This document shows positions 1 to 64,000 of a stretch of DNA of 64,000 bases, piece after piece. The number at the start of each line of letters is the position of its first letter. Within the stretch, counting starts at the first letter, position 1. Under the pieces are notes generated by a model. The model did no database searches, was not told where the DNA came from, and was given only the letters and a program-made list of their open reading frames with translations. A program made the position numbers and the translations under genes. Origin of the DNA: Candidatus Eiseniibacteriota bacterium. Lineage in GTDB: Bacteria > Eisenbacteria > RBG-16-71-46 > CAZAMP01. The stretch spans positions 4,224,001-4,288,000 of the forward strand of contig OZ245046.1 in the NCBI GenBank assembly GCA_965224245.1, in the 5' to 3' direction.

Positions 1-1045
1 GCGTGTGGAGGTACGGCATGCCGTCGGTGGTCACCGGCGTGAACGTCGCGCCGCGGTCGTCGCTCCGGTACACGCCGTCGCTGGCGCCGGCGAACACGAC
101 GTCCGTATCGAACGGGCTGTGGACGAGCGAGAACACCGTGCCCCCGATCCCGCTCCCCCACGCCGACCACGGCGTCTCCGGTGACGTCTGCCGGAAGACG
201 CCGCCGTCCACCGCGCCGATCACCTGACCGGCGATCTCGGGATCCGCGGCGATGGTGCGAAGGTTGAGATCGGGCAGGCCGGGGTTGTTCCAGTTCATCG
301 TGCCCCCGAGGTCCGGGGTGTAGAAGCAGCGGAACGTGTTCCCGCCGTACAGCACCGGCGGCTCGTCGACGTCGAACGCGAGACCGAGCGTGGACTCGCC
401 CGCGACGCCGCGGAAGCCCGCGGCGCCGACCGTCCAGCTCGACGTATCCCAGTCGAAGATCCAGAACGTGCCCCCCTCGAACGGGAGGCCGAGCTCGGAC
501 ACGACCGCGCCCGAGCCGTCGGGGATCGCGATGACGTCCCATCCCACGCCGGGACAGTTGTTGATGTCGTTGTCGTCGTCGCGCTCCCAGGAGGCGCCGC
601 CGCTGTACGTGAGGTACGTGCCCGACATCGTGATCGCGATGCCGCGGCTGGGATCGGTGGGCGAGAACTCGGTGTCCACGACGAGGATCGTGGCCACGCC
701 GTCGCCCTCGTAGAAGTCGCTGAACTCCTGGATCCAGCTCGCGCCGCCGTCGTTGGTCCGCCAGAGCGCCTCGCCGTACGAGCCGAGGAACAGACGGTCG
801 GGATCGGTGGGGTCGTAGCCGAGACGCATCGGGGCGGCGGTCATCGCGGCCGGCGTCATGTCCTCCCAGGCGGCGTTCGCCGGCGTGGCCAGGCCGAGCG
901 TGGCCGCGGCCAGCGACGCCAGGACGAGCGATGCGGGGGCCAGCGGTGCCAGGACCCGCGCGGTGAGGAGCGGTGCGAGATCGAGCGTTGCCGGGGCGTG
1001 CGCGTGCGCGTGCCGCGCGGTCGGGGCGTGCGATCGGGACCTCAT
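1..1045 (-). CDS. Secreted BNR/Asp-box beta-propeller protein (YCF48/VPS10/sialidase-like); 3' end runs off the window
   Basis: Absent from the ORF track because it is truncated; translated by hand. ATG at 1045 with AAGGAGA SD, signal-like 'LVLASLAAATLGLATPANA', and Asp-box repeats LWRTNDGGASW, TYSGGASW, VYRSDDRGATF. Confidence 0.75.
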   Translation of the reverse strand, partial: MRSRSHAPTARHAHAHAPATLDLAPLLTARVLAPLAPASLVLASLAAATLGLATPANAAWEDMTPAAMTAAPMRLGYDPTDPDRLFLGSYGEALWRTNDGGASWIQEFSDFYEGDGVATILVVDTEFSPTDPSRGIAITMSGTYLTYSGGASWERDDDNDINNCPGVGWDVIAIPDGSGAVVSELGLPFEGGTFWIFDWDTSSWTVGAAGFRGVAGESTLGLAFDVDEPPVLYGGNTFRCFYTPDLGGTMNWNNPGLPDLNLRTIAADPEIAGQVIGAVDGGVFRQTSPETPWSAWGSGIGGTVFSLVHSPFDTDVVFAGASDGVYRSDDRGATFTPVTTDGMPYLHT

Positions 1046-1061
1046 GCGGCTCTCCTTTCGG

Positions 1062-2531
1062 CTAGGCGTACGTACCTCCGGCATCGACGAGCTCGTGACC
1101 GTCGAGCGTGATGCAGCACACGTCCGCCTGCAGGTTCCACGAGAAGTTCGAGACGTTCGATCCGTCGACGTAGTCGTTCCGGCCGATGCCGATCGTGGCG
1201 CGGCCGCGCGCCTTCTGGTCCCACGCGGCATGTCCGACCGGCGCGCCGATGCGGGGGTTCATGCCCAGCTCGAGCACGCCGAGCGCGTCGTGATCCCCAT
1301 CCCCGATCTCGAGCAGGCGATGGAGGAGATCCTCGTTCTCCTCGGCGGTCGCCGACTCGACCACCCCATCACGGAAGCGCAGGCGAACGCCCCGGATCGG
1401 CGTGCCCAGGCACTCGGTGACGTCGCAGTGGAGCGTGCCCTGGGCGCTGCCACCGACCACTCGCGTCAGGAGCTTGCCCGCGGGGAGGTGGTTGATGCCG
1501 CGCCGCTCGGCAACCTCGGCGTCGGAGATGATGCCGTCGTCCACGCGCACGGCCCCGCCGTCGAGCGTGAACCGGAGATCGGTGCCCTCGGCCGAGCGCA
1601 GGTGCACCTCGCGCGCGCTCCGGATGCGCGTGGCGGCGTCGCGGCACACGGCCTCGAGCTCGGTGTAGTCGACGTCGAGGGCCAGCCAGAACGCGTCGTG
1701 CAGGTCCCGGAAGTCGATGCCGAGCTGCTCGGCCCGCGCCTCGGTGGGATACGCGAGGTGGATCGTCCGCACGCCCGCGCGCATGAAGTGCGAGAGGAGT
1801 CGGTGGTCGCCGGGGACGCTCACGTGCGACTGCTCGAGCGCTCGCCGCGCGAGCGCGTCCACCGAGCGGGCTCGTGCCGCGGCGTCGGCGTCGGCGGACA
1901 GCGACAGCCCCGCGACGGGACCGCCCTGCGGCTCCTCGAACAGGATCGCCGCGTGCGCGTCGCCGGTGAAGCGGGTCAGGAAGTCCGACGGCGCGCGACC
2001 GCGGTAGGTCAGGATGCCGTGTGCGCCGGCGTCGTCGATCGCCTGGTGCAGCGTGACCATGATGTCGCGGAACGCGGGTGATCCGTGAATCAGGAGCACG
2101 TCGCCGGGGCTCGTCAGGAGACAGTCGCGAACGATGCATCCGGCCACGCGCCGCACGTCGACGTCGAGCACCGCCGCGCGCCGCCAGTCGAGGACGCGCG
2201 CCGAGAGCGCGGTGCGAAGGTCTCCGCCGAGGTCCCCGTACTCGCCGATGCCGTCGGCCACGCAGACGTTGCGCGCGACGGGTCGGTAGTACTTCTCGAC
2301 CACGCCGCCCCGCTCGACCCGCGACGCGATCTCGATCAGGCCCGCCTTCTCCAGGGCCTTCACGTGATAGTGCACGCGGCCAGGCGTGCCCCCGAGGGCC
2401 TCCGCGAGCTGACGGGCGGTCCGCGCCTCCTCGACCAGAAGCTCGACGATGCGCCGTCGCTCCGGGTGGGCCAGGGCCTGCCGCGCCCGGGGTTCGGTCA
2501 CGAGATGGATGTCGGGGGACCGGCTCGACAT
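1062..2531 (-). CDS. ArsR-like winged-HTH regulator fused to a degenerate peptidase M29 (AmpT/AmpS-like) domain
   Basis: N-terminus 'ALAHPERRRIVELL..TARQLAEALG...VHYHVKALEKAGLI..EKYY'. C-terminal M29-like segments 'GTDLRF', 'DDGIIS', 'NHLPAGK', 'ELGMNP'. Start could alternatively be 2540. Confidence 0.8.
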   Translation of the reverse strand: MSSRSPDIHLVTEPRARQALAHPERRRIVELLVEEARTARQLAEALGGTPGRVHYHVKALEKAGLIEIASRVERGGVVEKYYRPVARNVCVADGIGEYGDLGGDLRTALSARVLDWRRAAVLDVDVRRVAGCIVRDCLLTSPGDVLLIHGSPAFRDIMVTLHQAIDDAGAHGILTYRGRAPSDFLTRFTGDAHAAILFEEPQGGPVAGLSLSADADAAARARSVDALARRALEQSHVSVPGDHRLLSHFMRAGVRTIHLAYPTEARAEQLGIDFRDLHDAFWLALDVDYTELEAVCRDAATRIRSAREVHLRSAEGTDLRFTLDGGAVRVDDGIISDAEVAERRGINHLPAGKLLTRVVGGSAQGTLHCDVTECLGTPIRGVRLRFRDGVVESATAEENEDLLHRLLEIGDGDHDALGVLELGMNPRIGAPVGHAAWDQKARGRATIGIGRNDYVDGSNVSNFSWNLQADVCCITLDGHELVDAGGTYA

Positions 2532-2565
2532 GGGACCCATTCGATGAAGATGGATCGATCTGGAT

Positions 2566-2610
2566 TGTTAGATCATTGACAGCATAGCTGCTCCACCCTG
2601 ATCCGGGCAA
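2566..2610 (-). promoter_or_regulatory. Sigma70-like promoter TTGCCC-N18-TATGCT with an adjacent imperfect palindrome TGTCAA-TGAT-CTAACA (candidate operator)
   Basis: -35 at 2605-2610 and -10 at 2581-2586 on the minus strand; the palindrome at 2566-2581 covers the predicted start site of the HTH-M29 gene. Confidence 0.5.
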
Positions 2611-2920
2611 GGGGTTTCATGCCGAGCGGGCGCCGGGGAGCCCGGCGGCTCCGATCCGCCTCTCGGCGGATCCATCGGACGCCACCGGCCGATCCAGATC
2701 AGCGAGGGCGGTCGCCCCCGGCGGTTGCACGGGTACAGTCGTGAGGACGGCGACGTCCCCCTGGCGGTCGTCTCGCCGCGCCGCGGGGCCGCCAGGCCGG
2801 CACGCGAATGGCCACGATCGCCGAGGTCCGTGTTCGAGCCGCCCTCACCGCAGCCGGTGAGCGTGAACGGCGCGAGCGTGAACGCGTCGGCGAGATGGAT
2901 CGGCAGAGAAGGGTTGTCGC

Positions 2921-4114
2921 TCAGGGCACGGCAGTCGCCGGCACCGCCGCGCCCGGCACGACGTCGAGATAAACCGACTCGATCATGTCGGCCACCTTCG
3001 TCCACGCGTACCCAGAGACCGTGTTGCGTCCCTCGACGACCAGGGCGCGGGCCAGCTCGGGCTGATCGAGCACGCGCTCGACCGCGTCGGCCAGTCGCTC
3101 GGGATTCTCGGGCGGGAAGAGAATGGCGTCCTTCCCCTCGTTGACCACGTTGCGAAAGCCCGTGATGTCGCTGGCCACGATCGGAAGCCCGGACGCCATC
3201 GCCTCGAGAAGAATGATCCCGAACGACTCGAAGCCGATCGACGGTGCGACGAACACGTCGGCGATCTCGTAGCACGCCGCGAGCGCCTTGCCCCTACGGT
3301 GCCCCAGGAAGTGGACGTCCTGGATGTTCTCCTTGCGGTAGCGCCGCTCGAGCGGGCCGTCGCCCACCGCCAGGAGTCGCACGTCGCCGCGGCGCTGGGA
3401 CAGGATCCGGAACGCGTCCAGGAGGATCCCGAATCCCTTCTTCTTCACGAACTGCCCGACGTACAGGATGTTCTTCTTGTGCGCGCCGAAGCGGCCGGCC
3501 AGCGCGCTGCCGTTGGGCTGGAAGCGCTCGATGTTCACGCCGTTCGGCACGACGCGATACTCGAGCTCGCCGAAGTACTTCTCGAACGCGTCGCGCGCGC
3601 ACGGCGACACGGCCACGCGTGCGGCCAGCTTCTCCATGCGCGCCCGGAGCGGTCGCTGGAACAGCCGCAAGAGCCGGTTGTCGTTCTGATGATACGCGTG
3701 GAGCGTCCCCACGACCGGACAGCGGGCCATCGACAGCGCCATCAGCGGGAGCCGCGGCGCCAGGGGATCGTGCACGTGCAGCACGTCGAACCGCTCGCGC
3801 TCGAGCACGCGGCGCAGCCGGGGACCCAGCCGTCCGATCGTCACCGCGGTCACGCCGCCGTTGTACGGGAACGCGACGCTGCGGCCGAACCGGATCACCT
3901 TGCTCTCGTCGGGCGCCGGCCCCGCGAGGTGGCTGTGCCCGACGGCGAGGTGCGGGATGCGCGCCTGCATCCGCGCGAGCCGGTTGTCGAAGCGACCGGT
4001 CAGGATGCGCACGTCGTGTCCGCGCGCCCGGAGCTCACGGGCCAGGTTGTAGATGTGCTCGGAGATCCCGCCCGGCCACGGGTAGTAGAACTCGGAGACG
4101 ATCCCGATCTTCAT
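2921..4114 (-). CDS. GT4 glycosyltransferase, PimA-like (phosphatidyl-myo-inositol mannosyltransferase family)
   Basis: MKIGIVSEFYYPWPGGISEH start; 'DVLHVHDP'; 'ESFGIILLEAMASG' EX7E motif; directly follows a PatA-like acyltransferase. Confidence 0.85.
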   Translation of the reverse strand: MKIGIVSEFYYPWPGGISEHIYNLARELRARGHDVRILTGRFDNRLARMQARIPHLAVGHSHLAGPAPDESKVIRFGRSVAFPYNGGVTAVTIGRLGPRLRRVLERERFDVLHVHDPLAPRLPLMALSMARCPVVGTLHAYHQNDNRLLRLFQRPLRARMEKLAARVAVSPCARDAFEKYFGELEYRVVPNGVNIERFQPNGSALAGRFGAHKKNILYVGQFVKKKGFGILLDAFRILSQRRGDVRLLAVGDGPLERRYRKENIQDVHFLGHRRGKALAACYEIADVFVAPSIGFESFGIILLEAMASGLPIVASDITGFRNVVNEGKDAILFPPENPERLADAVERVLDQPELARALVVEGRNTVSGYAWTKVADMIESVYLDVVPGAAVPATAVP

Positions 4115-4133
4115 CGATTGCCTTCGTCCGGCG

Positions 4134-6275
4134 CTAGCGAGCCTCGCGCCCCAGGACGAGCCATTGCTCGGGTACCTCCTGGAGCCAGCGGTGGAGCTCG
4201 CCGGCAAACGTGGTCGCCATCAGTGCGATCGCGGCGTCCCGATCCGCCCGGGCGCTCGCGGGTGGCCGGGGGATCGGGGGCGAAACTCGCAAACCATAGC
4301 CGTTCGGCGTGCGCAGGACCACCATGGGAAGCACGACCGCGCCGGTGTCGATCGCGAGACGGTAAGGCCCTATCGGAACACGATTTACCCCCCAGGAGCC
4401 CGACACCTCGACGGTCGCGCCGTCCCGGGCGCGGTCGGCGGCCATGGCCACCGCCCCCCTCTCCCGGAGCGTCCGGAGCGCCGATCGGGCTCCCGCGCGG
4501 CCGGTCACGATCGGGATCCCGGCGCGGCGCCGGAGCTCGACGTAGTGTTCGAAGAGCTCGGGGGGACGGATCCGTTCGGCGAAGACGACGAGCCGCGGCC
4601 CGGATCCGCGTTCGGACCACCGGCGAACCCCGACCGCGCCCAGGAGATCCCAGTTGCCGACATGCGCGGTCACGATGACGATCGGCCGGTCCGCGTCGCG
4701 GGCCGCGTCCACGTGCTCCCAGCCGTCGATCGCGGTGCGGCTCACGAGCTCGTCCAGCCGTCCCGCGTCGATCGCGGCCGTCTCGACGTGCGTGCGCGCG
4801 TACGAGCCGAGCACGTGGGCGAGCGGCGCCTGGATCCCCCACGCGCGCTGGTTCTCGCGGAGCGAGCGCGCGGCGCCGGGATGAAGCACGGTGGTGCGGC
4901 GGCCGATCCGCTCGGCGATGGCCAGCGCGCGGTCGAGCGACATCACGCGCAGCGGGGGGCGCAGGAGGCGACCGAGCAACAGGATCGCGCGAGGACCCAG
5001 CTCACCTCGCCGCCGCCACTCTCCGATCACCACCGCGATGCCGGCGGCGCACGCGATGCCCCCGAGGACGGCCGCGATCGCGCGAACCGATTCCGGTGCG
5101 AGATCCGTGAACGAGGCCGCCGACGCCAGCGCGAGACCGATCAGGAACGCGGCTCGCTCGCCGGTCTCGCGAACGGCCAGCCACCGGCCGAGCACGCCGG
5201 GCGACGCCTGCCGCTGCAGCGTCGTCTCGCTTCCGATCAGCACCGTCGCGGCCGCGATGCCCGCGAGCGCCGCCAGGGCCACCAGCACGGGTCGGGCTGC
5301 GTCGAACGTCAGCGATCCGGTCACGACGCACGCGATGGCGGCCGCGAGCACCAGCCGCAGCGGGCCGCCGGTCCGCGCGGCCGCCGGTCGTCCGGACACG
5401 ACCGCGCCCACGATCGCGCCGGCCGCGAGCGCGCTCATGATCCAGCCCGCGACCGCCGGCGCCTGCGCGCCATGGATCCGGGGCAGCTCGTCGAGCACGA
5501 TCGGCACCAGCACGCCGGCCAGGAATCCCGCGATCGCCGGCGACAGCGCCACCACGGCGAGGTCCGCGCGGGCACGCGCTTCCTCGAGGAGGTCGCGCCA
5601 GCGTGAGCCGACCCCCGGGGCCGCGGGCGCGGACGCACCGGACGCGGCTCCGCTGGACGCGCTCGCCGTCACGGCCGGTAGCCCGAGGACGATCGCGGCC
5701 GACGCGAGGTACGTCGCCGCGTCCACGACGAACGCGAGCTTCCAGCCGAGCCACACCACGAGCCCGCCCGCCACCGCCGCGCCGACGACCTCGGCCCCGC
5801 GATCCACGCCCAGGAGCCACGCGTTGGCCCGTGCGAGCCGGGCGCGGGGCACCCATTCGGGCATCAGCCGGCCGCGCGCGACCCGGAACGCGCGGTTGAG
5901 ACCGAGCACGAGCGGCAGGAGCGCGTAGATCGGACGCGGCGAGTCGAAGATCGAGGCCAGGAGCGGAAACGCCAGCACCAGCGCCGCGCGCCCCAGGTCG
6001 CTCGCCACCAGGAGCCACCGCCCCGGATGACGATCGGCCACCGCGCCCGCCGCGAGCCCGATCAGGATGGATGGGACGGCGGCGATCGCGAGGAGCACGA
6101 GCAGCTCCCGCGCCGGCGCCGCCTCCCCCGACCAGAGCACGGCGGCGATCGCGATGCGACTCACCTGATCGCCGAGCTGCGAGAACGCCTGTGCCGCGCA
6201 GAGTCGCGTGAGAGCGCCGGGGTGATCGGCCCGGGGTCGGGGGACGCCACTGGTGCGCGGATCGGCGATCGTCAT
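4134..6275 (-). CDS. MFS transporter fused to a lysophospholipid/lipid A (PatA/LpxL-like) acyltransferase
   Basis: About 420 aa hydrophobic MFS region ('AGAVADRHPGRWLLVASDLGR'), then 'TAHVGNWD' (HX4D), 'AMAADR', 'GPYRLA', 'PEQWLV'. Confidence 0.8.
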   Translation of the reverse strand: MTIADPRTSGVPRPRADHPGALTRLCAAQAFSQLGDQVSRIAIAAVLWSGEAAPARELLVLLAIAAVPSILIGLAAGAVADRHPGRWLLVASDLGRAALVLAFPLLASIFDSPRPIYALLPLVLGLNRAFRVARGRLMPEWVPRARLARANAWLLGVDRGAEVVGAAVAGGLVVWLGWKLAFVVDAATYLASAAIVLGLPAVTASASSGAASGASAPAAPGVGSRWRDLLEEARARADLAVVALSPAIAGFLAGVLVPIVLDELPRIHGAQAPAVAGWIMSALAAGAIVGAVVSGRPAAARTGGPLRLVLAAAIACVVTGSLTFDAARPVLVALAALAGIAAATVLIGSETTLQRQASPGVLGRWLAVRETGERAAFLIGLALASAASFTDLAPESVRAIAAVLGGIACAAGIAVVIGEWRRRGELGPRAILLLGRLLRPPLRVMSLDRALAIAERIGRRTTVLHPGAARSLRENQRAWGIQAPLAHVLGSYARTHVETAAIDAGRLDELVSRTAIDGWEHVDAARDADRPIVIVTAHVGNWDLLGAVGVRRWSERGSGPRLVVFAERIRPPELFEHYVELRRRAGIPIVTGRAGARSALRTLRERGAVAMAADRARDGATVEVSGSWGVNRVPIGPYRLAIDTGAVVLPMVVLRTPNGYGLRVSPPIPRPPASARADRDAAIALMATTFAGELHRWLQEVPEQWLVLGREAR

Positions 6276-6294
6276 CGTGTCTTCAAGAGCGCGT

Positions 6295-7206
6295 CTACCC
6301 GGTGCTCTCCGCCTCGAGGCGAACGTCGTTGAACGTGCGGCGATCGATCCAGAGGAAGTCGGCGATGCGGCGGATGCCGTCGACCTCGGATGCGTCGAGC
6401 CGTCCGTCCGCGGTCGCCACGTGGAACATGGCCCACAGGAGCTGCCTCCGCTCCCCGCCGTCGGAGACGCGATTGAACTCGGCGGCGAGGCGTCGCTCGT
6501 CCACGTCGCCGGTCACCTGCTCGGCCAGCACCGCCTCGATCGTGGCCAGCTCCTCGGTCCCGAAGCCGAAGCGATCCCCCAGGAGCTGGATGATCCGGGC
6601 GCGCTCGGGAGCGTCCACGGCGCCGTCGGCGACGGCCACCTTCTGCAGGATCGCGCCGAAGAGGGTCGCGCGATTGAGTCGCGCGGCGTCGCGGTCGGTC
6701 TCGCTGGCCAGCGAGGCCAGGCTCTCGCGTACGCGGGTCTGGAGTCGCGAGCGCAGCACGTCGGCCAGCGAGGCCGACTCCCGCTTTCCGCGCGACCACG
6801 AGAAGACGCTCCGGACCCGATCGAGCAACATGTCCACCACGGTGTGCGTCTCCAGCGCTTCCTTGACCGTCCGCAGGAAACGCTCCTCGTCCTCGGACAC
6901 CTCGCCATCGGCGGCGAAGAGCTCGTAGAGCTCGTCGTAGAGGAGACGCTTCTCGGTGTCGGACGACACCGAGGCCAGGAACGCCCGCGTCAGCTCCTCG
7001 GCCTCGGTCCGCGTGACCGGGTCGTCGAGGAGATGCATGACCTCCGCGGTGTCGTCCGCGCCCAGCCGCACCCGGAGCATGAACGCCTTCACGACGTTCA
7101 CCTCGTCCACCTCGACCCGTCCGTCCGCCCAGGCGGCGGCCGCCAGCACCTTCGCCAGCGCCAGATGCGTCTCTCGCCCCACGCTCGATCGTCCTTTCGT
7201 CGACAT
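6295..7206 (-). CDS. TerB-family protein with tandem TerB-like domains
   Basis: Repeated 'AWADGRVEVDE', 'AADGEVSEDE', 'AVADGAVDAPE', 'ATADGRLDASE' motifs; start MSTKGRS inside the longer ORF 6295..7785. Confidence 0.8.
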   Translation of the reverse strand: MSTKGRSSVGRETHLALAKVLAAAAWADGRVEVDEVNVVKAFMLRVRLGADDTAEVMHLLDDPVTRTEAEELTRAFLASVSSDTEKRLLYDELYELFAADGEVSEDEERFLRTVKEALETHTVVDMLLDRVRSVFSWSRGKRESASLADVLRSRLQTRVRESLASLASETDRDAARLNRATLFGAILQKVAVADGAVDAPERARIIQLLGDRFGFGTEELATIEAVLAEQVTGDVDERRLAAEFNRVSDGGERRQLLWAMFHVATADGRLDASEVDGIRRIADFLWIDRRTFNDVRLEAESTG

Positions 7207-7314
7207 GAGTGGATCGATATGATCGCGCGTCCGATTGATGATGCCCGAGCGCGGCGGAGAGGACAAACCGATCTCCCCGCGGTCGCGTGCCCTCGTGCCG
7301 TCTGGAGCCCCTCG

Positions 7315-8007
7315 GTGCGTGACAGCCTCCCCCGCATCGCCCGCGAGATCGTGAGCTGCCGGACCTGCACGCGGCTGGTCGCCCATCGCGAGCACGTCGC
7401 GGCCACCCGGCGCCGCGCGTACCGCGACTGGGAGTACTGGGGGCGGCCGGTTCCCGGATTCGGCGACCCGAGAGCGCGTCTCGTCCTCGTGGGGCTGGCA
7501 CCCGGCGCGCACGGCAGCAACCGGACCGGCCGGCAGTTCACCGGCGATGCGTCGGGCGACTTCCTGTATCCGGCGCTTCACCGGGCCGGGTTCGCGTCCC
7601 AGCCCGATTCGGTCTCGCGCGACGACGGCATGCGCCTCGAGGACTGCTTCATCACGTCGGTCGTGCGCTGCGCGCCGCCCGCGAACAAGCCGACCCGCGA
7701 GGAGTTCGATGCGTGCTTCCCGTATCTCGCGCGCGAGCTGGGGCGGCTCCGGCGCGCGCAGGTGTTCGTCGCGCTCGGACGGCATGCGTTCGACGGGCTC
7801 GTGCGCGCGCTACCCGGTCTCGGCCTCGCGGTCGCCGGGGACGAGCGGCCCTCGTTCGGACATGCCGCGGAGATCGGTCTCACGAAGGGCCGGACGCTCC
7901 TGTCGTCGTATCACCCGAGCCGTCAGAACACGCAGACCGGACGCCTGACCCGGGCGATGTTCGACCGGGTCTTTCGCCGCGCGCGCCGGCTCGTCGGAGA
8001 GGTGTAG
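7315..8007 (+). CDS. udgB: Uracil-DNA glycosylase family 5 (UdgB-type, Fe-S)
   Basis: CRTCTRL, 'YWGRPVPGFGD', 'GLAPGAHGSNRTGR', 'YHPSRQNT'; GTG start after GGAG. Confidence 0.9.
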   Translation: MRDSLPRIAREIVSCRTCTRLVAHREHVAATRRRAYRDWEYWGRPVPGFGDPRARLVLVGLAPGAHGSNRTGRQFTGDASGDFLYPALHRAGFASQPDSVSRDDGMRLEDCFITSVVRCAPPANKPTREEFDACFPYLARELGRLRRAQVFVALGRHAFDGLVRALPGLGLAVAGDERPSFGHAAEIGLTKGRTLLSSYHPSRQNTQTGRLTRAMFDRVFRRARRLVGEV

Positions 8008-8754
8008 GTGGACGGCGCGCTCTTGCCGATCGTGCTGGGCGTGGCCGGCTTCGGGGCCGGCGTGGTCAACGCGCTCGCCGGCGGCGGGTCGTTCCTGACG
8101 TTTCCGCTGCTCCTGTGGCTCGGCGTCCCGCCTCAGGTCGCGAACGCGACCAATCGCATCGCGATCACCGCGCAGTGCATCGCGGGCACCGCCACGTACG
8201 CCCGCCACGGCGTCGTCCACTGGCGAAAGCTCGCTCCCCTGTACCTGCCCGCGTGCGCCGGCGCGTTCATCGGCGCACAGCTCGCATCCAACCTCGACGA
8301 GACGATCTTCCGGCGCGTGACGGCAGTGGTTCTACTCGCGGTGGCGGCCAGCGTGTTCATCGACACGAAGCGATGGACCGAGGTCCGACCGGAGGGCGGA
8401 CACGTCCGTCCACTCCACTACCCGTTGGTGTTCGCGATGGGCATCTACGGCGGCTTTCTCCAGGTGGGGATCGGCACGTTGATGCTGACGTTCTTCGTGA
8501 TGCTGGGCGGGTTCGACGTCGTGCGCGGGAACGCGATGAAGTTCGGTCTCGTGGCGGGCTACCAGATCCTCGCGCTCGTGATCTTCACACGTGCCTCGCA
8601 GATCGACTGGGTGCTCGGCGGCATGCTGACGATCGGCACGATCCTGGGCGGCATCGTGGGGGCGAACATCGTCGTCCAGAGCGGCACGCGGTGGGTGCGC
8701 TGGGTGGTCATCGTCGCGGCACTCGCGGGCGTCGCGAAGCTCCTGCTGGGCTGA
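8008..8754 (+). CDS. TauE/SafE (TSUP) family transporter
   Basis: 'AGVVNALAGGGS', 'PPQVANATN', 'GIYGGFLQVGIG'; about 8 TM segments. Confidence 0.9.
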   Translation: MDGALLPIVLGVAGFGAGVVNALAGGGSFLTFPLLLWLGVPPQVANATNRIAITAQCIAGTATYARHGVVHWRKLAPLYLPACAGAFIGAQLASNLDETIFRRVTAVVLLAVAASVFIDTKRWTEVRPEGGHVRPLHYPLVFAMGIYGGFLQVGIGTLMLTFFVMLGGFDVVRGNAMKFGLVAGYQILALVIFTRASQIDWVLGGMLTIGTILGGIVGANIVVQSGTRWVRWVVIVAALAGVAKLLLG

Positions 8755-8758
8755 TCCG

Positions 8759-9481
8759 ATGTCGGCGACGCTGATCCTGTCCGTGACGACGCTCGTCGGG
8801 GCGACGATCTCGGGCGTCATCGGCATGGGCGGTGGCATCCTGCTCCTGGCCGTGATGGCGTCGGTCCTCGATCCGATCGCGGTCGTGCCGGTGCACGGCG
8901 TCGTGCAGCTCGTCAGCAACAGCTCGCGGGGGCTCCGGCTGCTGCCGCACGTGAACCGCCGTTTCGTCGCGTTCTACACCCCGATGCTCCTGGTGGGGGC
9001 GGCGGTCGGCATCGGGCTCTACCGGGGCGCGTCGGCCCCCTGGTTCCGTCCCGCGGTCGGCGCGTTCGTGCTGCTGGTCCTGCTGTGGGAGCGGCTCGAG
9101 CCCGAGCGGCTGCGCGCGCCGGACTGGGTGCTGGTGCCGGCCGGCTTCGTCGGCGGGCTTCTGACGGTGCTCGTGGGGGCCACCGGTCCGTACCTCGCGG
9201 CGTTCTTCCTGCGCGACGACATGACGCGGCGCGAGATCGTGGCCACCAAGGCGGCCGTGCAGACGTTCGGGCACCTGGTCAAGATCCCGGCCTTCCTGTC
9301 CATCGGGTTCGCGTATCGCGAGCACCTCTTGCTGATCGGGCCGCTCGTCGTGTGCGCGGTGCTCGGAACGCTCCTGGGCACGGCGGTGCTCGGGCGGCTG
9401 AACGAGCAGGTGTTCAGGCGCGCGTTCCGGGTCGTGCTGCTGGTGCTGGCCGTGCGGCTCGTGTGGCGCGGGCTGGCATGA
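8759..9481 (+). CDS. TauE/SafE (TSUP) family transporter
   Basis: 'ISGVIGMGGGILL', 'VPVHGVVQLVSN', 'VGATGP'; multiple TM segments. Confidence 0.88.
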   Translation: MSATLILSVTTLVGATISGVIGMGGGILLLAVMASVLDPIAVVPVHGVVQLVSNSSRGLRLLPHVNRRFVAFYTPMLLVGAAVGIGLYRGASAPWFRPAVGAFVLLVLLWERLEPERLRAPDWVLVPAGFVGGLLTVLVGATGPYLAAFFLRDDMTRREIVATKAAVQTFGHLVKIPAFLSIGFAYREHLLLIGPLVVCAVLGTLLGTAVLGRLNEQVFRRAFRVVLLVLAVRLVWRGLA

Positions 9482-9500
9482 GACCCGTTCGCTCCGCCGC

Positions 9501-10724
9501 TCAGATCGCACCGACCGGAATCGTCACGACCTCATCGAGCAGCGGCAACGATGAGTCGGCCAGGCATACGATCCCTCCGGGGCCAATCGATCTGTCCAGC
9601 TTGACGAGTGCCTGAAAGGCTCGCGCGGCCCGTCGATCAGGAGATGCGGACTTCTTGAACTCGAGCGGGTGTATTCGGTCGTCCTGAACGACGAGCAGAT
9701 CGATCTCCTTCCGATCCTTGTCGCGATAGAAGTAGAAGGGTGCGCGCTTGCCGTGATGCCACCACGACTTGAGCAGCTCGCCGAAGACCCACGTCTCGAA
9801 CATCGCACCCGATGCCGCCCCAGCTTCGAGCGTCTCCGGGCTCGTCCACTCGGTCAGCCAGGAACAGAGACCTGTGTCCAGGAAGTAGAGCTTCGAGGAC
9901 TTGACCAGGCGCTTGGTCACACTCGTGTGGTACGGCTCGAGCAAGTACACGATTCCTGACGTCTCGAGAATCGACAGCCAGCTCTTGGCCGTGTTCGGGG
10001 CCACTCCCGCGTCGCGGGCCAGGTCCGCCACGTTCAACAGCTGGGCCGTTCGTGCCGCACACGCTCGGACGAACCGCAGGAAAGCGGTCTCGTCTCCGAC
10101 CCGCGCCAGGTCGCGGACATCCCGCTGCAGGTATGTCTGAACGTACGAGCCGTAGAACAGGTCGCGATCGAGGTCCGGATCGACCGCGAGCGCCGGATAC
10201 GATCCACGCCAGATGCGCGCGTAGAGGTCGAGCAGCGGAAGGTGCGCCGCATCCGCGAGCCGGGCGTCGAGCATCTCCGGAAGCGGCAGGAACGGATCCG
10301 CGTCGATGTGCTGCTGATCCTGCTCACGCCGGGACAATCCCAGCAGCCGCAGGATCCCGACACGACCCGCCAGGGACTCTGACAGATCGCGCATGAGATG
10401 GAATTGCTGAGAGCCCGTGAGCCAGAAGCGGCCGGGCGTGCGGTCCTGATCCACTGCCATCTTGATCCGACGCAGGAGCTCCGGCGCGTACTGGATCTCG
10501 TCAATCAGGACCGGACCGGAATAGCGCTGCAAGAACAAGGCGGGATCCGAGCGTGCGAGCTCGCGAACGCGAGGATCATCCAGACTGGCGTAGGCGCGAT
10601 CGCTGCCTGCGAGCTGCCTCAGAAACGTCGTCTTCCCGACCTGACGAGCACCCGTTACCAGCATCACCGGAAAGTGCTCGGTCGCCGTGCGGAAACGACG
10701 CTGGAGAGTTCGTGCGAGATACAT
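9501..10724 (-). CDS. AAA+ ATPase with wHTH and DUF4143 (PD-(D/E)xK-like) C-terminus
   Basis: Walker A GARQVGKT, Walker B IDEIQ, 'LTGSQ', 'KLYFLDTGL', 'EIDLL...EFK'; ATG at 10724 with GGAGGG SD. Confidence 0.88.
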   Translation of the reverse strand: MYLARTLQRRFRTATEHFPVMLVTGARQVGKTTFLRQLAGSDRAYASLDDPRVRELARSDPALFLQRYSGPVLIDEIQYAPELLRRIKMAVDQDRTPGRFWLTGSQQFHLMRDLSESLAGRVGILRLLGLSRREQDQQHIDADPFLPLPEMLDARLADAAHLPLLDLYARIWRGSYPALAVDPDLDRDLFYGSYVQTYLQRDVRDLARVGDETAFLRFVRACAARTAQLLNVADLARDAGVAPNTAKSWLSILETSGIVYLLEPYHTSVTKRLVKSSKLYFLDTGLCSWLTEWTSPETLEAGAASGAMFETWVFGELLKSWWHHGKRAPFYFYRDKDRKEIDLLVVQDDRIHPLEFKKSASPDRRAARAFQALVKLDRSIGPGGIVCLADSSLPLLDEVVTIPVGAI

Positions 10725-10743
10725 GGGACCCCTCCGGGCGGTG

Positions 10744-10833
10744 TCGGCCATATTGCACTTATACTGCATTATAGCCGTAGGAGATGCCCCCGTCCCAGTC
10801 GGCTAATGCTCACTCAGACTGCATATTGGCCGA
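10744..10833. promoter_or_regulatory. Two tandem 35-bp imperfect palindromes (candidate operators); the first overlaps a minus-strand TATAAT
   Basis: TCGGCCATATTGCA-CTTATAC-TGCATTATAGCCGT at 10744-10778 and TCGGCTAATGCTCA-CTCAGAC-TGCATATTGGCCGA at 10799-10833. Confidence 0.65.
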
Positions 10834-10850
10834 TAAATACCCGACGTCAT

Positions 10851-11843
10851 TCAGCCGTCGACCGACGCCATCCCGCGCTCGTTGTAGCGATCGCCCTTCA
10901 CCTTCTCGGCCAGCGTGTTCAATCGTTCGACGTGTGACGCGGTCAGCGTCACACCCGCGGCGCCGAGGTTCGAGCGTAGGTTCGCCGCGCGCGTCGTGCC
11001 GGGGATGGTGACGATCTCGTCTCCGCGTCCCAGCACCCAGGCGATCGCCACCTGGGCCGGTGCGACGTCGAGCTCCCCGGCGACCGCCTCGATCTCCTCG
11101 ACCAGGGCCAGGTTGCTCTCGAGCGCCTCGCCCCGGAAGCGCGGGACCGCGCTCGCCCGGAAGTCGCGATCCGCCGGCGTCCAGTCGCGCCGGAACGCGC
11201 CGGTGAGCATGCCCCGGCCGAGCGGCGAGTACGCGACGAACGTCACGCCGAGCTCGCGGCACGCCGGGAGCACCTCGTCCTCGGCGCCGCGCGTGAAGAT
11301 CGAGTACTCCGACTGGAGCGCGGCGACGGGGTGAACGGCCGCGGCCTCGCGGAGCGTCGTGGCGGTGACCTCGGAGAGGCCGATCGCCTTCACCTTGCCC
11401 TCGGCGACGCAGCGCGCCATCACGGCCACCGTCTCCCCGATCGGCATCGAGCGATCGCGGCGGTGGAGGTACCAGAGATCCACGTGGTCGGTGCGGAGGT
11501 TCCGGAGCGACTGCTCGAGCGCGCGTCGCGCGTTGGCCTCCGACCCGTCGACCCGCCCGGTCGGAGCGCCCGTCTCGGGATCGAGGACGGGGCCGAACTT
11601 GGTCGCGATGAACACCCTTTCTCGCCGGTCGTGGAACGCGGCGCCGAGGAGCTTCTCGTTGTGACCGCCCCCGTAGAGCTCGGCGGTGTCGAAGTGGTCG
11701 ATGCCGGCGTCGATGGCGCCGTGGAGGAGCGCCACCGCGTCGTTCTCCTCCATCGCGGGGCCGTATGCGAACGACATCCCCATGCAGCCGAGGCCGATGG
11801 CGTTGACGGTCGGCCCCCCGGATCCGATGTGACGACGAATCAT
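10851..11843 (-). CDS. Aldo/keto reductase
   Basis: 'IGLGCMGMS', 'FDTAELYG', 'IATKFG', 'DLWYLHR', 'YSPLGRG', 'IPGT'; real start MIRRH at 11843 with GGAGGGG SD. Confidence 0.93.
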   Translation of the reverse strand: MIRRHIGSGGPTVNAIGLGCMGMSFAYGPAMEENDAVALLHGAIDAGIDHFDTAELYGGGHNEKLLGAAFHDRRERVFIATKFGPVLDPETGAPTGRVDGSEANARRALEQSLRNLRTDHVDLWYLHRRDRSMPIGETVAVMARCVAEGKVKAIGLSEVTATTLREAAAVHPVAALQSEYSIFTRGAEDEVLPACRELGVTFVAYSPLGRGMLTGAFRRDWTPADRDFRASAVPRFRGEALESNLALVEEIEAVAGELDVAPAQVAIAWVLGRGDEIVTIPGTTRAANLRSNLGAAGVTLTASHVERLNTLAEKVKGDRYNERGMASVDG

Positions 11844-11963
11844 GAAACCCCTCCCTGGATTGACGCCGGGGAGTCTACACGCCGTTCGGCGCCGGCGCGC
11901 GCCTCGCCGACGTCGGCGAGGCCGTCCTGCAGGAAATCTCATCGAATTCGACGAAACTTCCTG

Positions 11964-11977
11964 ACCGACCGGTCGGT
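11964..11977. promoter_or_regulatory. Perfect 14-bp palindrome ACCGACCGGTCGGT, probable TetR operator
   Basis: Located in the divergent intergenic region, about 100 bp upstream of the TetR-domain ATG. Confidence 0.7.
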
Positions 11978-12074
11978 AGGACACCCGCTGACCGGGCGTG
12001 ACCGCTCCCGGCCCGACAGCGACCGACCCGAACCGCCGCACCCGGCGGCGAGCCAGCCGGAGATCCAGAGACCC

Positions 12075-14204
12075 ATGAAGGACCGCATCGCCCGCGAGGC
12101 CATGAACCTCTTTGCCCGCAAGGGCTTCGCCGGGACGTCGATGCGCGAGATCGCCGAGGCGTGCGACGTCACGAAGGCGACTCTCTACCATCACTTCCCG
12201 GACAAGCACGCCCTCTACCAGACCGCCATCGGCCAGGCGCTGGACGAGATCTGCTCGCGCGTGGCCGCCGCGGGAGCGGACGCGCCCGACCCGCTGACGC
12301 GACTCCGCCGGCTCGTCCGCGCGCAGCTCGAGCTCTTCGTCACCGAGTCCACGCGGATTCGTGCGCTCTACCACAACCTCCTGATGCCGGACGCCGAGCC
12401 CCCGGACGTCGTGTCTCGACCGATGCCGATCCATGACGCGCTGATCGCCTGCGCCGAGGCGGGCTACCTCCCGCAAGAGCAGGTGTCCGACACGTACGCG
12501 CTCCTGGCCGGGGGCATCGAGTTCATCGGGGTGAACTGGCTTCTCGACCCGCGCTCGCCGAAGCCGACGGCGGAGCGCGGTGAGCGTCTCATTCGCGCCG
12601 CGCTTCCGGCGGTGGCGGAGACCGCGGCGGCCGCGACGTCGCCGACCCGCCGACCGGGGGCAGGAAAGCCCAACGCCACGAAGCCCCCCCGGCGTCATGC
12701 GATCGCGTGTCTGGTCGGCCTCGGATCGGCGCTCTCGATCGCGCTCGCGGAGGTCGCGAGCGCCGCGGAGGTCGTCGGCGCCGGTGACACGGCCGCCGGT
12801 GACACGGCCGCCGGCGACACGGTCGTGGCCATCCCCGGGAGCACGCAGGTGCTGACGCTCGCGACGTGCCTGGATCGCGCCCTCGAGGCCAACCCCGCGC
12901 TGGAGGCCGAGCGCGAGGGACGCGGCGAGCTTCACGGTCAGAAGTACCAGGCCCTGGCCATCGGGCTGCCCTCGCTGGACGTGGTCACGAACTGGTCCCG
13001 GAGCCGCGACCCGAGCTTTGCCCTGGACGCAACGTTCGGCGGTGGCGGCGACGGATTCCCATCGACCGGGGACGACACCGCCGACGCCGTGCTGGCCGCG
13101 CTCGGTGAGGGACTGGTCACCCCGGCCGCGGACGTCCCGGCCCAGACCTTCTGGCGGGCCAGCGCCGACCTGACCTGGGAGATCAATCCGTTCCTGGTTC
13201 GGAACGCGGTGGCGGCGGCCGGGATCGGCACCGACCGGCAGGACGCGATCATCGCCGACACGGAGAACCGGACCGCCGAGCGCGCGCTCGCCGCGTACTA
13301 CGACGTGCTGCGCGCGTCCGAGCAGCGCGCGGCTCTGGAGGCCGAGATGACCGCTCGCCGCGAGTTCCTCGACATCTCCCGGCGGCGGTTCCGGCTCGAC
13401 CTGGCCACGGGGCTCGACACGCTCCAGGCCGCGGTGTCGCTGGCGAACCTGGAGCCCGACTGGCGGCGTGCCCGGGAGACCGTCGTGAACGCCGGCTCGC
13501 GACTGAACGTCGTGATGGGACGCGATCCGATGACGCCGATCACCATCGAGTCCCGCGTCGACGTCGAGACCGACCCCATCGATCGCGACGCCGTCATCGC
13601 ACTGATCGACCGGCGCCCCGATCTCCGGGCGCTGCGCCTGCTCGGCGACATTCAGCGCAAGAACAGGGGCGCGCGCCGGGCGGAGTCGCGCCCGTACCTG
13701 TCGCTGTTCGGATCCTACGGCTACGTCGCGACCGCGTTCGACGATCTCGGGGATCCCGACCAGGACACCTGGCGCGCGTCCGTCTCGCTGAACGTGCCGA
13801 TCTTCGACGGGCTCCTGACGAAGGGCCGGGTCGACGAGACCGAGGCCACGATCCGGAGAATCGAGTTCCAGGTCGAGGACGCCGAGCGTCAGGCGCGCTA
13901 CGAGGTGCAGACGCTGGTCACCGAGGTCGAGGTCGCGCGCGCCAACCTGCGGGCGGCCGAGCTGAACCTGGCGCGCGCCGAGGAGGCGCTCTCGATGACC
14001 ACGCTTCGCTACGAGAACGGCAAGGCCGACTACCTGGCCGTTCTCAACGCGCAGGCCGACCGCTTCGTGGCCAGACGCAACCTGATCGATGCACGCCATT
14101 CGGTCGCGACGGAGACCGCTGCGCTCAAGCGCGCGCTGGGCCACGGACCCCTGACCCCGCTTCACGACATACTCGACGCGACCTCGCGATCCACGGAGGA
14201 CTGA
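12075..14204 (+). CDS. TetR/AcrR regulator domain fused in frame, via an internal signal-like helix, to a TolC-family outer-membrane efflux protein
   Basis: 'FARKGFAGTSMREIAEACDVTKATLYHHF' HTH; 'RRHAIACLVGLGSALSIALAEVASA'; TolC segments 'LTLATCLDRALEANP', 'SLNVPIFDG', 'RYENGKADYLAVLNAQ'. No stop between the parts. Confidence 0.8.
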   Translation: MKDRIAREAMNLFARKGFAGTSMREIAEACDVTKATLYHHFPDKHALYQTAIGQALDEICSRVAAAGADAPDPLTRLRRLVRAQLELFVTESTRIRALYHNLLMPDAEPPDVVSRPMPIHDALIACAEAGYLPQEQVSDTYALLAGGIEFIGVNWLLDPRSPKPTAERGERLIRAALPAVAETAAAATSPTRRPGAGKPNATKPPRRHAIACLVGLGSALSIALAEVASAAEVVGAGDTAAGDTAAGDTVVAIPGSTQVLTLATCLDRALEANPALEAEREGRGELHGQKYQALAIGLPSLDVVTNWSRSRDPSFALDATFGGGGDGFPSTGDDTADAVLAALGEGLVTPAADVPAQTFWRASADLTWEINPFLVRNAVAAAGIGTDRQDAIIADTENRTAERALAAYYDVLRASEQRAALEAEMTARREFLDISRRRFRLDLATGLDTLQAAVSLANLEPDWRRARETVVNAGSRLNVVMGRDPMTPITIESRVDVETDPIDRDAVIALIDRRPDLRALRLLGDIQRKNRGARRAESRPYLSLFGSYGYVATAFDDLGDPDQDTWRASVSLNVPIFDGLLTKGRVDETEATIRRIEFQVEDAERQARYEVQTLVTEVEVARANLRAAELNLARAEEALSMTTLRYENGKADYLAVLNAQADRFVARRNLIDARHSVATETAALKRALGHGPLTPLHDILDATSRSTED
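12779..12822 (+). repeat. Three tandem 15-bp units (GCCGGTGACACGGCC-like) encoding AGDTA at the N-terminus of the mature TolC part
   Basis: Protein reads AGDTAAGDTAAGDT. Confidence 0.7.
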
Positions 14205-14209
14205 CCCCC

Positions 14210-15382
14210 ATGCAGAGCCGAATCATCGAGTGGCGGCACGCGAGCCTCGCGCTCACCGCCGGTGTCCTCGTCGCCTCGACGCTCGTCGGCTGCGCCCGGC
14301 AGGGCGAGACCGCGGCGGACACGTCTCCCGAGGAGCCACCGATCAACGTACGCGTGCTTCACACCTCGCGCGGGGAGCTCGTGGAGTTCCTGGAGATCAC
14401 GGGGCGACTCGACGCCGTCCAGGGCACGGATCTGTCCACCGAGGAGACCGGCGTCGTCGAGAGCGTCCCGCACGACAAGGGCGACGCGGTCGCCGAGGGC
14501 GACGTCCTCGTGGCGCTCGACCGCGATCTCCTGGAGGCGGAGAAGAGGCGCGCCGATGCCGATCGCACGTTGGCCGAGTACAACGAGGATCGGACGCGCA
14601 ACCTGTTCGACGCGAAGTCGGTCAGCGGCCAGGAGATGCTGGTCGCGGCGACCCAGCTCGCCAAGGCGGAGGCCACCGCGGCCGAGGCGGCGCTGCGCTT
14701 CGAACGGGCCGCCATCAAGGCCCCGTACGCGGGCGTCGTGGCCGACCGGTACGTCGAGGTCGGACAGCTCGTCACCGCCGGCACGCCGGTCGCGCGCATC
14801 GTGGACCCGTACACGCTGAAGCTCACGGGCGCGGTCACCGAGACGCAGGTGCGCCAGCTCGAGGTCGGGGCCCCGGTCACGCTGCGGCTGGACGGCGTGG
14901 CGGCGGCGGTCACGGGAGTCGTTCACTGGATCGGCTTCGAGGCCCACCCTCGCAACGGAAAGTTCCCCGTGGAGATCCACGTCGCCAACGAGGATCTGTC
15001 ACTCCGCCCCGGCGTCGTGGGACGCGCCCGCGTCCGGACGGCACGTCATCGGGACGTCGTGGTGATCCCGCGGGATGCCGTGCTCAGCGACGAGGATGGT
15101 CAGCACCTGATGGTGGTTCGCGACGGCGAGAGCGTCGCCACTCCCGTACCGATCACGCTGGGTCCGGATCAGGGCGCGCTCGTGGTGATCGAGTCCGGCC
15201 TCGATGCGGGCGCGCGTGTGATCGTTCGCGGACAGCGTGACGTCTCGACCGGGTCACGCGTGGCGATTCAGGAGGAGACGTCGGAGCCCGACGGCTCCAT
15301 CCCCACCGATCCCGTCGAGGTGCGCGAGCGCGAGCGGGGTCGCCTCGCCGGCGACACCCATCCACAGGGGGCTTCGCGATGA
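14210..15382 (+). CDS. RND efflux periplasmic adaptor (MFP) lipoprotein
   Basis: Lipobox TLVGC; 'GDAVAEGDVLVALD', 'IKAPYAGVV', 'LRPG', 'IPRDAV'. Confidence 0.92.
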   Translation: MQSRIIEWRHASLALTAGVLVASTLVGCARQGETAADTSPEEPPINVRVLHTSRGELVEFLEITGRLDAVQGTDLSTEETGVVESVPHDKGDAVAEGDVLVALDRDLLEAEKRRADADRTLAEYNEDRTRNLFDAKSVSGQEMLVAATQLAKAEATAAEAALRFERAAIKAPYAGVVADRYVEVGQLVTAGTPVARIVDPYTLKLTGAVTETQVRQLEVGAPVTLRLDGVAAAVTGVVHWIGFEAHPRNGKFPVEIHVANEDLSLRPGVVGRARVRTARHRDVVVIPRDAVLSDEDGQHLMVVRDGESVATPVPITLGPDQGALVVIESGLDAGARVIVRGQRDVSTGSRVAIQEETSEPDGSIPTDPVEVRERERGRLAGDTHPQGASR

Positions 15383-18300
15383 GGATCACGAACCTCGCGG
15401 TCTCCCGTTACACGACCGTGTTCGTCCTGATGGCGATCGTGGTCATCCTCGGGATCACGTCGTACGAACGTCTGCCGCGCGAAGCGAACCCGGACGTCAA
15501 GATCCCGTTCGTGATGGTCTACGCGCCCTACCTGGGTACGAGCCCCTACGACATGGAGAACGTCGTCACCCGAAAGCTCGAGGCACAGCTGAAGGCGCTC
15601 CCCGATCTGGTCGAGATGTCGAGCGTCTCGTCCGAGGGGGTCGCCACCGTCGTGCTCGAGTTCACGCCGGACGCGGAGATGATCGACGTTCTGCAGAAGG
15701 TGCGCGACGCCGTCGAGATCGCCAAGCCCGAGCTGCCCCAGGACGTGCGAGAGGATCTCCTCGTCTACGAGATCAGCTCGGACGACTGGCCGATCATGCA
15801 GGTGGTCATGTCCGCCGACTACGACCCGGTCGTGTTGAAGCAGCACGCCGAGGACGTGCAGGAGGAGATCGAGCAGATCAAGGGCGTGCTGTCGGTGGAT
15901 CTCACCGGGGGCGTCGAGCGCGAGGTGCGCATCGACGTGGATCCCGAGCGGCTCCAGTTCTACGGCCTCGGCCTGGTCGACGTCCAGGACGCGATCTCGC
16001 TGGAGAACGTGACCATCCCCGGCGGCGACCTGAAGCTCGGCACGTACGACTACCAGGTCCGGGTCCCCGGCGAGTTCCCCGAGGTCGATGCGATCCGCGG
16101 CGTGGTGCTGAACCCGGGCGCGGACACACCGATCTACGTGGGCGACGTGGCCGAGGTCACCTTCGGGCTGAAGGAGCGCAGCTCCATCTCGCGACTCAAT
16201 GGCACCGAGGCGGTCACCCTGTCGATCAAGAAACGATCCGGCGAGAACATCATCGACATCGCCGACGAGGTGAACCAGCTCATCGCCGAGTATACCGAGA
16301 CGCTCCCGGCGGGCACGTCGATCCAGATCATCGCCGATCAGTCGGTCTACATCCGCGACATGGTGCACGAGCTCGAGAACAACATCCTGAGCGGACTCAT
16401 GCTCGTGGTCGCCGTCCTGTTCCTGTTCCTCGGGCTCACGAACTCGTTCTTCGTCGGCGCGGCGATCCCCCTGTCCATGCTGATCTCGTTCATGGTGCTG
16501 AACGCCATGGGGATCACGCTGAACATGGTCGTGCTGTTCTCGCTGATCCTGGCCCTCGGCATGCTCGTCGACAACGCGATCGTCATCGTCGAGAACGTCT
16601 ACCGTCACCTCGGCAAGGGCAAGGAGCGGTCGCGGGCGGCGCTGGACGGCACCGGCCAGGTCTCGAACGCGGTCGTCGCGTCCACGCTGACCACGATCAT
16701 GGCGTTCGGTCCGCTCATCTTCTGGCCGGGCATCATGGGCGAGTTCATGAAGTACCTCCCGATCACGCTCGTGGTGTGCCTGGCCAGCTCGCTGTTCGTC
16801 GCGCTGGTGATCAACCCCGTCCTCTGCTCGCGGCTCATGCGACGCCCGAAGCCCGGCTCCGGGAGGCCCCGCTTCGGCGATCGAATGCTCGCGTTCGGCC
16901 TGCGAACCTACGAGCCGGTGTTGACGGCGGCGCTGCGACATCGCGTGGTCACCCTGGCGGGCATCCTGGTCGTGCTCGTGGGCACGATCGCGCTGTTCGT
17001 GCGATTCAGCGCCGGGGTCGAGCTGTTCCCCGACGTCGATCCCACGTACGCCTACGTCAAGGTCAACGCGCCGTCGGGGACCCGGATCGAGATCAGTGAC
17101 GCGTACGCACAGACCATCGAGGGGGCCGTCGAGGACGTCCCCGATCTGAAGGCGTTCGTGACGCAGGTGGGCACGGCGACCGACGACACCTTCGGCGGAC
17201 CGAGCGGGGCACCCGCGCACCTGAGTCTGCTGAGCATGGAGTTCCTGAAGAAGGAGGATCGGGAGCAGTCGTCACGGCAGGCGCTGGAGGACCTCCGCGC
17301 GCGACTGCGGAGCTTCACCGGCGCGAAGCTCTACATCGAGAAGCAGGAGGAGGGCCCCCCGGCCGGCAAGCCGGTGAACATCGAGATCTCCGGCCGCGAC
17401 TTCGAGGTGCTCGGCGATCTGGCCACCCAGGTCAAGACGATCATCCAGGACACGCCCGGGCTCGTGGATCTCCAGGACGACTTCGATCGCGGGCGACCGG
17501 AGATTCGCGTCCGGCCCGACCTGGACAAGGCCGGACGGTTCGGCCTGCGAACGATCGACGTCGCGTCCACGCTGCGCACCGCGCTTCACGGAGACGACGT
17601 CTCGAAGTACCGGATCGGCGAGGACGAGTACGACATCGTCGTTCGCCACGCCGGACGGTCCCGGTCCTCGCTGGAGGACATCGAGTCCATCACGGTGTTC
17701 TACGAGGGAGAGACGATCCCGATCACGGCGTTCGCCGACGTGAGCTACGCCACCGGGCTCGGTGCGATCACCCGGATCGACGGCAAGCGCGTGGTGACGG
17801 TGTCCGGCGACGTGGCCGCGGGCTTCAACGGCAACGCGGTGCTGGCGAGCGTCCGCGAACAGCTCGCGGCGTTCGACGTGCCGCCCGGCTATCACCTCAC
17901 GTACACCGGCGAGAACGAGGAGCAGGAGGAGGCCCAGCGCTTCCTGTCCGACGCGTTCGGGATCGCCGTCATGCTGATCTTCCTGGTGCTCGTCACGCAG
18001 TTCACGTCGGTGACCACCCCGTTCGTGATCCTGATGAGCGTCATCCTGTCGATGATCGGCGTGTTGATGGGGCTCCTCGTGACGCGGACGCCGTTCGGGA
18101 TCATCATGACCGGCGTCGGCGTCATCTCGCTGGCCGGCATCGTCGTGAACAACGCGATCGTGCTCCTGGATTACTGCATCCAGCTCCGCCAGCGCGGAAT
18201 GCCCCTGATCGAGGCGGTTCTGGAGGCGGGCAAGGTGAGATTCCGGCCGGTCATCCTGACCGCGATCACGACGATCCTCGGACTCATCCCGCTGACCACC

Positions 18301-18555
18301 GGCATGTCCGTCGACTTCGGGCGCCTCGTCCGCGGTGAGTTCGGGCACGCGTTCATCATCGGCGGCGAGTCGAGCCAGTGGTGGGGGCCGATGGGGGTGG
18401 CCGTGATCTGGGGACTCGCGGTGGCCACGTTCCTGACGCTGGTGGTGGTGCCCGTGATGTACGTGGCGGTCGAGCACCGCAAGGAGCGTCTCGGCGCGTG
18501 GTGGGCGCGCCGCCGCGCGGCGTCTGAGACGGCGGCGACGCCCGACCTCGCCTGA
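15379..18555 (+). CDS. RND efflux permease (AcrB/AcrD/AcrF family)
   Basis: 1058 aa; 'GMLVDNAIVIVEN', 'GIVVNNAIVLLD', 'RFRPVILTAITT'. Confidence 0.95.
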   Translation: MRITNLAVSRYTTVFVLMAIVVILGITSYERLPREANPDVKIPFVMVYAPYLGTSPYDMENVVTRKLEAQLKALPDLVEMSSVSSEGVATVVLEFTPDAEMIDVLQKVRDAVEIAKPELPQDVREDLLVYEISSDDWPIMQVVMSADYDPVVLKQHAEDVQEEIEQIKGVLSVDLTGGVEREVRIDVDPERLQFYGLGLVDVQDAISLENVTIPGGDLKLGTYDYQVRVPGEFPEVDAIRGVVLNPGADTPIYVGDVAEVTFGLKERSSISRLNGTEAVTLSIKKRSGENIIDIADEVNQLIAEYTETLPAGTSIQIIADQSVYIRDMVHELENNILSGLMLVVAVLFLFLGLTNSFFVGAAIPLSMLISFMVLNAMGITLNMVVLFSLILALGMLVDNAIVIVENVYRHLGKGKERSRAALDGTGQVSNAVVASTLTTIMAFGPLIFWPGIMGEFMKYLPITLVVCLASSLFVALVINPVLCSRLMRRPKPGSGRPRFGDRMLAFGLRTYEPVLTAALRHRVVTLAGILVVLVGTIALFVRFSAGVELFPDVDPTYAYVKVNAPSGTRIEISDAYAQTIEGAVEDVPDLKAFVTQVGTATDDTFGGPSGAPAHLSLLSMEFLKKEDREQSSRQALEDLRARLRSFTGAKLYIEKQEEGPPAGKPVNIEISGRDFEVLGDLATQVKTIIQDTPGLVDLQDDFDRGRPEIRVRPDLDKAGRFGLRTIDVASTLRTALHGDDVSKYRIGEDEYDIVVRHAGRSRSSLEDIESITVFYEGETIPITAFADVSYATGLGAITRIDGKRVVTVSGDVAAGFNGNAVLASVREQLAAFDVPPGYHLTYTGENEEQEEAQRFLSDAFGIAVMLIFLVLVTQFTSVTTPFVILMSVILSMIGVLMGLLVTRTPFGIIMTGVGVISLAGIVVNNAIVLLDYCIQLRQRGMPLIEAVLEAGKVRFRPVILTAITTILGLIPLTTGMSVDFGRLVRGEFGHAFIIGGESSQWWGPMGVAVIWGLAVATFLTLVVVPVMYVAVEHRKERLGAWWARRRAASETAATPDLA

Positions 18556-18574
18556 GCGTTCCCGCGACCGAGCG

Positions 18575-19592
18575 TCAGGACCCGGCGGCGGTCAGCGCGG
18601 CGATCGCGCGACGCGCGAGCCCGAGGCCGCTGGTGAACGCACCCTCGACGCGGCCGGCGACGCACCAGTCGCCGCCGACCCCGAGGCCCAGCTCGGCGTC
18701 GAACGCGGTCGTGTCGGCGGGCACCGGGTCCGGCAGCGCGTATCGCCAGCGGTGCGCGTCGCCGTGGAGCACCTCGGGAAGCCGGCCGGTCCGGCACGAC
18801 TCGGCGAATGCGCGCGTGAGCGCGAGCCGGACGTCGATCGGATCGGCCTCGAGATGCTCGGCCGTCCACCGGGGCGATGCATGGAACACCCAGGCGTCGC
18901 CTCCGGTCCGACCCGGCTTGGACGAGCTGCGGGCCGCCCAGGCGAGCGGTCCGTCTCCGATGAACGCGGCGTCGAACTCAACGTCCAGCGACGTCGCGAA
19001 CCCGAGCATGACCGCCCAGCACGGGCGCATTCGCGCGCGCGCGGCCAGCTCGGCCAGACGGGGTGACGCGGAGACCAGCGGCAATGCCTGTCCGGGCGGG
19101 GTCGTGACGAGTACGGCGTCGACGTGATCGGCGACGCCGTCTTCCGAGATGAGCTGCCAGGCGTCGGACTTCCGGCGAAGGTGCTCGATGCGGACGCCGG
19201 AGCGGATCGTGAGACCCGACCCCAGCGCGGTGGCCAGCGCGCTCATGCCCGGAACGCCGACGATCCACTCGGACGGTGGGTGCACGGCCTCGGGATCGCC
19301 GGGCTCGCGGAGCGTCCCGAACACCGCACGCCGGGGATGCCACGGGGCGACCAGGCCGGCCTCCCGCCACCGTTCGACGTGCGCACGAAATGCGGGGTCA
19401 CGAGCCGTGAAGAACTGAGCGCCGTGATCGAACACGAAGTCGTCGTGGCGCCGCACCGACACACGGCCGCCCGGGCGCCGGCCCTTGTCGTAGAGAACGA
19501 CGTCGACGCCCCGGTCGGCGAGCGCCCGCGCCGCCGACATCCCCACAGATCCCCGCGCCGACGATCGCCAGCCGACCGGTGATGCGTCGCAT
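18575..19592 (-). pseudogene. Renalase-like FAD/NAD(P)-dependent oxidoreductase with a +1 frameshift near the 5' end (pseudogene or sequencing error)
   Basis: MRRITGRLAIVGAGICG lies in one frame and MSAARAL...DKGRRPGGR...FDHGAQFF...HRWRYA...GDWC..GRVEGA in another; one extra G in the run at 19541-19544. Confidence 0.8.
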
Positions 19593-19649
19593 CGGAGACT
19601 CCGCTTCGGGTTCGCCACGGCCGTTCCGGCGGGACCCGACCGCGAATCC

Positions 19650-21140
19650 TCACCGCAGGATCTGAATCCGGAGCGCGCTCGCGGCACCGGTGACGTCGAC
19701 ATAGTAGACGCCCGGCGTCGTCGGTGCACCATGGGTCGTCACGCCGGTCCACACGAACGGGAAGCGGTCGACACGCTGCCGGAAGACCAGGCGCCCGGCC
19801 ACGTCGTAGATCGACACGAGTCGCCGGCCGGAGCCCGGGACGTCGAGCCGGATTGCGCCCCGGGTCGGATTTGGCCACGCCGACGGCACGGGGTGAGACC
19901 CGGTGACCGGCGCGATGCCGACGACCTGATTGAGCGCCCCGAGCGCGTTCACGCGGCCCGATCCGAGCTTGTCGACGTAGGCGCCGTTTCCGGGCAGATG
20001 GTAGATGGCATCGGCCCCGTCCACGACGGCGCTCTGGACCAGAGACGCGGTCCACGTCGGGTGGAGAGACTGGACCAGCGCCGCGATGCCCGACACGAAC
20101 GGGGTGGCGAACGAGCACCCGGCGCCGAGCGCCCACTGCCCACCGGGGTACGAGCTCCGGACCCCGGTGCCCGGCGCGGACACGTCGACCTCCTCGTGCC
20201 AGTCGGCGAAGTCGGCCTTCACGTCCACGGAATCGAGAGCGGTGACCATGATCGTGTCGCCGTCGGATCCCGGGTAGTACGGGGGGATCTCGGTGCTGGC
20301 GTTGCCGGCCGCGGCCACCATCAGCGCCCCCCGCATGTCTCCGTACTGGATCTCCCGCTCGATCGCGTCGACCTCGATCGGCACGCCGAAGCTCATGTTG
20401 AGGATGTCGGCGCCGGACTCGATCGCGTAGCGGATGCCTTCGATGACCCGGAACGCGTCGGCACGCCCCTCGTCGTCGAGAATGCGAACGGGCAGGATCG
20501 AGGCGTCCGGCGCGACCAGCGCGAGAATCCCGGCGACCATCGTGCCGTGGCCGTAGCCGTCGTCGACCTCGCCGTCGCCGTCGTCGTCCAGGTCGTTGAA
20601 CACCTCCCACGGCTCGGCATCGGCATCGACGAAGTCCCAGCCGGACACCAGGTGCCCCACGAGCGCCTCGTGTGTGGGATCCACTCCCGTGTCGAGCACC
20701 GCGATCGTCACCCCGGCGCCGGTCGAGATCGCGTGCGCGGCGTCGAGCGCGATCCGATCGGTCAGGAGCTGATCCTCGTAGTCGACGTATCCGCCACCGA
20801 CGATGATCGCAATCATCTGGCGCACGCCCTCGGGCGTGTCCTCGATGTAGTTCGGCTCGGCGTTCGCGACGTCGGGGTCGCCCGTCATCATCTCGGCAAA
20901 GTTCTCGAGCTCGTCGACACCGTCGATGAACACGAGGTACAGCCCGGCGGTCGCAAAGGAGTCGACCGTCTCGGTGCCCCAGCGCTGGTTCACGTCGTCG
21001 ATCGACGCGCCCTGCTCGAGCCAGAGGACGATCTCGCCGGACTCCCACGTCCCGGTCGCGGAGACACTCCCCGCCACCAGCGTCGCGCTCAGTCCGATCG
21101 CGAGAATCGTGAGAAGCGGGTGCGTGTGTCGGTCAATCAC
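19650..21140 (-). CDS. Secreted S8 subtilisin-like peptidase with a C-terminal FlgD-Ig/T9SS-like sorting domain
   Basis: Signal peptide; triad VLDTG / HGTMVAG / GCSFATP; oxyanion AAAGN; tail 'WPNPTRG...IYDVAGRLV...PGVYYV'. Confidence 0.9.
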   Translation of the reverse strand: MIDRHTHPLLTILAIGLSATLVAGSVSATGTWESGEIVLWLEQGASIDDVNQRWGTETVDSFATAGLYLVFIDGVDELENFAEMMTGDPDVANAEPNYIEDTPEGVRQMIAIIVGGGYVDYEDQLLTDRIALDAAHAISTGAGVTIAVLDTGVDPTHEALVGHLVSGWDFVDADAEPWEVFNDLDDDGDGEVDDGYGHGTMVAGILALVAPDASILPVRILDDEGRADAFRVIEGIRYAIESGADILNMSFGVPIEVDAIEREIQYGDMRGALMVAAAGNASTEIPPYYPGSDGDTIMVTALDSVDVKADFADWHEEVDVSAPGTGVRSSYPGGQWALGAGCSFATPFVSGIAALVQSLHPTWTASLVQSAVVDGADAIYHLPGNGAYVDKLGSGRVNALGALNQVVGIAPVTGSHPVPSAWPNPTRGAIRLDVPGSGRRLVSIYDVAGRLVFRQRVDRFPFVWTGVTTHGAPTTPGVYYVDVTGAASALRIQILR

Positions 21141-21186
21141 GGTCGTCTCCTGGATCTCGGCCCTCGGGAATGATACTGCAGGTCGT

Positions 21187-22971
21187 TCATCGGCGTACCC
21201 ACCGCACCCCGGTGTGGTGCTCCCCCGCGTGCACGTCCACGTAGACGGGCGATCCCACCGCGAAACGGTCGAGGTCGGCCCCGTCGAGTCGCCAGGCCCA
21301 GCCGTCGCCCGAGCGTCGCGGGCGCCCCAGCCGCATGACGAGCCGCCCCGTGACGTCGTACAGCGCGGCGCTGGGCGCGCCCTCGCCGGAAGCGGTCGTC
21401 GCGAGTCGGATGATCAGATGATCGCGAGCGGGATTCGGACTCACCGAAACAGCCAGCCGGGGGCCGGTTGCCGGCACGGACTCGGAGGTCGGAATCGGTC
21501 CCAGCATCTCCAGCCGTCCGTCCGTTCGGCGCGCCATCAGACGATAGCGGTCGCCCGATCGGTGTTCGGACGCGGTGAAGCGAAACGTGGCGCCGCTCGC
21601 GGACATGTCCACGGTGAGCCCGTCGATGGACGAGCCGGAGTGGAACCACCCTCCGGCCAGCTCGGTCTCGGTCAGGCCGCGCACGCGATGGAGCGAGAAC
21701 GCGGCGAACCGGGCGAGGTCGTCGACGGTCCACGTGAGCACCGCGCTCGTGCCGAACCCCTGCGCGTCGAACCCGGACACACCGAGGATCGGGGTGTTGC
21801 GGACGAGATCCACGTCGAACGTGAGCGGACCGTCGACGTGGAGGTCCTCGACCACGCCCTCGGCCAGTCCGCGAAAGGCCGGCGCACGGACGTGGAGGTC
21901 GTAGTCGCCCGGCGGTGCGACCAGGAGAAAGTCGCCGGCGGCGTTCGAGCGCCCCCCGGCCAGCGGGACCTCGGCGCCGCCGGGCTCGCGAAGCTCGAAC
22001 CCGACGTCGGCGACGCCCTCGCCGAGGTCGTCGCGGACCGTGCCGCTCATCGGCCACCCGGTCGACAGCACCACGTCCGGAGCCGATACGTCTCCCGAGA
22101 CGGACACGGTCACCTCGCCCGCGGCGAGCCCCAGGTGCTCGCGGGGCCGGGCCACCAGACGGTAGGTCCCGTTCGGCAGCGCGATCGCGTAGCCCCCGCC
22201 CGCGTCCGTTCGATCTGAGCCCAGCGGAAGCTCGACGCCGTCGACATCGAACGCGTCGAGGTTGGCGCGACCGACTCCGACGCCGCCCGCGGTCACCCGT
22301 CCGGTGACCAGCGACCCGGTCTCGAGCTCGATGACGCCGGTCGACGTGGCGCTCGCTCCGACCGAGACGTCGACCCGTCTCGCGAGGAGCCGTCCGGCGG
22401 ACGGCGGCTCCACCGTGACCCGGAGCTCGACGTTCGACGGGACGACGACGCTGAATGCGCCGCTCGCGTCGGTCTCGTCGTCGGGGCTGTGGATCTTCTC
22501 GTCGGTGTCCGTGCGCCGGAGGCTCAGGTCGGCCCCGTCCACCGGCGTGCTCGTCGGACCCACGACGGTTCCGGTCAGCCGGACACCCACCTCCATCTCG
22601 ACGCGGAAGTCGGCGATGAAGCCCACGAGCGGCCAGTTGACGAACTCGCGCGAGACGAGCGGCTCGCCCGAGACGGCCTCGAACCTGATCCGGTAGCGCC
22701 CGTCGGGCACGATGAAGTCGTAGCTGCCGTCGGTGTCGGTGTCGTCGTCGACGAGATCCAGCGACACGCCATCCGCGTCGATCACGTCGATGTCGATCCC
22801 CGGGATGCCGACCCCGTTGGTCGTGGTGACGCGACCGCTGACGTTGGCGGCGGCGGCGATCGTGGCCGATGTGACGGTGATCGTCGCGAACAGGGCTGCC
22901 CAGCGCACACCGCGCGCGGCCCGGGTGAGGGCCGCGCGGGTGCGGGGGAGGGTGTGCGTCGAGTTCTTCAT
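21187..22971 (-). CDS. Secreted protein with four carboxypeptidase-regulatory-like (prealbumin-fold) repeats and a C-terminal sorting-like domain
   Basis: Repeats 'VSGRV...G...D.DV.D......D.TD..G.Y....P.G.Y'; tail 'SPNPARD...LYDVTGRLV'. Confidence 0.75.
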   Translation of the reverse strand: MKNSTHTLPRTRAALTRAARGVRWAALFATITVTSATIAAAANVSGRVTTTNGVGIPGIDIDVIDADGVSLDLVDDDTDTDGSYDFIVPDGRYRIRFEAVSGEPLVSREFVNWPLVGFIADFRVEMEVGVRLTGTVVGPTSTPVDGADLSLRRTDTDEKIHSPDDETDASGAFSVVVPSNVELRVTVEPPSAGRLLARRVDVSVGASATSTGVIELETGSLVTGRVTAGGVGVGRANLDAFDVDGVELPLGSDRTDAGGGYAIALPNGTYRLVARPREHLGLAAGEVTVSVSGDVSAPDVVLSTGWPMSGTVRDDLGEGVADVGFELREPGGAEVPLAGGRSNAAGDFLLVAPPGDYDLHVRAPAFRGLAEGVVEDLHVDGPLTFDVDLVRNTPILGVSGFDAQGFGTSAVLTWTVDDLARFAAFSLHRVRGLTETELAGGWFHSGSSIDGLTVDMSASGATFRFTASEHRSGDRYRLMARRTDGRLEMLGPIPTSESVPATGPRLAVSVSPNPARDHLIIRLATTASGEGAPSAALYDVTGRLVMRLGRPRRSGDGWAWRLDGADLDRFAVGSPVYVDVHAGEHHTGVRWVRR

Positions 22972-22988
22972 GCGGGCTCGATCCGTTC

Positions 22989-24689
22989 TCAGTTCACCTT
23001 GACCGCCCGGACGGACGCGCCGGAGTCACGATCCCTGACGAGGTACACGCCGGGGCTCACCCGGACGCCGCGCACGTCCAGACCGTCCCAGGTCAGGATC
23101 GATCCGGCGCCGGCCGGGAGCGATCGGACGAGACGTCCGCGGGCGTCGAAGACGTCGAGCGTACCGGCGGAGACGCCGTCCATCGTCACCACGAGGGCGC
23201 GGTGGAACGGATTCGGCGCGGCCGACAGCACACCGCCGGCCAGCCCCGGAACGTCACCGACGGCGACCGCCCGATCGAGCGCGAAGTTCAGCGTCGTGTC
23301 GCCGGTGATCGAGACCCCCAGCTCGGTGGCCGAGTCGAACCCGGAGCCCGCCGGTGGATTCGCCGAGACGTCGTAGACGCCGCCGGGGACGCGCACGCGA
23401 TAGAAGCCGGACACTGACGTATCGTCGTCCGGCGTCGGGTAGTGCTTGCCGGCCACCGCGTCGACGAAATCCATGTCCACGTCCGCGAGGGGGCTTCCGT
23501 CACCCGTGACGGTGCCCGACACCACGAACCCCGCCGAGAGCGTGATGTCCCCGAGCGAACGCGACGTCGAGACCACCTCGTCCCACCGGACCGCGGCGGC
23601 CAGCTCGGCTCCGGCCGGCGGGTTGAGGTTGAAGTCGTAGATCCCGCTGGGGATCACGACCGAGAACGTCCCCGACGCGGTCGTGTTGTCGTTGGGCGTG
23701 TATCGCTCGAGCCCGGTGGCGGTGTCGATCACGTCGACGTCGGCGTCCACGAGCGGGAGACCACCGGGGCCCAGGAGTCGACCGGTGACGGTGAGCGCCG
23801 CCCTGAGCACGGTCTCGCCGATGTCGGTGGAGCCGCCGATCGCGACGTCCGGGACGCGCTCGGGTGCGAACGGGCTTGCGGGGGCCGGCTTGAAACGGAA
23901 CTCGTACACGCCGGCCGGGAGGAACACCGACCAGTCCCCGAAGAAATCGCTGTCGTCGCCGGAGAGAAAGCGCTCGACGCCGTCCTCGTCGAGCACGTCC
24001 ACGTCGACGTTGAACACCCCCGCGCCGACCTCGTCCACGACGCGCCCGGTCACCGTGAGGCCGGGGCGCAGGACGAAGGTCTCGAACCCGGGAACGCTCG
24101 TGTCGTAGCTCTCGCGCCACTCCGGGGCGCGAGCGCCGGTGTCGTCGGTCACGATCACGTCGTGGATGCCGACGGGCACCATCACCGCCAGATCCCCGAG
24201 CTCGTCCGGGTCGTCGTCGCGCAGGAAGACGTCGTCGCCGGTGCTGGTGTCGATCAGACGCAAGGTACATGCCACATACGGAGCGCCGCCCTCGTCCTGG
24301 ACGTGAATGGTCAAGAGCGTCCCATCGGGCAGGATCGTCGGCGGGAGCGTGGTGTCCGTCTCCAGATCCACGCTCTCCAGGAACACCGGGGCGTACGAGC
24401 CCCCGGGGGGCCCGAGAACGGTGATGTCGTACCGCCCGGCCGGGATGATCACCTGGAAATAGCCGGTCGCGTCGGTGTGGTCGCCCGTGGGGTCCACCTC
24501 GGAGTCCGTATCCTGGTTAAACCAGTCCAGATCGGCATTTACGATGGGGGCCCCGCCCGTGGTCCGGACGAACCCGTCCACGATCACCGCGTTCGATTCC
24601 GCCGCGAGAGCCACCGCCAGGATGGCGCCGGCAATCCATGCCCGGCGACCCGCGGTCGGGGGGCGCCGCCGATCGGTCCGTTCCGTCAT
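22989..24689 (-). CDS. Secreted protein with five carboxypeptidase-regulatory-like repeats and an FlgD-Ig tail; paralog of the neighbouring gene
   Basis: Signal peptide, five ~85-aa repeats, tail 'APNPF...VFDARGRLVR...WDGLD..G..VSPGVYLVR'. Confidence 0.8.
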   Translation of the reverse strand: MTERTDRRRPPTAGRRAWIAGAILAVALAAESNAVIVDGFVRTTGGAPIVNADLDWFNQDTDSEVDPTGDHTDATGYFQVIIPAGRYDITVLGPPGGSYAPVFLESVDLETDTTLPPTILPDGTLLTIHVQDEGGAPYVACTLRLIDTSTGDDVFLRDDDPDELGDLAVMVPVGIHDVIVTDDTGARAPEWRESYDTSVPGFETFVLRPGLTVTGRVVDEVGAGVFNVDVDVLDEDGVERFLSGDDSDFFGDWSVFLPAGVYEFRFKPAPASPFAPERVPDVAIGGSTDIGETVLRAALTVTGRLLGPGGLPLVDADVDVIDTATGLERYTPNDNTTASGTFSVVIPSGIYDFNLNPPAGAELAAAVRWDEVVSTSRSLGDITLSAGFVVSGTVTGDGSPLADVDMDFVDAVAGKHYPTPDDDTSVSGFYRVRVPGGVYDVSANPPAGSGFDSATELGVSITGDTTLNFALDRAVAVGDVPGLAGGVLSAAPNPFHRALVVTMDGVSAGTLDVFDARGRLVRSLPAGAGSILTWDGLDVRGVRVSPGVYLVRDRDSGASVRAVKVN

Positions 24690-24736
24690 TCCTCTTTCTC
24701 CTACAGCCGGGTTTCAGCCACGTGTGTCGCGTAGGT

Positions 24737-24765
24737 AGGGGTGCTCGGCGGGGGGCGCTTGATAC
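24737..24765 (-). promoter_or_regulatory. Putative ECF promoter GTATCA-N17-ACCCCT driving the surface-protein/S8 operon
   Basis: Same spaced motif as three other intergenic sites in the module. Confidence 0.65.
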
Positions 24766-24806
24766 GGCGCCGGGCCAGAATCTCGCGAGGAAATCACGGT
24801 AGGGGC

Positions 24807-24835
24807 GTATCAACCCCCCCACGGATCCAACCCGT
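24807..24835 (+). promoter_or_regulatory. Putative ECF promoter GTATCA-N17-ACCCGT driving the GT/kinase/porin/ABC operon
   Basis: Same spaced motif; back-to-back with the 24737-24765 site. Confidence 0.65.
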
Positions 24836-24875
24836 TCTCCGCACGATGGGGCTCGGTGACGCAAGGGAGAGTCCG

Positions 24876-26030
24876 TTGGGTCGGCGGTACGTGATCTACT
24901 CACACGATGGCTTCGGGATGGGCAACATCCGGCGCAACCACGCGGTGGCGAAGCGGATCGTCGAGCGAGACGCCGACGCCAGCGTGCTGTGCCTGACCAG
25001 CTCCCGCTATCTCCATTTCCTGCCGCGACATCCCCGGATCGAGCTCGTGAAGCTCCCCGAGGTGCTGCGGGTGGGCCGCGGCGAGTACCGCTCTCGGACC
25101 GAGGGAGTGGCCATCCGTCCCCTGCTGGCCGCCCGGCGCGAGATCATCCGGGGAGCGATCAAGGGGTTCGATCCCGACGTGCTCCTGGTGGACAAGACGC
25201 CCGACGGCATCGCCGGCGAGCTCCGACCGCTCCTCGCGGGGCTGGATCGGGATCGCACGCGCGTCGCCCTGATTCTGCGTGACGTCCTGGACGAGCCGCG
25301 GTGGACCCGCGAGTTCTGGGCGCGCACGGGCCAGTACGACTGTCTCACCGAGTCCTACGACGCGGTCACCATTCTCGGAGATGACGCGCTCTTCGACACC
25401 GCCACCGCGTGCGGGCTCGATCGCGTGCCCGGCGTCGACGTCGCATACTGTGGGTACCTCGTCCGCGAGGCCCCCCACGACGACCCGGAAGCCCCCGAGC
25501 CCCTCGGCGACCGGTTTCTGATCTCGGTGGGTGGCGGCGAGGACGGCCTGGAGGTGATGCAAGCCTCCATCCAGGCCCTCTCCTCCATGGCGGCCGGCGA
25601 GCGTCCTGCGATCGACGTCGTGTTCGGGCCGTTCTTTCCGGCCGACGACCGCGATCGGTTGACGGCGACGTTCCAGCGACTGACCGATGCGCGGTGCACG
25701 AGCTTCGAGCGTCATCTCCGCGAGCGCATTCGCACGAGCCGCGGTGTGATCAGCATGGCCGGCTACAACACGGTGTGCGAGATCCTCGAATCGAGCGCCC
25801 CGGCCCTCGTCGTTCCCCGGCGCCACCCCAGCCGCGAGCAGGTCATCCGGGCCTCACGGATGACCGAGGTCGGCATCGTCGACTCGCCGGAGACCGCCGA
25901 GGCCACGCCGGAGCGCATTCGCGACTTCTTCACGTCGCCGAGACCACAGGACCGGAGCCGCTTTCGCCGCGGCGGCCACGACGGGATCGCCGGCCGAGCC
26001 GAGTCCCTCGCGACGCTGGCGCGGTGCTGA
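24876..26030 (+). CDS. GT-B glycosyltransferase (COG4671/GT28-like)
   Basis: 'YSHDGFGMGNIRR', 'PDVLLVDKTP.G', 'SVGGGEDG', 'SMAGYNTVCE', 'VPR....EQ..RA'. TTG start after AAGGGAG; alternative ATG at 24846. Confidence 0.85.
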   Translation: MGRRYVIYSHDGFGMGNIRRNHAVAKRIVERDADASVLCLTSSRYLHFLPRHPRIELVKLPEVLRVGRGEYRSRTEGVAIRPLLAARREIIRGAIKGFDPDVLLVDKTPDGIAGELRPLLAGLDRDRTRVALILRDVLDEPRWTREFWARTGQYDCLTESYDAVTILGDDALFDTATACGLDRVPGVDVAYCGYLVREAPHDDPEAPEPLGDRFLISVGGGEDGLEVMQASIQALSSMAAGERPAIDVVFGPFFPADDRDRLTATFQRLTDARCTSFERHLRERIRTSRGVISMAGYNTVCEILESSAPALVVPRRHPSREQVIRASRMTEVGIVDSPETAEATPERIRDFFTSPRPQDRSRFRRGGHDGIAGRAESLATLARC

Positions 26031-26033
26031 GCG

Positions 26034-28964
26034 ATGCGCGCGATCGACGGCGAGCCGACCGTGAGCGCCGATCTCCGATCCGGCGTCACCGCGCTGATGT
26101 CGGCGGTTCCCTCCGGTGCCCGGATTCTCCGGTTGGACGTCTCCTCGCGTGATCGTCTCAGCGCGCTATACGCCGACGAGGGCGGTGAGCTGGCCGGCGC
26201 GGCGCTCGCACGCGACTCCGGCCGCGTTCGCCTGTTCACGCCGGAAAACGATCCGAGGCTCTTTCCAGCTCCCGGCACGCTGGCGGACATCCTCGCCCGG
26301 GCCTGCGAGGCGGCCGCCGCCCCGGCGGACCAACCGATCGCGCGCGCGGTGGCCTACCGGCCCGGCAAGCGGCTCGTTCTCTCGCTCTCGACCGGCGACG
26401 ACCTCCTCGCGTTCGTGAAGATCCGTCGCGGCCCCGTGCTCACCGACCGCCTGGAGGCGGCATCGCGCAGCGGACTCTGGCCCACGCTTCTCGCGTCGTT
26501 CGGACACGACGCCCTGGCGGTCGAGGTCCGGCGGCCGGTGCCCGGCCGAGCGCTGACCGCCGACGTCACGCGTGGCGACCGCCGAGAACCGGTCACCGGT
26601 CCGCTGGCCGCGTCGCTGGCCGGGTTCGCCACGACCTCCCTCACCGGCCTCTCGATCCCCGAGAGGACCGGCGATCACGCCGCCGCCGAGACCCAACGCA
26701 TGCTGGACAAGGCGGTCCGTCTCGGCATGCTCGCCGACGGCGCCCTCGCCGAGGCGGTCGCGGATGCCGGTGCCCAGCTGACGACGGACGGTTCCGCCGA
26801 GCTGGTCGCCTCACACGGAGATCTTCACGACGGCCAGATCCACCTCGACTCCGCGGCCGTCTCGTGGATCGACGCCGACAGCATCGTGCGAGCGCCCGTC
26901 GAGGCCGACCTGGCGAACCTCGGAGCTCACATTCACCTGCGACGCGTCCAGTCGACGTGGTCGACGCCGTCTCCGTCGGGTCGGGCGGCCGGCCCCGTGA
27001 CCGCCGATCTGGCCTGGGAGCACGCGCTCCGCGACAGCATGCTGCGGTCGCTTCCGCCGCGGCTCGCCGCGTCCTTCTCGACCCGGCGATGGCACGCCTG
27101 GCGACGGCTGACGTTCGCCCGTCTCGCGGCCGTGTACGCGATGCGCCCGGTGTGGCGACCGATCACCGGTGCGCTGAGTGCGCTCGCGTCGGCGCCGCTC
27201 GCGCTCGTTCTCGTCCTCCTGGCGGCGCTCGGAGCGGCGGCCCCCGACGCGCCCGCCGCGTCGCCTCAGCCCCTGGCGCCTCACCATCTCCGGGACGGCG
27301 TCTGGGTCGAGGTGCAGGGCGAGTACCGCCCGGGCAAACGGTTCAAGGTCGAGGAGCTCGATCTGAAGCTCCCGCGCGGCGACGACCGGGTCGAGATCAG
27401 CGGAATCGTGACGGCGATCGACCCCGCGAGCGGCCGGGTGACCGTCATCGGCGTGCCGATCGAGACCGATGCGGAGACCACGCTGGACGGACTGGGCGGC
27501 CTCGAGACCCTCGCGATCGGCACGCTGATCAAGACCTCCGCGCTCCGCCGCTCGGGAGACGGCTTCCGCGCCGGGCACCTCGCCTCGCGCGACCCCGACG
27601 ACGGATGCGAGATCGAGGGCTACCTGACCGACCTGGAGGGCCGCGGCGGTCGCTGGACGTTCGAGGTCAACGGCATCCGCATGCGCCTGTCGTCGGACCC
27701 CGAGATCACGATCGAGCCCGAGGCGCTTCCGTACCTGGCCGCGGTGACCGAGAACGACCGGTCGCGACGCCGCTCCGACGACGACTGGCAGCCGGTCGGC
27801 CAGACGTTTCTCCATCCGTCGCTCTCGATCGGGGGGCGGATCTCCGGTCGTCTGACGTCGGAGAACGAACGCGACCTGAACGTCGACGTCGAGGACGAGC
27901 TCGTCGAGTCGAACCTCCATGCCCGCACGCACGTGCGATGGACGCCCAACCCCTGGTTCAGCGCCTATGCCGAGGTTCGCTGGACGGGTAGTCGCGGCCT
28001 GGACAACCCGTCGTCGATCCCCGACGTGGACCGGTCCGAGTACCAGTCGGGGCCCACGAACGTCCTGGTCCGTACGCGACGCTGGCCGCTCTCGGCCCGG
28101 CTGGGACGGATCGACGTGGAGGACGAGCGCGAGTGGTTCCACGACCAGAACCTCGACGGCATCCGTGTGCGCTGGACCGGCCGCGTGCTCGGCCTGGACG
28201 TCGGCCGCTATCGCACCGACATCACGCCGACCGACCGGAGCGACGACGAGCTCTACTCGATCGCCTCCATCGAGCTGTCGATGACCGACGTCGTACGTCC
28301 GAGCATCCACGTGATCACGCGACGCGATCGGCGCGCACCGGGAGACGAGCGCACGTGGACCGGGATCAGCGCTCCTCTGAGTCTCGGCGATCACGTCGAG
28401 GCGTGGGGGCACGGCGCGGTGGCGCGAGGGGATTACCGCGGCAAGAGCGTTCGCTCGTGGGCATCGGACGGCACGTTGCTGCTCCGGGTCAAACGCCCGC
28501 TTCGGGTGTCCATCTACGGCGGCTACGCGTTCGCCACCGGCGATGCGGACCGGGGCGACGGGATCGATCGCGAGTACCGTGACACGGATCTCGCCGACTA
28601 CTCCGACGCGATGGACGGGCTCAAGAGCTTCCGGTACTACGGCGAGTTCTCAGAGCCCGAGCTGTCGAACGTGCGCATCTGGACCGCCGGGGCCGGTACC
28701 TACCTGTTCTCGTGGCTCTCGCTGGACGCGGTGCTTCACGGGTACCGGCAAGACGAGTTCCGGGACCGATTCCGATCCGAGATCCCGATCCGCCCCACGG
28801 GCGACGACAAGGAGCTCGGCCGCGAGGTCAACGTCATCGCCGGCATCCGTGACGTCGGTCCGATCGACGTCAAGATGGTCTGGAGCTCGTTCGATCCAGG
28901 TCGGGCGTTCGAGACCCGCGACCGTTCGTCGGCCTTCGAGGTCCAGATCGAATGGCGGCGCTGA
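26034..28964 (+). CDS. Fusion of an APH/phosphotransferase-like domain, internal signal-like helix, DUF5666-like beta repeats and an alginate-export (AlgE-like) outer-membrane beta-barrel
   Basis: 'YRPGKR', 'HGDLHDGQ', 'DLANL'; hydrophobic 'APLALVLVLLAALGAAA'; 'VEISGIVTAID', 'EIEGYLTD'; barrel segments 'EREW..DQNLDGIR', 'YAFATGD', 'FRYYGE..EPELSN', C-terminal 'VQIEWRR'. Confidence 0.75.
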   Translation: MRAIDGEPTVSADLRSGVTALMSAVPSGARILRLDVSSRDRLSALYADEGGELAGAALARDSGRVRLFTPENDPRLFPAPGTLADILARACEAAAAPADQPIARAVAYRPGKRLVLSLSTGDDLLAFVKIRRGPVLTDRLEAASRSGLWPTLLASFGHDALAVEVRRPVPGRALTADVTRGDRREPVTGPLAASLAGFATTSLTGLSIPERTGDHAAAETQRMLDKAVRLGMLADGALAEAVADAGAQLTTDGSAELVASHGDLHDGQIHLDSAAVSWIDADSIVRAPVEADLANLGAHIHLRRVQSTWSTPSPSGRAAGPVTADLAWEHALRDSMLRSLPPRLAASFSTRRWHAWRRLTFARLAAVYAMRPVWRPITGALSALASAPLALVLVLLAALGAAAPDAPAASPQPLAPHHLRDGVWVEVQGEYRPGKRFKVEELDLKLPRGDDRVEISGIVTAIDPASGRVTVIGVPIETDAETTLDGLGGLETLAIGTLIKTSALRRSGDGFRAGHLASRDPDDGCEIEGYLTDLEGRGGRWTFEVNGIRMRLSSDPEITIEPEALPYLAAVTENDRSRRRSDDDWQPVGQTFLHPSLSIGGRISGRLTSENERDLNVDVEDELVESNLHARTHVRWTPNPWFSAYAEVRWTGSRGLDNPSSIPDVDRSEYQSGPTNVLVRTRRWPLSARLGRIDVEDEREWFHDQNLDGIRVRWTGRVLGLDVGRYRTDITPTDRSDDELYSIASIELSMTDVVRPSIHVITRRDRRAPGDERTWTGISAPLSLGDHVEAWGHGAVARGDYRGKSVRSWASDGTLLLRVKRPLRVSIYGGYAFATGDADRGDGIDREYRDTDLADYSDAMDGLKSFRYYGEFSEPELSNVRIWTAGAGTYLFSWLSLDAVLHGYRQDEFRDRFRSEIPIRPTGDDKELGREVNVIAGIRDVGPIDVKMVWSSFDPGRAFETRDRSSAFEVQIEWRR

Positions 28965-30601
28965 TGCGATCAACGACGACGAATGCCGATGGACGCGTGC
29001 TCCACCTCGTTCACAGCGGCGCCGACCTGAGCGAGGCGATCGCGCCGGAGACCGGGCTCACGGCGGCGGCTCCCGGCGCCCAGTGGCTGCTCGGTCCCGT
29101 GCTGCCCGACGCCGCGTTCGATCCACCGGATTGGGTCGAGTGGATCCGGGTTCCGGAGCTGGCCACCGAGGGCGCCGACTGGACGACGACCGTGTCGCGC
29201 CTGGTCGAGGCGCTTCGCCCCGCGCGCATCGTCGTCCACCGAGACGTGCACCGGGCGTCGCCGACGCTCGCCGCGACGCTTCATCAGATCTACGGAGACC
29301 GAATGACGATCATGCCGATGGAGGACCTCGCGCGGCCGCTTCGCGTGGGATACGTGCTGAAGAAGTTCCCGCGTTACTCCGAGACCTTCATCCTGCGCGA
29401 GGTCCTTGCCCTGGAGCGGCTCGGGGTGGACGTTCACGTCCTGTCGCTGCACCTGCCCCGGGACGGCCGCTTTCACGGATCGCTCTCCGAGCTCCGCCGG
29501 TCGGTTCACTATCTGGAGGACCGCAGCGCACCGAAGGCGCTCGGCGCCGTCCTGCCGCTTCTCCCCGAAGATCCCGGCGGACGCCGGCGCGTGACCGACC
29601 TGTTCTGGGAGACGCTCGATCGCGGGGATCCTCGCCTCCTCGGGTACCTCGCACGCGGCATCGAGATCGCCGCGCTCGTCCGGGAACGGGGGATCACGCA
29701 CCTGCACGCGCACTTCGCCACGTCGGCCTGCGAGGTCGCTCGCGTCGCGGCCGCGATCGCCGGTGTCACGTACAGCTTCACCGCACACGCGAAGGACATC
29801 TACGCCGACGACGTGGATCGCCGGGGCCTCGATCTGAAGCTCCGCGACGCCGCGTTCGCCGTGACCGTGTGCGATGCCAACGTCGACTATCTCCGGGCGA
29901 TGCACGCGTCCGCCAACGGCACCGTGCGCCGGCTCTTCAACGGAATACGCCTCGATCGGGAGACCGACGCGCGTCCCGCCGGCGAGCACCGCGACGGATC
30001 GGCGCCCGCCGTCGACGTGCTCGCGGTGGGACGCTTCGTGGAGAAGAAGGGCTTCTCTATGCTGCTCGACTCGCTGGCCGAGGTGCGCCGTCGCGGCGTT
30101 CCGTTCTCGTGCCGGATCCTCGGCGACGGCGAGCTGTTCGAGGACGTGCGGGCCCACCGGGATCGCCTCGGGCTCGGAGACGTCGTGGACCTGCCGGGCT
30201 CCGCGTCGTCCGAGCAGATCCGGGCCCAGATGGCGACGGCCGGCTTTCTCGTGTGTCCGTCGATCGTGGCCGGGAACGGCGATCAGGACGCGCTGCCCAC
30301 GGTGCTCCTGGAGGCGATGGCCGCTGGGCTCGCGACGATCGGCACGCGCGTCGGCGGCATCGGCGAGATCCTGAACGGCGGGCGAGCAGGCCGGCTGATC
30401 GATCCCGACCCCGCGGCGCTGACCGACGCCATCTGCGAGCTCCTGACCCGACCGGAGCGGCGCGCGCACTTCGCCTCGGAGGGACGCGCACACGCCGCGG
30501 AGAACTTCGACGTCGATCGAAACGTGGCACGCCTCGCGGAGTGGTTCCGCGGGGCCGGAACGACGGTCCCGTCGGCCGTCCAGGAGGCTCGGTCCTCATG
30601 A
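28964..30601 (+). CDS. GT4 glycosyltransferase (WcaL-like) with a ~125-aa N-terminal extension
   Basis: 'YVLKKFPRYSETFILRE', 'HLHAHFA', 'FTAHAKDI', 'VGRFVEKKG', 'DALPTVLLEAMA'; ATG overlaps the upstream TGA. Confidence 0.88.
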   Translation: MRSTTTNADGRVLHLVHSGADLSEAIAPETGLTAAAPGAQWLLGPVLPDAAFDPPDWVEWIRVPELATEGADWTTTVSRLVEALRPARIVVHRDVHRASPTLAATLHQIYGDRMTIMPMEDLARPLRVGYVLKKFPRYSETFILREVLALERLGVDVHVLSLHLPRDGRFHGSLSELRRSVHYLEDRSAPKALGAVLPLLPEDPGGRRRVTDLFWETLDRGDPRLLGYLARGIEIAALVRERGITHLHAHFATSACEVARVAAAIAGVTYSFTAHAKDIYADDVDRRGLDLKLRDAAFAVTVCDANVDYLRAMHASANGTVRRLFNGIRLDRETDARPAGEHRDGSAPAVDVLAVGRFVEKKGFSMLLDSLAEVRRRGVPFSCRILGDGELFEDVRAHRDRLGLGDVVDLPGSASSEQIRAQMATAGFLVCPSIVAGNGDQDALPTVLLEAMAAGLATIGTRVGGIGEILNGGRAGRLIDPDPAALTDAICELLTRPERRAHFASEGRAHAAENFDVDRNVARLAEWFRGAGTTVPSAVQEARSS

Positions 30602-31830
30602 CGAAGCCCCACGTCGCCTACGTCGTCGCGGATCCCGGCATCGACTGGCGCAGCGCGAAGGGCGCCGCGGTCCACGTCCGCGAGATGGTCCGCGCCATGT
30701 GCGACATCGGATGTCGCGTCTCGGTCGTCACCACGCGAGGCGTCGCGTCCATCGGCGAGGACGAGCCCGAGTTCGCCCGTCTCGAAGCGTGTCGCGCCGT
30801 CGACCGCCACTTCGGGGCGGCTCCCCGTGAGGAACGCCCCGGCGCGTTGCGTGAGATCCGCACGCTGGCCAAGATGCCGGTCGTCGCCGACGCCGTTCTG
30901 GCGCTCGACGCCGCGGATCGCATCGACGTGGTCTACGAACGCTACTCGCTGTGGAGCGACGTCGGGGCCCGGGTCTCCGGCGAGCTCGGCGTGCCGCTGG
31001 TGGTGGAGATGAACGCGCCCCTCATCGACGAGCAGACGTCCTATCGATCGCTGGCCCTGACCGACGTCGCCGAGCACGTGCTCGGTCGCACGATGTCGAG
31101 CGCCGAGCGGATCGTCGTGGTCAGCCGGGCGCTCGAGCACTACCTCGCGGCGCGGGGCATCGATCGCGAGCGCGTTCGGATCCTGCCGAACACCGCGGAG
31201 CGAGAGCGATTCTTCCGATCCCCTCACCGCGCGCCGGCACCGGGCGAGCCGTTCACGGTCGGCTTCCTGGGAAGCCTCAAGCCCTGGCACGGCGTCGAGC
31301 AGTTCCTGGACGTGTTCGCCACCGTGCATGCGGCACACCCGAACTGCCGGCTGGAGATCGTGGGGGACAGCCGCCATCGCGCGTCGCTCGAAGAGTGGGT
31401 GCGCGCGAACGAGCTCGGGGGCGCGGTCCGCTTCCTCGGACACGTCGAGCACGAACGCGTTCCCGAGATCCTGGAACGGTGGGATCTGGCGGTCGCGCCC
31501 TACCCCGATCTCCCCGGATTCTACTTCTCGCCCCTGAAGCTGGCCGAGGCGCTGGCCGCCGGACGTCCGGTGATGGCCGCCGGCATCGGCGACATTCCCG
31601 AGATGCTCGGGAACGGGGACCACGGCGTGCTCGTTCCCCCGAGCGACTGGCAGCGCTGGACGCAAGCGCTCACGGCTCTCGTGACCGATCCGAGCAAGCT
31701 GTCTCCGCTCGCCGACGCGGCAGAACGACATTCGCGCGACTGGAGCTGGCGAACTCACGCGGCCGCGAGCCTCGAGGGCCTCGTCATGAACGGCGCGCCG
31801 CCACGCGAGCTGTCTCGTGCCGCGGATTGA
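30598..31830 (+). CDS. GT4 glycosyltransferase
   Basis: 'KGAAVHVRE', 'VYERYSLW', 'EMNAPL', 'GFLGSLKPWHG', 'FYFSPLKLAE'; ATGA overlap. Confidence 0.9.
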   Translation: MTKPHVAYVVADPGIDWRSAKGAAVHVREMVRAMCDIGCRVSVVTTRGVASIGEDEPEFARLEACRAVDRHFGAAPREERPGALREIRTLAKMPVVADAVLALDAADRIDVVYERYSLWSDVGARVSGELGVPLVVEMNAPLIDEQTSYRSLALTDVAEHVLGRTMSSAERIVVVSRALEHYLAARGIDRERVRILPNTAERERFFRSPHRAPAPGEPFTVGFLGSLKPWHGVEQFLDVFATVHAAHPNCRLEIVGDSRHRASLEEWVRANELGGAVRFLGHVEHERVPEILERWDLAVAPYPDLPGFYFSPLKLAEALAAGRPVMAAGIGDIPEMLGNGDHGVLVPPSDWQRWTQALTALVTDPSKLSPLADAAERHSRDWSWRTHAAASLEGLVMNGAPPRELSRAAD

Positions 31831-33613
31831 CGTCCGGACCGCCGCGCTGTGGCGGCGGGAGCAGCTCTCGCGGGCGTGGCACGTCATCCGCACGTTCGCG
31901 CCGTACGCGAAGCGGCACCGCGCCCTGGCCCTGGGGGCGTTCGCCAGCATCGTCGCCGGCGCCGGAATCCGCGTACTTCAGCCCCTGCCGCTGAAGTACC
32001 TGTTCGACGACGTACTGATCCCGTCGGCCGACACGATCGCCCGGTCCGAGCCGGTCGCGTTTCCAGCGCGGACGATCGCACTCATCTGCGTGGCGATTCT
32101 CGCGGCCGGCGTGGCGGCGGGGTTTGCGTTCTACGGCGAGCGCGTGCTCGCCGCCCGCGCGGGCCAGGCCATCGTGTCGTCGATCCGACGGAGCCTGTTC
32201 GGTCACGTGCTCCGGCTACCGCTGAGCGACTTTCGCACGCTCAAGCGCGGGGAGATCCTGAACCTCCTGGGACGCGACGTGGAGCACCTCCGCGAGCTCC
32301 TGGTCAACGTCATCCTCGACGTCGCCGGGTCGGTCGTGCACGTGGTGACGATGCTGACGATCATGTTCCTGCTGAACCCGCGGCTGAGCCTGGTCGCCCT
32401 GGCCATACTGCCCCTGGTCGGGCTGGCGTCGGTCGAGGTCTCGTTCACGATGCGCGACGTGGCGCGCAAGCAGCGGCGGCGCGAGAGCCTCCTTCTCAGC
32501 TCGGCCCAGAACGTGCTCGACGCGATGCCGATCGTGAAGATCTTCGGGCGTGAGCGCTCGGAGCGGCGGCGCTTCGCGCGCGACAACCGGGCCACGCGTC
32601 GAGCGGGGGTCAAGCTGAAGCGGCTCGAGGCCGCCCTCGTGCGCCGCGTCGAGGTGCTGCTGGCGCTCGCCACGTGCGTGTTCATCTTCGTCGGCGTCCG
32701 TGAGGTGTGGCTGGGCGAGCTGAGCGCCGGCGGCCTGTTGCTCTTCGCGTCGTATCTGAAGTCCTTCCAGAAGCCCATCCGCCGGCTCACCCGCAGTGCG
32801 GCCAAGCTCTCGCGCGCGACCACGTGCGGCGAGCGCGTCGCCGAAGCCTTCGCACGTCCGATCGAGCTCGATACCGAGGGTCCCGAGGTCGAGGAGTGCG
32901 CGCGCTCGCTGTCGGGCGAGGTGACGTTCGAGGACGTTTCGCTTCGCTACCCCGACGGTACCGTCGCGCTCCGGGACGTGTCCTTTCACGTCCCGGCCGG
33001 GTCGGTGGTCGCGCTGATCGGTCCGAGCGGCGCGGGAAAGTCCACGCTCGTGTCCCTGATCACGCGCCTGATCGATCCCACCTCCGGCATCGTTCGATAC
33101 GACGGACAGGACGGCACGAGGATCCCGCGCGGCGTCGTGCGCCGCCACGTGACCGCCGTGTTCCAGGAGAGCTACCTCTTCGACGGCACCATCGCCGAGA
33201 ACCTGCGCTACGGCCGCGAGGACGCCGACGACGCGGATCTCCGCGAGCACGCCGTTCGGGCCAATGCGTGGTCGTTCGTGGAGGCACGAGGCGACGTGCT
33301 CGAGGCGCCCGTCGGGGACTTCGGCCGGCAGTTCTCCGGGGGTGAGCGCCAGCGCCTCACGGTTGCACGGGCACTCCTGCGCAACGCGCCGATCGTGCTC
33401 CTCGACGAGCCGACCCGGGGACTCGACGACGTCTCCGCGGCCGCGGTCCGTCGGGCGCTCGTGGACTACGGTCGGGGACGCACGGTATTCTGGGCCACCC
33501 ACGACCCCGAGGAGGTCTCTCACGCCGACCTCACGCTCGTCGTGACCGAGGGTCGAGCCCGTCTGCACCGGGGTGCCCCTCAGGCGGCGCTCGGGGAGGT
33601 ACCGGCATCGTGA
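31817..33613 (+). CDS. ABC exporter with fused TMD and NBD (MsbA/Sav1866-like)
   Basis: About 6 TM segments, then GPSGAGKST, FSGGERQR, LLDEPT. Confidence 0.92.
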   Translation: MPRIDVRTAALWRREQLSRAWHVIRTFAPYAKRHRALALGAFASIVAGAGIRVLQPLPLKYLFDDVLIPSADTIARSEPVAFPARTIALICVAILAAGVAAGFAFYGERVLAARAGQAIVSSIRRSLFGHVLRLPLSDFRTLKRGEILNLLGRDVEHLRELLVNVILDVAGSVVHVVTMLTIMFLLNPRLSLVALAILPLVGLASVEVSFTMRDVARKQRRRESLLLSSAQNVLDAMPIVKIFGRERSERRRFARDNRATRRAGVKLKRLEAALVRRVEVLLALATCVFIFVGVREVWLGELSAGGLLLFASYLKSFQKPIRRLTRSAAKLSRATTCGERVAEAFARPIELDTEGPEVEECARSLSGEVTFEDVSLRYPDGTVALRDVSFHVPAGSVVALIGPSGAGKSTLVSLITRLIDPTSGIVRYDGQDGTRIPRGVVRRHVTAVFQESYLFDGTIAENLRYGREDADDADLREHAVRANAWSFVEARGDVLEAPVGDFGRQFSGGERQRLTVARALLRNAPIVLLDEPTRGLDDVSAAAVRRALVDYGRGRTVFWATHDPEEVSHADLTLVVTEGRARLHRGAPQAALGEVPAS

Positions 33614-34917
33614 CGACGTCCGTGCCCCGGTTCATTCCGTCTCGCTGGCTCGGCGAGACTCCGGATGCACCGCGCGATCCGGATCTGCCCGAGGCCGACC
33701 TCCTGACCGATCGCGCCACGCTGGCGAGCTGGCTCTCCGCGTCGTGGAACGTCCCGGGCGCCGTCGATCCGTCGGAGATCGTGTACGAATCGGTTCGCTA
33801 CAAGCCCGGCGTGCGGCTGACCGCGGTGACCCGGCTGGGCGCCCTGCGAGTCACCTGGCGGGCGTTCCCCACAGGCGACGCCGAGGTTGCGTGGCAGAAG
33901 CTGATCGACGGCGGCGTTCGCGGACAGGATCGCCTGCGCGCGGGATCCATCATCGGGCTCCGCTTCCCCCAGGACCACGTGCTGAGCGGGCTGACGCGTC
34001 TCGTCCCCGGCCGGCTCGGCGCGACGTACGTCCGCCGCCTGATCCCCGGCCTGACCGACGAGCGCACGCGCCTCCGCTCCTACAGCTTCGACCCCACGCT
34101 GATCCGCTACAAGCCGGAGCGACACGCCGTGTTCCATCTGACGTTCACGGTGCGCGACGCCGGTGACGGACACAAGGAGCGCCGCCGGGCGATCGCGCGC
34201 GTGCTCCCGCCCGGCTCGCCCCCGCCGCCGGCGCCGGAGACGTCGTTCACCCCGCGGCCCCTGGCCTGGGACGCCGACAACGGCGTGTCGATCGAGTCGT
34301 TCGTGCCGGGCCGCACGCTGGCCGCCGTGCTCGCGGGGGGCGGTGACGACGAGCTCGCGCCGGATGCCGGCACGGTGATCGCGCGCGATGACGCCCTCAC
34401 CATGGTCGGGTCGGCGTTGGCCGCCCTTCACGCGCTCGGCGCGGTCGGGCGACGGATCCTCGAACCGCCGAGGGCACACGTCCCGCTCTGGGAACCGGCA
34501 ATCCGAGACGACGTCTCGCGCGTGATCGCCGCGCTCGCGGCAGCCGCCTCGCCGGTGGCGTCGCCGACCACCGTCCACGGAGACCTGCATCCCGGTCAGG
34601 TCCTGTTCGACGGCGAGAGGTGGTGGCTCGTCGATCTGGACAAACGAGGCCGGGCGGCGCCCGAGCGCGATCTCGGAGACCTGATCGCCGCGCTCCTCGA
34701 GGCCGACGCCGGCGCGAGCCTCCAGGAGCTCCGCGCGCCGCTCGTCGCGGGCTACCGGCGGGCGGGGGGTGGCACGCTCTCGGAGTCGGCGCTACGCACG
34801 TGGACCGCGGCCGCCGTCGTGCGCCGGGCCGAGGCGCCGCTACGCAACCTCCATCCGGACCGCCACGCGATCGCCCGGCGCCTGCTCGCGCTGGCGGAGG
34901 ACATCGCCGGTACCTGA
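33610..34917 (+). CDS. APH/choline-kinase-like phosphotransferase
   Basis: Two 'RYKP' motifs, 'VHGDLHPGQV', 'LVDLD', 'ERDLGD'. Confidence 0.8.
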   Translation: MTTSVPRFIPSRWLGETPDAPRDPDLPEADLLTDRATLASWLSASWNVPGAVDPSEIVYESVRYKPGVRLTAVTRLGALRVTWRAFPTGDAEVAWQKLIDGGVRGQDRLRAGSIIGLRFPQDHVLSGLTRLVPGRLGATYVRRLIPGLTDERTRLRSYSFDPTLIRYKPERHAVFHLTFTVRDAGDGHKERRRAIARVLPPGSPPPPAPETSFTPRPLAWDADNGVSIESFVPGRTLAAVLAGGGDDELAPDAGTVIARDDALTMVGSALAALHALGAVGRRILEPPRAHVPLWEPAIRDDVSRVIAALAAAASPVASPTTVHGDLHPGQVLFDGERWWLVDLDKRGRAAPERDLGDLIAALLEADAGASLQELRAPLVAGYRRAGGGTLSESALRTWTAAAVVRRAEAPLRNLHPDRHAIARRLLALAEDIAGT

Positions 34918-34921
34918 CCGA

Positions 34922-37726
34922 TCAGGTCCCGTGGACCGCGAACGCTCCCCAGTAGAACGGATGATCCCAGCGATCGCGCACCTCGCGACGCGCCGAACGC
35001 AGTGCCTCCAGGGGATCCCGCCGGTCCGCCGCCGCGTAGCCACGGTGGAACGCGCTCATCAGGGCGAGCGTCGACTCGTCGTGAACGCGCCAGTTGCTCG
35101 CCACGAGCTGCCGGACGCCGGACGCCAGGAACGCGTGCGCGACGCCGGAGAGATCGTCGCCTCGACCCGAGAACACCTGGCCGGTGTTGCACGCGCTCAG
35201 CACGACCAGATCCGCGCGCATCCGCAGATCGAGCACGTCGGCCATGAAGAGCGCGCCGTCGGTGGTGCTGAGTCGCGAGAACAGCGGGTTGTCCTCGCGG
35301 AACACGCCGTGGGTCGCCAGGTGCACGAGATCGTACCCCGGTAGCTCGCGCACCAGCTCGCTCGACGAGGGATCCAGCCTCACGTCCACCGTCGTGTCCG
35401 CCACGCCCGCGAGGCTGTCGGAGACGGCGGCCACCTCGGACGCCACGTGAACGGGCGTGTTGCGCACGGTTCCGGCGACCAGCACGCGTGCGAGCGGGCG
35501 GCGACGTCTCGCGATCGCCAGCACGTCGGCCGTGGGCAGCCGCGAGAGATGCCAGCGCGACTCGACGTAGACGTAACCGTCGTGGAGACACTCGAAGGGC
35601 ACGTGGTGCAGGCTCCGATGCGGAACCAGATGGAGGTGCGCGACGTCCGCCAGCTCGTCCTCGAACGGACGCACGAGGCCGTCGTAGAGCGGACCGAGCG
35701 TGGACAGCGACGAACGCGTCATGAAGTCGAGGTCGACGACGCCGTCCCCGACCATGGCCATCGTGTCCAGCTGGAAGCGGTTCTCGCCGAGGAGCCGGTG
35801 GACGTCGCCGGGCGCGATCTCGAGCACGCGCCAGGCGCATCGATCCCGGCGGGCGCAGATGGCCACGATGCGTTCGTCGGTCTCGAAGTAGAGGATCGCC
35901 GCGTCCGTCGGACCGAGGGTCTCCATCACGAGGTCGAGCGAGTGTGCGTCCGCGCCACCGGTGCCGCTCGAGCGCCGGGCGTCGCGTCGACGCATCAGCT
36001 CGGCGATCCGGCGCTCGGTGCGGCGGATGTCCCTCTGGACCGGCTCGCGGACGTCGCTGGCGGCACCTTCGTGTTCGAGATCCTGCAGACGCTGCGTGAG
36101 CGCTCCCAGCACCGCCCGCTCCTCGGCCAGAGCCGCGTCGTCGGCGTCGCCGCCGATCGGGTCGGAGCGATGGAGACGCTCGCGATGGGCGCGCCCCCGC
36201 GCGCGCTCGAAGAGCGCGTAGAGCCGGGTCGCCGAGGTACGTCGGCCCGCGGACAGGACGTCGATCAGGTCGTGGTACGCGCGGACGTGATCCTCGAACG
36301 CACGGGACCGGTACTCGATTCCGGGGATGAGCTGGAGCTGCCGCTCGACCTCCCGGACGGCGCGGCGCAGGCGGCGGCCGGCCTCGGCGTGCTCGCCGCG
36401 GGCGCGGGCGATGCGGCCTGCCAGCGACCAGATGCGTCCCCGATCTCCCGGCGATGCGGACGCGGCCCGGGCCAGCGCCTCGTCCACCGCGCGCTCGGCC
36501 CGGGTGAGCCGACCGGCCATCACGTGTCCGATGGCGATCAGGCGGTGCCCCTCGGCGCCGATCGAGTCCACGTCGCGACGGTGCATCGACCGGAGCGCGC
36601 GGCGCGCATGCCGGATCGCGGTCGACGGGTCCCCGAGCATCAGCCGCGCCCGCGCCGCGAGGAGCGCCGCGCTCGCGGCGCGCGGCGCCATGCGTTGCCC
36701 CCGGAAGTACGCCCACGGCTCGGCGAGCCGCTCCAGTGCCAGCGTGGGCTCGCCCGCGATCAGGTGGGCCCGGGCGATCAGGACGCGCGAGAGCGCCGCG
36801 TCCAGGTCCAGCCCGTCACGCGCGAACTGCTCGGCGGCGAGGCGTGCGTGCTCGATCGCCTCGGCCGCCATCGACAGCTCGAGGTACACGTGCGCGCGCT
36901 CCCGCTCGGTGGCGGCCACGAGATCCGAGGCACCCTGGGAGCCGAAGTGAGCGCGGGAGGACTCCAGCAGCTCGAGTGCACTCCTGAAGTCACCGCCCAG
37001 GCGCTGGAGGTGGGCGCGGTCGAGCTCGGACAGACCGACGAACCGCTCGAGCCCGAGGCGGCGCGCCAGGCGCTCCGCCTCCAGGAACAGCGCGCGGGCG
37101 TCACGCAGCCGCAGGAGCTTCGTGCAGGCGACCGCCTGGTTGATCAGGAGGCTGACGCGTGTCTCGTCGTGCCCGTCGAGACGCCCCAGCGCGTCGGCGG
37201 CGACACGGTACCAGTCGAACGCCTCGTCGTAGCGCTCGGCGTGATAGGCGTTGCTGCCCTGGACGCCGGCGAGCTTGCCCAGGTAGACGTCGTCACGGGC
37301 GCGGGTCAGAAGTCGTCTCGCCTGCTCGGCGCGGCGACGGGCCTCGTCGAGGCGGCCCACGAGCCCCAGCACACCCGTCCACCCAACCAGCGTCTGACCC
37401 AGGAGACGCTCCTCGTGCGCGGCGTTCGCGATGTCGACCGAGCGCGCGTAGGCGTCGCTTGCGCGCTTGAACCGCCCCATGAACGCCAGCGCCTCGCCGG
37501 CGCTCCGCCAGGCCATCGCGAGGGCGAAGGGGTCGACGTCGTCCTGAACGCGCTCCACGCACCGGCGGAACGCACCGGCCAGCGTGTGCGCCTCCCGCGG
37601 ATCGCTGGCCAGCAGCCCGGCGATGCGATCGCGCGTCGCCTGCGCCTCCTGGCGATCGAGCGGCTCAGCACGCGCGTCCAGCCACCGGTGGAGCTCGGCG
37701 GCGGTCATGTCGGGTATGGAGGTCAC
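34922..37726 (-). CDS. TPR-CHAT caspase-like cysteine protease
   Basis: Long Ala/Arg/Leu-rich TPR-like region; CHAT motifs 'LVPHRSLHHVPF', 'VHLATHG' (His), 'VVLSACNTG' (Cys), 'ASNWRVHD', 'HPFYWGAF'. Confidence 0.93.
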   Translation of the reverse strand: MTSIPDMTAAELHRWLDARAEPLDRQEAQATRDRIAGLLASDPREAHTLAGAFRRCVERVQDDVDPFALAMAWRSAGEALAFMGRFKRASDAYARSVDIANAAHEERLLGQTLVGWTGVLGLVGRLDEARRRAEQARRLLTRARDDVYLGKLAGVQGSNAYHAERYDEAFDWYRVAADALGRLDGHDETRVSLLINQAVACTKLLRLRDARALFLEAERLARRLGLERFVGLSELDRAHLQRLGGDFRSALELLESSRAHFGSQGASDLVAATERERAHVYLELSMAAEAIEHARLAAEQFARDGLDLDAALSRVLIARAHLIAGEPTLALERLAEPWAYFRGQRMAPRAASAALLAARARLMLGDPSTAIRHARRALRSMHRRDVDSIGAEGHRLIAIGHVMAGRLTRAERAVDEALARAASASPGDRGRIWSLAGRIARARGEHAEAGRRLRRAVREVERQLQLIPGIEYRSRAFEDHVRAYHDLIDVLSAGRRTSATRLYALFERARGRAHRERLHRSDPIGGDADDAALAEERAVLGALTQRLQDLEHEGAASDVREPVQRDIRRTERRIAELMRRRDARRSSGTGGADAHSLDLVMETLGPTDAAILYFETDERIVAICARRDRCAWRVLEIAPGDVHRLLGENRFQLDTMAMVGDGVVDLDFMTRSSLSTLGPLYDGLVRPFEDELADVAHLHLVPHRSLHHVPFECLHDGYVYVESRWHLSRLPTADVLAIARRRRPLARVLVAGTVRNTPVHVASEVAAVSDSLAGVADTTVDVRLDPSSSELVRELPGYDLVHLATHGVFREDNPLFSRLSTTDGALFMADVLDLRMRADLVVLSACNTGQVFSGRGDDLSGVAHAFLASGVRQLVASNWRVHDESTLALMSAFHRGYAAADRRDPLEALRSARREVRDRWDHPFYWGAFAVHGT

Positions 37727-37823
37727 GGCGTCTCTCGGGAAACGGTCGAGGCGACCGGCCTGACGACGGGATGGCCGGCGGCGACCCCCGGGGCCCGAGT
37801 GTGACCGATCCCGGACCCGGCGG

Positions 37824-38480
37824 CTAGGAGCCGCCTTCCGAGGGAACGTTCACGAGCACGGACTGGTCGCCGATCCGGAGCCGTAGCGACCGGACACCGG
37901 CCGGCAGGTCGGCCAGCCGGAAGCGGCCCAGCTCGCCGATCGGTGCCTCGAGGCTCTGTCCGTCGCCTTCCACGGACACCAGCCCGCCGGGCTCGATCGA
38001 CGCCCCGCTCCTCGGAACGAGCTGCCCGTCGATCGTGGTCGACCCGTCCGCGCTCCGGGTGAGATTGATGGAGATGACCAGATCCGGGGTCTCGTACACG
38101 AGCATCCTGGGGGTGGCGACGCCCGATCCGCGAAGGTTGAGCGCCGGCTGGAGCGAGTCGCGAACGAGAGCCGCCGCCACCTCACGCGCGGCCTCCGACA
38201 GTGACGACAGCGCCCGGATCGCCAGCTCGCGGAGCGTCGTGCGATCGGGGCGAGAGGTCTCTGCGCGCAGGAACGCGAGGGAGCGCTCGATCGTGTCGGC
38301 CGTGGGCGTGAACGCGCGAGCGTCGGACATGGCGGACGAGAGCATGGCGATGCGCACCAGCTCGTCGCAACAGGTCTCGCAGCCCGCGACGTGGCTCTCG
38401 ATCGCCGGGTCGGTCTCCAGATGATGCGCCCAGAGCGCCTCCCAATCGGGATGACCGGCGTGCTGCGTGTCAGAACTCAT
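37824..38480 (-). CDS. Soluble anti-sigma-like protein with an N-terminal ZAS/zf-HC2 motif and a C-terminal carboxypeptidase-regulatory-like beta domain
   Basis: 'HVAGCETC' (HX3CX2C); no TM segment; ATGA-coupled to the sigma gene; C-terminus 'GELGRFRLADLPAG'. Confidence 0.75.
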   Translation of the reverse strand: MSSDTQHAGHPDWEALWAHHLETDPAIESHVAGCETCCDELVRIAMLSSAMSDARAFTPTADTIERSLAFLRAETSRPDRTTLRELAIRALSSLSEAAREVAAALVRDSLQPALNLRGSGVATPRMLVYETPDLVISINLTRSADGSTTIDGQLVPRSGASIEPGGLVSVEGDGQSLEAPIGELGRFRLADLPAGVRSLRLRIGDQSVLVNVPSEGGS

Positions 38481-39076
38481 GGCCTCGAGTCTCCCTCAGG
38501 CTCGCGTGCGTCGTCGCGCTCGCTTGCAATGAACAACGTCGAGAGCTGTTTCAGGCACCGCCCCCGCGTGGGACCGATGCTCCCGACCGGCAGTCCCTCG
38601 CGCTCGGAAATCGCCTCGTAGCTGGGCCGAGGATCCTCCAGATAGAGCATCCTGAGGAGCCGCCGGCATCGTTCGCTGATCGCGTCCAGCGCATCGTCGA
38701 GTCGGCTCATGTCCTCGAAGCGCTCCAGGGCCTCGGCGAAGTCCGGGTCCGACACGCCGGCGAGCACCTCCAGGAACGGGTCGTCCCCGGCGAGGCGAAC
38801 CTCCCGGCGACCCGCCGCAATCCGCTGCAGCGCGACCCGCCGCGCGATCACGTAGACCCACGACGCGAGCCGATCGGCTCGACGAAGCCGGCCGATCGCC
38901 CCGTGCACGGCCACGAGCGTGTCCTGCAGGACCTCCTCGTGCTCGGATGCGTCGAGTCCGACCTTGTGGGCAGCGAAGTAGACGAGCCGGCCGTACGAGC
39001 GCACGAACTCCCGCCATGCCGCATCCTCCCCGCGAGCGAGGGCCTCGACCAATGCATCCGGCGCCGTGTCCGTCAC
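38477..39076 (-). CDS. ECF sigma-70 family RNA polymerase sigma factor
   Basis: Region 2 'GEDAAWREFVRSYGRLV..EEVLQDT..LASWVYVIARR'; region 4 'RCRRLLRMLY..PSYEAIS..GLPVGSIGPTRGRCL'; AGGAG SD before the GTG. Confidence 0.93.
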   Translation of the reverse strand: MTDTAPDALVEALARGEDAAWREFVRSYGRLVYFAAHKVGLDASEHEEVLQDTLVAVHGAIGRLRRADRLASWVYVIARRVALQRIAAGRREVRLAGDDPFLEVLAGVSDPDFAEALERFEDMSRLDDALDAISERCRRLLRMLYLEDPRPSYEAISEREGLPVGSIGPTRGRCLKQLSTLFIASERDDAREPEGDSRP

Positions 39077-39108
39077 GGGTAGAAGCTCCTAAGCTATTGA
39101 TGCTTCTT

Positions 39109-39138
39109 ACTCTAGACGGACCAGAGCCGCGCGGTCAA
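39109..39138 (-). promoter_or_regulatory. Sigma70-like promoter TTGACC-N18-TAGAGT upstream of the ECF sigma gene
   Basis: Near-consensus hexamers 33-62 bp upstream of the GTG. Confidence 0.55.
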
Positions 39139-39176
39139 CGATTGCTGGCCCCGGATGTCCTCCGGGCGGCTTGCAG

Positions 39177-39205
39177 AGAAGTGCATCCGGGCCCTCGGTT
39201 GATAC
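39177..39205 (-). promoter_or_regulatory. Putative autoregulatory ECF promoter GTATCA-N17-ACTTCT
   Basis: Shared spaced motif upstream of the sigma/anti-sigma/CHAT operon. Confidence 0.65.
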
Positions 39206-39229
39206 ATGCATTCCCGGCCTGGACGGCGC

Positions 39230-39258
39230 GTATCAGATGTGCGCGGGCGCCAACGTGT
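39230..39258 (+). promoter_or_regulatory. Putative ECF promoter GTATCA-N17-ACGTGT, probably giving a leaderless mRNA
   Basis: Shared motif; ATG 39264 lies 6 nt after the final T and has no SD. Confidence 0.65.
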
Positions 39259-39263
39259 GGGTC

Positions 39264-41081
39264 ATGACGTGCGAATCCCGATCCACGATCGCCCCAGCGG
39301 CCCGCGACGGGGTCCTGCCCCGGGGGGCCCTCGTGATGGCCGCGACGGCCCGGACCGGGCTGGGTCACGTGCGCCGCCTGGGGCGCCTGGCCGACTCGTT
39401 CCGGCGATTTCGCCCGGACCTCCCCATCGCCCTGCTCACGAACGCCGCGCGGGATCGGATCCCGTCCAACCTGGCAGGACCGTTCGACGCGATCGCGACC
39501 GCGGACCGCGCCGACATGAGCCGGGCCCTCGCCGGCTCGGAGCCGTCGCTCGTCGTCGTCGACACGGCCAGGGTGCCGGACCTCGACGCGGTGGGCGCGC
39601 GTTGCGCCCTCGTTCTCCGGCAGGTCGTGGAGTCGCACGTCCCGCAGTTCGCGCTCCAGGGCCGCCCCTGGGATCTCGTGATCATCCCGAACCCGCCGGA
39701 CGCCTGGCGCCCCCGGCTCGACGCGCGGTTCACACGCAGCGCCGTCTGGGCCGGATGGATCTCCGAGGCCGTCGACCGGACCGGCCGGGGCGCCGACGCG
39801 TCCGCCGTTCCGTCGATCGTGGTGACCTGTGGCGGAAGCGATCGAAGCGTTCCCGAAGCGTTGGTCCGGTCCCTGGTCGATGGGATCCGCCGGCAGTGCG
39901 AGCCGCTGGACGTGATCGAGCTGGTCGGCCCGGGCGCGGCGCCCGTGCTGGACGACCAGGCGCGTGTCATCCGGTCCGCACCCGACCCGATGGAAATCAT
40001 CGCGTCCGCGAGCCTCTGCATCTCGGCCTCCGGATACAACACCGTCCTGGATCTGGCCCGGACGGACACCCCGGCCGTGCTCATCGGCAAGGAGCGGCGC
40101 CACGACGACCAGCCCGAGCGAGCGCGACAGTGGGGACCGCGCCTGGGAGCGGTGTGCCTCTCACCCCACGACGTCGCCGACACCGTGGAGTGGTGCCGTC
40201 ACACGCTCGCCGGGCGAACGCGGCGGGCCCCGATCGACCTCGGTCCGCGCGGGGACGACGTGGCCGCCGAACGCCTGGCGAGGTTGATCCGCGTGAGTCG
40301 CCACGGCAGCCGGGGCGAGAAGCGACTGTTGCCGCGGGATCGATCCGGTCACGCCCTGGCGCGACTCTCCGAGGAGATGCGCGCGCGCGGCGCGCCGACT
40401 CCGCGCCTCGACTCGCCGACCCCGGGCACGCTCACCTGGAGATGGCAGGCCGGCGCGACCGCGGCGGAGCTCTGGCGGGCCGACGCGCGCGAGGCGTCTC
40501 GGGACCGGCTCGTCTCGCGGATCGCGACCGCGGTCCGGCACTTTCACGTGCCGTCGGGCGGGCTGGGGCTCGATCGTTACGATCCCTGGTGTCGGGTCCG
40601 GTCGCGCGTGGCGGATCTCCGGCGGTCCCATCCCGAGCTCGCCTCGGTCGCCGACGCCCTGGTGTCGGCGATCGACGCGCGCATCCACGCCTCGTGGCGT
40701 GTCTCCGAGGACGGCGAGTGCGTCGTCCACGGCGATCTCCACGTGGGCCAGCTCGTCGTCGGACCCGACGGCGAGCTCTCCGTGATCGACCTGGACGACG
40801 TCGCGCGCGGCCGTCCCGAGTGCGATCTCGGCAACTTCATCGCCCACCTCGAGACCTCCACGCCGGAGCCCGAGGACGCCGACACCCGCCGCCGGTGGCG
40901 ACGCGTGCTGCCCCGCGCCTACCGCGAGGCCGGCGGGACGTGCGACGACGACGTGCTTCATGCGTTCGCACAGGCGTCCCTCGTGCGCCGGGCGCTGAAG
41001 CGCTTCGAGTCGAACCGGGACCCGGAAGGGCTCGCCGGCCGGCTCCAGCTCATTCGACGGGAGCTGGACCCGGCCCGCTGA
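39264..41081 (+). CDS. Fusion of a GT28-like glycosyltransferase and an APH-like phosphotransferase
   Basis: N-terminal 'TGLGHVRR', 'VTCGGS', 'SASGYNTV', 'DDQPERA'; C-terminal 'VHGDLHVGQ', 'IDLDD', 'DLGNFIAH'. Confidence 0.8.
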   Translation: MTCESRSTIAPAARDGVLPRGALVMAATARTGLGHVRRLGRLADSFRRFRPDLPIALLTNAARDRIPSNLAGPFDAIATADRADMSRALAGSEPSLVVVDTARVPDLDAVGARCALVLRQVVESHVPQFALQGRPWDLVIIPNPPDAWRPRLDARFTRSAVWAGWISEAVDRTGRGADASAVPSIVVTCGGSDRSVPEALVRSLVDGIRRQCEPLDVIELVGPGAAPVLDDQARVIRSAPDPMEIIASASLCISASGYNTVLDLARTDTPAVLIGKERRHDDQPERARQWGPRLGAVCLSPHDVADTVEWCRHTLAGRTRRAPIDLGPRGDDVAAERLARLIRVSRHGSRGEKRLLPRDRSGHALARLSEEMRARGAPTPRLDSPTPGTLTWRWQAGATAAELWRADAREASRDRLVSRIATAVRHFHVPSGGLGLDRYDPWCRVRSRVADLRRSHPELASVADALVSAIDARIHASWRVSEDGECVVHGDLHVGQLVVGPDGELSVIDLDDVARGRPECDLGNFIAHLETSTPEPEDADTRRRWRRVLPRAYREAGGTCDDDVLHAFAQASLVRRALKRFESNRDPEGLAGRLQLIRRELDPAR

Positions 41082-41159
41082 CGGTGCGACTCGCGGCGCC
41101 GGATCGGCTATCATACCGCCCCGGTGACGGAGCCTGAGGTCCAAACAGGAGGCGAACGC

Positions 41160-41723
41160 ATGTCGTCCCGGTTCATGACCCGCGCGATCCTGACGGCGAT
41201 CGCGACGATCACGCTCGGCTGCGCACAGAGCTCGGACTCCGAGACCGGTGGCGACGACGCGGCCGCCACCGCCGAGTCCGCCGCCGAGCCCACCGCCGAG
41301 CCCGTGGACGCGGCCGCGCTGGAGAAGGCCGCGGCCGACCTCGCGGCCGAGATCGAGACCCAGATCACCGCCGGGGCCGCCGGACACGCGTGGCGATTCG
41401 GTCAGAGCGACGTGGAGTGCGAGGAGCTGACCGCCGCGGTCCTGAACGCCAGTCCGGCCGACTACGCCGACGTGAAGGTCCGCATCCGGGGAACGGTCGC
41501 CGCGGTCTGCCAGGCCCGCGGCTGCTGGGTTCAGGTGGAGGATTCCAGCGGCGAGGCGCTCTTCGCCAAGAGCTTCGACCATCGGGTGCTGATGCCCAAG
41601 AACTGCGAAGGCATGGAGATCGACGTCGTGGGCACGATGTACGCCGATCCGGTCGAGGACGGCGAGGAGCAGACGTACTCGTTCTCGCTCGACGGGGCCA
41701 CCCTGGTCGCGCCCGAGGGCTAG
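41160..41723 (+). CDS. Lipoprotein, DUF4920-like OB-fold
   Basis: AGGAGG SD, lipobox TLGC, 'GTVAAVCQARGCW', 'VLMPK'. Confidence 0.75.
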   Translation: MSSRFMTRAILTAIATITLGCAQSSDSETGGDDAAATAESAAEPTAEPVDAAALEKAAADLAAEIETQITAGAAGHAWRFGQSDVECEELTAAVLNASPADYADVKVRIRGTVAAVCQARGCWVQVEDSSGEALFAKSFDHRVLMPKNCEGMEIDVVGTMYADPVEDGEEQTYSFSLDGATLVAPEG

Positions 41724-41772
41724 CGCGGCGAGGTTGCCCCCCGGCGCCGACGGCTCGATCGACTAGACCGGC

Positions 41773-44499
41773 TCAGCGCGCGGACGCCGGTGGTCCGGGC
41801 GCGCGCCCGCGCGCGACCACAAAGCCGTAGACGGTGAGCAGCGCCACCACGCCCATCAGGATCATCGACGACGCACCGTGCCACGCTCCGAACGCCAGGC
41901 TCGTGGGCCCGATCGTGAGCGTCAGGTACACGAAGAACTGCGTGACCAGTGCCAGGAGCCCCAGCCTGAGCATGATCCCGATCCAGATGGACACCTGAAG
42001 GAACGACGCGACCGCGGCCACGATCTCGTTCCCCCCGAACACCCCGAGACGCAGCGAGAACGCGATCGTCATGATCAGCGTCAACAGCCCGATCGCGATC
42101 CACTGCTTGCGCACGACGACCTGCAGGATGAACGGCATCACCACGAAGAAGAACCCGTTGATCAACGCCGTCGGAAACCCACCGATCAGGAACGCGAGCG
42201 TCCGACCGGGGCTGGTCATGGTGCTGAACTGCGTCGAGGCGAGATAGGCCGGGAGCGAGCTCTCGAGGCCGAGCTGCTGGGGCAGGAGCGCGTGCACCGC
42301 GTCCAGGAGATACACGATCAGCCCGAAGAGCGACCCCAGGAGCACGCTCCGGCCCACCAGGGGATCCCGGTGACGACCGGCCAGCGCCCGCGACCAGGCC
42401 ACGATCCGCTCGGGGGCCTCCCGGCGCACGTACGGCTCGAGCGCCGCGTAGAGCACCCACACGAACCCACCCAGGAACAGCGCCGATCCGGCAGCGGTCG
42501 TGATCTGACCCCACTCCGAGGTGAGCGCCGACACGTGATGCGCGCTCAGCGCCCACGAGGCGAAGCTCGTGATCGACGCGATCACCGCCAGGCGTGACGC
42601 GCCCCGCCAGTCGCCGCGCCGCAGCTTGTGGTGACGGCGGACGAGATAGGCCGCCCCCACGATCACCAGCAACACGACGATCACGATGATGTTGAGGCCG
42701 AGTCGGGCCCGGCCCGGCACCAGGCTGGCCACCACACGGCTGGGCCGGCTCCAGGGACTGACCACGTCGAAGAACGTGATACCCTCGCCGGCCGTTCCGA
42801 CATCGACGCGGCGCGCGCTCGCGGAGTCGGCGCCCACCTCGAACCAGGACTCCAGCGCATCGCAGTAGAGGTGCGGGTTCAACACCGGCGCTCCCCGCTC
42901 GAAGCGACTCTGATCGAGTCCGGCGGCGTCGAAGAGCCTCGAGATCCGCGCGTCCAGATCGGCGCGGGCGGCGGCGTCGAGGGCACGCCCCTCGCTGGAG
43001 TCACGCACGGCGTCGGCCACGCACTCCAGACCGACCAGGCTGCCGTCGAGCCCCAGACCCACCCGCGTCATGCCCTCCCAGTACATCGTGGGGTCGTTGA
43101 TCGTGACGTAGCCCTCGCCGCCCTCGGCGACGAGGGGCCGCGGGCTCGAGCGATACCAGAATTGCACGGCGGCGGGCACCGCGCGGGCGACGCTGTCCCG
43201 GAGACTCGTGCGCGTGTCGGCGGATCCGAGCGCCAGCAGGATGGTCTGGCTCATGCGGTAGCCCGCCCGCTCGTCGGCGACCGGGGGCTGGATGCCCGCC
43301 TCGGCGAGCAGATCCCGCGCGCGCTCGACGAGGACATCGTGTCGCTTCCCGTCGGGGAACGCCGTGAAAACCCGTGTGTGCTCGGTGGATCGTCCCGCGA
43401 GGAAGAGGAGGGCGAGCGTGACCAGAAACACCGACCAGGCCACCGCCGGCGAGAGCCGGCCGATGACGTCCGCGGCGGCCACCGCCTCGGGGGACGGGGT
43501 CTCCCCGGCCGCCAGGGCGGCCGCCAGCGGATCGCCGCCGGGGAGCGCCGCGGCCACCGCCAGCGCCGACTCGGGGCGCCGCGTCGGGTCGGGGTCGAGG
43601 CACCGGTGGAGCACGGCCTCGACGAGCGGATCGATGTCGAGCCCGGTCGACGTCGTGGAAAGCTCGGTGGGCCGCGAGTGCAGGCGCGAGAGCTCGTCGA
43701 TCGAGTCGGCGTCGTACAGGCGCTGGCCGGTCAGCACCTCGTGCAGCACCAGACCCAGCGAGTAGATGTCGCTCTGGACCGAGACCGACTCGCCCCGGAG
43801 CTGTTCGGGGGCCATGTAGACCGGCGTTCCCGCGCGGATCTCCCGCTCGTCGAGCTCGGCCGACGCCGTGGCGAGACCGAAGTCGGTGATCCGGGCGTTT
43901 CCGTCGCCGTCCAGCATCACGTTGGCCGGCTTCAGGTCGCGGTGCAGCACGGATTTCTTGTGGGCGGCGGCCAGCCCCGCGCAGACCTGGCGCGCGATGT
44001 CGATCGCCTTGTCCCGCGGCAGCCGGCCGATCCGGCGCAACAGCGACGAGAGGTCCTCGCCGTCGATGTACTCCATCGACAGGTAGTAGTGCCCGTCGCT
44101 CTCGCCGATGTCGTACACGCGGCACACGTTCGGGTGGGAGATCTGGCGGGCGATCCGGACCTCGTTCAGGAAGCGCTCCAGGCGCTCGGGACTCGAAGCC
44201 AGGGCCGGCGGGAGGAACTTCAGCGCGACCGGGTGATTGAGCGTCAGGTCGTCGGCCCGGTACACCTCGCCCATGCCCCCCCGCCCCAGGAGACCGATGA
44301 TGCGATAGCGGCCCGCGAACACGGATCCGGCCGTGAAGCGCACGCCGGGGCCCGGCGCGACCCCGTGCGCGGGCGCGCCGGACGAGGCGATCGTCTCGGC
44401 CATCGACGTCTCGCTGACCGACGATCCGCAGACGCCGCAGAATCGTGCGCCGGAGGGGACGTCGGTGCCGCACGTCGGGCATGTCGCGTGATCGGGCAT
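41773..44499 (-). CDS. Ser/Thr protein kinase with an N-terminal zinc ribbon and a multi-TM C-terminal region
   Basis: CPTC..FCGVC; LGRGGMGEVY, VALKFL, HRDLKPANV, DFGLA, GTPVYMAPE; then one TM, a soluble domain and about 7 TM segments. Confidence 0.92.
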   Translation of the reverse strand: MPDHATCPTCGTDVPSGARFCGVCGSSVSETSMAETIASSGAPAHGVAPGPGVRFTAGSVFAGRYRIIGLLGRGGMGEVYRADDLTLNHPVALKFLPPALASSPERLERFLNEVRIARQISHPNVCRVYDIGESDGHYYLSMEYIDGEDLSSLLRRIGRLPRDKAIDIARQVCAGLAAAHKKSVLHRDLKPANVMLDGDGNARITDFGLATASAELDEREIRAGTPVYMAPEQLRGESVSVQSDIYSLGLVLHEVLTGQRLYDADSIDELSRLHSRPTELSTTSTGLDIDPLVEAVLHRCLDPDPTRRPESALAVAAALPGGDPLAAALAAGETPSPEAVAAADVIGRLSPAVAWSVFLVTLALLFLAGRSTEHTRVFTAFPDGKRHDVLVERARDLLAEAGIQPPVADERAGYRMSQTILLALGSADTRTSLRDSVARAVPAAVQFWYRSSPRPLVAEGGEGYVTINDPTMYWEGMTRVGLGLDGSLVGLECVADAVRDSSEGRALDAAARADLDARISRLFDAAGLDQSRFERGAPVLNPHLYCDALESWFEVGADSASARRVDVGTAGEGITFFDVVSPWSRPSRVVASLVPGRARLGLNIIVIVVLLVIVGAAYLVRRHHKLRRGDWRGASRLAVIASITSFASWALSAHHVSALTSEWGQITTAAGSALFLGGFVWVLYAALEPYVRREAPERIVAWSRALAGRHRDPLVGRSVLLGSLFGLIVYLLDAVHALLPQQLGLESSLPAYLASTQFSTMTSPGRTLAFLIGGFPTALINGFFFVVMPFILQVVVRKQWIAIGLLTLIMTIAFSLRLGVFGGNEIVAAVASFLQVSIWIGIMLRLGLLALVTQFFVYLTLTIGPTSLAFGAWHGASSMILMGVVALLTVYGFVVARGRAPGPPASAR

Positions 44500-44673
44500 C
44501 GTGAGCCGGGTCCTTCCGCTGGACGGGGGACCGGGGAGTATGCCAGGCGTGAGAGGCCACCGAAAGCCCGTCGAGGGCGGGGCCGCGATCGGCGGAGCGA
44601 GGAGTTTGCACGCGCGCGATCGCGCCCCGTAAACTCCGTCCCCACACGTTCCCCGGCGCCAAGGAGTCCTGTC

Positions 44674-46443
44674 GTGAGGTCGATTCTCGTGGAGCTGTCC
44701 GAGCGCGTTCGCGTCGCCATGTCGGCGGTCGGCGCCGAGGGGGATCCCCTGGTTCACGTCTCGGGCGACGAGCGCTTCGGGGACTACCAGTCGAACTGTG
44801 CGATGGGGCTGGCGAAGACGCTCGGCAAGAAGCCGCGCGAGATCGCCGAGGGCATCGTGGCCGTGCTCGACGTGTCCGACATGTGCGAGCCGCCCGAGAT
44901 CGCGGGGCCGGGGTTCATCAACTTTCGCCTGACGCCCGCGTTCCTGGGCGAGACGCTGTCGGCGCTGCCGTCGGTCTCCGAGCCGGGGGGGCGACGTCTG
45001 GGCATCCCGGAGGTGACGCCGCGGCGAACCGTGGTCATCGACCTCTCGGCCCCGAACCTGGCCAAGGAGATGCACGTCGGCCATCTGCGCTCGACGGTGA
45101 TCGGCGACGCCGCCGCGCGGATCCTCGAGTTCCAGGGCCACAAGGTCATCCGCGAGAACCACGTCGGCGACTGGGGCACGCAGTTCGGGATGCTGGTCGC
45201 CTATCTGCGACGCACCCAGGCCGACGTCCTGCGACGGCTCGACGATCTGGTCATCGCCGATCTCGAGGCGTTCTACGTCGAGGCCAAGGCGCTCTTCGAC
45301 GCCGACGACGGGTTCAAGCGCGAGTCGCAGGAGACCGTCGTGGCGCTCCAGCGCGGCGAGCCCGAGACCCGGCGGGTGTGGAAGGCGTTCTGTGACGAAT
45401 CGCTCCGGCACTGCCACACGATCTATGATCGCCTCGACGTCTCGCTGATCGATCGCGGCGAGAGCTTCTACGAGGACCTGATGCCGATCGTGATCCAGCG
45501 TCTCGTGGACGCCGGCCACGCGGTCGAGAGCGACGGCGCGCTCGTGGTGTACCTCCCCGGATACACGACGAAGAGCGGCGACCCCCTCCCCCTCATCGTG
45601 CGGAAGTCGGACGGGGGCTACAACTACGCGTCGTCCGACCTGGCCACGCTCGTGCATCGGGTGGACGAGCTCGGTGCGTCACGAATCGTGTACGTCGTGG
45701 GGGCCCCGCAGAAGCAGCACCTGGCGATGGTGTTCGCGACCGCCCGCCTGGCCGGGTGGGTCGAGGACGGCGTGTCGCTCGAGCACCTGGCGTTCGGCAG
45801 CATGCTCGGCGCCAACGGCAAGCCCTTCAAGACGCGCGAGGGCGGCACCGTGAAGCTGAAGTCACTCCTCGACGAGGCGGTGGCGAAGGCCCGCGAGGTG
45901 ATCGAGGGGGCCTCCGACGGCCCCCGGCGCGAGCTGAGCGCGTCCCAGGTGGACGAGGTGGCGGAGACGGTCGGCATCGCCGCGATCAAGTACTTCGATC
46001 TCTCGCACGCGCTCACGACCGACTACAAGTTCGACGTGAACACGATGCTGGCGATGGACGGCAACACCGCGCCGTACATGCTCTACGCGTACGCGCGCAT
46101 CCGCTCCATCGGCCGGAACGCGGACGTCGACTTCGACACGCTGCCGCCGCATCCCATCCGCGTCGAGCATCCGACCGAGCTGGCGCTGGCCAAGATGCTC
46201 TGCCGGTTCCGCGACGTCGTGGACCAGATCGGTCACGACATCCGGCCGAACCTCCTGACCGACTACCTCTACGACCTCAGCAAGACGTTCAGCCGATTCT
46301 ACGATCGGAACGTCGGTGTTCGGGTCATCGACGCCGAGGGCGATGACGTCCGCGAGTCGCGCCTCCGGCTCTGCGACGTGACGGCGCGTACGCTGAAGCT
46401 GGGGCTCTCGCTCCTCGGCATCGGCACCGTCGAGCAGATGTGA
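44674..46443 (+). CDS. argS: Arginine--tRNA ligase
   Basis: 'FGDYQSN', 'PNLAKEMHVGHLRST', 'NHVGDWGTQFG', 'KPFKTREG', 'GNTAPYMLYAYARI'; AAGGAG SD before the GTG. Confidence 0.97.
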   Translation: MRSILVELSERVRVAMSAVGAEGDPLVHVSGDERFGDYQSNCAMGLAKTLGKKPREIAEGIVAVLDVSDMCEPPEIAGPGFINFRLTPAFLGETLSALPSVSEPGGRRLGIPEVTPRRTVVIDLSAPNLAKEMHVGHLRSTVIGDAAARILEFQGHKVIRENHVGDWGTQFGMLVAYLRRTQADVLRRLDDLVIADLEAFYVEAKALFDADDGFKRESQETVVALQRGEPETRRVWKAFCDESLRHCHTIYDRLDVSLIDRGESFYEDLMPIVIQRLVDAGHAVESDGALVVYLPGYTTKSGDPLPLIVRKSDGGYNYASSDLATLVHRVDELGASRIVYVVGAPQKQHLAMVFATARLAGWVEDGVSLEHLAFGSMLGANGKPFKTREGGTVKLKSLLDEAVAKAREVIEGASDGPRRELSASQVDEVAETVGIAAIKYFDLSHALTTDYKFDVNTMLAMDGNTAPYMLYAYARIRSIGRNADVDFDTLPPHPIRVEHPTELALAKMLCRFRDVVDQIGHDIRPNLLTDYLYDLSKTFSRFYDRNVGVRVIDAEGDDVRESRLRLCDVTARTLKLGLSLLGIGTVEQM

Positions 46444-46444
46444 C

Positions 46445-47638
46445 GTGATCGGCCGCCTGGGCGCATCGCTTCAGGTGACGCTGCTGGTGGGCGGGGCCGG
46501 TGTCGGCTTCGCGCTGTCGATGCTGCTCCTGGCGCGGGTGATGGATCCCGGCGACTTCGGACGCGTGACGCTCGGCATCAGCATCGTGAACGTGGCGTTT
46601 CCGCTGGCGACGCTCGGGCTGGACGGGATCGTCGTGCGGCACCGGCTGACGGCGACGCGGTCGCTTCTCGGACGCGTGGTCCGGACGTCGCTCGCCGTGG
46701 CGCTGCTCGGCGGGATGGTGGCGGCGATCGGCTACGACCTGCCCCGGGCACTCGCGTTCTGGATCGCGCTGGCCATCGCCGGGGGCGGCGTGATGTACCT
46801 CGCGTCGATGCGCTACCAGAGCCTCGAGCAGTTTCCGATCGCGATCACGCTCGGGCAGAGCTCCAACTTCGTCCTCCTGGCCACCGCCGTCGTCGCGCTC
46901 GGCCTGGGGCGGTCCGGCGACACGGGGCCGCTGGCCGCGATCGCGATCGGTCACGTCGTGGCGGCGATCGGCGTGTGGTGGGTCCTCCTCAGGCGCGATC
47001 GCGACGCGCCCGCGCCCCCCTCGACGTGGCGGTGGGGCGAGGCGCTCTCGCTGGCCGGCGCGACCGGGGCGACGCTCCTCCTCTTGCAGCTCGAGCGGCT
47101 GCTCGTGCCCCACGTGCTGGATCTGGATCGACTGGCCGAGCTCGGCGTCATCGCGGCGGTCGTGCTGAGCCCGTACCGGATGCTCCAGAGCGGCGTACAG
47201 AAGAGCCTCCTCCCGCGCCTCCGGAACGCGCCGGACGCCGCGGCCCGGCGCGCGATTCTGACCACCGACCTCCGGGTCGTGTGCGGTCTCCTCGTCGTGG
47301 GGACGCCGCTGGTGTGGGTCCTGACGCCGATCGTGGTGGAGCTGCTGGTCGGGGCGGGCAAGTACCCGGTGGATCGGGCGCTGGTGCTGGCCGCGATCGT
47401 CTCGGGGATCGCCAAGGTGGCCACCGGTGCGGTCGACGCACTCGTGTCGGCGACGCTGGACGCGCGCGGGCTGGCGGTCTGGAACCTCGTCGGCTGGGGC
47501 GGGGTCGCGGTGGCCATCGTCGGGGGCGTCGTGGGCGCAGAGGTGGGCGGGCTGCCGGGCGTGCTCTACGGGGTCGCTCTGGGATGGCTAGGCCGCTCGG
47601 TGAGCGGGATCCGGATGGCGCGCCGGCCACGCCGGTAA
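46445..47638 (+). CDS. Polysaccharide flippase-like (Wzx/MOP) membrane protein
   Basis: About 12 TM segments; 'LLARVMDPGDFG', 'LATLGLD'. Confidence 0.7.
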   Translation: MIGRLGASLQVTLLVGGAGVGFALSMLLLARVMDPGDFGRVTLGISIVNVAFPLATLGLDGIVVRHRLTATRSLLGRVVRTSLAVALLGGMVAAIGYDLPRALAFWIALAIAGGGVMYLASMRYQSLEQFPIAITLGQSSNFVLLATAVVALGLGRSGDTGPLAAIAIGHVVAAIGVWWVLLRRDRDAPAPPSTWRWGEALSLAGATGATLLLLQLERLLVPHVLDLDRLAELGVIAAVVLSPYRMLQSGVQKSLLPRLRNAPDAAARRAILTTDLRVVCGLLVVGTPLVWVLTPIVVELLVGAGKYPVDRALVLAAIVSGIAKVATGAVDALVSATLDARGLAVWNLVGWGGVAVAIVGGVVGAEVGGLPGVLYGVALGWLGRSVSGIRMARRPRR

Positions 47639-47793
47639 CTAACTGTTTAAAACAACTTGGACGACATCCGGGCCCTGGCGCGCCGGGGTGGGAGCGAACG
47701 TGCGCAGGACGCGTTGCGTGCTCCGCTCCCGGACCCCGCTTCTCCCCACGACGACCCGAAGCCGACCGACACGACCGACGAAAGGACGACCGC

Positions 47794-48936
47794 ATGCATA
47801 CGACCCATCGCCCGAAGCCGACTCGTCGCTGGCTCGCCTCCGCGGCGGCCGCGATCCTCCTCGTGGGATGCGGGGACGACAGCTCGACCGACCCCGAGCC
47901 CTCCGGTCCCGCGTCCTCCCGCACGACGTTCATCGCCGCGGCCGACGCCACCGTGCGGGCGAGCTTCCCCGACGAGCCCGACGGCACGACCGGCGTCCTG
48001 GAGGTGCGCGACGGCGTCGAGACGTATCTCCGCTTCGACCTCTCGGGGCTGCCCGAGGAGGCGGTGATCAGCTCGGCGACGCTCCGCCTGGTGGCCTTCA
48101 GCGGCACCGGCGGCGGGGACCTCCTGGTGCTGTACGTACCGAACGACACCTGGGAGGAGGAGACCCTCACCGACAACAACAAGCCCAACTCCACCGGCGA
48201 GCCGCTCGGTGCGCTCACGCTCCCGGCATCGGTGAGCGGGGACGCCGTGATCGAGCTCACGTCCGATCTCCTGTCGACCGATGCCCAGCACGAGTCGTTC
48301 GGTCTGAACCGGATCCTCTCGCTGAAGGTGATCTCGTTCGGCGACGTGGCCGAGATGCACTCGCGCGAGGCCTCCATCGGCGTACGGCCCCGACTCGAGG
48401 TCACGTTTCGCACGGGCACGACCGCGATCATGGAGCCCGTCGCCGATTCGTGGGTGAGCCTGGGATCCCCCACGACGAACTTCGGATCCGACACGACGTT
48501 CCAGGTCGATCGCGGCAACCAGCGCGCGTTCCTCCGGTTCGATCTCGGCATGGTGCCCGCGAACGCGATCGTCGGTGGCGTCGCGCTCACCGCTCACACG
48601 TACGCGGGCTATGCGTGGGGTGGCGACGGCAACGTGTACACACGCTTCGTTCCCGACGACAGCTGGACCGAGACCGGGCTCACGTGGGACAACCAGCCGG
48701 ACGCCGAGGATACGTATCGCGGCCACTGGTGGCTCTGGTACGACGCGACCCCGTCCGAGAAGACCGGACGCAACGTGGCGACCCAGCTCGTTCCCGTCCT
48801 GCAGGACGAGGTGAGCGGCGATCGGATGCTGTCGATCCGACTGCACTCGCCGGGGTACCGGACCAACTACCACTCGCGGGAGCTGGAGGACGGTTCGCGG
48901 CGGCCGACGCTGGAGATCCTCTACGTCATGCCGTAG
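47794..48936 (+). CDS. Lipoprotein with two DNRLRE/CBM96-like domains
   Basis: Lipobox LLVGC; duplicated 'AD..V....P', 'YLRFDL', 'D.W.E..LT..N.P', 'HSRE....RP.LE'. Confidence 0.75.
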   Translation: MHTTHRPKPTRRWLASAAAAILLVGCGDDSSTDPEPSGPASSRTTFIAAADATVRASFPDEPDGTTGVLEVRDGVETYLRFDLSGLPEEAVISSATLRLVAFSGTGGGDLLVLYVPNDTWEEETLTDNNKPNSTGEPLGALTLPASVSGDAVIELTSDLLSTDAQHESFGLNRILSLKVISFGDVAEMHSREASIGVRPRLEVTFRTGTTAIMEPVADSWVSLGSPTTNFGSDTTFQVDRGNQRAFLRFDLGMVPANAIVGGVALTAHTYAGYAWGGDGNVYTRFVPDDSWTETGLTWDNQPDAEDTYRGHWWLWYDATPSEKTGRNVATQLVPVLQDEVSGDRMLSIRLHSPGYRTNYHSRELEDGSRRPTLEILYVMP

Positions 48937-48980
48937 CGCACACCCCGCGATCGCCGTGATCCCACGTGGCCGGCGAGCGG

Positions 48981-50726
48981 TCAGTCGTGACCGACGACCG
49001 CTCCGGCCGGCGGACCGAGGAGAAACGGTCCGATCGCCAGGTTGTCGAGCCGACCCTCCTGGAACGATCGGATCGCATCGGCCGGCGTGCAGACGATCGG
49101 CTCCTCGTGCATGTTGAAGCTCGTGTTCACGATGCACGGGATCCCCGATCGCGCCTCGTAGCGGCGGATGATCCGGTGGAAGCTCGGGTTCGCCTCCTCG
49201 TGCACCATCTGCGGGCGGGCCGTGCCGTCCACGTGGACCACCGCGGGGCAGTGCTCCTTCATCCAGTCGGTGCAGTCGAGCGTGATCGTCATGAAACCGG
49301 TGGCGCGGGCCGACGCGTGGTTCCAGTGGAAGAGCTGGTCGGCCGCCGAGGGCAGACAGGCCGGAGCGAACGGCATGAACTCGGTCCGGTGGAGCCGATT
49401 GTTGAGCCATGCGTTCACGCTCGCGTCCTTCGTGTGGTAGAGGATCGAGCGATTCCCGAGCGCGCGCGGTCCGTACTCCATGCGTCCGTCGAACCGGGCC
49501 ACCACGTGTCCCCGGTGCACGAGCTCGGCCACCGCGTCCTCCACGTCGTCCTCGCGGCGGTAGTCGACCCCCGCGTCCCGGAGTGCAGCCTCGATCTCCG
49601 CGTCGCCGAAGCTCGCGCCGAGGTAGACGTCCGCGAAGTACGGCGTCCGGCGGTCGAGCGTCGCGCCGTCGCGCGCCAGGTACGCGGCGAGGGCGGATCC
49701 GGCCGCCATGCCGCCGTCCCCCATCGCGGGGAACACGTACACCCCGTCGACCTCGTCCAGCTCGGCGATCTTCTGATTCAGCCGCACGTTCGCGAACACG
49801 CCCCCCGACAGGCACACGTGCCGCTGGCCGGATTCGCGCACCCAGTGGTGCACGTACGGCACGACGACCTCCTCGAGATGCGTCTGGATGCTGCACGCGA
49901 GATCTTCGTGCTTCCAGCCGGCGGGTAGCCGCTGCGCGATCCCGTCGACGGCGGTCGTGTGATAGAGGCTCGCGGCATTCGTGATCTGGCCGTCCGCGTA
50001 GGTGACCATCTCGCGGAACATGTCGAGGTATCGGGGCTCTCCGGTGGCGGCCAGTCCGGTGATCTTGCCCTCGTGGATGTTCGCCCGGTAGCCGCAGAGG
50101 TGCGTGACGTATGCGTAGTAATTGCCGATCGAGTGGAAGCTGTCGATGTCGTTCAGGAGACGCATCCAACCGTTCTCGTGCACCCACACCGCACCCGACT
50201 TGTAGTCGCCACCGCCGTCGAGCGAGATCGACACCGCGTTCTCGAAGCCCGACGTCTCGAACGCGGCCAGCGTGTGACACAGATGATGATCGTGATACGA
50301 GATCGGCGCGGTGATCGCGAGCTCCCCGAGCAGACGCTGAACCCCCGCGCGGCGATTGCCGAACGTCGCCCGCTTGAGCGCGCGGTAGACCGCGAACGCG
50401 GGCGGAAACCTGCCGAGCGGCTTGGCCAGGGAGGCGCTGAGCTTCATCTGGATGCTCGTCATCCCGGAGTGCTCGCGAAACCAGCCCTCGTTCGGGATCG
50501 GCTCGGGAATGTGCTCCTCGACGACCGAGGCCATGCCGACCTCGTCGACGTCGCGGGGACCGACGCCACCGAGACGGAGCACCTCCTGGATCGCCATCCT
50601 CGGGAACCCGATGGACATCTTCATCCGGTTGAGACGTTCGTCGTTCACCGCGGCCACGATGCGACCGTCGACCAGCAGCACCGCGCCCGCGTCGTCGCCG
50701 TCGGTTATACCGAGAATGACCGCCAT
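48981..50726 (-). CDS. Carbamoyltransferase (NodU/CmcH family)
   Basis: 'ERLNRMK', 'DHHLCH', 'LDGGGD', 'EGKITGLA', 'GGVFANV', 'EYGPRALGNRSI', 'RTEFMPFAP', 'NTSFNMHEEPIV'. Confidence 0.93.
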   Translation of the reverse strand: MAVILGITDGDDAGAVLLVDGRIVAAVNDERLNRMKMSIGFPRMAIQEVLRLGGVGPRDVDEVGMASVVEEHIPEPIPNEGWFREHSGMTSIQMKLSASLAKPLGRFPPAFAVYRALKRATFGNRRAGVQRLLGELAITAPISYHDHHLCHTLAAFETSGFENAVSISLDGGGDYKSGAVWVHENGWMRLLNDIDSFHSIGNYYAYVTHLCGYRANIHEGKITGLAATGEPRYLDMFREMVTYADGQITNAASLYHTTAVDGIAQRLPAGWKHEDLACSIQTHLEEVVVPYVHHWVRESGQRHVCLSGGVFANVRLNQKIAELDEVDGVYVFPAMGDGGMAAGSALAAYLARDGATLDRRTPYFADVYLGASFGDAEIEAALRDAGVDYRREDDVEDAVAELVHRGHVVARFDGRMEYGPRALGNRSILYHTKDASVNAWLNNRLHRTEFMPFAPACLPSAADQLFHWNHASARATGFMTITLDCTDWMKEHCPAVVHVDGTARPQMVHEEANPSFHRIIRRYEARSGIPCIVNTSFNMHEEPIVCTPADAIRSFQEGRLDNLAIGPFLLGPPAGAVVGHD

Positions 50727-50822
50727 GTCAGTCTGACACCCTCATCGAGTTGGATGTGGCCGACCCCGGGTCGACATCACCGGCCACGTACCCCGCCGTG
50801 GCCGCGCGTGAGCACCCCGCGT

Positions 50823-52271
50823 TCAGCCGACGCCGTCCCTGGTGATCGTCTCCAGCAGATCGGACAGATAGTCCCCGAGCATCTTCTCGACCGAGCCGAC
50901 CGACACGCACTCGGACGGCGAGTGCGGGTGCTCGATCGTGGGCCCGATCGAGATCATGTCCATGCCGGGCAGTCGCTCCCCGATGATCCCGCACTCGAGC
51001 CCCGCGTGAATGGCCGTCACGTGCGGAGCCTCTCCGTACCGGCGCTCGTACACGGCCGTCGCGGTGGCCAGAAGCGGCGAACGCGGATCGGGCGGCCAGG
51101 GCGGATAGCCGACCCCGGCCTCCGCGCTCGCGCCGTGCTCGCGTCCCAGCGCGAGCTGCCGATCCACGAGCGCCGACAGCGCGGTCGAGACCGAGCTCCG
51201 CGCCGACGTGAGGATGCTCACGCCATCGGGGTCGGTCCGGACCGTGGCCAGGTTGTTCGACGTCTCCACCAGCTCGGGTAGATCGGGCACGCGGGAGAGC
51301 TCGCCGTGGGGCAACGCCTTCAACAGCGCGACGAGATCACGCTGATCGTCGGCGACCCACGCGCGTCCGTCGTGCGTGCCCGCATCGACGCGTATCGCGA
51401 TGTCCGGATCGGACGCGGCGAAGCGCTCGGCGAGGCTCGTCCTCATCGTCTCCAGACGCGCCTCGATCGCCCGGCGATCCCCGACCACGTCACCTCGCGC
51501 CTCACGCGGAATGGCGTTGTGCGCGTTGCCGCCGTCGATGGCCACGATGGCGACGCCATCGAGGCTCGCCAGCGCGGTGACCAGCACCTTGATCGCATTC
51601 GCGCGCCCCTCGTGAATCTGCACGCCCGAGTGTCCGCCACGGCCTCCGAACACGGTCACGGTCAGGCGCTCGCCGGGGACCTCCCGTCGCGAGACCGGAC
51701 GGCGAAACGACATGTCGGACCCGCCGGCGCATCCGATCGTGATCACGCCGTCCTCCTCGGAGTCGAGGTTGATCATGAGGCGCCCGGTGATCATCGACGC
51801 ATCGAGCGACTTGGCACCGGTGAGGCCGGTCTCCTCGTCCAGCGTGAACAGGAGCTCCAGCGGCCCGTGCGGCACGGACGTGTCGGTGACGAACCGCAGC
51901 GCCGCCGCCACCCCCACTCCGTTATCGGCACCGAGCGTCGTTCCTCGCGCGGTGAGAACGTCCCCGTGGCGCGCGAGCTGGATGGCGTCGGTCTCGAAGT
52001 CGAAATCGGTGCCGGCGTTCTTCTCGCACACCATGTCGAGATGGGCCTGGAGCACCACGATCGGCGCGTCCTCGAGCCCCTCGGTCGCGGGCACCACGAC
52101 GACGACGTTCCCCAGTGCGTCGTGTCGCGTCTCGAGACCGTGCTCGCGCGCGAACGAGTCGACGTACTCCCGGATGCGCTCCTCGCGTTTCGAGGGCCGG
52201 GGGATCCGTCGGATCTCGTCGAAGCGGGCCCAGAGCTCGCGGGGCTCGAGGCCGGTCAACGGGTCTGTCAT
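50823..52271 (-). CDS. pepD: Aminoacyl-histidine (beta-Ala-His) dipeptidase, M20C
   Basis: 'LQAHLDMVCEK', 'TLGADNG', 'DEETGL', 'NLDSEE', 'GGHSG', 'IHAGLECG'. Confidence 0.93.
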   Translation of the reverse strand: MTDPLTGLEPRELWARFDEIRRIPRPSKREERIREYVDSFAREHGLETRHDALGNVVVVVPATEGLEDAPIVVLQAHLDMVCEKNAGTDFDFETDAIQLARHGDVLTARGTTLGADNGVGVAAALRFVTDTSVPHGPLELLFTLDEETGLTGAKSLDASMITGRLMINLDSEEDGVITIGCAGGSDMSFRRPVSRREVPGERLTVTVFGGRGGHSGVQIHEGRANAIKVLVTALASLDGVAIVAIDGGNAHNAIPREARGDVVGDRRAIEARLETMRTSLAERFAASDPDIAIRVDAGTHDGRAWVADDQRDLVALLKALPHGELSRVPDLPELVETSNNLATVRTDPDGVSILTSARSSVSTALSALVDRQLALGREHGASAEAGVGYPPWPPDPRSPLLATATAVYERRYGEAPHVTAIHAGLECGIIGERLPGMDMISIGPTIEHPHSPSECVSVGSVEKMLGDYLSDLLETITRDGVG

Positions 52272-52291
52272 TGCTCGCTCTCCCGGTGTGG

Positions 52292-52636
52292 TCAGCGGCC
52301 CAGCACCTTCGCGTACGTCTCGTGGTCGAAGCCGACCAGCAGTGTCTTGCCGCGTCTGATCGTCGGAGCCCGGAGGTTTCCGGTGGGACCGAGGAGCTTC
52401 TCGACGAGCTCGTCTCGATCGGCCTTGGCCACCGAGAACGTCTGGAGCGACTTGCCCTTCGCGACGTGCACGGTGCTCACGGCATCCAGGAGGGCCATCG
52501 CCTCATCCCGCCCGAGCTTCTTCGAGGCCGACACCGTCTCGGCGGCCGTGATCGATCCCGCGTCCATGAACTTGGACGCCCTCGAGCACGACGTTCAACC
52601 ATTGCGGTGGTAGTACCAGTCCACGCGCCTGGCCAT
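52292..52636 (-). CDS. ArsC/glutaredoxin-like selenoprotein (UxxC), 114 aa; in-frame TGA at 52595-52597 read as Sec
   Basis: MARRVDWYYHRNG-TGA-TSCSRASKFM...LLGPTGNLRAPT...LLVGF is continuous in one frame; GAGGAG SD; SECIS-like hairpin follows the TGA. Confidence 0.88.
52546..52591 (-). promoter_or_regulatory. Bacterial SECIS-like stem-loop
   Basis: mRNA: CGUG-C-UCGA..GCGUCCA-AGUUCA-UGGACGC..UCGA-U-CACG; apical loop starts 23 nt after the UGA, with G at loop position 2. Confidence 0.75.
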
Positions 52637-52907
52637 GGGGTCCCTCCTCGGGGTGTGCGGGTTTCTCGTCGTCGACGGGCCCGTCTTCCCGGCGCCCGAG
52701 GCCGTCGCGCGGGCATCGACGGCCGCGTAGGCTAGCATTTTTGGCCGGCCGCCGGGCGCCCCCGGGCGGGCACGTCGAGCCGGGAGAAGACGGGGAGCGA
52801 GACCCCGCCCATCGTCGCCGGAAGTGGCCGTCTCACAATCACTTGCTCTTGGCGCCACCCGGGCGACCCGCTAGACTGCGCCGTCTCCGACACGACCGGC
52901 GACCGGC

Positions 52908-54173
52908 GTGCCCCGTGGCCTCGAGGAGGCTGTCCTGAACCGATCCCGCCTGACGCACTGCCTCGCGCGACTCCGCGCCTGGGTCGAGGACACCGGGTGG
53001 TCGGGCTACGACCCGTTCGACGTCCGTGCGCACCGCCTGTACCGGCACGTGTCCCGCCGGGCGGCGTCGGGCGGCCCGCTGGATCGTGCGATGCTTGCCG
53101 CCGTGTACACGCTCGACGTCCGGTTTCCCGGCCTCGTGCGCCGCCTCCTCCGCGTGCGGCCGCAGATCAACGCGATGGGGATGGGACAGTTCGCCGAGGC
53201 GTACGGGCTCCTGGCGCTGACCGGCGACGCCGCTGCGGCCGGCGAGCAGCAGCGCCGGCTGGAGTGGCTTCGTCAGAACGCGGTTCACGATGGCGACGCG
53301 GCTGCGTGGGCCTACCCGTTCGGGTGGGAGGCCACGGGCTCACACGAGGCGGAGACTCCGGTCGGCGTGGTCACCGCGTTCGCGGCCGACGCGTTTCGGC
53401 GCTCCCACGACCCGATCGCCGTCCAGGCGGCGAGATTCGTGGCCGACCGGCTCGGGAGGCTCCCCGGCCCGGACGGCACGTTCTGCTTCACGTACACACC
53501 CGAGGATCGCGCACCGGTGCACAACGCCAACGTGATCGCCGCCGAGCTTCTTCTCTGGGCCGGTCTCACCCGTCGAGACGAGGAGTGGGTCGCCGCCGCG
53601 CGCACGGCGTTCCGGTACACGCTCGATGATCAGGAGCCGGGTGGCGCGTGGGACTACTGGGGCCCGACCGGGCGCCGTAAGCGGGATGTCGATCCGTATC
53701 ACTCGGCGTTCGTGGTGCGCATGCTCATGCGAGCTCACGTGATGACCGGCGACGGCGAGCTCCTGAACGCGGCCCTTCGCGGGTTCGCGTTCGTCCGCCA
53801 CGCTCTGTTCGAGAACGGTCGCCCCCGGCGCTCCGAAGGGCGGCGCGACCCGGCCAACGCCTACTCGGTGGCGGAAGGCCTCCGGGTCGCATGCGCGGTG
53901 CGCGCTCACGTCCACGACGCGGATGTCTTCGCGGACGAGGTCCTCACGTGGGCGAGTCGGGAGATGCAGGATCCGTCCGGCTACTTCTACTACCTGAAGT
54001 GGAGACGCTGGACGAACCGTGTGCCGATGATGCGCTGGGCTCAGGCACCGATCTTCCTCGGGCTGGCCGAGTGGTGGGTCGCCCTCACGGGCCCGGAGCA
54101 GCCCGTCGCGCCGGATGCGCCGTCGGACCTCCCTGGACCCGTGCCCGGCTGGCCGCCCCGGGACCCCGGTTGA
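52908..54173 (+). CDS. Six-hairpin (alpha/alpha-barrel-like) protein of the type found in polysaccharide loci
   Basis: 'GYDPFD', 'WAYPFGW', 'CFTYTP.D..VHNAN', 'Q..GAWDY', 'D.YHSAFV', 'MQDPSGYFYY', 'MRWAQA'; start uncertain. Confidence 0.6.
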   Translation: MPRGLEEAVLNRSRLTHCLARLRAWVEDTGWSGYDPFDVRAHRLYRHVSRRAASGGPLDRAMLAAVYTLDVRFPGLVRRLLRVRPQINAMGMGQFAEAYGLLALTGDAAAAGEQQRRLEWLRQNAVHDGDAAAWAYPFGWEATGSHEAETPVGVVTAFAADAFRRSHDPIAVQAARFVADRLGRLPGPDGTFCFTYTPEDRAPVHNANVIAAELLLWAGLTRRDEEWVAAARTAFRYTLDDQEPGGAWDYWGPTGRRKRDVDPYHSAFVVRMLMRAHVMTGDGELLNAALRGFAFVRHALFENGRPRRSEGRRDPANAYSVAEGLRVACAVRAHVHDADVFADEVLTWASREMQDPSGYFYYLKWRRWTNRVPMMRWAQAPIFLGLAEWWVALTGPEQPVAPDAPSDLPGPVPGWPPRDPG

Positions 54174-54309
54174 CCGTCGAGTCGGCCGCCCGCGTCGCGT
54201 CATCGGCGGAACACGCGCTCCGGGCGGAGCGTTCGTGAGCCACGTCGGGTCGGCGCGTACGGCGAGAATCCGATATCATCTCCCGGGCCGAAGACACATC
54301 GAGGACGCC

Positions 54310-55065
54310 TTGCCGCACCGCTCGCTGACACTCGAGGAGTTCGCACGTCACGCCGGAATGGACGTGAACGACGTTCGCCGCCTCGCCGAGGCCGGCAAGC
54401 TCCCGGCCGATCGGGTGGGGGGCACGTGGCGCTTTCACGAGGCGGGCCTGACCGAGTGGCTCCAGTCCGAGATGCCGCGCCTCGACCAGGATCGATTGCG
54501 CGCGATCGAGCGGGCGATGACGCTGGCGGACGCCGCCGCCGGGACCGAGCGCGTCGTCGAGGCCGAGTCCGGGGATCGGATCGTGCGATCGCTGATGCGC
54601 CCCCAGCTCGTCGATCTGGAGATGCCGGCGAGAACCAGCGCGTCCGCGCTGCGCGAGCTCTGCGCCATCGTCGATCGGGCCGAGCTCCTGTACGACGGCG
54701 ATGGGCTCCTCGAGTCGCTCCGAGAGCGCGAGAAGATGTGCTCGACCGCGCTCGGGTCGGGCATCGCGATCCCGCATCCGCGCCAGCCGATGCCCTACGC
54801 CACCGCGGAGCCGTTGATCGCGGTGGGGCGCGTGGACGGCGGCATCGGCTTCGGCGAGGCGACCGGCGACCTCACGCGACTGTTCTTCCTGATCTGCTGC
54901 CAGAGCTCGTTTCATCACCTCCAGGTGCTCGCGCGTCTGATGCGGATCCTCTCTCGAAGCGTCAGAGCCGACCTGATGTCCGAGACCGACCCCGATGCGT
55001 TCCTCGACCGCATCGCCGCGCGCGAGGACGAGGTCGTCGCCTCGCAGTCGCCGGGCGGGTCGTGA
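54310..55065 (+). CDS. PTS EIIA (Ntr/Fru-type) protein with an N-terminal excisionase-like HTH
   Basis: 'LTLEEFARH..VRRLAEAGKLPADRVGGTWRF'; 'REKMCSTALGSGIAIPHPR'; 'HLQVLARL'. Confidence 0.85.
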   Translation: MPHRSLTLEEFARHAGMDVNDVRRLAEAGKLPADRVGGTWRFHEAGLTEWLQSEMPRLDQDRLRAIERAMTLADAAAGTERVVEAESGDRIVRSLMRPQLVDLEMPARTSASALRELCAIVDRAELLYDGDGLLESLREREKMCSTALGSGIAIPHPRQPMPYATAEPLIAVGRVDGGIGFGEATGDLTRLFFLICCQSSFHHLQVLARLMRILSRSVRADLMSETDPDAFLDRIAAREDEVVASQSPGGS

Positions 55066-55748
55066 GAGCCCGACATCGCGGCACGCGTTGCGCGGTGTGC
55101 CGGCTCCACCACGGCCTGTGCCTCTGCCCGGAGCTGCCGAGGCTGGTCACCGACACGTCGGTGACGGTCGTGATGCATCGCCACGAGCAGCACAAGACCT
55201 CGAACACGGGGCGGCTGGCGGCCCGGTGCCTCGCGCGCGGGCGCGTGGTCGTCCGCCGGCCCCGCGCGCTCGACGACGACGCGATCCTCGCGGGTCTCAC
55301 ACGTCCGGTGCTGCTCTTTCCCGGCGCCGGGGCCCGACCGCTCCACACGCTGGACACCCGGACTCCGGTCGACCTGATCGTGCTCGACGCCACCTGGCGC
55401 CAGGCGATCCGGATGGCGCGCCGCGTGCGGGGGCTGCCGGCGGTGCCGGCGGTCTCGCTGCCGCCGGGCGGCCCCAGCCGCTACGGGCTCCGCACGGGAT
55501 CCAGCGCGGACCGCGTGTCCACGTTCGAGGCCATCGCCCGCGCCCTCGGGCATCTGGACGGGTCGCGCGTCGAGCAGGCCCTGAACGAGGTCTTCCTGCG
55601 CGTGATCCATCGAATCGAGTGGATCAAGGGGCGTCGCCGCCGGGAGGACGTTCACGGCGGGATCCCCGACGGGGTCAAGGCGCACGATCCCTGGAGCGGA
55701 CCGGCCGGAGAGCGCGCGCTCGCGTCGGCGACGCGCGCCGAGCATTGA
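55062..55748 (+). CDS. DTW-domain tRNA-uridine aminocarboxypropyltransferase (TapT-like)
   Basis: 'RCAVCRL..LCLC', 'HRHE..KTSNTG', 'LLFP', 'LDATWRQA', 'STFEA'; GTGA overlap. Confidence 0.9.
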   Translation: MRARHRGTRCAVCRLHHGLCLCPELPRLVTDTSVTVVMHRHEQHKTSNTGRLAARCLARGRVVVRRPRALDDDAILAGLTRPVLLFPGAGARPLHTLDTRTPVDLIVLDATWRQAIRMARRVRGLPAVPAVSLPPGGPSRYGLRTGSSADRVSTFEAIARALGHLDGSRVEQALNEVFLRVIHRIEWIKGRRRREDVHGGIPDGVKAHDPWSGPAGERALASATRAEH

Positions 55749-55803
55749 CGTCGGCCGCATCCCCGCTAAGATCCGGGACTCACCACTCACCCGACGGGGC
55801 ACG

Positions 55804-56751
55804 ATGAGTCGCACGCTGCACGTTCTCGACGGCACGGCCATGCTGTTCCGGCTGTATCACGCCGGGCTGCGCCTCCGATGCCCTCGCGGTCGGGAGGTCG
55901 GCGCGGTGGACGGGCTCTGCGCGGCGCTGGCGAGATTCGTTCGCGATCATCACCCCTCGTACGTGGTCGTCGTGTTCGATCCCGGCCGCCCCACGTTCCG
56001 CCACACGCTGTACGAGTCGTACAAGGCCAACCGACCCAAGTCCCCCGACGATCTCAGCCCTCAGTTCGACCTCGGCATCGCGTGCTCGGTGGCGCTCGGC
56101 TTTCGTACGTTCCGCGTGCCCGGCTACGAGGCCGACGACCTGATGGCCACCCTGGCCACCCGCGCCCGTCGTGCCGGGCTCCGCACGCACCTCCAGACCC
56201 CGGACAAGGACGTGCTCCAGCTCGTCGACGATTCCTGGGTCCGGGTGACCGATCCCCGCACGCAGGAGGTGATGGATGCCGAGCGTGTGCGATCGCGCTT
56301 CGGCGTGGCGCCCCCTCAGCTGACCGACTACCTGGCGCTCACGGGCGACAGCTCCGACAACGTTCCAGGCGTGACGGGCGTCGGACCCAAGGCGGCGGTC
56401 TCGCTGATCGACGAGTTCGGGGATCTCGAGGGCATCTACGCGAACCTGGATCGCGTCGAGGAGCTGCCGGTGCGCGGGGCCGCCAGGCTCGCCGAGCGCC
56501 TGGCCTCGGCCGAGACCGATGCCTTTCTGAGTCGTGATCTGGTGCGGCTCCGCGCCGACGTCCCCCTGGGCGAGAGCCCCCTCACGCTGGGACAGCTTCG
56601 CTACCGCGGCCCACAGCCCGACGCCGAGGCCTTCTTCCGATCCGAGGGCATCGCGGCCCCGGTGCGCGCGCTCCGGAGCCACACGGGCGGGGACGCCGCC
56701 TTTGCGTCCGAGGATCCCGGCTGGCTGGACGCGCCGCCCCCGCTCTCGTGA
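55804..56751 (+). CDS. Stand-alone 5'-3' exonuclease/flap endonuclease (PolA N-terminal type)
   Basis: 'VLDG', 'YKANR', 'YEADD', 'DKD', 'LTGDSSDNVPGV.GVGPK'; no polymerase domain. Confidence 0.92.
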   Translation: MSRTLHVLDGTAMLFRLYHAGLRLRCPRGREVGAVDGLCAALARFVRDHHPSYVVVVFDPGRPTFRHTLYESYKANRPKSPDDLSPQFDLGIACSVALGFRTFRVPGYEADDLMATLATRARRAGLRTHLQTPDKDVLQLVDDSWVRVTDPRTQEVMDAERVRSRFGVAPPQLTDYLALTGDSSDNVPGVTGVGPKAAVSLIDEFGDLEGIYANLDRVEELPVRGAARLAERLASAETDAFLSRDLVRLRADVPLGESPLTLGQLRYRGPQPDAEAFFRSEGIAAPVRALRSHTGGDAAFASEDPGWLDAPPPLS

Positions 56752-56929
56752 CTCGAGACCGGCTCGATTGCGCCATCCCGCGGCCGGGCGCCGACGCGCG
56801 ATCATACGGCGTCCGCCACGACCCGAACTATTAGGTGCGCGACGCGGTCGCGTGGCCGTGCCCGGGCCAACCGGGCGCCGCGGGCCCGTGGCCCTCGTCG
56901 CCGAGTCGAGATCCAATCGAGGACCCTGC

Positions 56930-57874
56930 ATGCATCCAGAGCCGGAAACCGTACTCGTCGTCGAGCCCGAGACGAGCCAGCAAGCCATCGCCATCGACGG
57001 CCTTCAGAAGGCCGGCCTCCGCGCGTCCGTCGCGGCGTCCGGCCGGGATGCGCTCGCCGCACTCGCCGACGTGGTTCCGGAGGCCATCCTGGTCGACTGG
57101 GACCTGCCGGACATGACCGCCGCCGACCTCCTCGCCGACATCGCGTCGAACGCGCGGCTCGGGAGCGTTCCCGCGATCGTGATCGTCTCGCCGCGCGATC
57201 CGGGCCGGATCGACACCGCGGTGGCGGCCGGCGCCCTCGACGTGATCCGGAAGCCCCTCGACGCCGCCGAGCTCCGGGCCCGTGTCGGGGCGGCCCTTCG
57301 TGCTGCCGCGCTCGGCGAGGAGTGCCGACTTCGGTCGGTGAAGGACCCGTTGACGGGGCTCCTGAACCGCCGCGCGATTCTCGAGCGATTCGGCGAGGAG
57401 TTCGACCGCGCGCATCGCTACACGCGGGAGATGGCGGTGGCGATCGTGGACGTGGATCACTTCGGCTACGTGTGCGAGACGTACGGTCGTCCCGTCGGGG
57501 ACCGGCTGCTCGTGCAGCTGGCGGAGTACCTCACCGAGTCCACACGCTCGTGCGACTTCGTCGCGCGCTGGAACGACGACTCGTCGTTCATGCTCGTGCT
57601 TCCCGAGACGCCGCTCGACGCGGCGGGCCTGGTGCTCGAGCGGATCCGGCGGGAGCTGCCGCCGACGATCCGGCCTCCGATGTCCAACGGAGGGGCCATG
57701 ACGATCAGCGCCGGTGTGGTGGCTCCGACTCCCGGTCGATTCCGGTCGCCGGCGGGGCTCCTCCAGGCCGCCCAGGAGGAGCTGCAGGCGGCGAAGGCCG
57801 CCGGGCGCAACCGCGTGTCCGTGCTGGGCACCGGCCCTCTGCCCGTGATCGACACCGAGCGCCGCGCCGCCTGA
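56930..57874 (+). CDS. Response regulator with a degenerate GGDEF domain
   Basis: REC 'ILVDWDLPDM..IRKP'; 'DPLTGLLNRR', 'DVDHF', RSCD I-site; A-site reads 'RWNDDSSF'. Confidence 0.85.
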   Translation: MHPEPETVLVVEPETSQQAIAIDGLQKAGLRASVAASGRDALAALADVVPEAILVDWDLPDMTAADLLADIASNARLGSVPAIVIVSPRDPGRIDTAVAAGALDVIRKPLDAAELRARVGAALRAAALGEECRLRSVKDPLTGLLNRRAILERFGEEFDRAHRYTREMAVAIVDVDHFGYVCETYGRPVGDRLLVQLAEYLTESTRSCDFVARWNDDSSFMLVLPETPLDAAGLVLERIRRELPPTIRPPMSNGGAMTISAGVVAPTPGRFRSPAGLLQAAQEELQAAKAAGRNRVSVLGTGPLPVIDTERRAA

Positions 57875-57937
57875 CGCGCGGCGACCCACGCTCGGGATCG
57901 AGCCGGATGCTCGACCCGGTCTCCGCAACGTCCTGCT

Positions 57938-59110
57938 CTACGTCGCGCCCTCGGATCGGATGCGGATGCCGTCGGTGTCGGGATCGACGGACATCGTGAC
58001 CCGTCCGTCCAGGAGTCCGATCAGCTCGGCGCCCACGAGATCCTTGCGCCATCCCGACAGCATCGGCAGCCGCGCCGACGCCAGCGTCCCGGCCCGATGG
58101 TGCTCGATCAGCGCGTACAGCTGCGAGCGCGTGCCCAGGTAGGCGGGGCCGATCTCCAGCTCCCGCGCACGCGCCTTCAGGAGCGCCTCCAGGAGATCCA
58201 CTGCCAGCGCGCGGGTGGCGTCCTTCGGCACCGCCTCGATCGGCTCGGGGAGCGCCTCCTCGGGCAGGCGCTGGGCAGTCTCGATGCACGTTCCGATGGC
58301 GGGGCCGAACTGGTCGACGGCACGGGGATGCACGCCGCGCATCTCCACGAGGGCTCGTCGATCTCGTGGCTTCCGGCGGGCGATCGCGGCCAGGACGTCG
58401 TCGGTCAGAATGCGCCCCCGCGGGCGATTGGCGGACTCGGCCTCGGCCTCGCGCCACCGGACGAGCTCGCGCAGGATCGCCAGCTCGCGGCGCGAGAGCT
58501 TCTGCGTGCCCTTGATGCGGCGGTACAGCACGTCCGGGTCACGCCGGTAGTACGCGTGATCGTCGAGCTCGCGCAGCTCCTCGGCCAGCCACCCCCGACG
58601 CCCCCGGGCCTCGAGCGCCTCCTCGAGGCGCCGGTCCAGCTCCTCCAGATGTCGCACGTCGTCCAGCGCGTACTCGACCTGCGTGGCGGACAGCGGTCGC
58701 TGCGACCAGTCCGTGAACGACTCCGCGTGCGGCATGCGCTCGCCCAGCGCGGCCTCCACCAGCTTGGACAGCCCGATCGAATCGCCGTAGCCCAGGAGCG
58801 CCGCCGCCACCTGGGTGTCCACGACGTTTTGCGCCGGCTCGGAGGTCAGGTCGTAGAAGATCATCAGATCCTGACGCCCGGCGTGCACGATCTTGCGAAC
58901 GTCGGGATCGCCGAGGAGCGCCAGGAACGGCGCCAGGTCCACCGCGAACGGATCGACCGCCACGACGTGGCCGCGGCAGGCGACCTGCACGAGGCACAGA
59001 TCGGGCCGGTAGCGCCCCTCGCTGATGAACTCGGTGTCGAAGGCGAAGCGGCCGGCCGCGGCGAGGTCGGCCGCCAGCGCGTCGAGGTCGGCCTGTCGGT
59101 CGATTGGCAA
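57938..59110 (-). CDS. rnd: Ribonuclease D
   Basis: 'AFDTEF', 'LVQVA', 'HAGRQD', 'DTQVAA', 'TDWSQRPL', 'YALDDV', plus an HRDC domain. Confidence 0.93.
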   Translation of the reverse strand: MPIDRQADLDALAADLAAAGRFAFDTEFISEGRYRPDLCLVQVACRGHVVAVDPFAVDLAPFLALLGDPDVRKIVHAGRQDLMIFYDLTSEPAQNVVDTQVAAALLGYGDSIGLSKLVEAALGERMPHAESFTDWSQRPLSATQVEYALDDVRHLEELDRRLEEALEARGRRGWLAEELRELDDHAYYRRDPDVLYRRIKGTQKLSRRELAILRELVRWREAEAESANRPRGRILTDDVLAAIARRKPRDRRALVEMRGVHPRAVDQFGPAIGTCIETAQRLPEEALPEPIEAVPKDATRALAVDLLEALLKARARELEIGPAYLGTRSQLYALIEHHRAGTLASARLPMLSGWRKDLVGAELIGLLDGRVTMSVDPDTDGIRIRSEGAT

Positions 59111-59198
59111 GGTGCAGTCCTCGGATGGAGTCGAAGTTGGCCGCCCCGGCCGGCGCCCGCGAGGGCGGGGCGACCTCGACCGGGGCGTGGAGAGTGCG

Positions 59199-62108
59199 CT
59201 AGAACGCCTTCGCTGCGGTCTTGAACGCGACGACGTCGGCGATGGCGGGCTCGATCGGCTCGGACGTCGGAGCCCCGTCGGCGTCGAGGTAGACCGCGAG
59301 CGAGGCGGTCTCGCCGTCGGCGAAGGCGCGCTCGAACGCGTCGGCGACCTGGTCCCTCGTGAGGGTCGTCACCGCCTCGGCCACGCGGTCCTTCCAGTCG
59401 AACGCACCTTCCAGCGCCAGCCCCTCGTAGGCCAGCGTGCTCAGCCGCTCGCTCATGTCGGTGTCCTCTTCGGCCAGGATGGCGAGGATGGCGGCGCGAA
59501 GCCCGTCGAACTCCTCGTCCGTGAGATCCCGGAAGCCCGGCACGAGCGTGTCCAGAAACGTGTGGGCCCGCGTCGCCAGCTCGGTGGCGGGGTACTCCCC
59601 AGACTGGATCAGGAAGTACATGCCGACGCTCCGCGTCTGGAGGCGGGGCCCCGCGAACACGATGTAGCCGAGCTGCTGCTGCGTCCGCATCTCGGCGTAG
59701 AAGCGCGAGTCCACGTACGCGTCGACGTAGCGGAGGACGGCCTCGTTGAGCGTGCTCCGCTCACCGAACTGCACGTAGTCGAGCCAGCAGTTGTTGTCCG
59801 ACTTGGTCGAGAACACGTAGCCGTACTCGCCGGCGTCGAGCATGTTGTCGTTGAGCACCGGGATTCGATCGGCCTCGGCGAGCGTGGCCGAGGACACGGT
59901 CGCGTAGAGATCGTCGAGCGCAGAGCGCAGCGCGCCGCCGTCCAGGTTGCCGTACGCACTGCCCTCGATCGCGCTGGTGGCGAACAGCGTCGACGCGTAG
60001 TCCCTGACCTCGGCGAGCGTCACCGAGTCGATGAGATCCCGGTAGTCACGCCGATGGTGGGCGTGGCTGATCAAGAGGTAGTTGAACTCGTAGAACGTCT
60101 GCTGATACGCCTGGTCGAAGTCGGCGTTCGCGTACGAGCGCGCCAGCTGGTCGGTGATGGCACCGAAGGCGTCCTCGTCGATCGTGATCGTGGTCAGCCG
60201 CTCGCCGACCGCGCGGATCAGATCGGGGATCCGCTGCGAGTATCCGTTCAGCCGGAGGCGGATGCCGCGGGAATCGGCATCCATGTCGATGCCGAGGCCG
60301 GCCTCGGCCACCTGGTACGCCCACTCGTTCCAGCTCTCCTCGACCGCGCGGACGTAGAGCTCGGCCAGGAGACGATCGCGGGCGGTGGAGTTCGTCTCCG
60401 GCGTCTGGAGCAGGATCGACACCCGCGCCTTGGGCACGTCGAACCGCGCGTCCTGCTCGAACCAGAACGTCCCCCGGTGATCGTCGATGATCTCGCGGGG
60501 CGCCTCCTGCGACGGGTCGTCGAGGAGCGTGAGATCGTCGGGGATGAACGGGTTCTTGGCCGGGAACGCCATGTCGTCGGTCGGGCGCGCCGCCGCCCAC
60601 CGCGCGACGACGTCGTCCGCGAACCTGGAGACGCCGTACTCGGCGCCGTAGTACTGCTCGACCTGGTCGGTCTCGACGTCGGGCGCGACCAGGGTCACCC
60701 GGACCCGCTCGGGACGAAGATGGCCCAGGAGGTCGGTGTACGCGGTCGGATCGTACTCGTACAGGAGTCGCTCTCGCTCCTCGAACTCGTCGGCGGGGTA
60801 CTCCTGCATCGACGACGCGTACCCGGAGACGGCCCACCAGCCCTCTTCCGGCTCGCGGTAGAAGTAGTTCAGATCGCTGACGGTCTGCTCGTCGGCGAAG
60901 TAGTACTCCTCCAGCCCCTTCTCGCGCATCAGGCTCAGGTAGGCGAAGGTGAGCTCGAGGACCCGCTCGACGTTCGCGCGGCCCTTCTCGGTCAGCGTGA
61001 TCCCGATGTTGAAGTAGCCGGTGTACGTCTCGCTCCAGCCCGATGCGCCGAGCCCGGTGGCCAGGTTCTCGGTCTTCAGGCGCGACAGGAGCGACCCCTC
61101 GCCCTCGTAGCCCAGGACCGATCCGATCAGCAGATGGGGCTTGGATCGATAGAGGTCGTACAGCGGCGGCGTGGCGAACTCCAGCGTCAGCTGGCGGAGA
61201 TCGGCGATCGGACGCACCTGGATGAGCTGCGGCAGATCGTCCGCGTCGAACACGTCCGACGGGTATTCCGGTCGCTCGAGCCCGCGGTTCGGGATCGGCG
61301 AGAACTTCTCGCGCACCGAGGCTTCGAGCGCGTCGAGCGGCTGGTTGCTCATGACGCAGAGCTTCATCAGGTTCGCCGAGTAGTGCGTCTGATAGAACTC
61401 CATCATCTGATCGCGCGTGACCGACTCCAGCGTCTCCAGGTTGCCGGTCGAGAACCGCTGCCGGGGATGCCCCTCGCGGTGCAGGTAGCGCTGGACCATC
61501 CGCGTGCGCCAACCGTCGTCCTGGATGTTCTTGACGTGTTCGGAGTTGACGGCGTTCATCTCCCGATCGACGTACTCCGCGTCCATCCGGGGCGCGATGA
61601 AGAACTGGGCGAAGCGATCGAGCGCGCCGTCGAACGCGTCGTGGTTGATCTCGAAGAGGTAGTTGGTGTTCTCGCTCGAGGTGTAGGCGTTGTTCGAGCC
61701 GCCGTTCTGGCTGAGGTACTCGTCGTACTCGCCCACGTCGGGATACTTCTCCGTGCCCAGAAACAGCATGTGCTCCAGGAAGTGCGCCATCCCGAGGTGC
61801 TCCCAGGGGTCGGCCAGCGATCCGACGCCCACGTCGAGGGCGGCCGCGGACTTCTGCACCGACGGATCGGAGATCAGGAGCGCGTCGAGCCCGTTGTCGA
61901 GGGTGATGACACGCGTGTTCTCGAAGGCGTTCGGGCGCTCGGCCCGGAAGTCCACCACGGACGTGCGCTCCAGGAGGAGACGCTGAGCGTCGCTGAGCGC
62001 TTCGTCGGCCATGTCCGTGGACCGGACGGCGACGTCCTTCGAGCAGCTGGTGGCGAGCGTGGCGCACGCGAGCGCCAGCCCGGCGCGCCAGAGGAGGCGG
62101 TTGTTCAT
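59199..62108 (-). CDS. M16A insulinase/pitrilysin family zinc peptidase, lipoprotein
   Basis: 'GMAHFLEHMLFLG' (HXXEH), 'NAYT', 'AVNSEH', 'MRTQQQLGY'; lipobox-like ATSC. Confidence 0.93.
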   Translation of the reverse strand: MNNRLLWRAGLALACATLATSCSKDVAVRSTDMADEALSDAQRLLLERTSVVDFRAERPNAFENTRVITLDNGLDALLISDPSVQKSAAALDVGVGSLADPWEHLGMAHFLEHMLFLGTEKYPDVGEYDEYLSQNGGSNNAYTSSENTNYLFEINHDAFDGALDRFAQFFIAPRMDAEYVDREMNAVNSEHVKNIQDDGWRTRMVQRYLHREGHPRQRFSTGNLETLESVTRDQMMEFYQTHYSANLMKLCVMSNQPLDALEASVREKFSPIPNRGLERPEYPSDVFDADDLPQLIQVRPIADLRQLTLEFATPPLYDLYRSKPHLLIGSVLGYEGEGSLLSRLKTENLATGLGASGWSETYTGYFNIGITLTEKGRANVERVLELTFAYLSLMREKGLEEYYFADEQTVSDLNYFYREPEEGWWAVSGYASSMQEYPADEFEERERLLYEYDPTAYTDLLGHLRPERVRVTLVAPDVETDQVEQYYGAEYGVSRFADDVVARWAAARPTDDMAFPAKNPFIPDDLTLLDDPSQEAPREIIDDHRGTFWFEQDARFDVPKARVSILLQTPETNSTARDRLLAELYVRAVEESWNEWAYQVAEAGLGIDMDADSRGIRLRLNGYSQRIPDLIRAVGERLTTITIDEDAFGAITDQLARSYANADFDQAYQQTFYEFNYLLISHAHHRRDYRDLIDSVTLAEVRDYASTLFATSAIEGSAYGNLDGGALRSALDDLYATVSSATLAEADRIPVLNDNMLDAGEYGYVFSTKSDNNCWLDYVQFGERSTLNEAVLRYVDAYVDSRFYAEMRTQQQLGYIVFAGPRLQTRSVGMYFLIQSGEYPATELATRAHTFLDTLVPGFRDLTDEEFDGLRAAILAILAEEDTDMSERLSTLAYEGLALEGAFDWKDRVAEAVTTLTRDQVADAFERAFADGETASLAVYLDADGAPTSEPIEPAIADVVAFKTAAKAF

Positions 62109-62427
62109 CGTTGGATTCTCCGTCGGAAAGGCAGAACGGCCGTTTTTCAGCGCCCAGAGCCTACATCGTGCCCGTCGGGGCCGAAACGGATTTCGAGAGA
62201 CCGGGAGCGGGGGAATGTCGATGGAGTTACCTCCGCGGCCGCCCCCGGCGTTGCACTTTCTCGGTCCGAGGGCCGATCGGGCGGATCCCGGAGGGCCGGA
62301 ACATCGTATCGTGTACGCGCCCGCGACATCGAAACCGGAGAGCCGGCCCGCGGGTACTCAGGGTCAGCGCCCCGACACGGGACGCGGACGCACCGCGGAC
62401 ACCGCCGAGGGGCCACGGGAGGTCCGG

Positions 62428-63168
62428 ATGACGAAGGTCGACCCCGACAGTCCTCAATTCGCTGAAAACAAGGGACTTGCGCGAACGACCGGACGCGCGA
62501 AACGATTCCTCCGGGAGTGGCTGGTCCCGTTCGCGCTGGTTCTGGCCGTGGTGACGCCGCTCCGGGCGGCGCTGGCCGACTGGTACCACGTGCCGTCGGG
62601 CTCGATGCGGCCGACCATCGTCGAGGGCGATCGGATCTTCGTGGCCAACTGCGCGTTCGGGCTCCGAATCCCGATGACTCGAACCTGGATCGCCCGCTGG
62701 GCGGTGCCCGAGCGCGGCGACGTCGTCACCCTGGCCTCTCCCGAGGACGGCACCCGGCTCGTCAAGCGCGTCATCGGGGTGCCCGGCGATCGCATCGCGC
62801 TCAGGAACAACCGCCTGATCGTGAACGGACACGCCATCGCCTACGTTCCCGAGGGCGAGTCGATCGACTCCCTCCCCGACGGTCGCGACGTCACCGTTCG
62901 CATCGCGACCGAGGAGCTGCCCCACCACGAGCACCGCGTGACGTTCACGCCGGGCTACGGCGCGTTCCGGTCGTTCGGTCCCGTCGTGGTGCCCGACGGT
63001 CAGTACTTCGTGATGGGCGACAACCGCGACCAGAGCTTCGACTCGCGCGGCTTCGGCTTCGTGCCCCTGGAGAACATCTTCGGGCGGTCCAGCCACGTCG
63101 TGCTCTCCGGCGACCCCGATCGGTTCTATCTGCCGCGCATCGATCGGTTCCTGCACCGGCTCGACTGA
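62428..63168 (+). CDS. lepB: Signal peptidase I
   Basis: 'VPSGSMRPT', 'LVKRVIGVPGD', 'MGDNRDQSFDSR'; GGAGG SD. Confidence 0.95.
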   Translation: MTKVDPDSPQFAENKGLARTTGRAKRFLREWLVPFALVLAVVTPLRAALADWYHVPSGSMRPTIVEGDRIFVANCAFGLRIPMTRTWIARWAVPERGDVVTLASPEDGTRLVKRVIGVPGDRIALRNNRLIVNGHAIAYVPEGESIDSLPDGRDVTVRIATEELPHHEHRVTFTPGYGAFRSFGPVVVPDGQYFVMGDNRDQSFDSRGFGFVPLENIFGRSSHVVLSGDPDRFYLPRIDRFLHRLD

Positions 63169-63270
63169 CACCGACTCGACGGCGGGATCGGCTCAGGGGC
63201 ATACTCCAGCATCCGCATCCGAGCGTATGTCTCGGCGCGTAGACGTGCACCGAATCGTGGAGGGATCCCC

Positions 63271-64000
63271 GTGAATCAGCATCCCCTCGCCGGCAAGCTC
63301 GCTCCGCCATCCGACCTGGAGGACATTCCAGCGCTGCTGGCCGCCTTCGAGTCGCGACGCCCCGACCCCACTGTCGCCACCGAACGAGTGAGCTTCGGAA
63401 CTTCGGGGCATCGCGGCTCTTCCCTCGACGGCTCTTTCAACGCAGATCACATCCGTGCGATATGCCAGGCGATCGCCGAGCACCGCCGTGCCGACGGCAT
63501 CACGGGTCCCCTGTTCCTCGGCATGGACACGCACGCGCTGTCGAGACCGGCCCGCTGCACCGCCCTCGAGGTGTTCGCCGCCAACGCAATGGAAGTGCGG
63601 TTGGCGCCCGACGAGGGTTTCACACCGACACCCGTGATCTCGCACGCGATCCTGACCCACAATCGTCGGTGCGGGCGCGCGCTCGCCGATGGCGTGATTC
63701 TCACGCCATCGCACAATCCCCCACGCGATGGTGGAATCAAGTACAACCCACCGAGCGGAGGCCCTGCGGACACGACGACGACCGCCGCGATCGAAACCCG
63801 TGCCAATGCTCTTCTCGAGGCCAACCTCGTCGGGGTCGAGTCCGTTCCCTACGAGCGGGCGCTCCGCGCCGTTGGAACGCGTGAGTACGACTACGTGACG
63901 CCGTATGTGAACGATCTCCCGTCAGTGATCGATTTCGATGTGATTAGGACCTCAGGGCTGAGAATCGGCGTCGATCCGATGGGTGGCGCGGGAGTCAGCT
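63271..64000 (+). CDS. pgm: Phosphoglucomutase (alpha-D-glucose-1,6-bisphosphate-dependent); truncated by the window end
   Basis: Translated by hand: 'HPLAGK', 'VSFGTSGHRGSS', 'GMDTHALS', 'TPTPVISHAI', 'TPSHNPP.DGGIKYNP', 'GVDPMGGA'; GGAGG SD. Confidence 0.93.
   Translation, partial: MNQHPLAGKLAPPSDLEDIPALLAAFESRRPDPTVATERVSFGTSGHRGSSLDGSFNADHIRAICQAIAEHRRADGITGPLFLGMDTHALSRPARCTALEVFAANAMEVRLAPDEGFTPTPVISHAILTHNRRCGRALADGVILTPSHNPPRDGGIKYNPPSGGPADTTTTAAIETRANALLEANLVGVESVPYERALRAVGTREYDYVTPYVNDLPSVIDFDVIRTSGLRIGVDPMGGAGVS

What the first reader, a model, noticed from the sequence alone, without database searches (positions are those of the whole stretch)
19650..41081. Self-contained ECF sigma / anti-sigma / TPR-CHAT protease module with its own candidate envelope-glycan regulon
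Seen in sequence: a sigma, ZAS-motif protein and TPR-CHAT operon (catalytic His and Cys intact). It is flanked by a GT, kinase-porin, GT4, GT4, ABC, kinase operon, a GT-kinase fusion gene, and an operon of repeat surface proteins plus an S8 protease. All four transcription units start behind the same spaced motif. Established: in type III-E CRISPR, the TPR-CHAT Csx29 cleaves Csx30, which binds an ECF sigma. Inference: this is a CRISPR-independent, caspase-gated transcription switch that turns on synthesis and export of a phosphorylated glycan or glycolipid plus surface proteins, possibly for stress, defence or development. I cannot check whether this exact arrangement has been described.
Basis: partly seen in the sequence, partly recalled or inferred. 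Interest (0 to 1): 0.92.

Follow-up and report, generated by a model that had tools for sequence, protein, structure and literature searches.

The report
Protease-gated sigma switch controlling envelope glycan
A known but untested bacterial gene set (an alternative sigma factor, its probable inhibitor and two proteases) is here wired to the genes it likely switches on: a sugar-building and export cassette and secreted surface proteins, probably released when a caspase-like protease cuts the inhibitor.

Summary
The genes and the shared motif are real. The core (ECF sigma, +1 protein, TPR-CHAT, S8 protease) matches the catalogued but untested ECF54 neighbourhood, and this scan has found it before on other DNA. 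CHAT-gated release of a transcription factor without CRISPR is also known (HetF/PatU3/HetZ). So it is not categorically new.

What I can add:
- The +1 protein is a zinc anti-sigma (complex score 0.82, best control 0.48) with a conserved linker Arg117, a candidate cut site.
- The promoter is GTATCA-N15-17-[CG][GC][AT]CT, and there is a fifth site before S8.
- The glycosyltransferase/kinase/ABC/barrel cassette is a conserved output: 22 of 43 sigma-bearing relatives have it, against 0 of 12 without the sigma. In 16 of 22 it sits next to the module or behind the motif.
- It is not self-contained: a paralogous module exists, and the motif is enriched before dispersed T9SS-type secreted genes (12/436 vs 13/4513).

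Against: the -10 elements here are weak, and cleavage, trigger and glycan product are untested. Interest 0.6.

The parts
38477..39076 (-). ECF sigma factor, ECF54-like (region 4 motif GSIGPTRxRC)
   Evidence: 86 of 206 phylum genomes match the profile
37824..38480 (-). Soluble zinc anti-sigma: H10/H30/C34/C37 helical domain (1-98), linker with Arg117 (candidate cut site), Ig-like domain (125-211)
34922..37726 (-). Cytoplasmic TPR-CHAT (separase/Csx29 architecture), H806/C846 dyad, D883 candidate S1 acid
19650..21140 (-). Secreted S8 subtilase with signal peptide (read by eye), prodomain and FlgD/T9SS-type tail; fourth core gene
20793..20834 (-). Conserved hydrophobic insert at the S8 pro/mature junction (residues 103-116); candidate peptide cue or autoinhibitory strand
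   Evidence: role inferred
22989..24689 (-). Secreted CarboxypepD_reg repeat protein with FlgD/T9SS-type tail
   Evidence: homologues inside the cassette in L072, L087, L090, L091
21187..22971 (-). Second secreted CarboxypepD_reg repeat protein
24846..26030 (+). GT28-like (COG4671-type, label recalled) glycosyltransferase, first gene of the cassette
26034..28964 (+). APH-like kinase fused through an internal signal-like segment (about 27156-27233) to DUF5666 and an AlgE-like outer-membrane barrel
28952..30601 (+). GT4 glycosyltransferase (EpsE/WcaL-like, below cut-offs)
30598..31830 (+). GT4 glycosyltransferase
31817..33613 (+). MsbA-type ABC exporter (membrane domain plus ATPase)
33610..34917 (+). 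APH-like kinase, HGDLH..Q and DxD motifs intact
39264..41081 (+). GT28-like/APH kinase fusion; start at 39264 inferred, probably leaderless
24807..24834 (+). Promoter-like site GTATCA-N15-CAACCC for the cassette
24738..24765 (-). Promoter-like site GTATCA-N15-GCACCC for the surface-protein operon
39230..39257 (+). Promoter-like site GTATCA-N15-CAACGT for the GT-kinase gene
39178..39205 (-). Promoter-like site GTATCA-N15-GCACTTC for sigma/anti-sigma/CHAT (best of the five)
21147..21176 (-). Fifth GTATCA site, just before the S8 gene; -10 weak
39109..39138 (-). Sigma70-like promoter TTGACC-N18-TAGAGT for basal sigma expression, the same in the paralogue
   Evidence: pattern upstream of 8 of 44 sigma genes vs 0.8% of random stretches

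Best explanation
A protease-gated ECF switch with an envelope output.
(1) A sigma70-type promoter makes sigma, anti-sigma and TPR-CHAT; the anti-sigma N-terminal helices clamp sigma regions 2 and 4 (modelled; about 0.85).
(2) A ligand, most likely a peptide in the TPR groove, activates the CHAT (inferred; the S8 junction insert as that ligand about 0.25).
(3) The CHAT cuts after Arg117 in the anti-sigma linker. This removes the Ig-like domain; the sigma-bound fragment must then be degraded by general proteases (inferred; about 0.55).
(4) Free sigma fires GTATCA-N15-17-[CG][GC][AT]CT promoters: its own operon (feedback), S8, the cassette and T9SS-type cargo genes (comparative evidence; about 0.85 for the family, about 0.75 for these five sites).
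(5) GT28-like and GT4 enzymes build a short or lipid-linked glycan, three APH-like kinase domains phosphorylate it, and the ABC exporter and the barrel export it (inferred; about 0.6). Net effect: coordinated surface or matrix remodelling.
For: Anti-sigma: C34/C37 in 41 of 41, H30 40, H10 38. Complex score 0.82, best of 3 controls 0.48; the mark was reached by 116 of 157 solved and 2 of 215 mismatched pairs; runs agree in at least 91% of contacts; partner pLDDT at least 75; interface is partner 13-94 on sigma 18-81 and 119-183.
Cut site: Arg at 117 in 40 of 41, followed by Gly in 34, in a loop outside the interface; an xR[GSAT] motif is also seen in the zinc-less actinobacterial-type proteins. 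CHAT has D/E883 in 35 of 35, whereas the aligned Csx29 sequence has Ser there. HetF cuts PatU3 after Arg (PMC9457339, passages).
Promoter: GTATCA on the sense strand before 17/37 anti-sigma, 9/43 S8, 9/21 GT and 1/47 sigma genes; background 0.017. It agrees with the published ECF54 -35.
Output: GT in 22 of 43 sigma-positive and 0 of 12 sigma-negative genomes; 13 of 22 adjacent to module genes, 3 more with the motif alone; also divergent from the sigma in 4 of 80 metagenome loci, one with proteins named Pyrinomonadaceae. Tail-gene enrichment 12/436 vs 13/4513, p 3e-7, with five control hexamers and a shifted -10 not significant. SprA, PorV and C25 genes are in the genome.
Against: No cleavage, transcription or product was measured. 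A cut at Arg117 leaves the modelled sigma-binding domain whole, so release needs a further step (the same gap is stated for Csx30). The complex pass may come from likeness to solved ZAS/sigma pairs, and one control reached 0.48. Four of five local -10 elements score at background on the family matrix. This CHAT has lost three of four conserved TPR Asn (V155, S158, D236). The cassette is optional: 21 of 43 sigma-positive genomes and the paralogous locus lack it, 2 of 22 GT loci (G027, G044) show neither adjacency nor motif, and rhizobial and Sulfitobacter homologues sit with no such sigma. Relatives are not independent. Gene calls for the enrichment test were my own script's.
Confidence: 0.55

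Rival explanations
1. Classical zinc/redox anti-sigma switch: the +1 protein releases sigma on oxidation or zinc loss, and the CHAT and S8 are outputs with other substrates.
For: The ZAS motif is intact. In most relatives the sigma promoter lies inside or just after the sigma gene's 3' end and drives anti-sigma plus CHAT, so the CHAT is itself a target. Arg117 is outside the modelled interface.
Against: Actinobacterial-type +1 proteins lack the zinc finger but keep the Arg linker and Ig domain. CHAT is present in 39 of 41 loci.
Confidence: 0.2
2. Anti-phage or conflict system: the TPR senses an invader protein and the induced glycan and surface proteins mask receptors.
For: The TPR-CHAT/sigma pairs studied so far in CRISPR and CBASS islands act in defence. 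Best structural matches include Csx29 and DdvA.
Against: PADLOC gives only a generic subtilase hit for the module genes. No RAMP gene in the genome. No defence gene among the recurrent neighbour families that I annotated (17 representatives scanned of 34 clusters). The module is common and multi-copy across the class.
Confidence: 0.13
3. This copy is partly decayed or rewired: the cassette is driven by the paralogous sigma, or constitutively, and the local triad no longer gates it.
For: Weak -10 matches; loss of TPR Asn residues; sigma region-2 loop LRRAD instead of LRDP; long branch for this sigma.
Against: All frames and catalytic residues are intact. The four sites share their own -10 (AC at the same distance; 49 of 650 genomic GTATCA sites have it), which fits a changed specificity that insulates the two paralogues.
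Confidence: 0.12

Closest known systems
ECF54 group (Huang et al. 2015, not held; Casas-Pastor et al. 2021, PMC7826278, supplement passages; PMC8999054, passages)
   Same: Sigma with a +1 CarboxypepD_reg-like gene, a subtilase and a TPR-CHAT; predicted -35 GTATCAG; proteolytic control proposed.
   Different: Described as 100% Actinobacteria and lacking an anti-sigma, with -10 CTCC and no target genes. Here: named relatives are Ca. Eisenbacteria, the +1 protein is a zinc anti-sigma, the S8 is secreted with a T9SS-type tail, and there is a glycan cassette as output.
HetF/PatU3/HetZ of Anabaena (PMC9457339, PMC7377430, passages)
   Same: CRISPR-free CHAT protease cuts an inhibitor after Arg, freeing a transcription regulator that the inhibitor binds; envelope morphogenesis follows.
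   Different: HetF has a transmembrane part and acts at the divisome; PatU3 homology to the +1 protein was not tested; no S8 or ZAS is described.
Type III-E Csx29/Csx30/CASP-sigma (PMC10028731, passages)
   Same: Soluble TPR-CHAT, two-domain inhibitor whose N-terminal part binds an ECF sigma, cut distal to the binding domain.
   Different: Needs Cas7-11 and target RNA; Csx29 model scores 18.7 against a cut-off of 300; Ser in place of D883; Csx30 is 565 aa.
DdvA/DdvS of Myxococcus (PMC11506125, abstract and first part of Discussion)
   Same: Zinc anti-sigma domain plus TPR-CHAT controlling an ECF sigma.
   Different: One transmembrane protein with a periplasmic, incomplete CHAT; the regulon is a CBASS-CRISPR island.
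ABC-dependent glycan export with a capping kinase (E. coli O9a WbdD; recalled) and T9SS cargo anchoring to anionic LPS (recalled)
   Same: GT-B enzymes, kinases (a methyltransferase in one relative), ABC exporter; cargo with C-terminal sorting tails.
   Different: MsbA-type and not Wzm/Wzt; an AlgE-like barrel without a GT2 synthase; product unknown.

Membership tests
ECF54 | ECF sigma (regions 2 and 4 only) | tested here: met
ECF54 | +1 gene with CarboxypepD_reg-like domain | tested here: met
   Weak: 6 of 41 homologues hit PF13620 (best 2.9e-4), this protein does not; Ig-like model; profile match to the Nonomuraea +1 protein, probability 94.8
ECF54 | Subtilase and TPR-CHAT in context | tested here: met
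ECF54 | -35 GTATCAG | tested here: met
   GTATCA then G in 19, A in 10 of 36 sites
ECF54 | -10 CTCC | tested here: inconclusive
   Family -10 is [CG][GC][AT]CT[AGC][CT], which includes ACTCC; the window's sites deviate
ECF54 | Belongs to the actinobacterial ECF54 clade | tested here: inconclusive
   Quick tree only: most class sigmas form a group (SH-aLRT 94) beside the actinobacterial-type group (99) within one larger group (92); the ECF54 model was not available. Filed as ECF54-like.
ECF54 | No anti-sigma factor | tested here: not met
   ZAS motif and modelled binding
Class I zinc anti-sigma (ZAS) | HxxxCxxC plus an N-terminal ligand in a helical bundle | tested here: met
   zf-HC2 weakly in 9 of 41
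Class I zinc anti-sigma (ZAS) | Binds sigma regions 2 and 4 | tested here: met
   Model only: 0.82, best control 0.48; mark reached by 116/157 solved and 2/215 mismatched pairs; may reflect likeness to solved pairs
Class I zinc anti-sigma (ZAS) | Zinc binding and repression | not testable with these tools
   needs protein
CHAT/C50 peptidase | CHAT domain with His-Cys dyad after TPRs | tested here: met
   PF12770 151.6 bits; separase and Csx29 are the top folds
Type III-E Craspase | Csx29 orthologue | tested here: not met
   NF041237 18.7 bits, cut-off 300
Type III-E Craspase | Cas7-11 (RAMP) partner | tested here: not met
   0 matches to PF03787 in the 97.4%-complete genome
Type III-E Craspase | Csx30-like substrate | tested here: inconclusive
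   Not listed in the fold searches of the +1 model
Synthase-dependent (alginate-type) exopolysaccharide system | AlgE-like barrel | tested here: met
   PF13372 57.6 bits
Synthase-dependent (alginate-type) exopolysaccharide system | GT2 membrane synthase in the locus | tested here: not met
   Only GT28-like and GT4 among the locus genes
Wzm/Wzt pathway with WbdD-type cap | Separate Wzm and Wzt subunits | tested here: not met
   Fused MsbA-type exporter; works-like only
T9SS cargo | Signal peptide, C-terminal sorting domain, T9SS genes in the genome | tested here: inconclusive
   Tails hit TIGR04183 at 20-22 bits, cut-off 23; SprA, PorV and C25 present

The most novel reading that the evidence does not exclude
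The secreted S8 carries the trigger. Its conserved junction peptide, either released outside and re-imported or exposed in the cytoplasm when export jams, binds the Asn-lined TPR groove and switches on a separase-like Arg-specific protease. That frees the sigma, which induces T9SS-type cargo together with a phosphorylated glycan that anchors or embeds it. This would be a peptide-triggered caspase-like signalling loop for surface assembly, with enzyme-barrel polyproteins tethering the glycan enzymes to the inner membrane.
Probability: 0.2. Interest if true: 0.85.

Novelty: new variant of a known kind. Interest (0 to 1): 0.6.

Why it matters
ECF54-type modules are widespread (3,090 representatives of the +1 family at E at most 1e-10) and, in the searches run here, untested. 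This locus supplies what a test needs: a modelled anti-sigma, one candidate scissile residue, an oriented promoter and conserved target genes. It points to envelope glycan and secreted-protein synthesis rather than phage defence as the job of these caspase-like switches in this lineage. It also gives a regulatory handle on a common, uncharacterised glycosyltransferase/kinase/ABC cassette.

Tried and rejected
Reading the motif as TGATAC (-10) facing inwards: rejected, since relatives put GTATCA on the sense strand with a second element downstream. Chance motif: rejected. Frameshift artefact for the fusions: no indel in covering contigs. Genome-contig scan with the single sigma gave one distant hit. 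Fold searches of the +1 model gave no match at E 0.001 or better, and best Z 7.9 (generic Ig-like); ChrR appeared only at E 0.019. Opp importer next to the module: none among the recurrent neighbours annotated; one recurrent ABC cluster has a sulfate/molybdate-type binding protein (SBP_bac_11). Co-variation of TPR groove and S8 insert is visible (L068, L087) but follows the tree, so it is not counted. No Rfam family in 18000-42000. No RNA holder listed. One search counts had an edge bug and one search's site list was spoiled by it; replace them. The careful sigma tree did not finish. A survey of Acidobacteriota genomes could not be centred, so the second-phylum link rests on four loci. Literature searches that found no description of the module-plus-cassette link. 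The ECF supplement was cut when stored, so later groups in it were not searched, and Huang 2015 is not held; either may hold more.
Full report
Observation. Genes within the cassette overlap or nearly abut at stop and start codons. Contigs of the probable source sample show no differences over the stretch. Named relatives of the sigma and +1 proteins are Candidatus Eisenbacteria; the genome is 97% complete.

The core is four genes. A second module (CHAT 43%, +1 protein 31%, sigma 43%, S8 49% identical) lies at G000:C1:3573372-3579231 with no glycan genes. I fetched 40 stretches around the best +1-protein hits in relatives (50 of 206 genomes) and mapped them with the paralogue, 41 loci in all. 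CHAT is in 39, S8 in 34, cassette genes in 5. This is the neighbourhood published for ECF54: +1 carboxypeptidase-regulatory-like gene, subtilase, TPR-CHAT, predicted -35 GTATCAG, 'lack of putative AS factor', Actinobacteria only (PMC7826278, supplement passages). [quoted passage not shown] A quick tree puts most of the class sigmas beside, not inside, the actinobacterial-type group, so I file this as ECF54-like.

The +1 protein. C34 and C37 are invariant in 41 homologues; H10, H30 and R117 are nearly so. The model (pLDDT 85.9) has helices to residue 98, a loop at 109-124 and an Ig-like sandwich. The complex with sigma scores 0.82 against a best control of 0.48. That mark was reached by 116 of 157 solved and 2 of 215 mismatched pairs; runs agree in at least 91% of contacts; partner pLDDT is at least 75. 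Residues 13-94 touch sigma regions 2 and 4, with the surest contacts at 47-64. Likeness to solved ZAS/sigma pairs may explain the pass. Actinobacterial-type +1 proteins lack the zinc finger but, read by eye, keep the following helix-Pro-helix stretch, the xRG linker and the Ig domain (profile match of the C-terminal part 94.8%). ECF54 therefore probably does have an anti-sigma.

The protease. The 934-residue model (pLDDT 89.7) is a TPR solenoid, a coiled coil and a CHAT domain; separase and Csx29 are the top folds. It has no signal peptide by eye. H806, C846 and W879 are invariant and position 883 is Asp or Glu in 35 of 35. From memory, the equivalent Asp of separase binds the P1 Arg; the aligned Csx29 sequence has Ser there. 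HetF, a CRISPR-free CHAT, cuts PatU3 after an Arg, and PatU3 binds the regulator HetZ (PMC9457339 and PMC7377430, passages). A conserved Arg in the exposed linker of the neighbouring gene product is therefore the natural substrate. Against: the cut would leave the sigma-binding domain whole. The same gap exists for Csx30, where fragment instability is proposed (PMC10028731, passages).

The promoter. In relatives, leaving out G000, GTATCA lies on the sense strand within about 230 nt upstream of 17 of 37 anti-sigma genes, 9 of 43 S8 genes, 9 of 21 GT genes and 1 of 47 sigma genes; background is 0.017. A second element, [CG][GC][AT]CT[AGC][CT], follows at 15-17 nt in 35 of 36 sites. In many relatives the anti-sigma promoter is inside the sigma coding 3' end, a negative-feedback design. 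A sigma70-like pattern precedes 8 of 44 sigma genes, including both paralogues here. In the window, five GTATCA sites face the five target starts. Only the one before sigma fits the family -10 well (rank 33 of 650); the others rank 213-296. The four main sites share [CG][AC]AC at 15 nt (chance of a shared dinucleotide about 0.007), and this sigma has an unusual region-2 loop. Either specificity has shifted or the sites are weak.

The output. I searched 55 of the 205 relatives for the lead GT. It is in 22, all of which have the sigma; none of the 12 sigma-negative genomes has it. Kin are not independent and several genomes are incomplete. Of the 22 GT loci, 13 adjoin sigma, S8 or CHAT genes, 3 have the motif with no module in the stretch fetched, 4 are cut by a contig end and 2 show neither. 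The cassette keeps a GT28-like gene, two or three GT4, an ABC exporter, APH-like kinases, an outer-membrane barrel and secreted tail proteins, though the barrel and cargo types vary. Among 80 metagenome sigma loci, most on short contigs, 4 have the GT divergent from the sigma; two of these are near-identical, and one has proteins named Pyrinomonadaceae. Rhizobial and Sulfitobacter homologues have other neighbours and no sigma annotated within 9 kb. There is no GT2 synthase in the locus, so a short or lipid-linked glycan with phosphate groups is more likely than a polymer of alginate type. The WbdD capping analogy is recalled, not tested.

Not self-contained. With both modules excluded, the full motif (score 2 or more) precedes 12 of 436 genes with a FlgD/T9SS-type tail and 13 of 4513 others (odds ratio 9.8, p 3e-7). 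Five control hexamers and a shifted -10 are not significant at that score. For genes with at least 60 nt of upstream gap the counts are 12/405 and 11/2728. Gene calls and the tail model are my own. SprA, PorV and C25 genes are present. Which paralogue serves these genes is open.

An oddity. In 9 of 22 relatives the GT continues in frame through a hydrophobic signal-like segment into a probable barrel, judged from its aromatic C-terminus, with no Pfam hit. In the window a kinase, and in G038 a methyltransferase, is fused in the same way to the AlgE-like barrel. Cleavage at the internal signal would leave the enzyme tethered to the inner membrane (inference). An internal start at Met369 cannot be excluded.

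The trigger. The S8 is exported here, so it cannot cut a cytoplasmic anti-sigma. It carries a conserved insert at the pro/mature junction (P103 41/43, E104 42/43, R107 40/43, then hydrophobic residues and GG), repeated in tandem in two metagenome loci. The TPR groove has conserved Asn at 155, 158, 196 and 236; such ladders bind extended peptides (recalled). I found no linked importer in this class, and this copy has lost three of the four Asn. It stays a minority reading.

Verdict. The feature is real; the core is already catalogued and has been met repeatedly by this scan; CHAT gating without CRISPR has a precedent. New, as far as searches and note look-ups 76, 77, 125 and 126 reach, is the link from this switch to a conserved glycan cassette and T9SS-type cargo. 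New variant of a known kind; interest 0.6. Other papers seen: PMC11506125 (abstract, first part of Discussion), bioRxiv 10.1101/2023.06.23.546230 (passages), PMC8195603 (passages).

Noticed in passing
G000:C1:3573372-3579231 (L002): Paralogous sigma/anti-sigma/CHAT module with divergent S8, GTATCA sites before S8 and inside the sigma 3' end, and the same sigma70-like promoter; no glycan genes.
   Followed up: yes
L075, L077, L079, L081, L084, L085, L088, L089, L092; L072:12664-15873: Cytoplasmic enzyme (GT; methyltransferase in L072) fused in frame through an internal signal-like segment to a probable outer-membrane barrel.
   Followed up: partly
L091:742-782: The same back-to-back TGATAC..GTATCA pair between two divergent GT genes, with no module in the stretch.
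   Followed up: partly
L143 and L175, S8 genes: The S8 junction insert is a short W-S-V-G motif repeated two or three times, as in a multi-copy peptide precursor.
   Followed up: no
window 11331-14204 (+): TetR domain and outer-membrane efflux (TolC-like) domains lie in one open frame ahead of an RND pump: another cytoplasmic/outer-membrane fusion, or two in-frame genes.
   Followed up: no
window 7908 (+): GTATCA with a weak -10 about 100 nt before a TauE/SafE gene (8008-8754) and a similar-looking neighbour (8759-9481); probably chance.
   Followed up: partly
window 41773-44499 (-): Ser/Thr kinase with an N-terminal zinc ribbon and a multi-pass membrane region next to the locus; not a recurrent neighbour.
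   Followed up: no
window 18575-19732 (-) and 41124-41723 (+): FAD oxidoreductase after the S8 gene and a DUF4920 lipoprotein-like gene after the GT-kinase gene; may be co-transcribed, not recurrent in relatives.
   Followed up: partly
G000:C1:3465818 (-) and L143:11522-12118: An ArsR-like helix-turn-helix gene has a strong motif in this genome (family read by eye), and an ArsR-like gene follows the module in the acidobacterial locus.
   Followed up: no
G000:C1: 16 CHAT-domain matches, 10 peptidase C25 matches and about 440 genes with the FlgD/T9SS-type tail.
   Followed up: partly
L130, L133, L146, L168, L177, L182, L185, L187: Related sigmas without anti-sigma or CHAT hits but with GT4 genes nearby: glycosyltransferases may be a recurring output of this sigma family.
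   Followed up: no

Follow-up and report, generated by a model that had tools for sequence, protein, structure and literature searches.

The closest described counterpart of the locus analysed here is ECF54, a group of sigma factors reportedly treated by Huang et al. in 2015. The group was catalogued by Casas-Pastor et al. 2021 (PMC7826278), with SFT86700.1 of Geodermatophilus amargosae as its exemplar, and is reviewed in PMC8999054. The passages of these sources that deal with ECF54 describe it as 100% actinobacterial and as having no anti-sigma factor, and put forward regulation by proteolysis, so far as a proposal; the supplement of the catalogue gives a predicted promoter with a -35 of GTATCAG and a -10 of CTCC, and lists as neighbours a carboxypeptidase-regulatory-like protein (+1), a subtilase and CHAT/TPR proteins (PMC7826278). 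The literature covered on ECF54 yielded no glycosyltransferase regulon, anti-sigma factor or promoter at the 3′ end of the sigma gene; the logos and tables of the PMC7826278 supplement, outside that scope, may hold more. The type III-E CRISPR module Csx29/Csx30/CASP-sigma comprises a TPR-CHAT protease and a soluble inhibitor that attaches to an ECF sigma factor through its N-terminal part, and several target motifs of the sigma factor lie inside the locus (PMC10028731, in the sections on this module). DdvS/DdvA of Myxococcus xanthus are an ECF sigma factor and a zinc-type, transmembrane anti-sigma factor, in an account whose relevant parts mention a CHAT domain often (PMC11506125).

The window is the whole 64,000-nt stretch of a Candidatus Eiseniibacteriota genome that was analysed (contig OZ245046.1, positions 4,224,001 to 4,288,000). 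By its sequence, the window sigma factor is an ECF sigma factor, a short member of the sigma-70 family with regions 2 and 4 only; it matches Pfam Sigma70_r2, TIGR02937 (above cut-off) and the solved ECF sigma factors 6in7, 8z6g and 2q1z. As in ECF54, its +1 gene encodes a carboxypeptidase-regulatory-like protein and a TPR-CHAT gene follows, and GTATCA forms the -35 of all four candidate promoters, with G as the seventh base in one of them; a Nonomuraea locus of ECF54 layout likewise has GTATCAG upstream of its subtilase. Unlike published ECF54, the window has xxAC-N3-T rather than CTCC as its -10, a non-actinobacterial lipid-A host (LpxC, E 1e-85), a zinc anti-sigma domain in the +1 protein where none is published, a subtilase 17 kb from the sigma gene that bears a secretion-type tail, and, as putative target, a conserved glycosyltransferase/ABC/kinase island. 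With Csx29/Csx30/CASP-sigma the locus shares a TPR-CHAT protease, a soluble candidate sigma inhibitor and target motifs within the locus, and the working model below is borrowed from that system; it differs in that no Cas gene was found among the Pfam matches of the 59 window ORFs scanned, and Csx29 matches the window protease domain only, weakly (E 6e-4). DdvA has a periplasmic TPR-CHAT part, whereas the anti-sigma candidate and the protease of the window are separate soluble proteins.

Four candidate promoters and the genes they face

The pattern GTATCA-N17-AC-N3-T, proposed in a first-pass annotation as an ECF recognition motif, occurs exactly four times in the window, with the letters quoted there and with identical spacing in all four copies; each copy lies outside the genes called by codon usage and points into an operon. 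Its anatomy is a -35 of GTATCA, a 15-nt spacer and a -10 of xxAC-N3-T, in the forms GCAC/CAAC-N3-T. The sites and their surroundings are as follows.

18575-19540, FAD oxidoreductase gene, next after the S8 subtilase
19650..21140, minus, S8 subtilase with T9SS/FlgD-type tail, third gene under P1
21187-22971, minus, second carboxypeptidase-regulatory-repeat protein, under P1
22989-24689, minus, carboxypeptidase-regulatory-repeat protein, under P1; signal-like N-terminus, FlgD-type C-terminal tail
24737..24765, minus, P1, candidate ECF-type promoter (GTATCA, 15 nt, GCACCCCT) facing the secreted-protein and subtilase operon
24807..24835, plus, P2, candidate ECF-type promoter (GTATCA, 15 nt, CAACCCGT), GT28-like gene 69 nt downstream
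24876..26030, plus, GT28-like glycosyltransferase, first gene under P2
26034..28964, plus, DUF5666 and alginate-export-type outer-membrane protein (Pfam)
28952-30601 and 30598-31830, plus, two GT4 glycosyltransferases
31817..33613, plus, ABC exporter of MsbA-like architecture
33610..34917, plus, APH-fold phosphotransferase (Pfam)
34922..37726, minus, TPR-CHAT caspase-like protease; start possibly 37708; no signal peptide
37824..38480, minus, +1 gene (218 aa), candidate anti-sigma factor; no membrane segment
38477..39076, minus, ECF sigma factor (199 aa), region 4 GSIGPTRGRCL, ECF54-like
38522..38527, minus, GCAAGC in the sigma 3′ end, at about the position that GTATCA/CTATCA takes in the paralogue and in many relatives
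39109..39138, minus, candidate sigma-70-type promoter TTGACC-N18-TAGAGT, between P3 and the sigma start
39177..39205, minus, P3, candidate ECF-type promoter (GTATCA, 15 nt, GCACTTCT) facing sigma / anti-sigma / TPR-CHAT
39230..39258, plus, P4, candidate ECF-type promoter (GTATCA, 15 nt, CAACGTGT) facing the GT28/kinase fusion gene
39264..41081, plus, GT28-like / APH-fold fusion under P4; start uncertain
41160-41723, DUF4920 gene, next after the fusion

Twelve GTATCA hexamers occur in the window, and the remaining eight lack the downstream element, among them those at 7908 and 55854, which had already been spot-checked with the same outcome. Shuffled windows gave 0.05 expected copies and none of 100 reached four, a comparison that overstates significance because the pattern was derived from these sites. 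The longest open frames from 24741 and 39171 each extend across one of the two plus-strand sites; in the former, homologue alignment begins only at about 24876, where a TTG has a preceding Shine-Dalgarno sequence, and in the latter the start is uncertain, the first ATG being at 39264. At P4 a transcript starting 6 nt past the last T would begin with the A of this in-frame ATG and may thus be leaderless. Intergenic GTATCA at 21176 (minus) and CTATCA at 41108 (plus) were considered as further promoters and rejected, having no -10. The sigma-70-type pattern before the window sigma gene was found once, against 0.0 in shuffles, and the paralogous sigma gene described below is preceded by the identical two hexamers and spacing; a general sigma-70 promoter ahead of the relatives' sigma genes was unsupported (5 sense versus 8 reverse, 48 loci).

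Conservation and genome-wide distribution of the motif

Homologues of the window sigma factor are present in 62 of 153 phylum genomes; a contig search using the window sigma alone returned one distant, uninformative locus. Unseeded counts at phylum loci returned GTATCA as the top hexamer both at the 3′ end of the sigma gene (24/45 loci, 2.0 expected) and upstream of it facing away (16/46, 2.5 expected); the relatives being kin, these and all other enrichment figures overstate. Among 41 relatives' sites taken with no -10 filter, AC-N3-T stood at spacer 17 in 15 and at spacer 18 in 7, and in 0-2 at each other spacer from 12 to 21. Upstream of GT28 homologues GTATCA lay within 400 nt in 9 of 29 (1.06 expected), six of the nine at -64 to -81, and the other 20 had none nearby. 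Of the 37 other genomes that bear this GT28, 20 of which were examined at length, at least 16 have a homologous sigma gene about 20 kb or less away on the GT28 contig, and in 9 the two genes are directly back to back. Metagenome loci beyond the phylum search carried GTATCA at the sigma 3′ end in 14 of 72 (2.2 expected) and the variant GTATTT in 19 of 72 (1.8 expected); their upstream positions showed no enrichment (3 and 4 of 71, 2.65 expected; rows of the short loci L124, L163 and L196, slicing artefacts, left out). The -35 variants CTATCA and GTATTT track sigma sub-lineages, and the published CTCC -10 is present at a few relatives' sites (L029, L032). A mere Val-Ser coding constraint on GTATCA was rejected because many sites are out of frame or beyond the stop codon.

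The reading as an ECF recognition motif thus gains from the conservation of position and strand beside homologous sigma genes and the target operon, but the motif is not new: its -35 had been predicted and only the -10 variant differs, so that the motif itself is no surprise. Autoregulation, called typical in the first-pass annotation, agrees with the place of P3 before the window sigma gene but is atypical of the family, GTATCA facing the sigma gene in only 3 of 46 relatives. Its usual place is the sigma gene's own 3′ end, where it would drive the anti-sigma gene and the protease gene; the GCAAGC at this spot in the window is apparently a lost internal promoter.

Background frequency in a genome scan had been named beforehand as an outcome against the motif, and raw counts are indeed at background: the 6.94-Mb genome holds 8 matches, versus 1-12 at other spacers from 10 to 25. 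Position tells otherwise. Four of the eight cluster within 14.6 kb, which was equalled in 1 of 200,000 simulations, and five are intergenic and at most 300 nt upstream of a same-strand gene, where other spacers from 11 to 24 give 0-2; the site at 39230 failed this filter only because of the gene caller's choice of start. Across upstream regions genome-wide there are two separate small peaks, N16-CAC[C/T] (8 genes) and N16-[C/G]GTC (6 genes), other spacers giving 0-3. Among the 49 GTATCA-N17-AC sites in the genome, a model built from relatives alone ranked P3, in front of the sigma gene, 1st and the other three no better than middling, P2 9th, P1 11th and P4, the weakest of the four, 16th; since its training set was partly hand-picked from a pattern already demanding [A/T]C, the unfiltered spacer count is the figure to trust. 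The regulon probably reaches beyond the locus, with unlinked candidate members at G000:C1:4080622, 4935899 and 381910. The genome encodes 441 proteins with FlgD-type tails, and enrichment of sense-strand GTATCA before their genes was borderline (28 versus 14; other genes 72 versus 73; Fisher p 0.056).

The glycosyltransferase/ABC/kinase island is linked to the sigma gene across the phylum, and may resemble Synechocystis sll1722-1726. The window subtilase lies in the same island as the sigma gene, and a subtilase is close by in most larger relative loci.

The +1 protein, the TPR-CHAT protease and a paralogous sigma factor

The window +1 protein is quite likely an anti-sigma factor. It carries an N-terminal zinc anti-sigma motif (H30, C34, C37), a conserved LVxDS..R..PRxL loop containing R117, and a carboxypeptidase-regulatory-like C-terminal domain. 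The N-terminal His-x3-Cys-x2-Cys domain is shared with the class I zinc anti-sigma factors of SigW/RsiW, RpoE/ChrR and SigL/RslA; the +1 protein differs from these in its C-terminal domain, no membrane segment or cupin being detected. A homologue search with the window protein found itself alone, and its relatives were collected from sigma loci: a His-then-C-x2-C motif is present in 38 of 44 +1 proteins across loci and absent from 3 of 42 aligned in the phylum (L008, L010, L045), and an actinobacterial +1 protein (L037) has no zinc motif but keeps the loop, as LxxDS..R..RxL, and the C-terminal domain. PF13620 matched 8 of the 42, the window protein not among them. The family profile matches RsiW (5wuq, 3e-5) and ChrR (2q1z, 4e-4), more weakly 3hug, which is annotated merely as a membrane protein and which we take to be RslA, and not significantly the DdvA structure 8rlz (E 0.65); against the Nonomuraea +1 protein it gave 95.9%. 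The modelled sigma/+1 complex scored 0.84 versus 0.29 for the best control (partner pLDDT 80-81; runs share at least 93% of contacts), above a mark that, in calibration, 116 of 157 solved complexes passed but only 2 of 215 mismatched pairs; this pass may be due to likeness to solved ECF/zinc anti-sigma pairs. The modelled interface comprises mostly residues 43-91, beyond the zinc ligands.

The TPR-CHAT protein stands at +2 from the sigma gene. Both residues of its catalytic dyad (His806, Cys846) are present, and the dyad is intact at all loci where the pattern matched. Comparison of the CHAT loop with the anti-sigma loop found no common motif.

A second sigma factor of the genome (3577030-3577554 on G000:C1) is 45% identical to the window sigma factor, has a near-identical region 4 (GSIGPSRGRCL) and has its own anti-sigma factor, CHAT protein and subtilase, the last at -1; its own two sites have another -10 (GGTCCAC, CATCTGC after 16 nt). 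A quick tree places the window sigma factor, on a long branch, with relatives that have a -10 shifted outward by one base (CG[T/A]C after 16 nt) rather than with those sharing its own spacing, and the paralogue falls in the same clade, so that descent does not say which sigma factor reads which site. Three actinobacterial sigma factors join the window sigma factor on one branch (SH-aLRT 94), one of them from L037, which has ECF54 layout (a label by gene context only).

Alternative readings, working model and implications

Comparison between loci shows the motif, its positions and the genes around it to be conserved, as is the anti-sigma-like build of the +1 protein, and on this basis the four sites are very probably promoters of an ECF54-like sigma factor. 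A chance pattern fitted after the fact would agree with the background-level genome count and with the derivation of the pattern from the four sites; set against independent positional conservation in relatives and agreement with the published -35 prediction, its probability is close to negligible. A binding site for another regulator, as a similar site before an HTH-containing gene elsewhere (G000:C1:3465818) might suggest, is highly improbable for a strand-specific, non-palindromic, bipartite motif of fixed spacer that accompanies the sigma family in and beyond the phylum and whose -35 changes with its sub-lineages. As a second sigma factor is so similar, assignment of the sites to the window sigma factor is likely rather than certain. 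That the paralogue mainly or also reads ECF54-type sites, the window sigma operon being a cascade target or the regulon shared, draws on its identity, region 4, gene neighbours and clade, and on a relative locus (L006) in which one sigma factor has both CGTC and CGAC sites, so that -10 tolerance exists; but at the paralogue's own sites TC follows after 18 nt instead of AC after 17, the genome has two separate peaks, and in relatives the glycosyltransferase island adjoins a sigma gene. We consider this reading unlikely, and probably the window sigma factor is the main reader.

The trigger is a separate matter. Release of the sigma factor by oxidation or zinc loss at the anti-sigma zinc finger, with CHAT and subtilase as regulon outputs, concerns the trigger only and is compatible with the four sites being promoters. 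Soluble ZAS anti-sigma factors released by oxidation are described in part of PMC8999054, the zinc motif of the +1 protein is RsiW/ChrR-like, and the 3′-end motif of relatives would transcribe the anti-sigma and CHAT genes, making CHAT itself a target; yet the loop and C-terminal domain persist in L037 without the zinc motif, which three phylum proteins also lack, the modelled interface follows the zinc ligands, and the CHAT dyad is kept. Such a trigger is possible, if less probable than not, while the CHAT protease has about an even chance of being the activator of the sigma factor.

In the working model, a sigma-70 promoter would give basal expression of the sigma operon, and the soluble zinc-finger +1 protein would keep the sigma factor inactive. 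A signal sensed via the TPR repeats would activate the cytoplasmic CHAT protease, which would cleave the anti-sigma factor in its interdomain loop, where the conserved R117 is tentatively proposed as the likeliest cut site. The released sigma factor would then fire both back-to-back promoter pairs and switch on an operon for building, phosphorylating and exporting a glycan, along with secreted proteins, the subtilase and the sigma operon itself. A small number of secreted proteins encoded at unlinked sites would probably respond too, and the response as a whole would remodel the cell surface or matrix. Taken whole, the explanation of the sites as ECF54-like promoters with this anti-sigma/CHAT-gated model is one that we hold to be likely.

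More speculatively, ECF54-type cassettes may be widespread, CRISPR-independent, caspase-gated sigma switches whose +1 gene is an unrecognised anti-sigma factor, whose sigma gene usually embeds in its last codons a promoter that serves the inhibitor and the protease (negative feedback), and which drive a surface-glycan and secreted-protein programme; paralogues would be kept apart by a -10 that is displaced by one base and has T and A exchanged, and the window would be a rewired copy in which an upstream, self-amplifying promoter has replaced the embedded one. ECF54 has so far been known from a catalogue, with a promoter prediction, proposed proteolysis and, in the parts of these sources that treat it, no recognised inhibitor (PMC7826278; PMC8999054). 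The locus and its relatives offer a promoter that is defined and has natural variants, an anti-sigma candidate and a candidate site for its cleavage, a protease whose dyad is intact, and a target operon that is conserved. The whole set could be rebuilt in E. coli, and it bears on the question of sigma-factor gating by caspase-like proteases beyond CRISPR defence. The group would extend to diderm bacteria, with orthogonal sigma/promoter pairs on offer, and the four sites would tie an ECF54-like sigma factor to conserved sugar-modifying and secreted-protein genes.

Probable promoter sites and gene layout

The window holds four copies of GTATCA-N17-AC-N3-T, as the first-pass annotation had described, and no other match (0.05 expected); the downstream element is absent from the remaining 8 of 12 GTATCA hexamers. 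The locus is laid out as follows:

24737–24765 (−): site P1, before a leftward operon of two carboxypeptidase-regulatory-repeat proteins, a subtilase and an FAD oxidoreductase
24807–24835 (+): site P2, before a rightward operon of a GT28-like protein, an alginate-export-type porin, two GT4 proteins, an ABC exporter and an APH-fold kinase
34922–37726 (−): TPR-CHAT protease gene, third in the sigma operon
37824–38480 (−): +1 gene (218 aa), overlapping the sigma stop
38477–39076 (−): ECF sigma gene, first in its operon
39177–39205 (−): site P3, facing the sigma operon
39230–39258 (+): site P4, before a GT28-like/APH-fold fusion gene and then a DUF4920 gene

A sigma-70-type promoter, TTGACC-N18-TAGAGT, lies between P3 and the sigma start. 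The predicted transcription start of P4 is an in-frame ATG at 39264, a possible leaderless mRNA. At 4134–6275 (−), upstream of a GT4 gene, lies a fusion of an MFS transporter with a lipid A acyltransferase-like domain.

Since the pattern was derived from the four sites themselves, it was checked elsewhere, in the genome and in relatives. The genome-wide scan proposed earlier returned 8 matches in 6.94 Mb, vs. 1–12 for other spacers of 10–25, which in number alone is background. How they are placed is not: four of the eight cluster within 14.6 kb (1 of 200,000 simulations), and five sit between genes, each a short way ahead of a gene on its own strand (0–2 for other spacers).

GTATCA beside sigma genes in relatives

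Sigma homologues occur in 62 of the 153 genomes of the phylum. An unseeded count of all hexamers across 46 sigma loci from other genomes, in which enrichment is overstated because related genomes are non-independent, placed GTATCA top both at the sigma 3′ end (coding strand, 240 nt past the region-4 cysteine; 24/45 loci, 2.0 expected) and in its upstream region, pointing away from the sigma (16/46, 2.5 expected); the variant CTATCA was found at 13 of the 45 3′ ends. With no −10 filter applied to 41 of these GTATCA sites, the spacer to AC-N3-T is 17 in 15 of them and 18 in 7 (0–2 for others); because of these peaks the −10 proposed earlier is, by sequence comparison, real. It is not the sole class: there are two or three, with CG[T/A]C after 16 nt as the other major one. 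Motif conservation and placement together support the ECF-promoter reading of the four sites well.

At the sigma 3′ ends of relatives (e.g., L006, L007, L011, L012, L039–L044, L047, L050, L052, L053, L055) the −35 hexamer lies exactly 33 nt past the region-4 cysteine codon and in frame, coding Val-Ser (GTA TCA) or Leu-Ser (CTA TCA), and CTATCA at this position is always followed by CGTC; a predicted promoter is thus written into the last codons of the protein. The window's sigma reads GCAAGC at about this position and has the upstream site, and its 3′-end promoter looks lost. Autoregulation had been put forward as typical, but GTATCA faces the sigma gene in only 3 of 46 relatives' loci, which marks it, on these sequences, as the exception within this family. 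Upstream of the sigma in L029 (genome G027) and L090 (G045), opposed, overlapping GTATCA sites form a near-palindrome with a further site, possibly a case of promoter interference.

Among 80 metagenome loci retrieved without taxonomic limit, the sigma 3′ end carries GTATCA in 14/72 (2.2 expected) and GTATTT in 19/72 (1.8 expected), and positions upstream of the sigma show no enrichment; relatedness among the genomes inflates these counts too. The residue just before the region-4 G-S/G-I-G-P motif is Val, Ile or Met at GTATCA loci (15/15) and other than Val or Ile in 14 of the 19 GTATTT loci (L125, L127, L131, L134, L144, L145, L148, L151, L153, L155, L157, L158, L161, L184); it is a possible specificity residue, with kinship as a confounder.

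Candidate target genes and a second cassette

Homologues of the GT28-like gene occur in 38 of the 153 genomes. In 9 of the 29 loci inspected, against 1.06 expected, GTATCA stands within 400 nt upstream, six of the nine at −64 to −81 (window site, −69). Twenty of the 37 other GT28 genomes, picked for proximity or site, were opened at length: 16 have a homologous sigma in the stretch (9 back to back with GT28), one has the anti-sigma, CHAT and subtilase genes at a contig end and three have none, so that sigma, anti-sigma, CHAT and subtilase make up a recurring island with glycosyltransferase, ABC and kinase genes.

A site-ranking model trained on relatives only, from a partly hand-picked set, ranks P3 first of 49 genome-wide GTATCA-N17-AC sites and the other three window sites 9, 11 and 16; ranks 2–4 are unlinked sites before FlgD-tailed proteins (G000:C1:4080622, 4935899, 381910; own-genome coordinates). 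At spacer 16, upstream regions of the genome peak at CAC[C/T] (8 genes; a pattern partly picked after the list was seen) and [C/G]GTC (6 genes), with 0–3 elsewhere; these small numbers fit two sigmas with two −10 classes. Unlinked candidate targets of the two sigma classes lie at 4080622(+), 381910(+), 4935899(−), 419667(−) and 3465818(−), and at 4950237(+), 562129(−), 206121(−), 5044428(−), 3161896(+) and 3998758(+), mostly before FlgD-tailed secreted proteins (propeller, LVIVD and BNR types); 4080622 and 381910 are followed by genes paralogous to each other.

The same genome carries a second ECF54-like cassette (G000:C1:3573373–3579231; L001:6373–12232) with a sigma, a zinc anti-sigma as +1 protein, a TPR-CHAT protein and a subtilase divergent from the sigma. 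TTGACC/TAGAGT hexamers precede this sigma at spacing identical to the window's, and of its two GTATCA sites, one points at the subtilase and the other lies in frame within the last sigma codons; both have TC-type −10 elements. The paralogous sigma may also read the four window sites: on a quick tree it groups with the window's sigma, among relatives of the 16-nt −10 class.

Candidate anti-sigma, ECF54 and proposed mechanism

A His followed by C-x2-C stands near the N-terminus of 38 of 44 +1 proteins, whose alignment conserves H10, H30, C34, C37 and a loop, L105-x2-D108...R117...R125. The profile of this alignment matches RsiW (3e-5) and ChrR (4e-4); Pfam finds a carboxypeptidase-regulatory domain in 8/42 and zf-HC2 in 4/42, and neither in the window's own protein. 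The modelled complex of sigma 1–185 with +1 residues 1–100, its interface mainly +1 residues 43–91, scored 0.84 vs. 0.29 for the best control (the mark is reached by 116/157 solved complexes and 2/215 mismatches), runs sharing at least 93% of contacts at partner pLDDT 80–81; as similar complexes are already solved, this indicates likeness rather than binding. The +1 protein is thus a candidate anti-sigma, anti-sigma-like in modelled fold.

ECF54 is described in the supplement as actinobacterial, with −35 GTATCAG, −10 CTCC, no putative anti-sigma, and a carboxypeptidase-regulatory-like +1 gene, a subtilase and a CHAT/TPR protein as neighbors (Casas-Pastor et al., 2021; PMC7826278); a review considers it probably regulated by proteolysis (PMC8999054), and the portion of PMC8103513 consulted adds nothing further on it. 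Against these accounts, the window's system shares the −35 and neighbors and would work alike, but departs in taxon, −10 and anti-sigma; LpxC and FlgD-type C-terminal tails in 441 of 5098 called proteins genome-wide mark the host as a diderm, not an actinobacterium. In view of these three departures we term it ECF54-like, a placement by −35 and neighbors, and do not assign it to the group itself. As a motif it varies on a prediction already in print and is no discovery; new here are the −10 variant, the candidate anti-sigma, a conserved island of target genes and a predicted promoter lying inside the sigma 3′ end. A Nonomuraea +1 protein from a locus of the same layout is homologous (95.9%) and has no zinc motif; such proteins may explain why an actinobacterial anti-sigma went unrecognized. 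In that record, L037:1703–4532 has its TPR and CHAT parts in two different reading frames.

The window's protease has an intact CHAT dyad (His806/Cys846); hydropathy finds no membrane or signal segment in the +1 or CHAT proteins, and no loop motif shared between protease and candidate substrate was found. The whole genome has 16 CHAT-domain genes.

Comparison of sequences yields the motif, its positions, the gene set and the anti-sigma-like fold. In the mechanism we propose, basal sigma would be made from the sigma-70 promoter and inhibited by the +1 protein until CHAT cleaves the latter, with R117 as candidate cut site, by analogy with Csx29/Csx30/CASP-sigma as described in PMC10028731; a redox or zinc trigger may act instead of CHAT cleavage. 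The output would be a response in surface glycans and secreted proteins. For most relatives this scheme predicts a sigma that switches on the genes for its inhibitor and protease but not its own gene, and for the window's sigma self-amplification as well.

Follow-up and report, generated by a model that had tools for sequence, protein, structure and literature searches.

A single gene in the window analysed here, that is, the whole 64,000-nucleotide stretch of an Eisenbacteria genome, encodes in one open reading frame (ORF) of 976 aa a kinase domain, an internal segment with the features of a signal peptide, DUF5666-type beta domains and an AlgE-like outer-membrane barrel. The architecture is conserved in the closest relatives with complete N termini, similar enzyme-barrel fusions recur elsewhere among homologues of the barrel, and the signal-peptide features have been retained in them. 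The explanation that we prefer, to which we give a probability of about 0.5, is that the product would be a precursor that enters the membrane by means of the internal signal peptide and is then processed by signal peptidase, leaving the kinase tethered to the membrane and setting the exporter free for the outer membrane.

Results

The fused reading frame

The gene and its parts are as follows.

26034–28964, + strand: the complete fusion gene (976 aa), from the kinase through the internal signal segment and the beta domains to the barrel
26034–27140, + strand: K2, predicted cytoplasmic APH / glucosamine-kinase-fold domain, residues 1–369
26814–26837, + strand: HGDLHDGQ catalytic-loop motif, residues 261–268
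26868–26879, + strand: IDAD, residues 279–282, with the presumed metal-binding Asp (D280)
27141–27143, + strand: ATG of Met370, candidate internal start
27159–27245, + strand: internal signal-peptide-like or membrane segment, residues 376–404
27246–27266, + strand: c-region DAPAASP, residues 405–411
27303–27713, + strand: DUF5666-type beta domains, predicted periplasmic, residues 424–560
27804–28964, + strand: predicted AlgE-fold outer-membrane beta-barrel, residues 591–976, ending in EWRR

The ORF was found exactly where the original prediction had placed it, and it is real. GC3 within its frame is 0.75–0.95 from the start to the end of the ORF, and this uniformity across 26034–28964 argues that there is no frame change. 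Logan contigs from three runs of one sample, among which the assembly's own source may be included, cover 26700–27600 with no differences and no gaps, and a 151-nt contig from a second sample lies over 27060–27210, again without a difference. The original prediction had named two findings that would speak against a genuine fusion, namely a stop or indel at the junction and separate genes in all close relatives. The Logan contigs contain no such stop or indel in 26700–27600, and the closest relatives with complete N termini (P0003, P0004 and P0002, with 41–45% identity at the protein level) are fused in the same way in three of three cases.

The kinase domain

Sequence searches with residues 1–369 returned no significant match in Pfam, NCBIfam or the PDB, the best being an MTR-kinase model at E 0.035, and against Pfam, PF01636 (APH) included, nothing was found even at E 10. 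Because sequence-only searches gave nothing significant, K2 was identified by structure prediction. The AlphaFold2 (AF2) model of residues 1–369 has a pLDDT of 86.8 and a pTM of 0.84, and its best Foldseek matches are the glucosamine kinase 6HWL (E 3e-12) and the APH(3′) structure 1ND4 (E 1.3e-9), both of which have, like K2, HGD in the catalytic loop and an invariant Asp after it, at a sequence identity of 15–21%. The orthologous kinase domains of P0003 and P0004 score above the Pfam APH cut-off (30.4 and 34.1 bits versus 23.2), as does the homologue P0151 for PF01636. The assignment of an APH-like kinase, like those of the DUF5666 domains and the AlgE-like barrel described below, holds, and the HGDLH motif noted in the original prediction is present within HGDLHDGQ.

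H261, D263, D280 and D292 are invariant in 13/13 aligned kinase domains. The model shows a kinase fold of two lobes, with a catalytic loop of the HxD type and a metal-binding Asp, which we take to be D280 from its place in the APH fold; the roles of these residues are assigned by position. Five positions past the catalytic Asp, where the usual APH residue is Asn, K2 has Gln and its group-B relatives have Asn. Taken together, the N-terminal domain is probably a sugar-kinase-like enzyme, predicted to be an ATP-dependent phosphotransferase. We know of no described glucosamine kinase or APH member that has a signal peptide behind it.

The internal segment

Residues 376–410 of the 976-aa ORF consist of an uncharged 29-residue segment (376–404) followed by DAPAAS, and AF2 predicts a helix at residues 372–401 with a pLDDT of about 56. 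The segment and its flanks comprise a positive n-region, a hydrophobic core and a small-x-small c-region. The flank on the N side carries a net charge of +7 and that on the C side one of −2, a bias that fits an N-in/C-out orientation. Textbook bacterial signal peptides are N-terminal; this segment lies 375 residues from the ORF start, unless Met370 is the start. The ATG at 27141 is 6 residues ahead of the uncharged stretch, which is an ideal spacing for an independent start, and the preceding 20 nt contain no GGAG-like motif, in agreement with the earlier remark that this ATG lacks a clear Shine-Dalgarno (SD) sequence.

Within the c-region, P0002, P0003 and P0004 have a small-x-small motif in the equivalent position, and we infer A406-P407-A408 / A409 to be the candidate signal peptidase I site. 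Such motifs are retained in all four members of the clade to which these proteins belong (P0001, P0003, P0004 and P0002). In the fused forms of lipoprotein-type branches (P0013, P0039, P0042, P0100, P0099, P0136, L061 and L087), a Cys stands right behind the hydrophobic core in 8/8, with varying flanking residues. A caveat on the cleavage reading is that small-x-small, Ala-rich motifs may easily arise at 70% GC. The uncharged stretch is 14–29 residues long in 10 fused forms (leaving out P0136, the lipobox-like segment of which was read separately), and has a median of 18 residues (range 11–34) in 72 stand-alone homologues.

The beta domains and the barrel

DUF5666 (PF18914) was matched at residues 457–509 with 30.7 bits (cut-off 27), and the middle part scanned alone gave 34.2 bits in two stretches; AF2 beta strands extend over residues 424–560. 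Disordered linkers are predicted at residues 402–411 and 570–580, and about 190 residues separate the helix from the barrel. Alginate_exp (PF13372) was matched at residues 597–967 with 57.6 bits against a cut-off of 25.2, and the AF2 pLDDT is mostly >90 over residues 591–975. The barrel model matches AlgE (3RBH) with a Foldseek E of 1.8e-21 and a TM of 0.79 on the target, the fold being assigned by superposition; a search of the ESM Atlas gave no usable match. Omp85/BamA-type proteins, signal peptidase I and LspA are all encoded in the genome.

The C-terminal 385 residues therefore match AlgE of Pseudomonas aeruginosa by both Pfam and fold, and both genes are located in glycan-synthesis loci. 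Unlike AlgE, the fused gene has no adjoining alginate genes, carries DUF5666 domains ahead of the barrel, has its signal peptide internally, behind a 369-residue cytoplasmic enzyme, and ends in EWRR and not in an aromatic residue. The barrel may thus work like an AlgE-type pore, yet outside any alginate system, with a predicted role in export.

The gene neighbourhood

The following genes flank the fusion.

24741–26030, + strand: GT28_C-like glycosyltransferase
28952–30601, + strand: GT4 glycosyltransferase
30598–31830, + strand: second GT4 glycosyltransferase, the start of which overlaps the stop of the preceding gene
31790–33613, + strand: ABC exporter (ABC_membrane and ABC_tran)
33346–34917, + strand: K1, a second APH-family kinase-like gene by Pfam APH (open frame, approximate start)

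An alginate context (a synthase or an AlgK-type partner) was sought among these neighbours and was absent; the genes are instead GT28_C-like, GT4 (two copies), ABC exporter and APH-like. The TGA of the GT28_C-like gene (26028–26030) is in the frame of the fused gene, one codon before its ATG, and in P0002 a GT28_C domain is found within the same chain as the kinase/barrel fusion. K1 has its best match in the first kinase domain of P0002 (E 4e-10). The same 64,000-nt window also contains a second such fusion, of TetR to a TolC-like protein.

Fused and split relatives

In the barrel tree, the clade of the fused gene (support 100) has four members with known N termini, and all four are fused; across these four representatives, with 38–47% identity, the kinase catalytic residues and the barrel motifs are intact. 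Searches of genome and metagenome contigs (for P0002, metagenome contigs) for the DNA loci of the closest fused relatives gave no relative. Class-wide, the locus was matched in 6/206 genomes (E ≤ 1e-10), with no match in the same-family genome G001.

Three class-level relatives (G014, G017 and G039) have two genes. Their K2 stop and barrel start codons overlap in the sequence ATGA, and the barrel has an ordinary signal peptide at its N terminus, aligning to residues ~386–393 of the query; GGAG precedes the ATGA junction in two of them and is absent from the fused gene. More widely, a K2-like gene lies upstream, in the same orientation, in 68 of the 80 named loci, and 65 of these 68 are split. 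The kinase and barrel genes are adjacent in 61/65 split loci; 30 of those 61 have an in-frame NTGA start that overlaps with the stop codon of K2. Split K1-K2-barrel operons, for example those of Saltatorellus ferox Poly30 (L082) and Exilibacterium tricleocarpae (L079), have the same families and gene order, with ABC exporter and GT4 neighbours as at the fused locus; unlike in the fused gene, their kinase and barrel are separate, often with overlapping stop and start, and the barrel signal peptide is N-terminal. Comparison of these loci points to two genes, a kinase and a barrel, as the ancestral state.

Fusion has not been confined to this clade. A cytoplasmic enzyme stands ahead of an internal hydrophobic segment in 11 of the best 150 representatives, the query included, and the enzymes fused in this way are APH kinases, GT28_C, GT4 and Methyltransf_11. 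As the 'fused' label changes at least five times on the barrel tree, cytoplasmic enzymes appear to have been joined ahead of the barrel's signal peptide on at least five separate occasions. In two of the fused forms there is no ATG, GTG or TTG upstream of the hydrophobic core within 25 (L002) or 37 (L087) codons, and for this reason their barrels would be made only as part of the fusion. L066, considered as a further kinase-barrel fusion, was rejected; its kinase is frame-broken and the hydrophobic segment is absent.

Discussion

The targeting and cleavage of the chain, the fate of both products and the substrate of the kinase are put forward here as we infer them. In the precursor that we propose, K2 would fold in the cytoplasm as the N-terminal part, and the internal hydrophobic segment, on emerging, would serve as a signal peptide, the role that it would have had in the ancestral stand-alone barrel gene. 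The segment would enter Sec in the N-in/C-out orientation, so that the DUF5666 domains, and with them the barrel region, would reach the periplasm, and signal peptidase I would cut past the small-x-small site, most likely at A406-P407-A408 / A409. The released product of ~568 residues would be assembled by BAM as an AlgE-like exporter in the outer membrane, and the kinase, of ~408 residues, would stay attached to the inner membrane through the used signal peptide, beside the glycosyltransferases and the ABC exporter of the same locus. Such a fusion could have arisen from a translationally coupled kinase/barrel pair by the in-frame loss of a stop. Tethering seems not to be needed for kinase function, because stand-alone K2 proteins have no membrane anchor, and the fusion may confer no advantage and simply be tolerated.

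A related case is FbcH (cytochrome b/c1) of Bradyrhizobium japonicum, a precursor that gives rise to two proteins by a cut at an internal sequence resembling a signal peptide. The fused gene has a single ORF and an internal signal-like segment, and its conserved cleavage motifs may point to two mature products. The two mature FbcH proteins both remain in the inner membrane, the first of them being polytopic; in the present chain, a soluble enzyme comes first and an outer-membrane barrel second.

The chain might instead remain uncut, which we consider unlikely. The segment would then anchor it permanently in the inner membrane, the DUF5666 domains would span the periplasm, and a single polypeptide would connect the cytoplasmic kinase physically to the barrel in the outer membrane. 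Twenty-nine uncharged residues, predicted by AF2 to be helical, suffice for a transmembrane helix, and because a stretch of this length is at the long end of the stand-alone range, it may be a stable, uncut anchor; by our estimate, the ~190 residues that follow, including two disordered linkers, could cross the periplasm if extended. However, the lipobox Cys (8/8) and the small-x-small motif (4/4) are retained, features superfluous to an anchor, the corresponding stretches of P0004, P0099, P0002 and P0039 have just 14–19 residues, which is short for a stable anchor, and the homologues encoded on their own are barrels of the usual secreted or lipoprotein type. For PelB, a bridge of this kind has been suggested, in which 22 apolar N-terminal residues without a cleavage site, a periplasmic scaffold and a C-terminal export barrel form one chain touching both membranes (PMC12141448). 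The likeness is partial: PelB carries no enzyme domain in the cytoplasm, its helix stands at the N terminus and lacks a site for the peptidase, and a TPR scaffold of more than 20 nm is described for it (PMC12141448), whereas the fused gene retains a cleavage-type motif and its periplasmic part of ~190 residues is far shorter than that scaffold. The further idea that an uncut chain acts as a trans-envelope link, coupling a cytoplasmic glycan step to the export pore, would extend to the GT4 and methyltransferase fusions, which would then be built alike; we hold it to be doubtful, slightly more so than the bridge itself.

Translation from the internal ATG at 27141 was one of two mechanisms offered by the original prediction; the barrel would then come mainly from Met370, and the fusion chain, left over from the loss of the kinase stop, would be a minor product or go to waste. 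From Met370, the region reads as a textbook signal peptide, with MRPVWR as the n-region, a hydrophobic core and an Ala-rich c-region. P0004 has a Met 5 residues ahead of the core, P0003, P0039 and P0100 have one within ~25, and L061 has GTG and TTG at 10 and 5 codons upstream, respectively. The absence of an SD sequence at Met370 does not discriminate, because the ORF's own start at 26034 is also without an SD-like motif upstream. Against this reading, Met370 lies within the conserved C-terminal VYxxRPxWR of the kinase and is replaced by Cys in P0004 and Ala in P0002, for which reasons it was rejected as the ancestral start codon of the barrel. A Met within 25 residues upstream is lacking in six of the 11 fused representatives, no canonical start codon occurs in L002 and L087 over the stretches given above, and the GGAG found at the junction in two of three split relatives is missing here. 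In addition, because there is no stop codon, each ribosome making the kinase also makes the fusion chain, the fate of which would then need explaining. Overall, internal initiation appears improbable, and the comparative evidence favours the other mechanism of that prediction, the cut polyprotein. It is very improbable that the stop loss was a recent lesion or an assembly artefact giving a non-functional product. The patchiness of the locus in the class, its absence from G001 and the degraded look of L066 would suit such an accident, but four fused representatives with intact catalytic residues and barrel motifs, the uniform GC3 and the concordant contigs from three runs and a second sample speak against it; conservation appears to have largely refuted it already.

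The arrangement of enzyme, signal segment and pore in one chain is probably barely documented in bacteria. In the literature that we searched for bacterial internal signal peptides and polyproteins and for DUF5666, nothing was found on a kinase-signal-barrel architecture, nor was there a description of a DUF5666-AlgE-like glycan export system. Judging from the relatives collected here, the kinase-kinase-barrel glycan export locus seems to be widespread and uncharacterised, with members in Planctomycetota, Gemmatimonadota, Eisenbacteria, Zixibacteria and Proteobacteria. Two cultured organisms, Saltatorellus ferox Poly30 and Exilibacterium tricleocarpae, carry the locus in its split form.

In summary, selection would repeatedly have kept, or tolerated, signal peptides behind 300–1000 residues of folded cytoplasmic enzyme, with the downstream protein nonetheless destined for the outer membrane. 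If they are cut, these chains would be natural bacterial polyproteins that supply, at a fixed 1:1 ratio, a tethered biosynthetic enzyme and its export pore, and they would provide test cases for the handling of internal signals by Sec, signal peptidase and BAM; if they are uncut, each would be a one-protein bridge across the envelope. In either case, the fusions may serve as 'Rosetta stone' links between the enzymes of the locus, namely the APH-fold kinase pair, the GT4 and GT28-like transferases, the methyltransferase and the ABC exporter, and the DUF5666-AlgE-like pore.

Architecture of the fused gene

The original prediction described a single ORF in which an APH-like kinase, a hydrophobic segment, DUF5666 and an AlgE-like barrel are joined, and Pfam together with AlphaFold2 models bears this description out throughout.

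26034-28964 (+), fused gene, one unbroken ORF of 976 aa
residues 457-509 (+), DUF5666, over the curated Pfam cut-off
residues 597-967 (+), Alginate_exp, over the curated Pfam cut-off

Residues 1-369 (the kinase domain K2) matched nothing significantly in Pfam, NCBIfam or the PDB sequences. The AlphaFold2 model of this part, resting on an alignment of 13 rows, was confident (pLDDT 86.8, pTM 0.84), and its top structural matches were glucosamine kinase 6HWL (E 3e-12), followed by APH(3') enzymes. HGDLHDGQ (261-268) and IDAD (279-282) occupy the positions of the catalytic loop and the metal-binding Asp of the matched fold, and H261, D263, D280 and D292 are invariant across all 13 aligned kinase domains. 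Between the kinase and the beta domains lies an uncharged stretch of 29 residues (376-404), followed by DAPAASP, with a net charge of +7 over the 30 residues on its N side and -2 over the 30 on its C side. In the full-length model (pLDDT 87.4), a disordered linker separates a low-confidence helix (372-401) from the beta domains (424-560), and another linker leads on to the barrel (591-975), which superposed on AlgE (3RBH) with an E of 1.8e-21 and a TM of 0.79 on target. The barrel would work as AlgE does, but it is not part of an alginate system. The last residue of outer-membrane barrels is usually aromatic; it is F or Y in 130 of the 150 best representatives, unlike the EWRR that ends the barrel here (28950-28961) and in all five members of the fused clade.

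Conservation and origin of the join

GC3 in the ORF frame stays at 0.75-0.95 along the whole gene, codons 340-420 included. Read support at the junction had been proposed as a check; Logan contigs from three separately assembled runs of one sample cover 26700-27600 with 0 differences and 0 gaps, and a second sample yielded an identical 151-nt contig (27060-27210), although these runs may contain the assembly's own source and serve as an assembly check rather than fully independent support. Conservation in relatives is the stronger argument for a real join. Searching 1.84 billion representative proteins gave 962 matches at E <= 1e-3, the four best after the query being P0003 (992 aa, 45% identity) and P0004 (970 aa, 42%), both aligned over nearly all of the query, P0002 (1549 aa, 41%), which is longer at its N-terminal side by a GT28_C-like domain and another kinase domain, and P0005, a 519-aa fragment whose first residue falls inside the beta domains. 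These four and the query form one clade (support 100) in a FastTree barrel tree, built without bootstraps from the 132 of 150 listed proteins with >= 330 aligned barrel residues (18 rows, P0013 and P0039 among them, were omitted), and all four members with a known N-terminus are fused.

The closest relatives (P0002, P0003 and P0004) are fused; farther ones are split. With this genome counted, a match turned up in 5 of the 41 relatives sampled; across the class, again with this genome counted, the figure was 6 of 206 genomes. In three relatives (G014, G017 and G039), a K1 gene (the second kinase), a K2 gene and a separate barrel gene follow one another, the K2 stop and barrel ATG overlap as ATGA, and the barrel product carries an ordinary N-terminal signal peptide that aligns to query residues ~386-393. 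A same-strand upstream K2-like gene was found at 68 of 80 named loci (L011-L090; mostly Planctomycetota, also Gemmatimonadota, Eisenbacteria, Zixibacteria and Proteobacteria); it is split from the barrel in 65 of the 68 and adjacent in 61 of these, and in 30 of the adjacent pairs the K2 stop overlaps an in-frame start (15 ATGA, 13 GTGA, 2 TTGA). Because split relatives show adjacent genes with overlapping stop and start, the fused gene descends from a translationally coupled kinase/barrel pair, and a slight in-frame change where the two meet is all it takes to join them.

Recurrence of fusion

A cytoplasmic enzyme precedes an internal hydrophobic segment in 11 of the 150 best representatives, query counted. 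Pfam was run on eight of the 11; P0039 and P0042, which were not among them, are alignable to the kinase.

Pfam domains of fused representatives other than the query
P0003, P0004: APH, DUF5666, Alginate_exp
P0002: GT28_C, Alginate_exp
P0013, P0100, P0136: two APH stretches, Alginate_exp
P0099: GT4, DUF5666, Alginate_exp
P0135: Methyltransf_11, DUF5666, Alginate_exp

On the barrel tree the fused label changes at least 5 times, and as few changes arose in 0 of 500 shuffles. At the DNA level, the methyltransferase fusion recurs in a sampled relative (G019, locus L002) and a named Eisenbacteria record (L011), and the double-kinase fusion in two Planctomycetota records (L061 and L087). A non-functional accident seems highly improbable as an explanation of the fused gene.

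Other joins were seen in related loci. K1 lies in a single open frame with K2 in L021:1610-4438, L053:1874-4489 and L078:1-4170, and in the same operon type L079:2222-4513 (+) joins GT4 to a K2-like APH domain in a 764-aa open frame. In a Gemmatimonadota contig (L066:1218-3865), the K2-like gene shifts frame midway and its C-terminal remnant continues into the beta domains and barrel with no hydrophobic segment, possibly as a pseudogene or assembly error.

The window also holds a second fusion:

12075-14201 (+), TetR_N regulator, signal-like segment and TolC-like OEP in one frame without a stop

It sits within the open frame 10980-14204, with its hydrophobic core at about nt 12696. A sister-genus genome (G001) matches all of it (residues 1-709), free of stops, at 51% identity, and G027 has TetR and OEP as separate genes. 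A GTG lies 28 codons before the core here and 11 codons before it in G001, so internal initiation is possible in this fusion.

Proposed processing of the fused chain

Of the two mechanisms originally put forward, a polyprotein cut by signal peptidase I is favoured, with a probability of about 0.5, on the strength of kept cleavage-type motifs. The internal signal peptide would place the chain in the membrane N-in/C-out, and signal peptidase I would cut near A408/A409, freeing a barrel protein of ~568 residues for BAM, while the inner membrane would retain the kinase (~408 residues) as a tethered protein. FbcH is a precedent for a bacterial precursor split at an internal signal-like sequence. 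The uncharged stretch spans 14-29 residues in 10 fused proteins, the query's 29 being the longest, and has a median of 18 (range 11-34) in 72 stand-alone homologues, chosen for 540-640 aa, a first residue M, V or L and hydrophobicity >= 1.8. The four clade members with a known N-terminus keep small-x-small motifs 3-8 residues past the core (APA/A, AAA/N or DAA/A, ARA/A, ADA/S). The genome has 12 matches to the Omp85 family, 4 to signal peptidase I and 2 to LspA. One signal peptidase I match lies inside the window:

62512-63099 (+), signal peptidase I (Peptidase_S26)

An uncut chain bridging the envelope is an unlikely alternative for which PelB offers a comparable proposal (PMC12141448). It has to be weighed against the lipoprotein branches, whose stand-alone members include P0011, P0036, P0112 and P0114: all eight fused forms (P0013, P0039, P0042, P0100, P0099, P0136, L061 and L087) have a Cys right after the core amid variable flanking residues. 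An anchor that only holds the chain in the membrane could do without this Cys, and its being kept is the strongest indication at hand that fused chains still undergo lipoprotein or signal-peptidase processing.

Internal initiation was the second mechanism; synthesis of the barrel mainly from Met370 (ATG 27141) is, like the uncut chain, improbable and ranks below cleavage. Its product would begin with an ideal signal peptide. As had been noted, no SD-like motif precedes this ATG, and one is likewise absent at the ORF's own start (26034). Met370 lies within the conserved C-terminal stretch of the kinase; at this position P0004 has Cys and P0002 has Ala. Counting back 25 residues from the core, 5 of 11 fused representatives have a Met and the other 6 have none; no ATG, GTG or TTG precedes the core for 25 codons in L002 or 37 in L087, and L061 has GTG at -10 and TTG at -5. 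As there is no stop codon, every ribosome finishing the kinase goes on into the barrel. Starts at an internal codon can raise the number of barrel chains, but the cell still has to deal with the fusion chain.

Locus and proposed role

The locus order is GT28_C-like transferase, K2-barrel, GT4, GT4, ABC exporter and K1:

33346-34917 (+), K1, open frame of the second APH-family kinase-like gene

The TGA of the GT28_C-like gene is in frame with the fused gene, one codon (GCG) before ATG 26034 (26028-26036). In P0002 a GT28_C-like domain is inside the same 1549-aa chain. The second GT4 ATG overlaps the first GT4 stop (30598-30601), ATGA-type, as at split kinase/barrel junctions. Upstream, on the opposite strand, are secreted CarboxypepD_reg-repeat proteins and an S8 peptidase. 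Among cultured organisms, the barrel of Saltatorellus ferox Poly30 (L082) comes after an ABC exporter and K2, and that of Exilibacterium tricleocarpae R142 (L079) after K1, a GT4 and a GT4-K2 open frame. The kinase-kinase-barrel order is conserved across phyla, with a K2-like gene upstream at 68 of the 80 named loci, and the literature searched gave no published function for it.

All parts come from known families; what we did not find described in the literature searched is a single gene that runs from a soluble cytoplasmic enzyme through an internal signal peptide to an outer-membrane barrel. The nearest structures of the kinase are sugar kinases. The most economical guess is that it would phosphorylate a sugar during the synthesis of a glycan or glycolipid, which would leave the cell by way of the ABC exporter and AlgE-like pore. 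Through fusion, the soluble upstream partner would become a tail-anchored enzyme.
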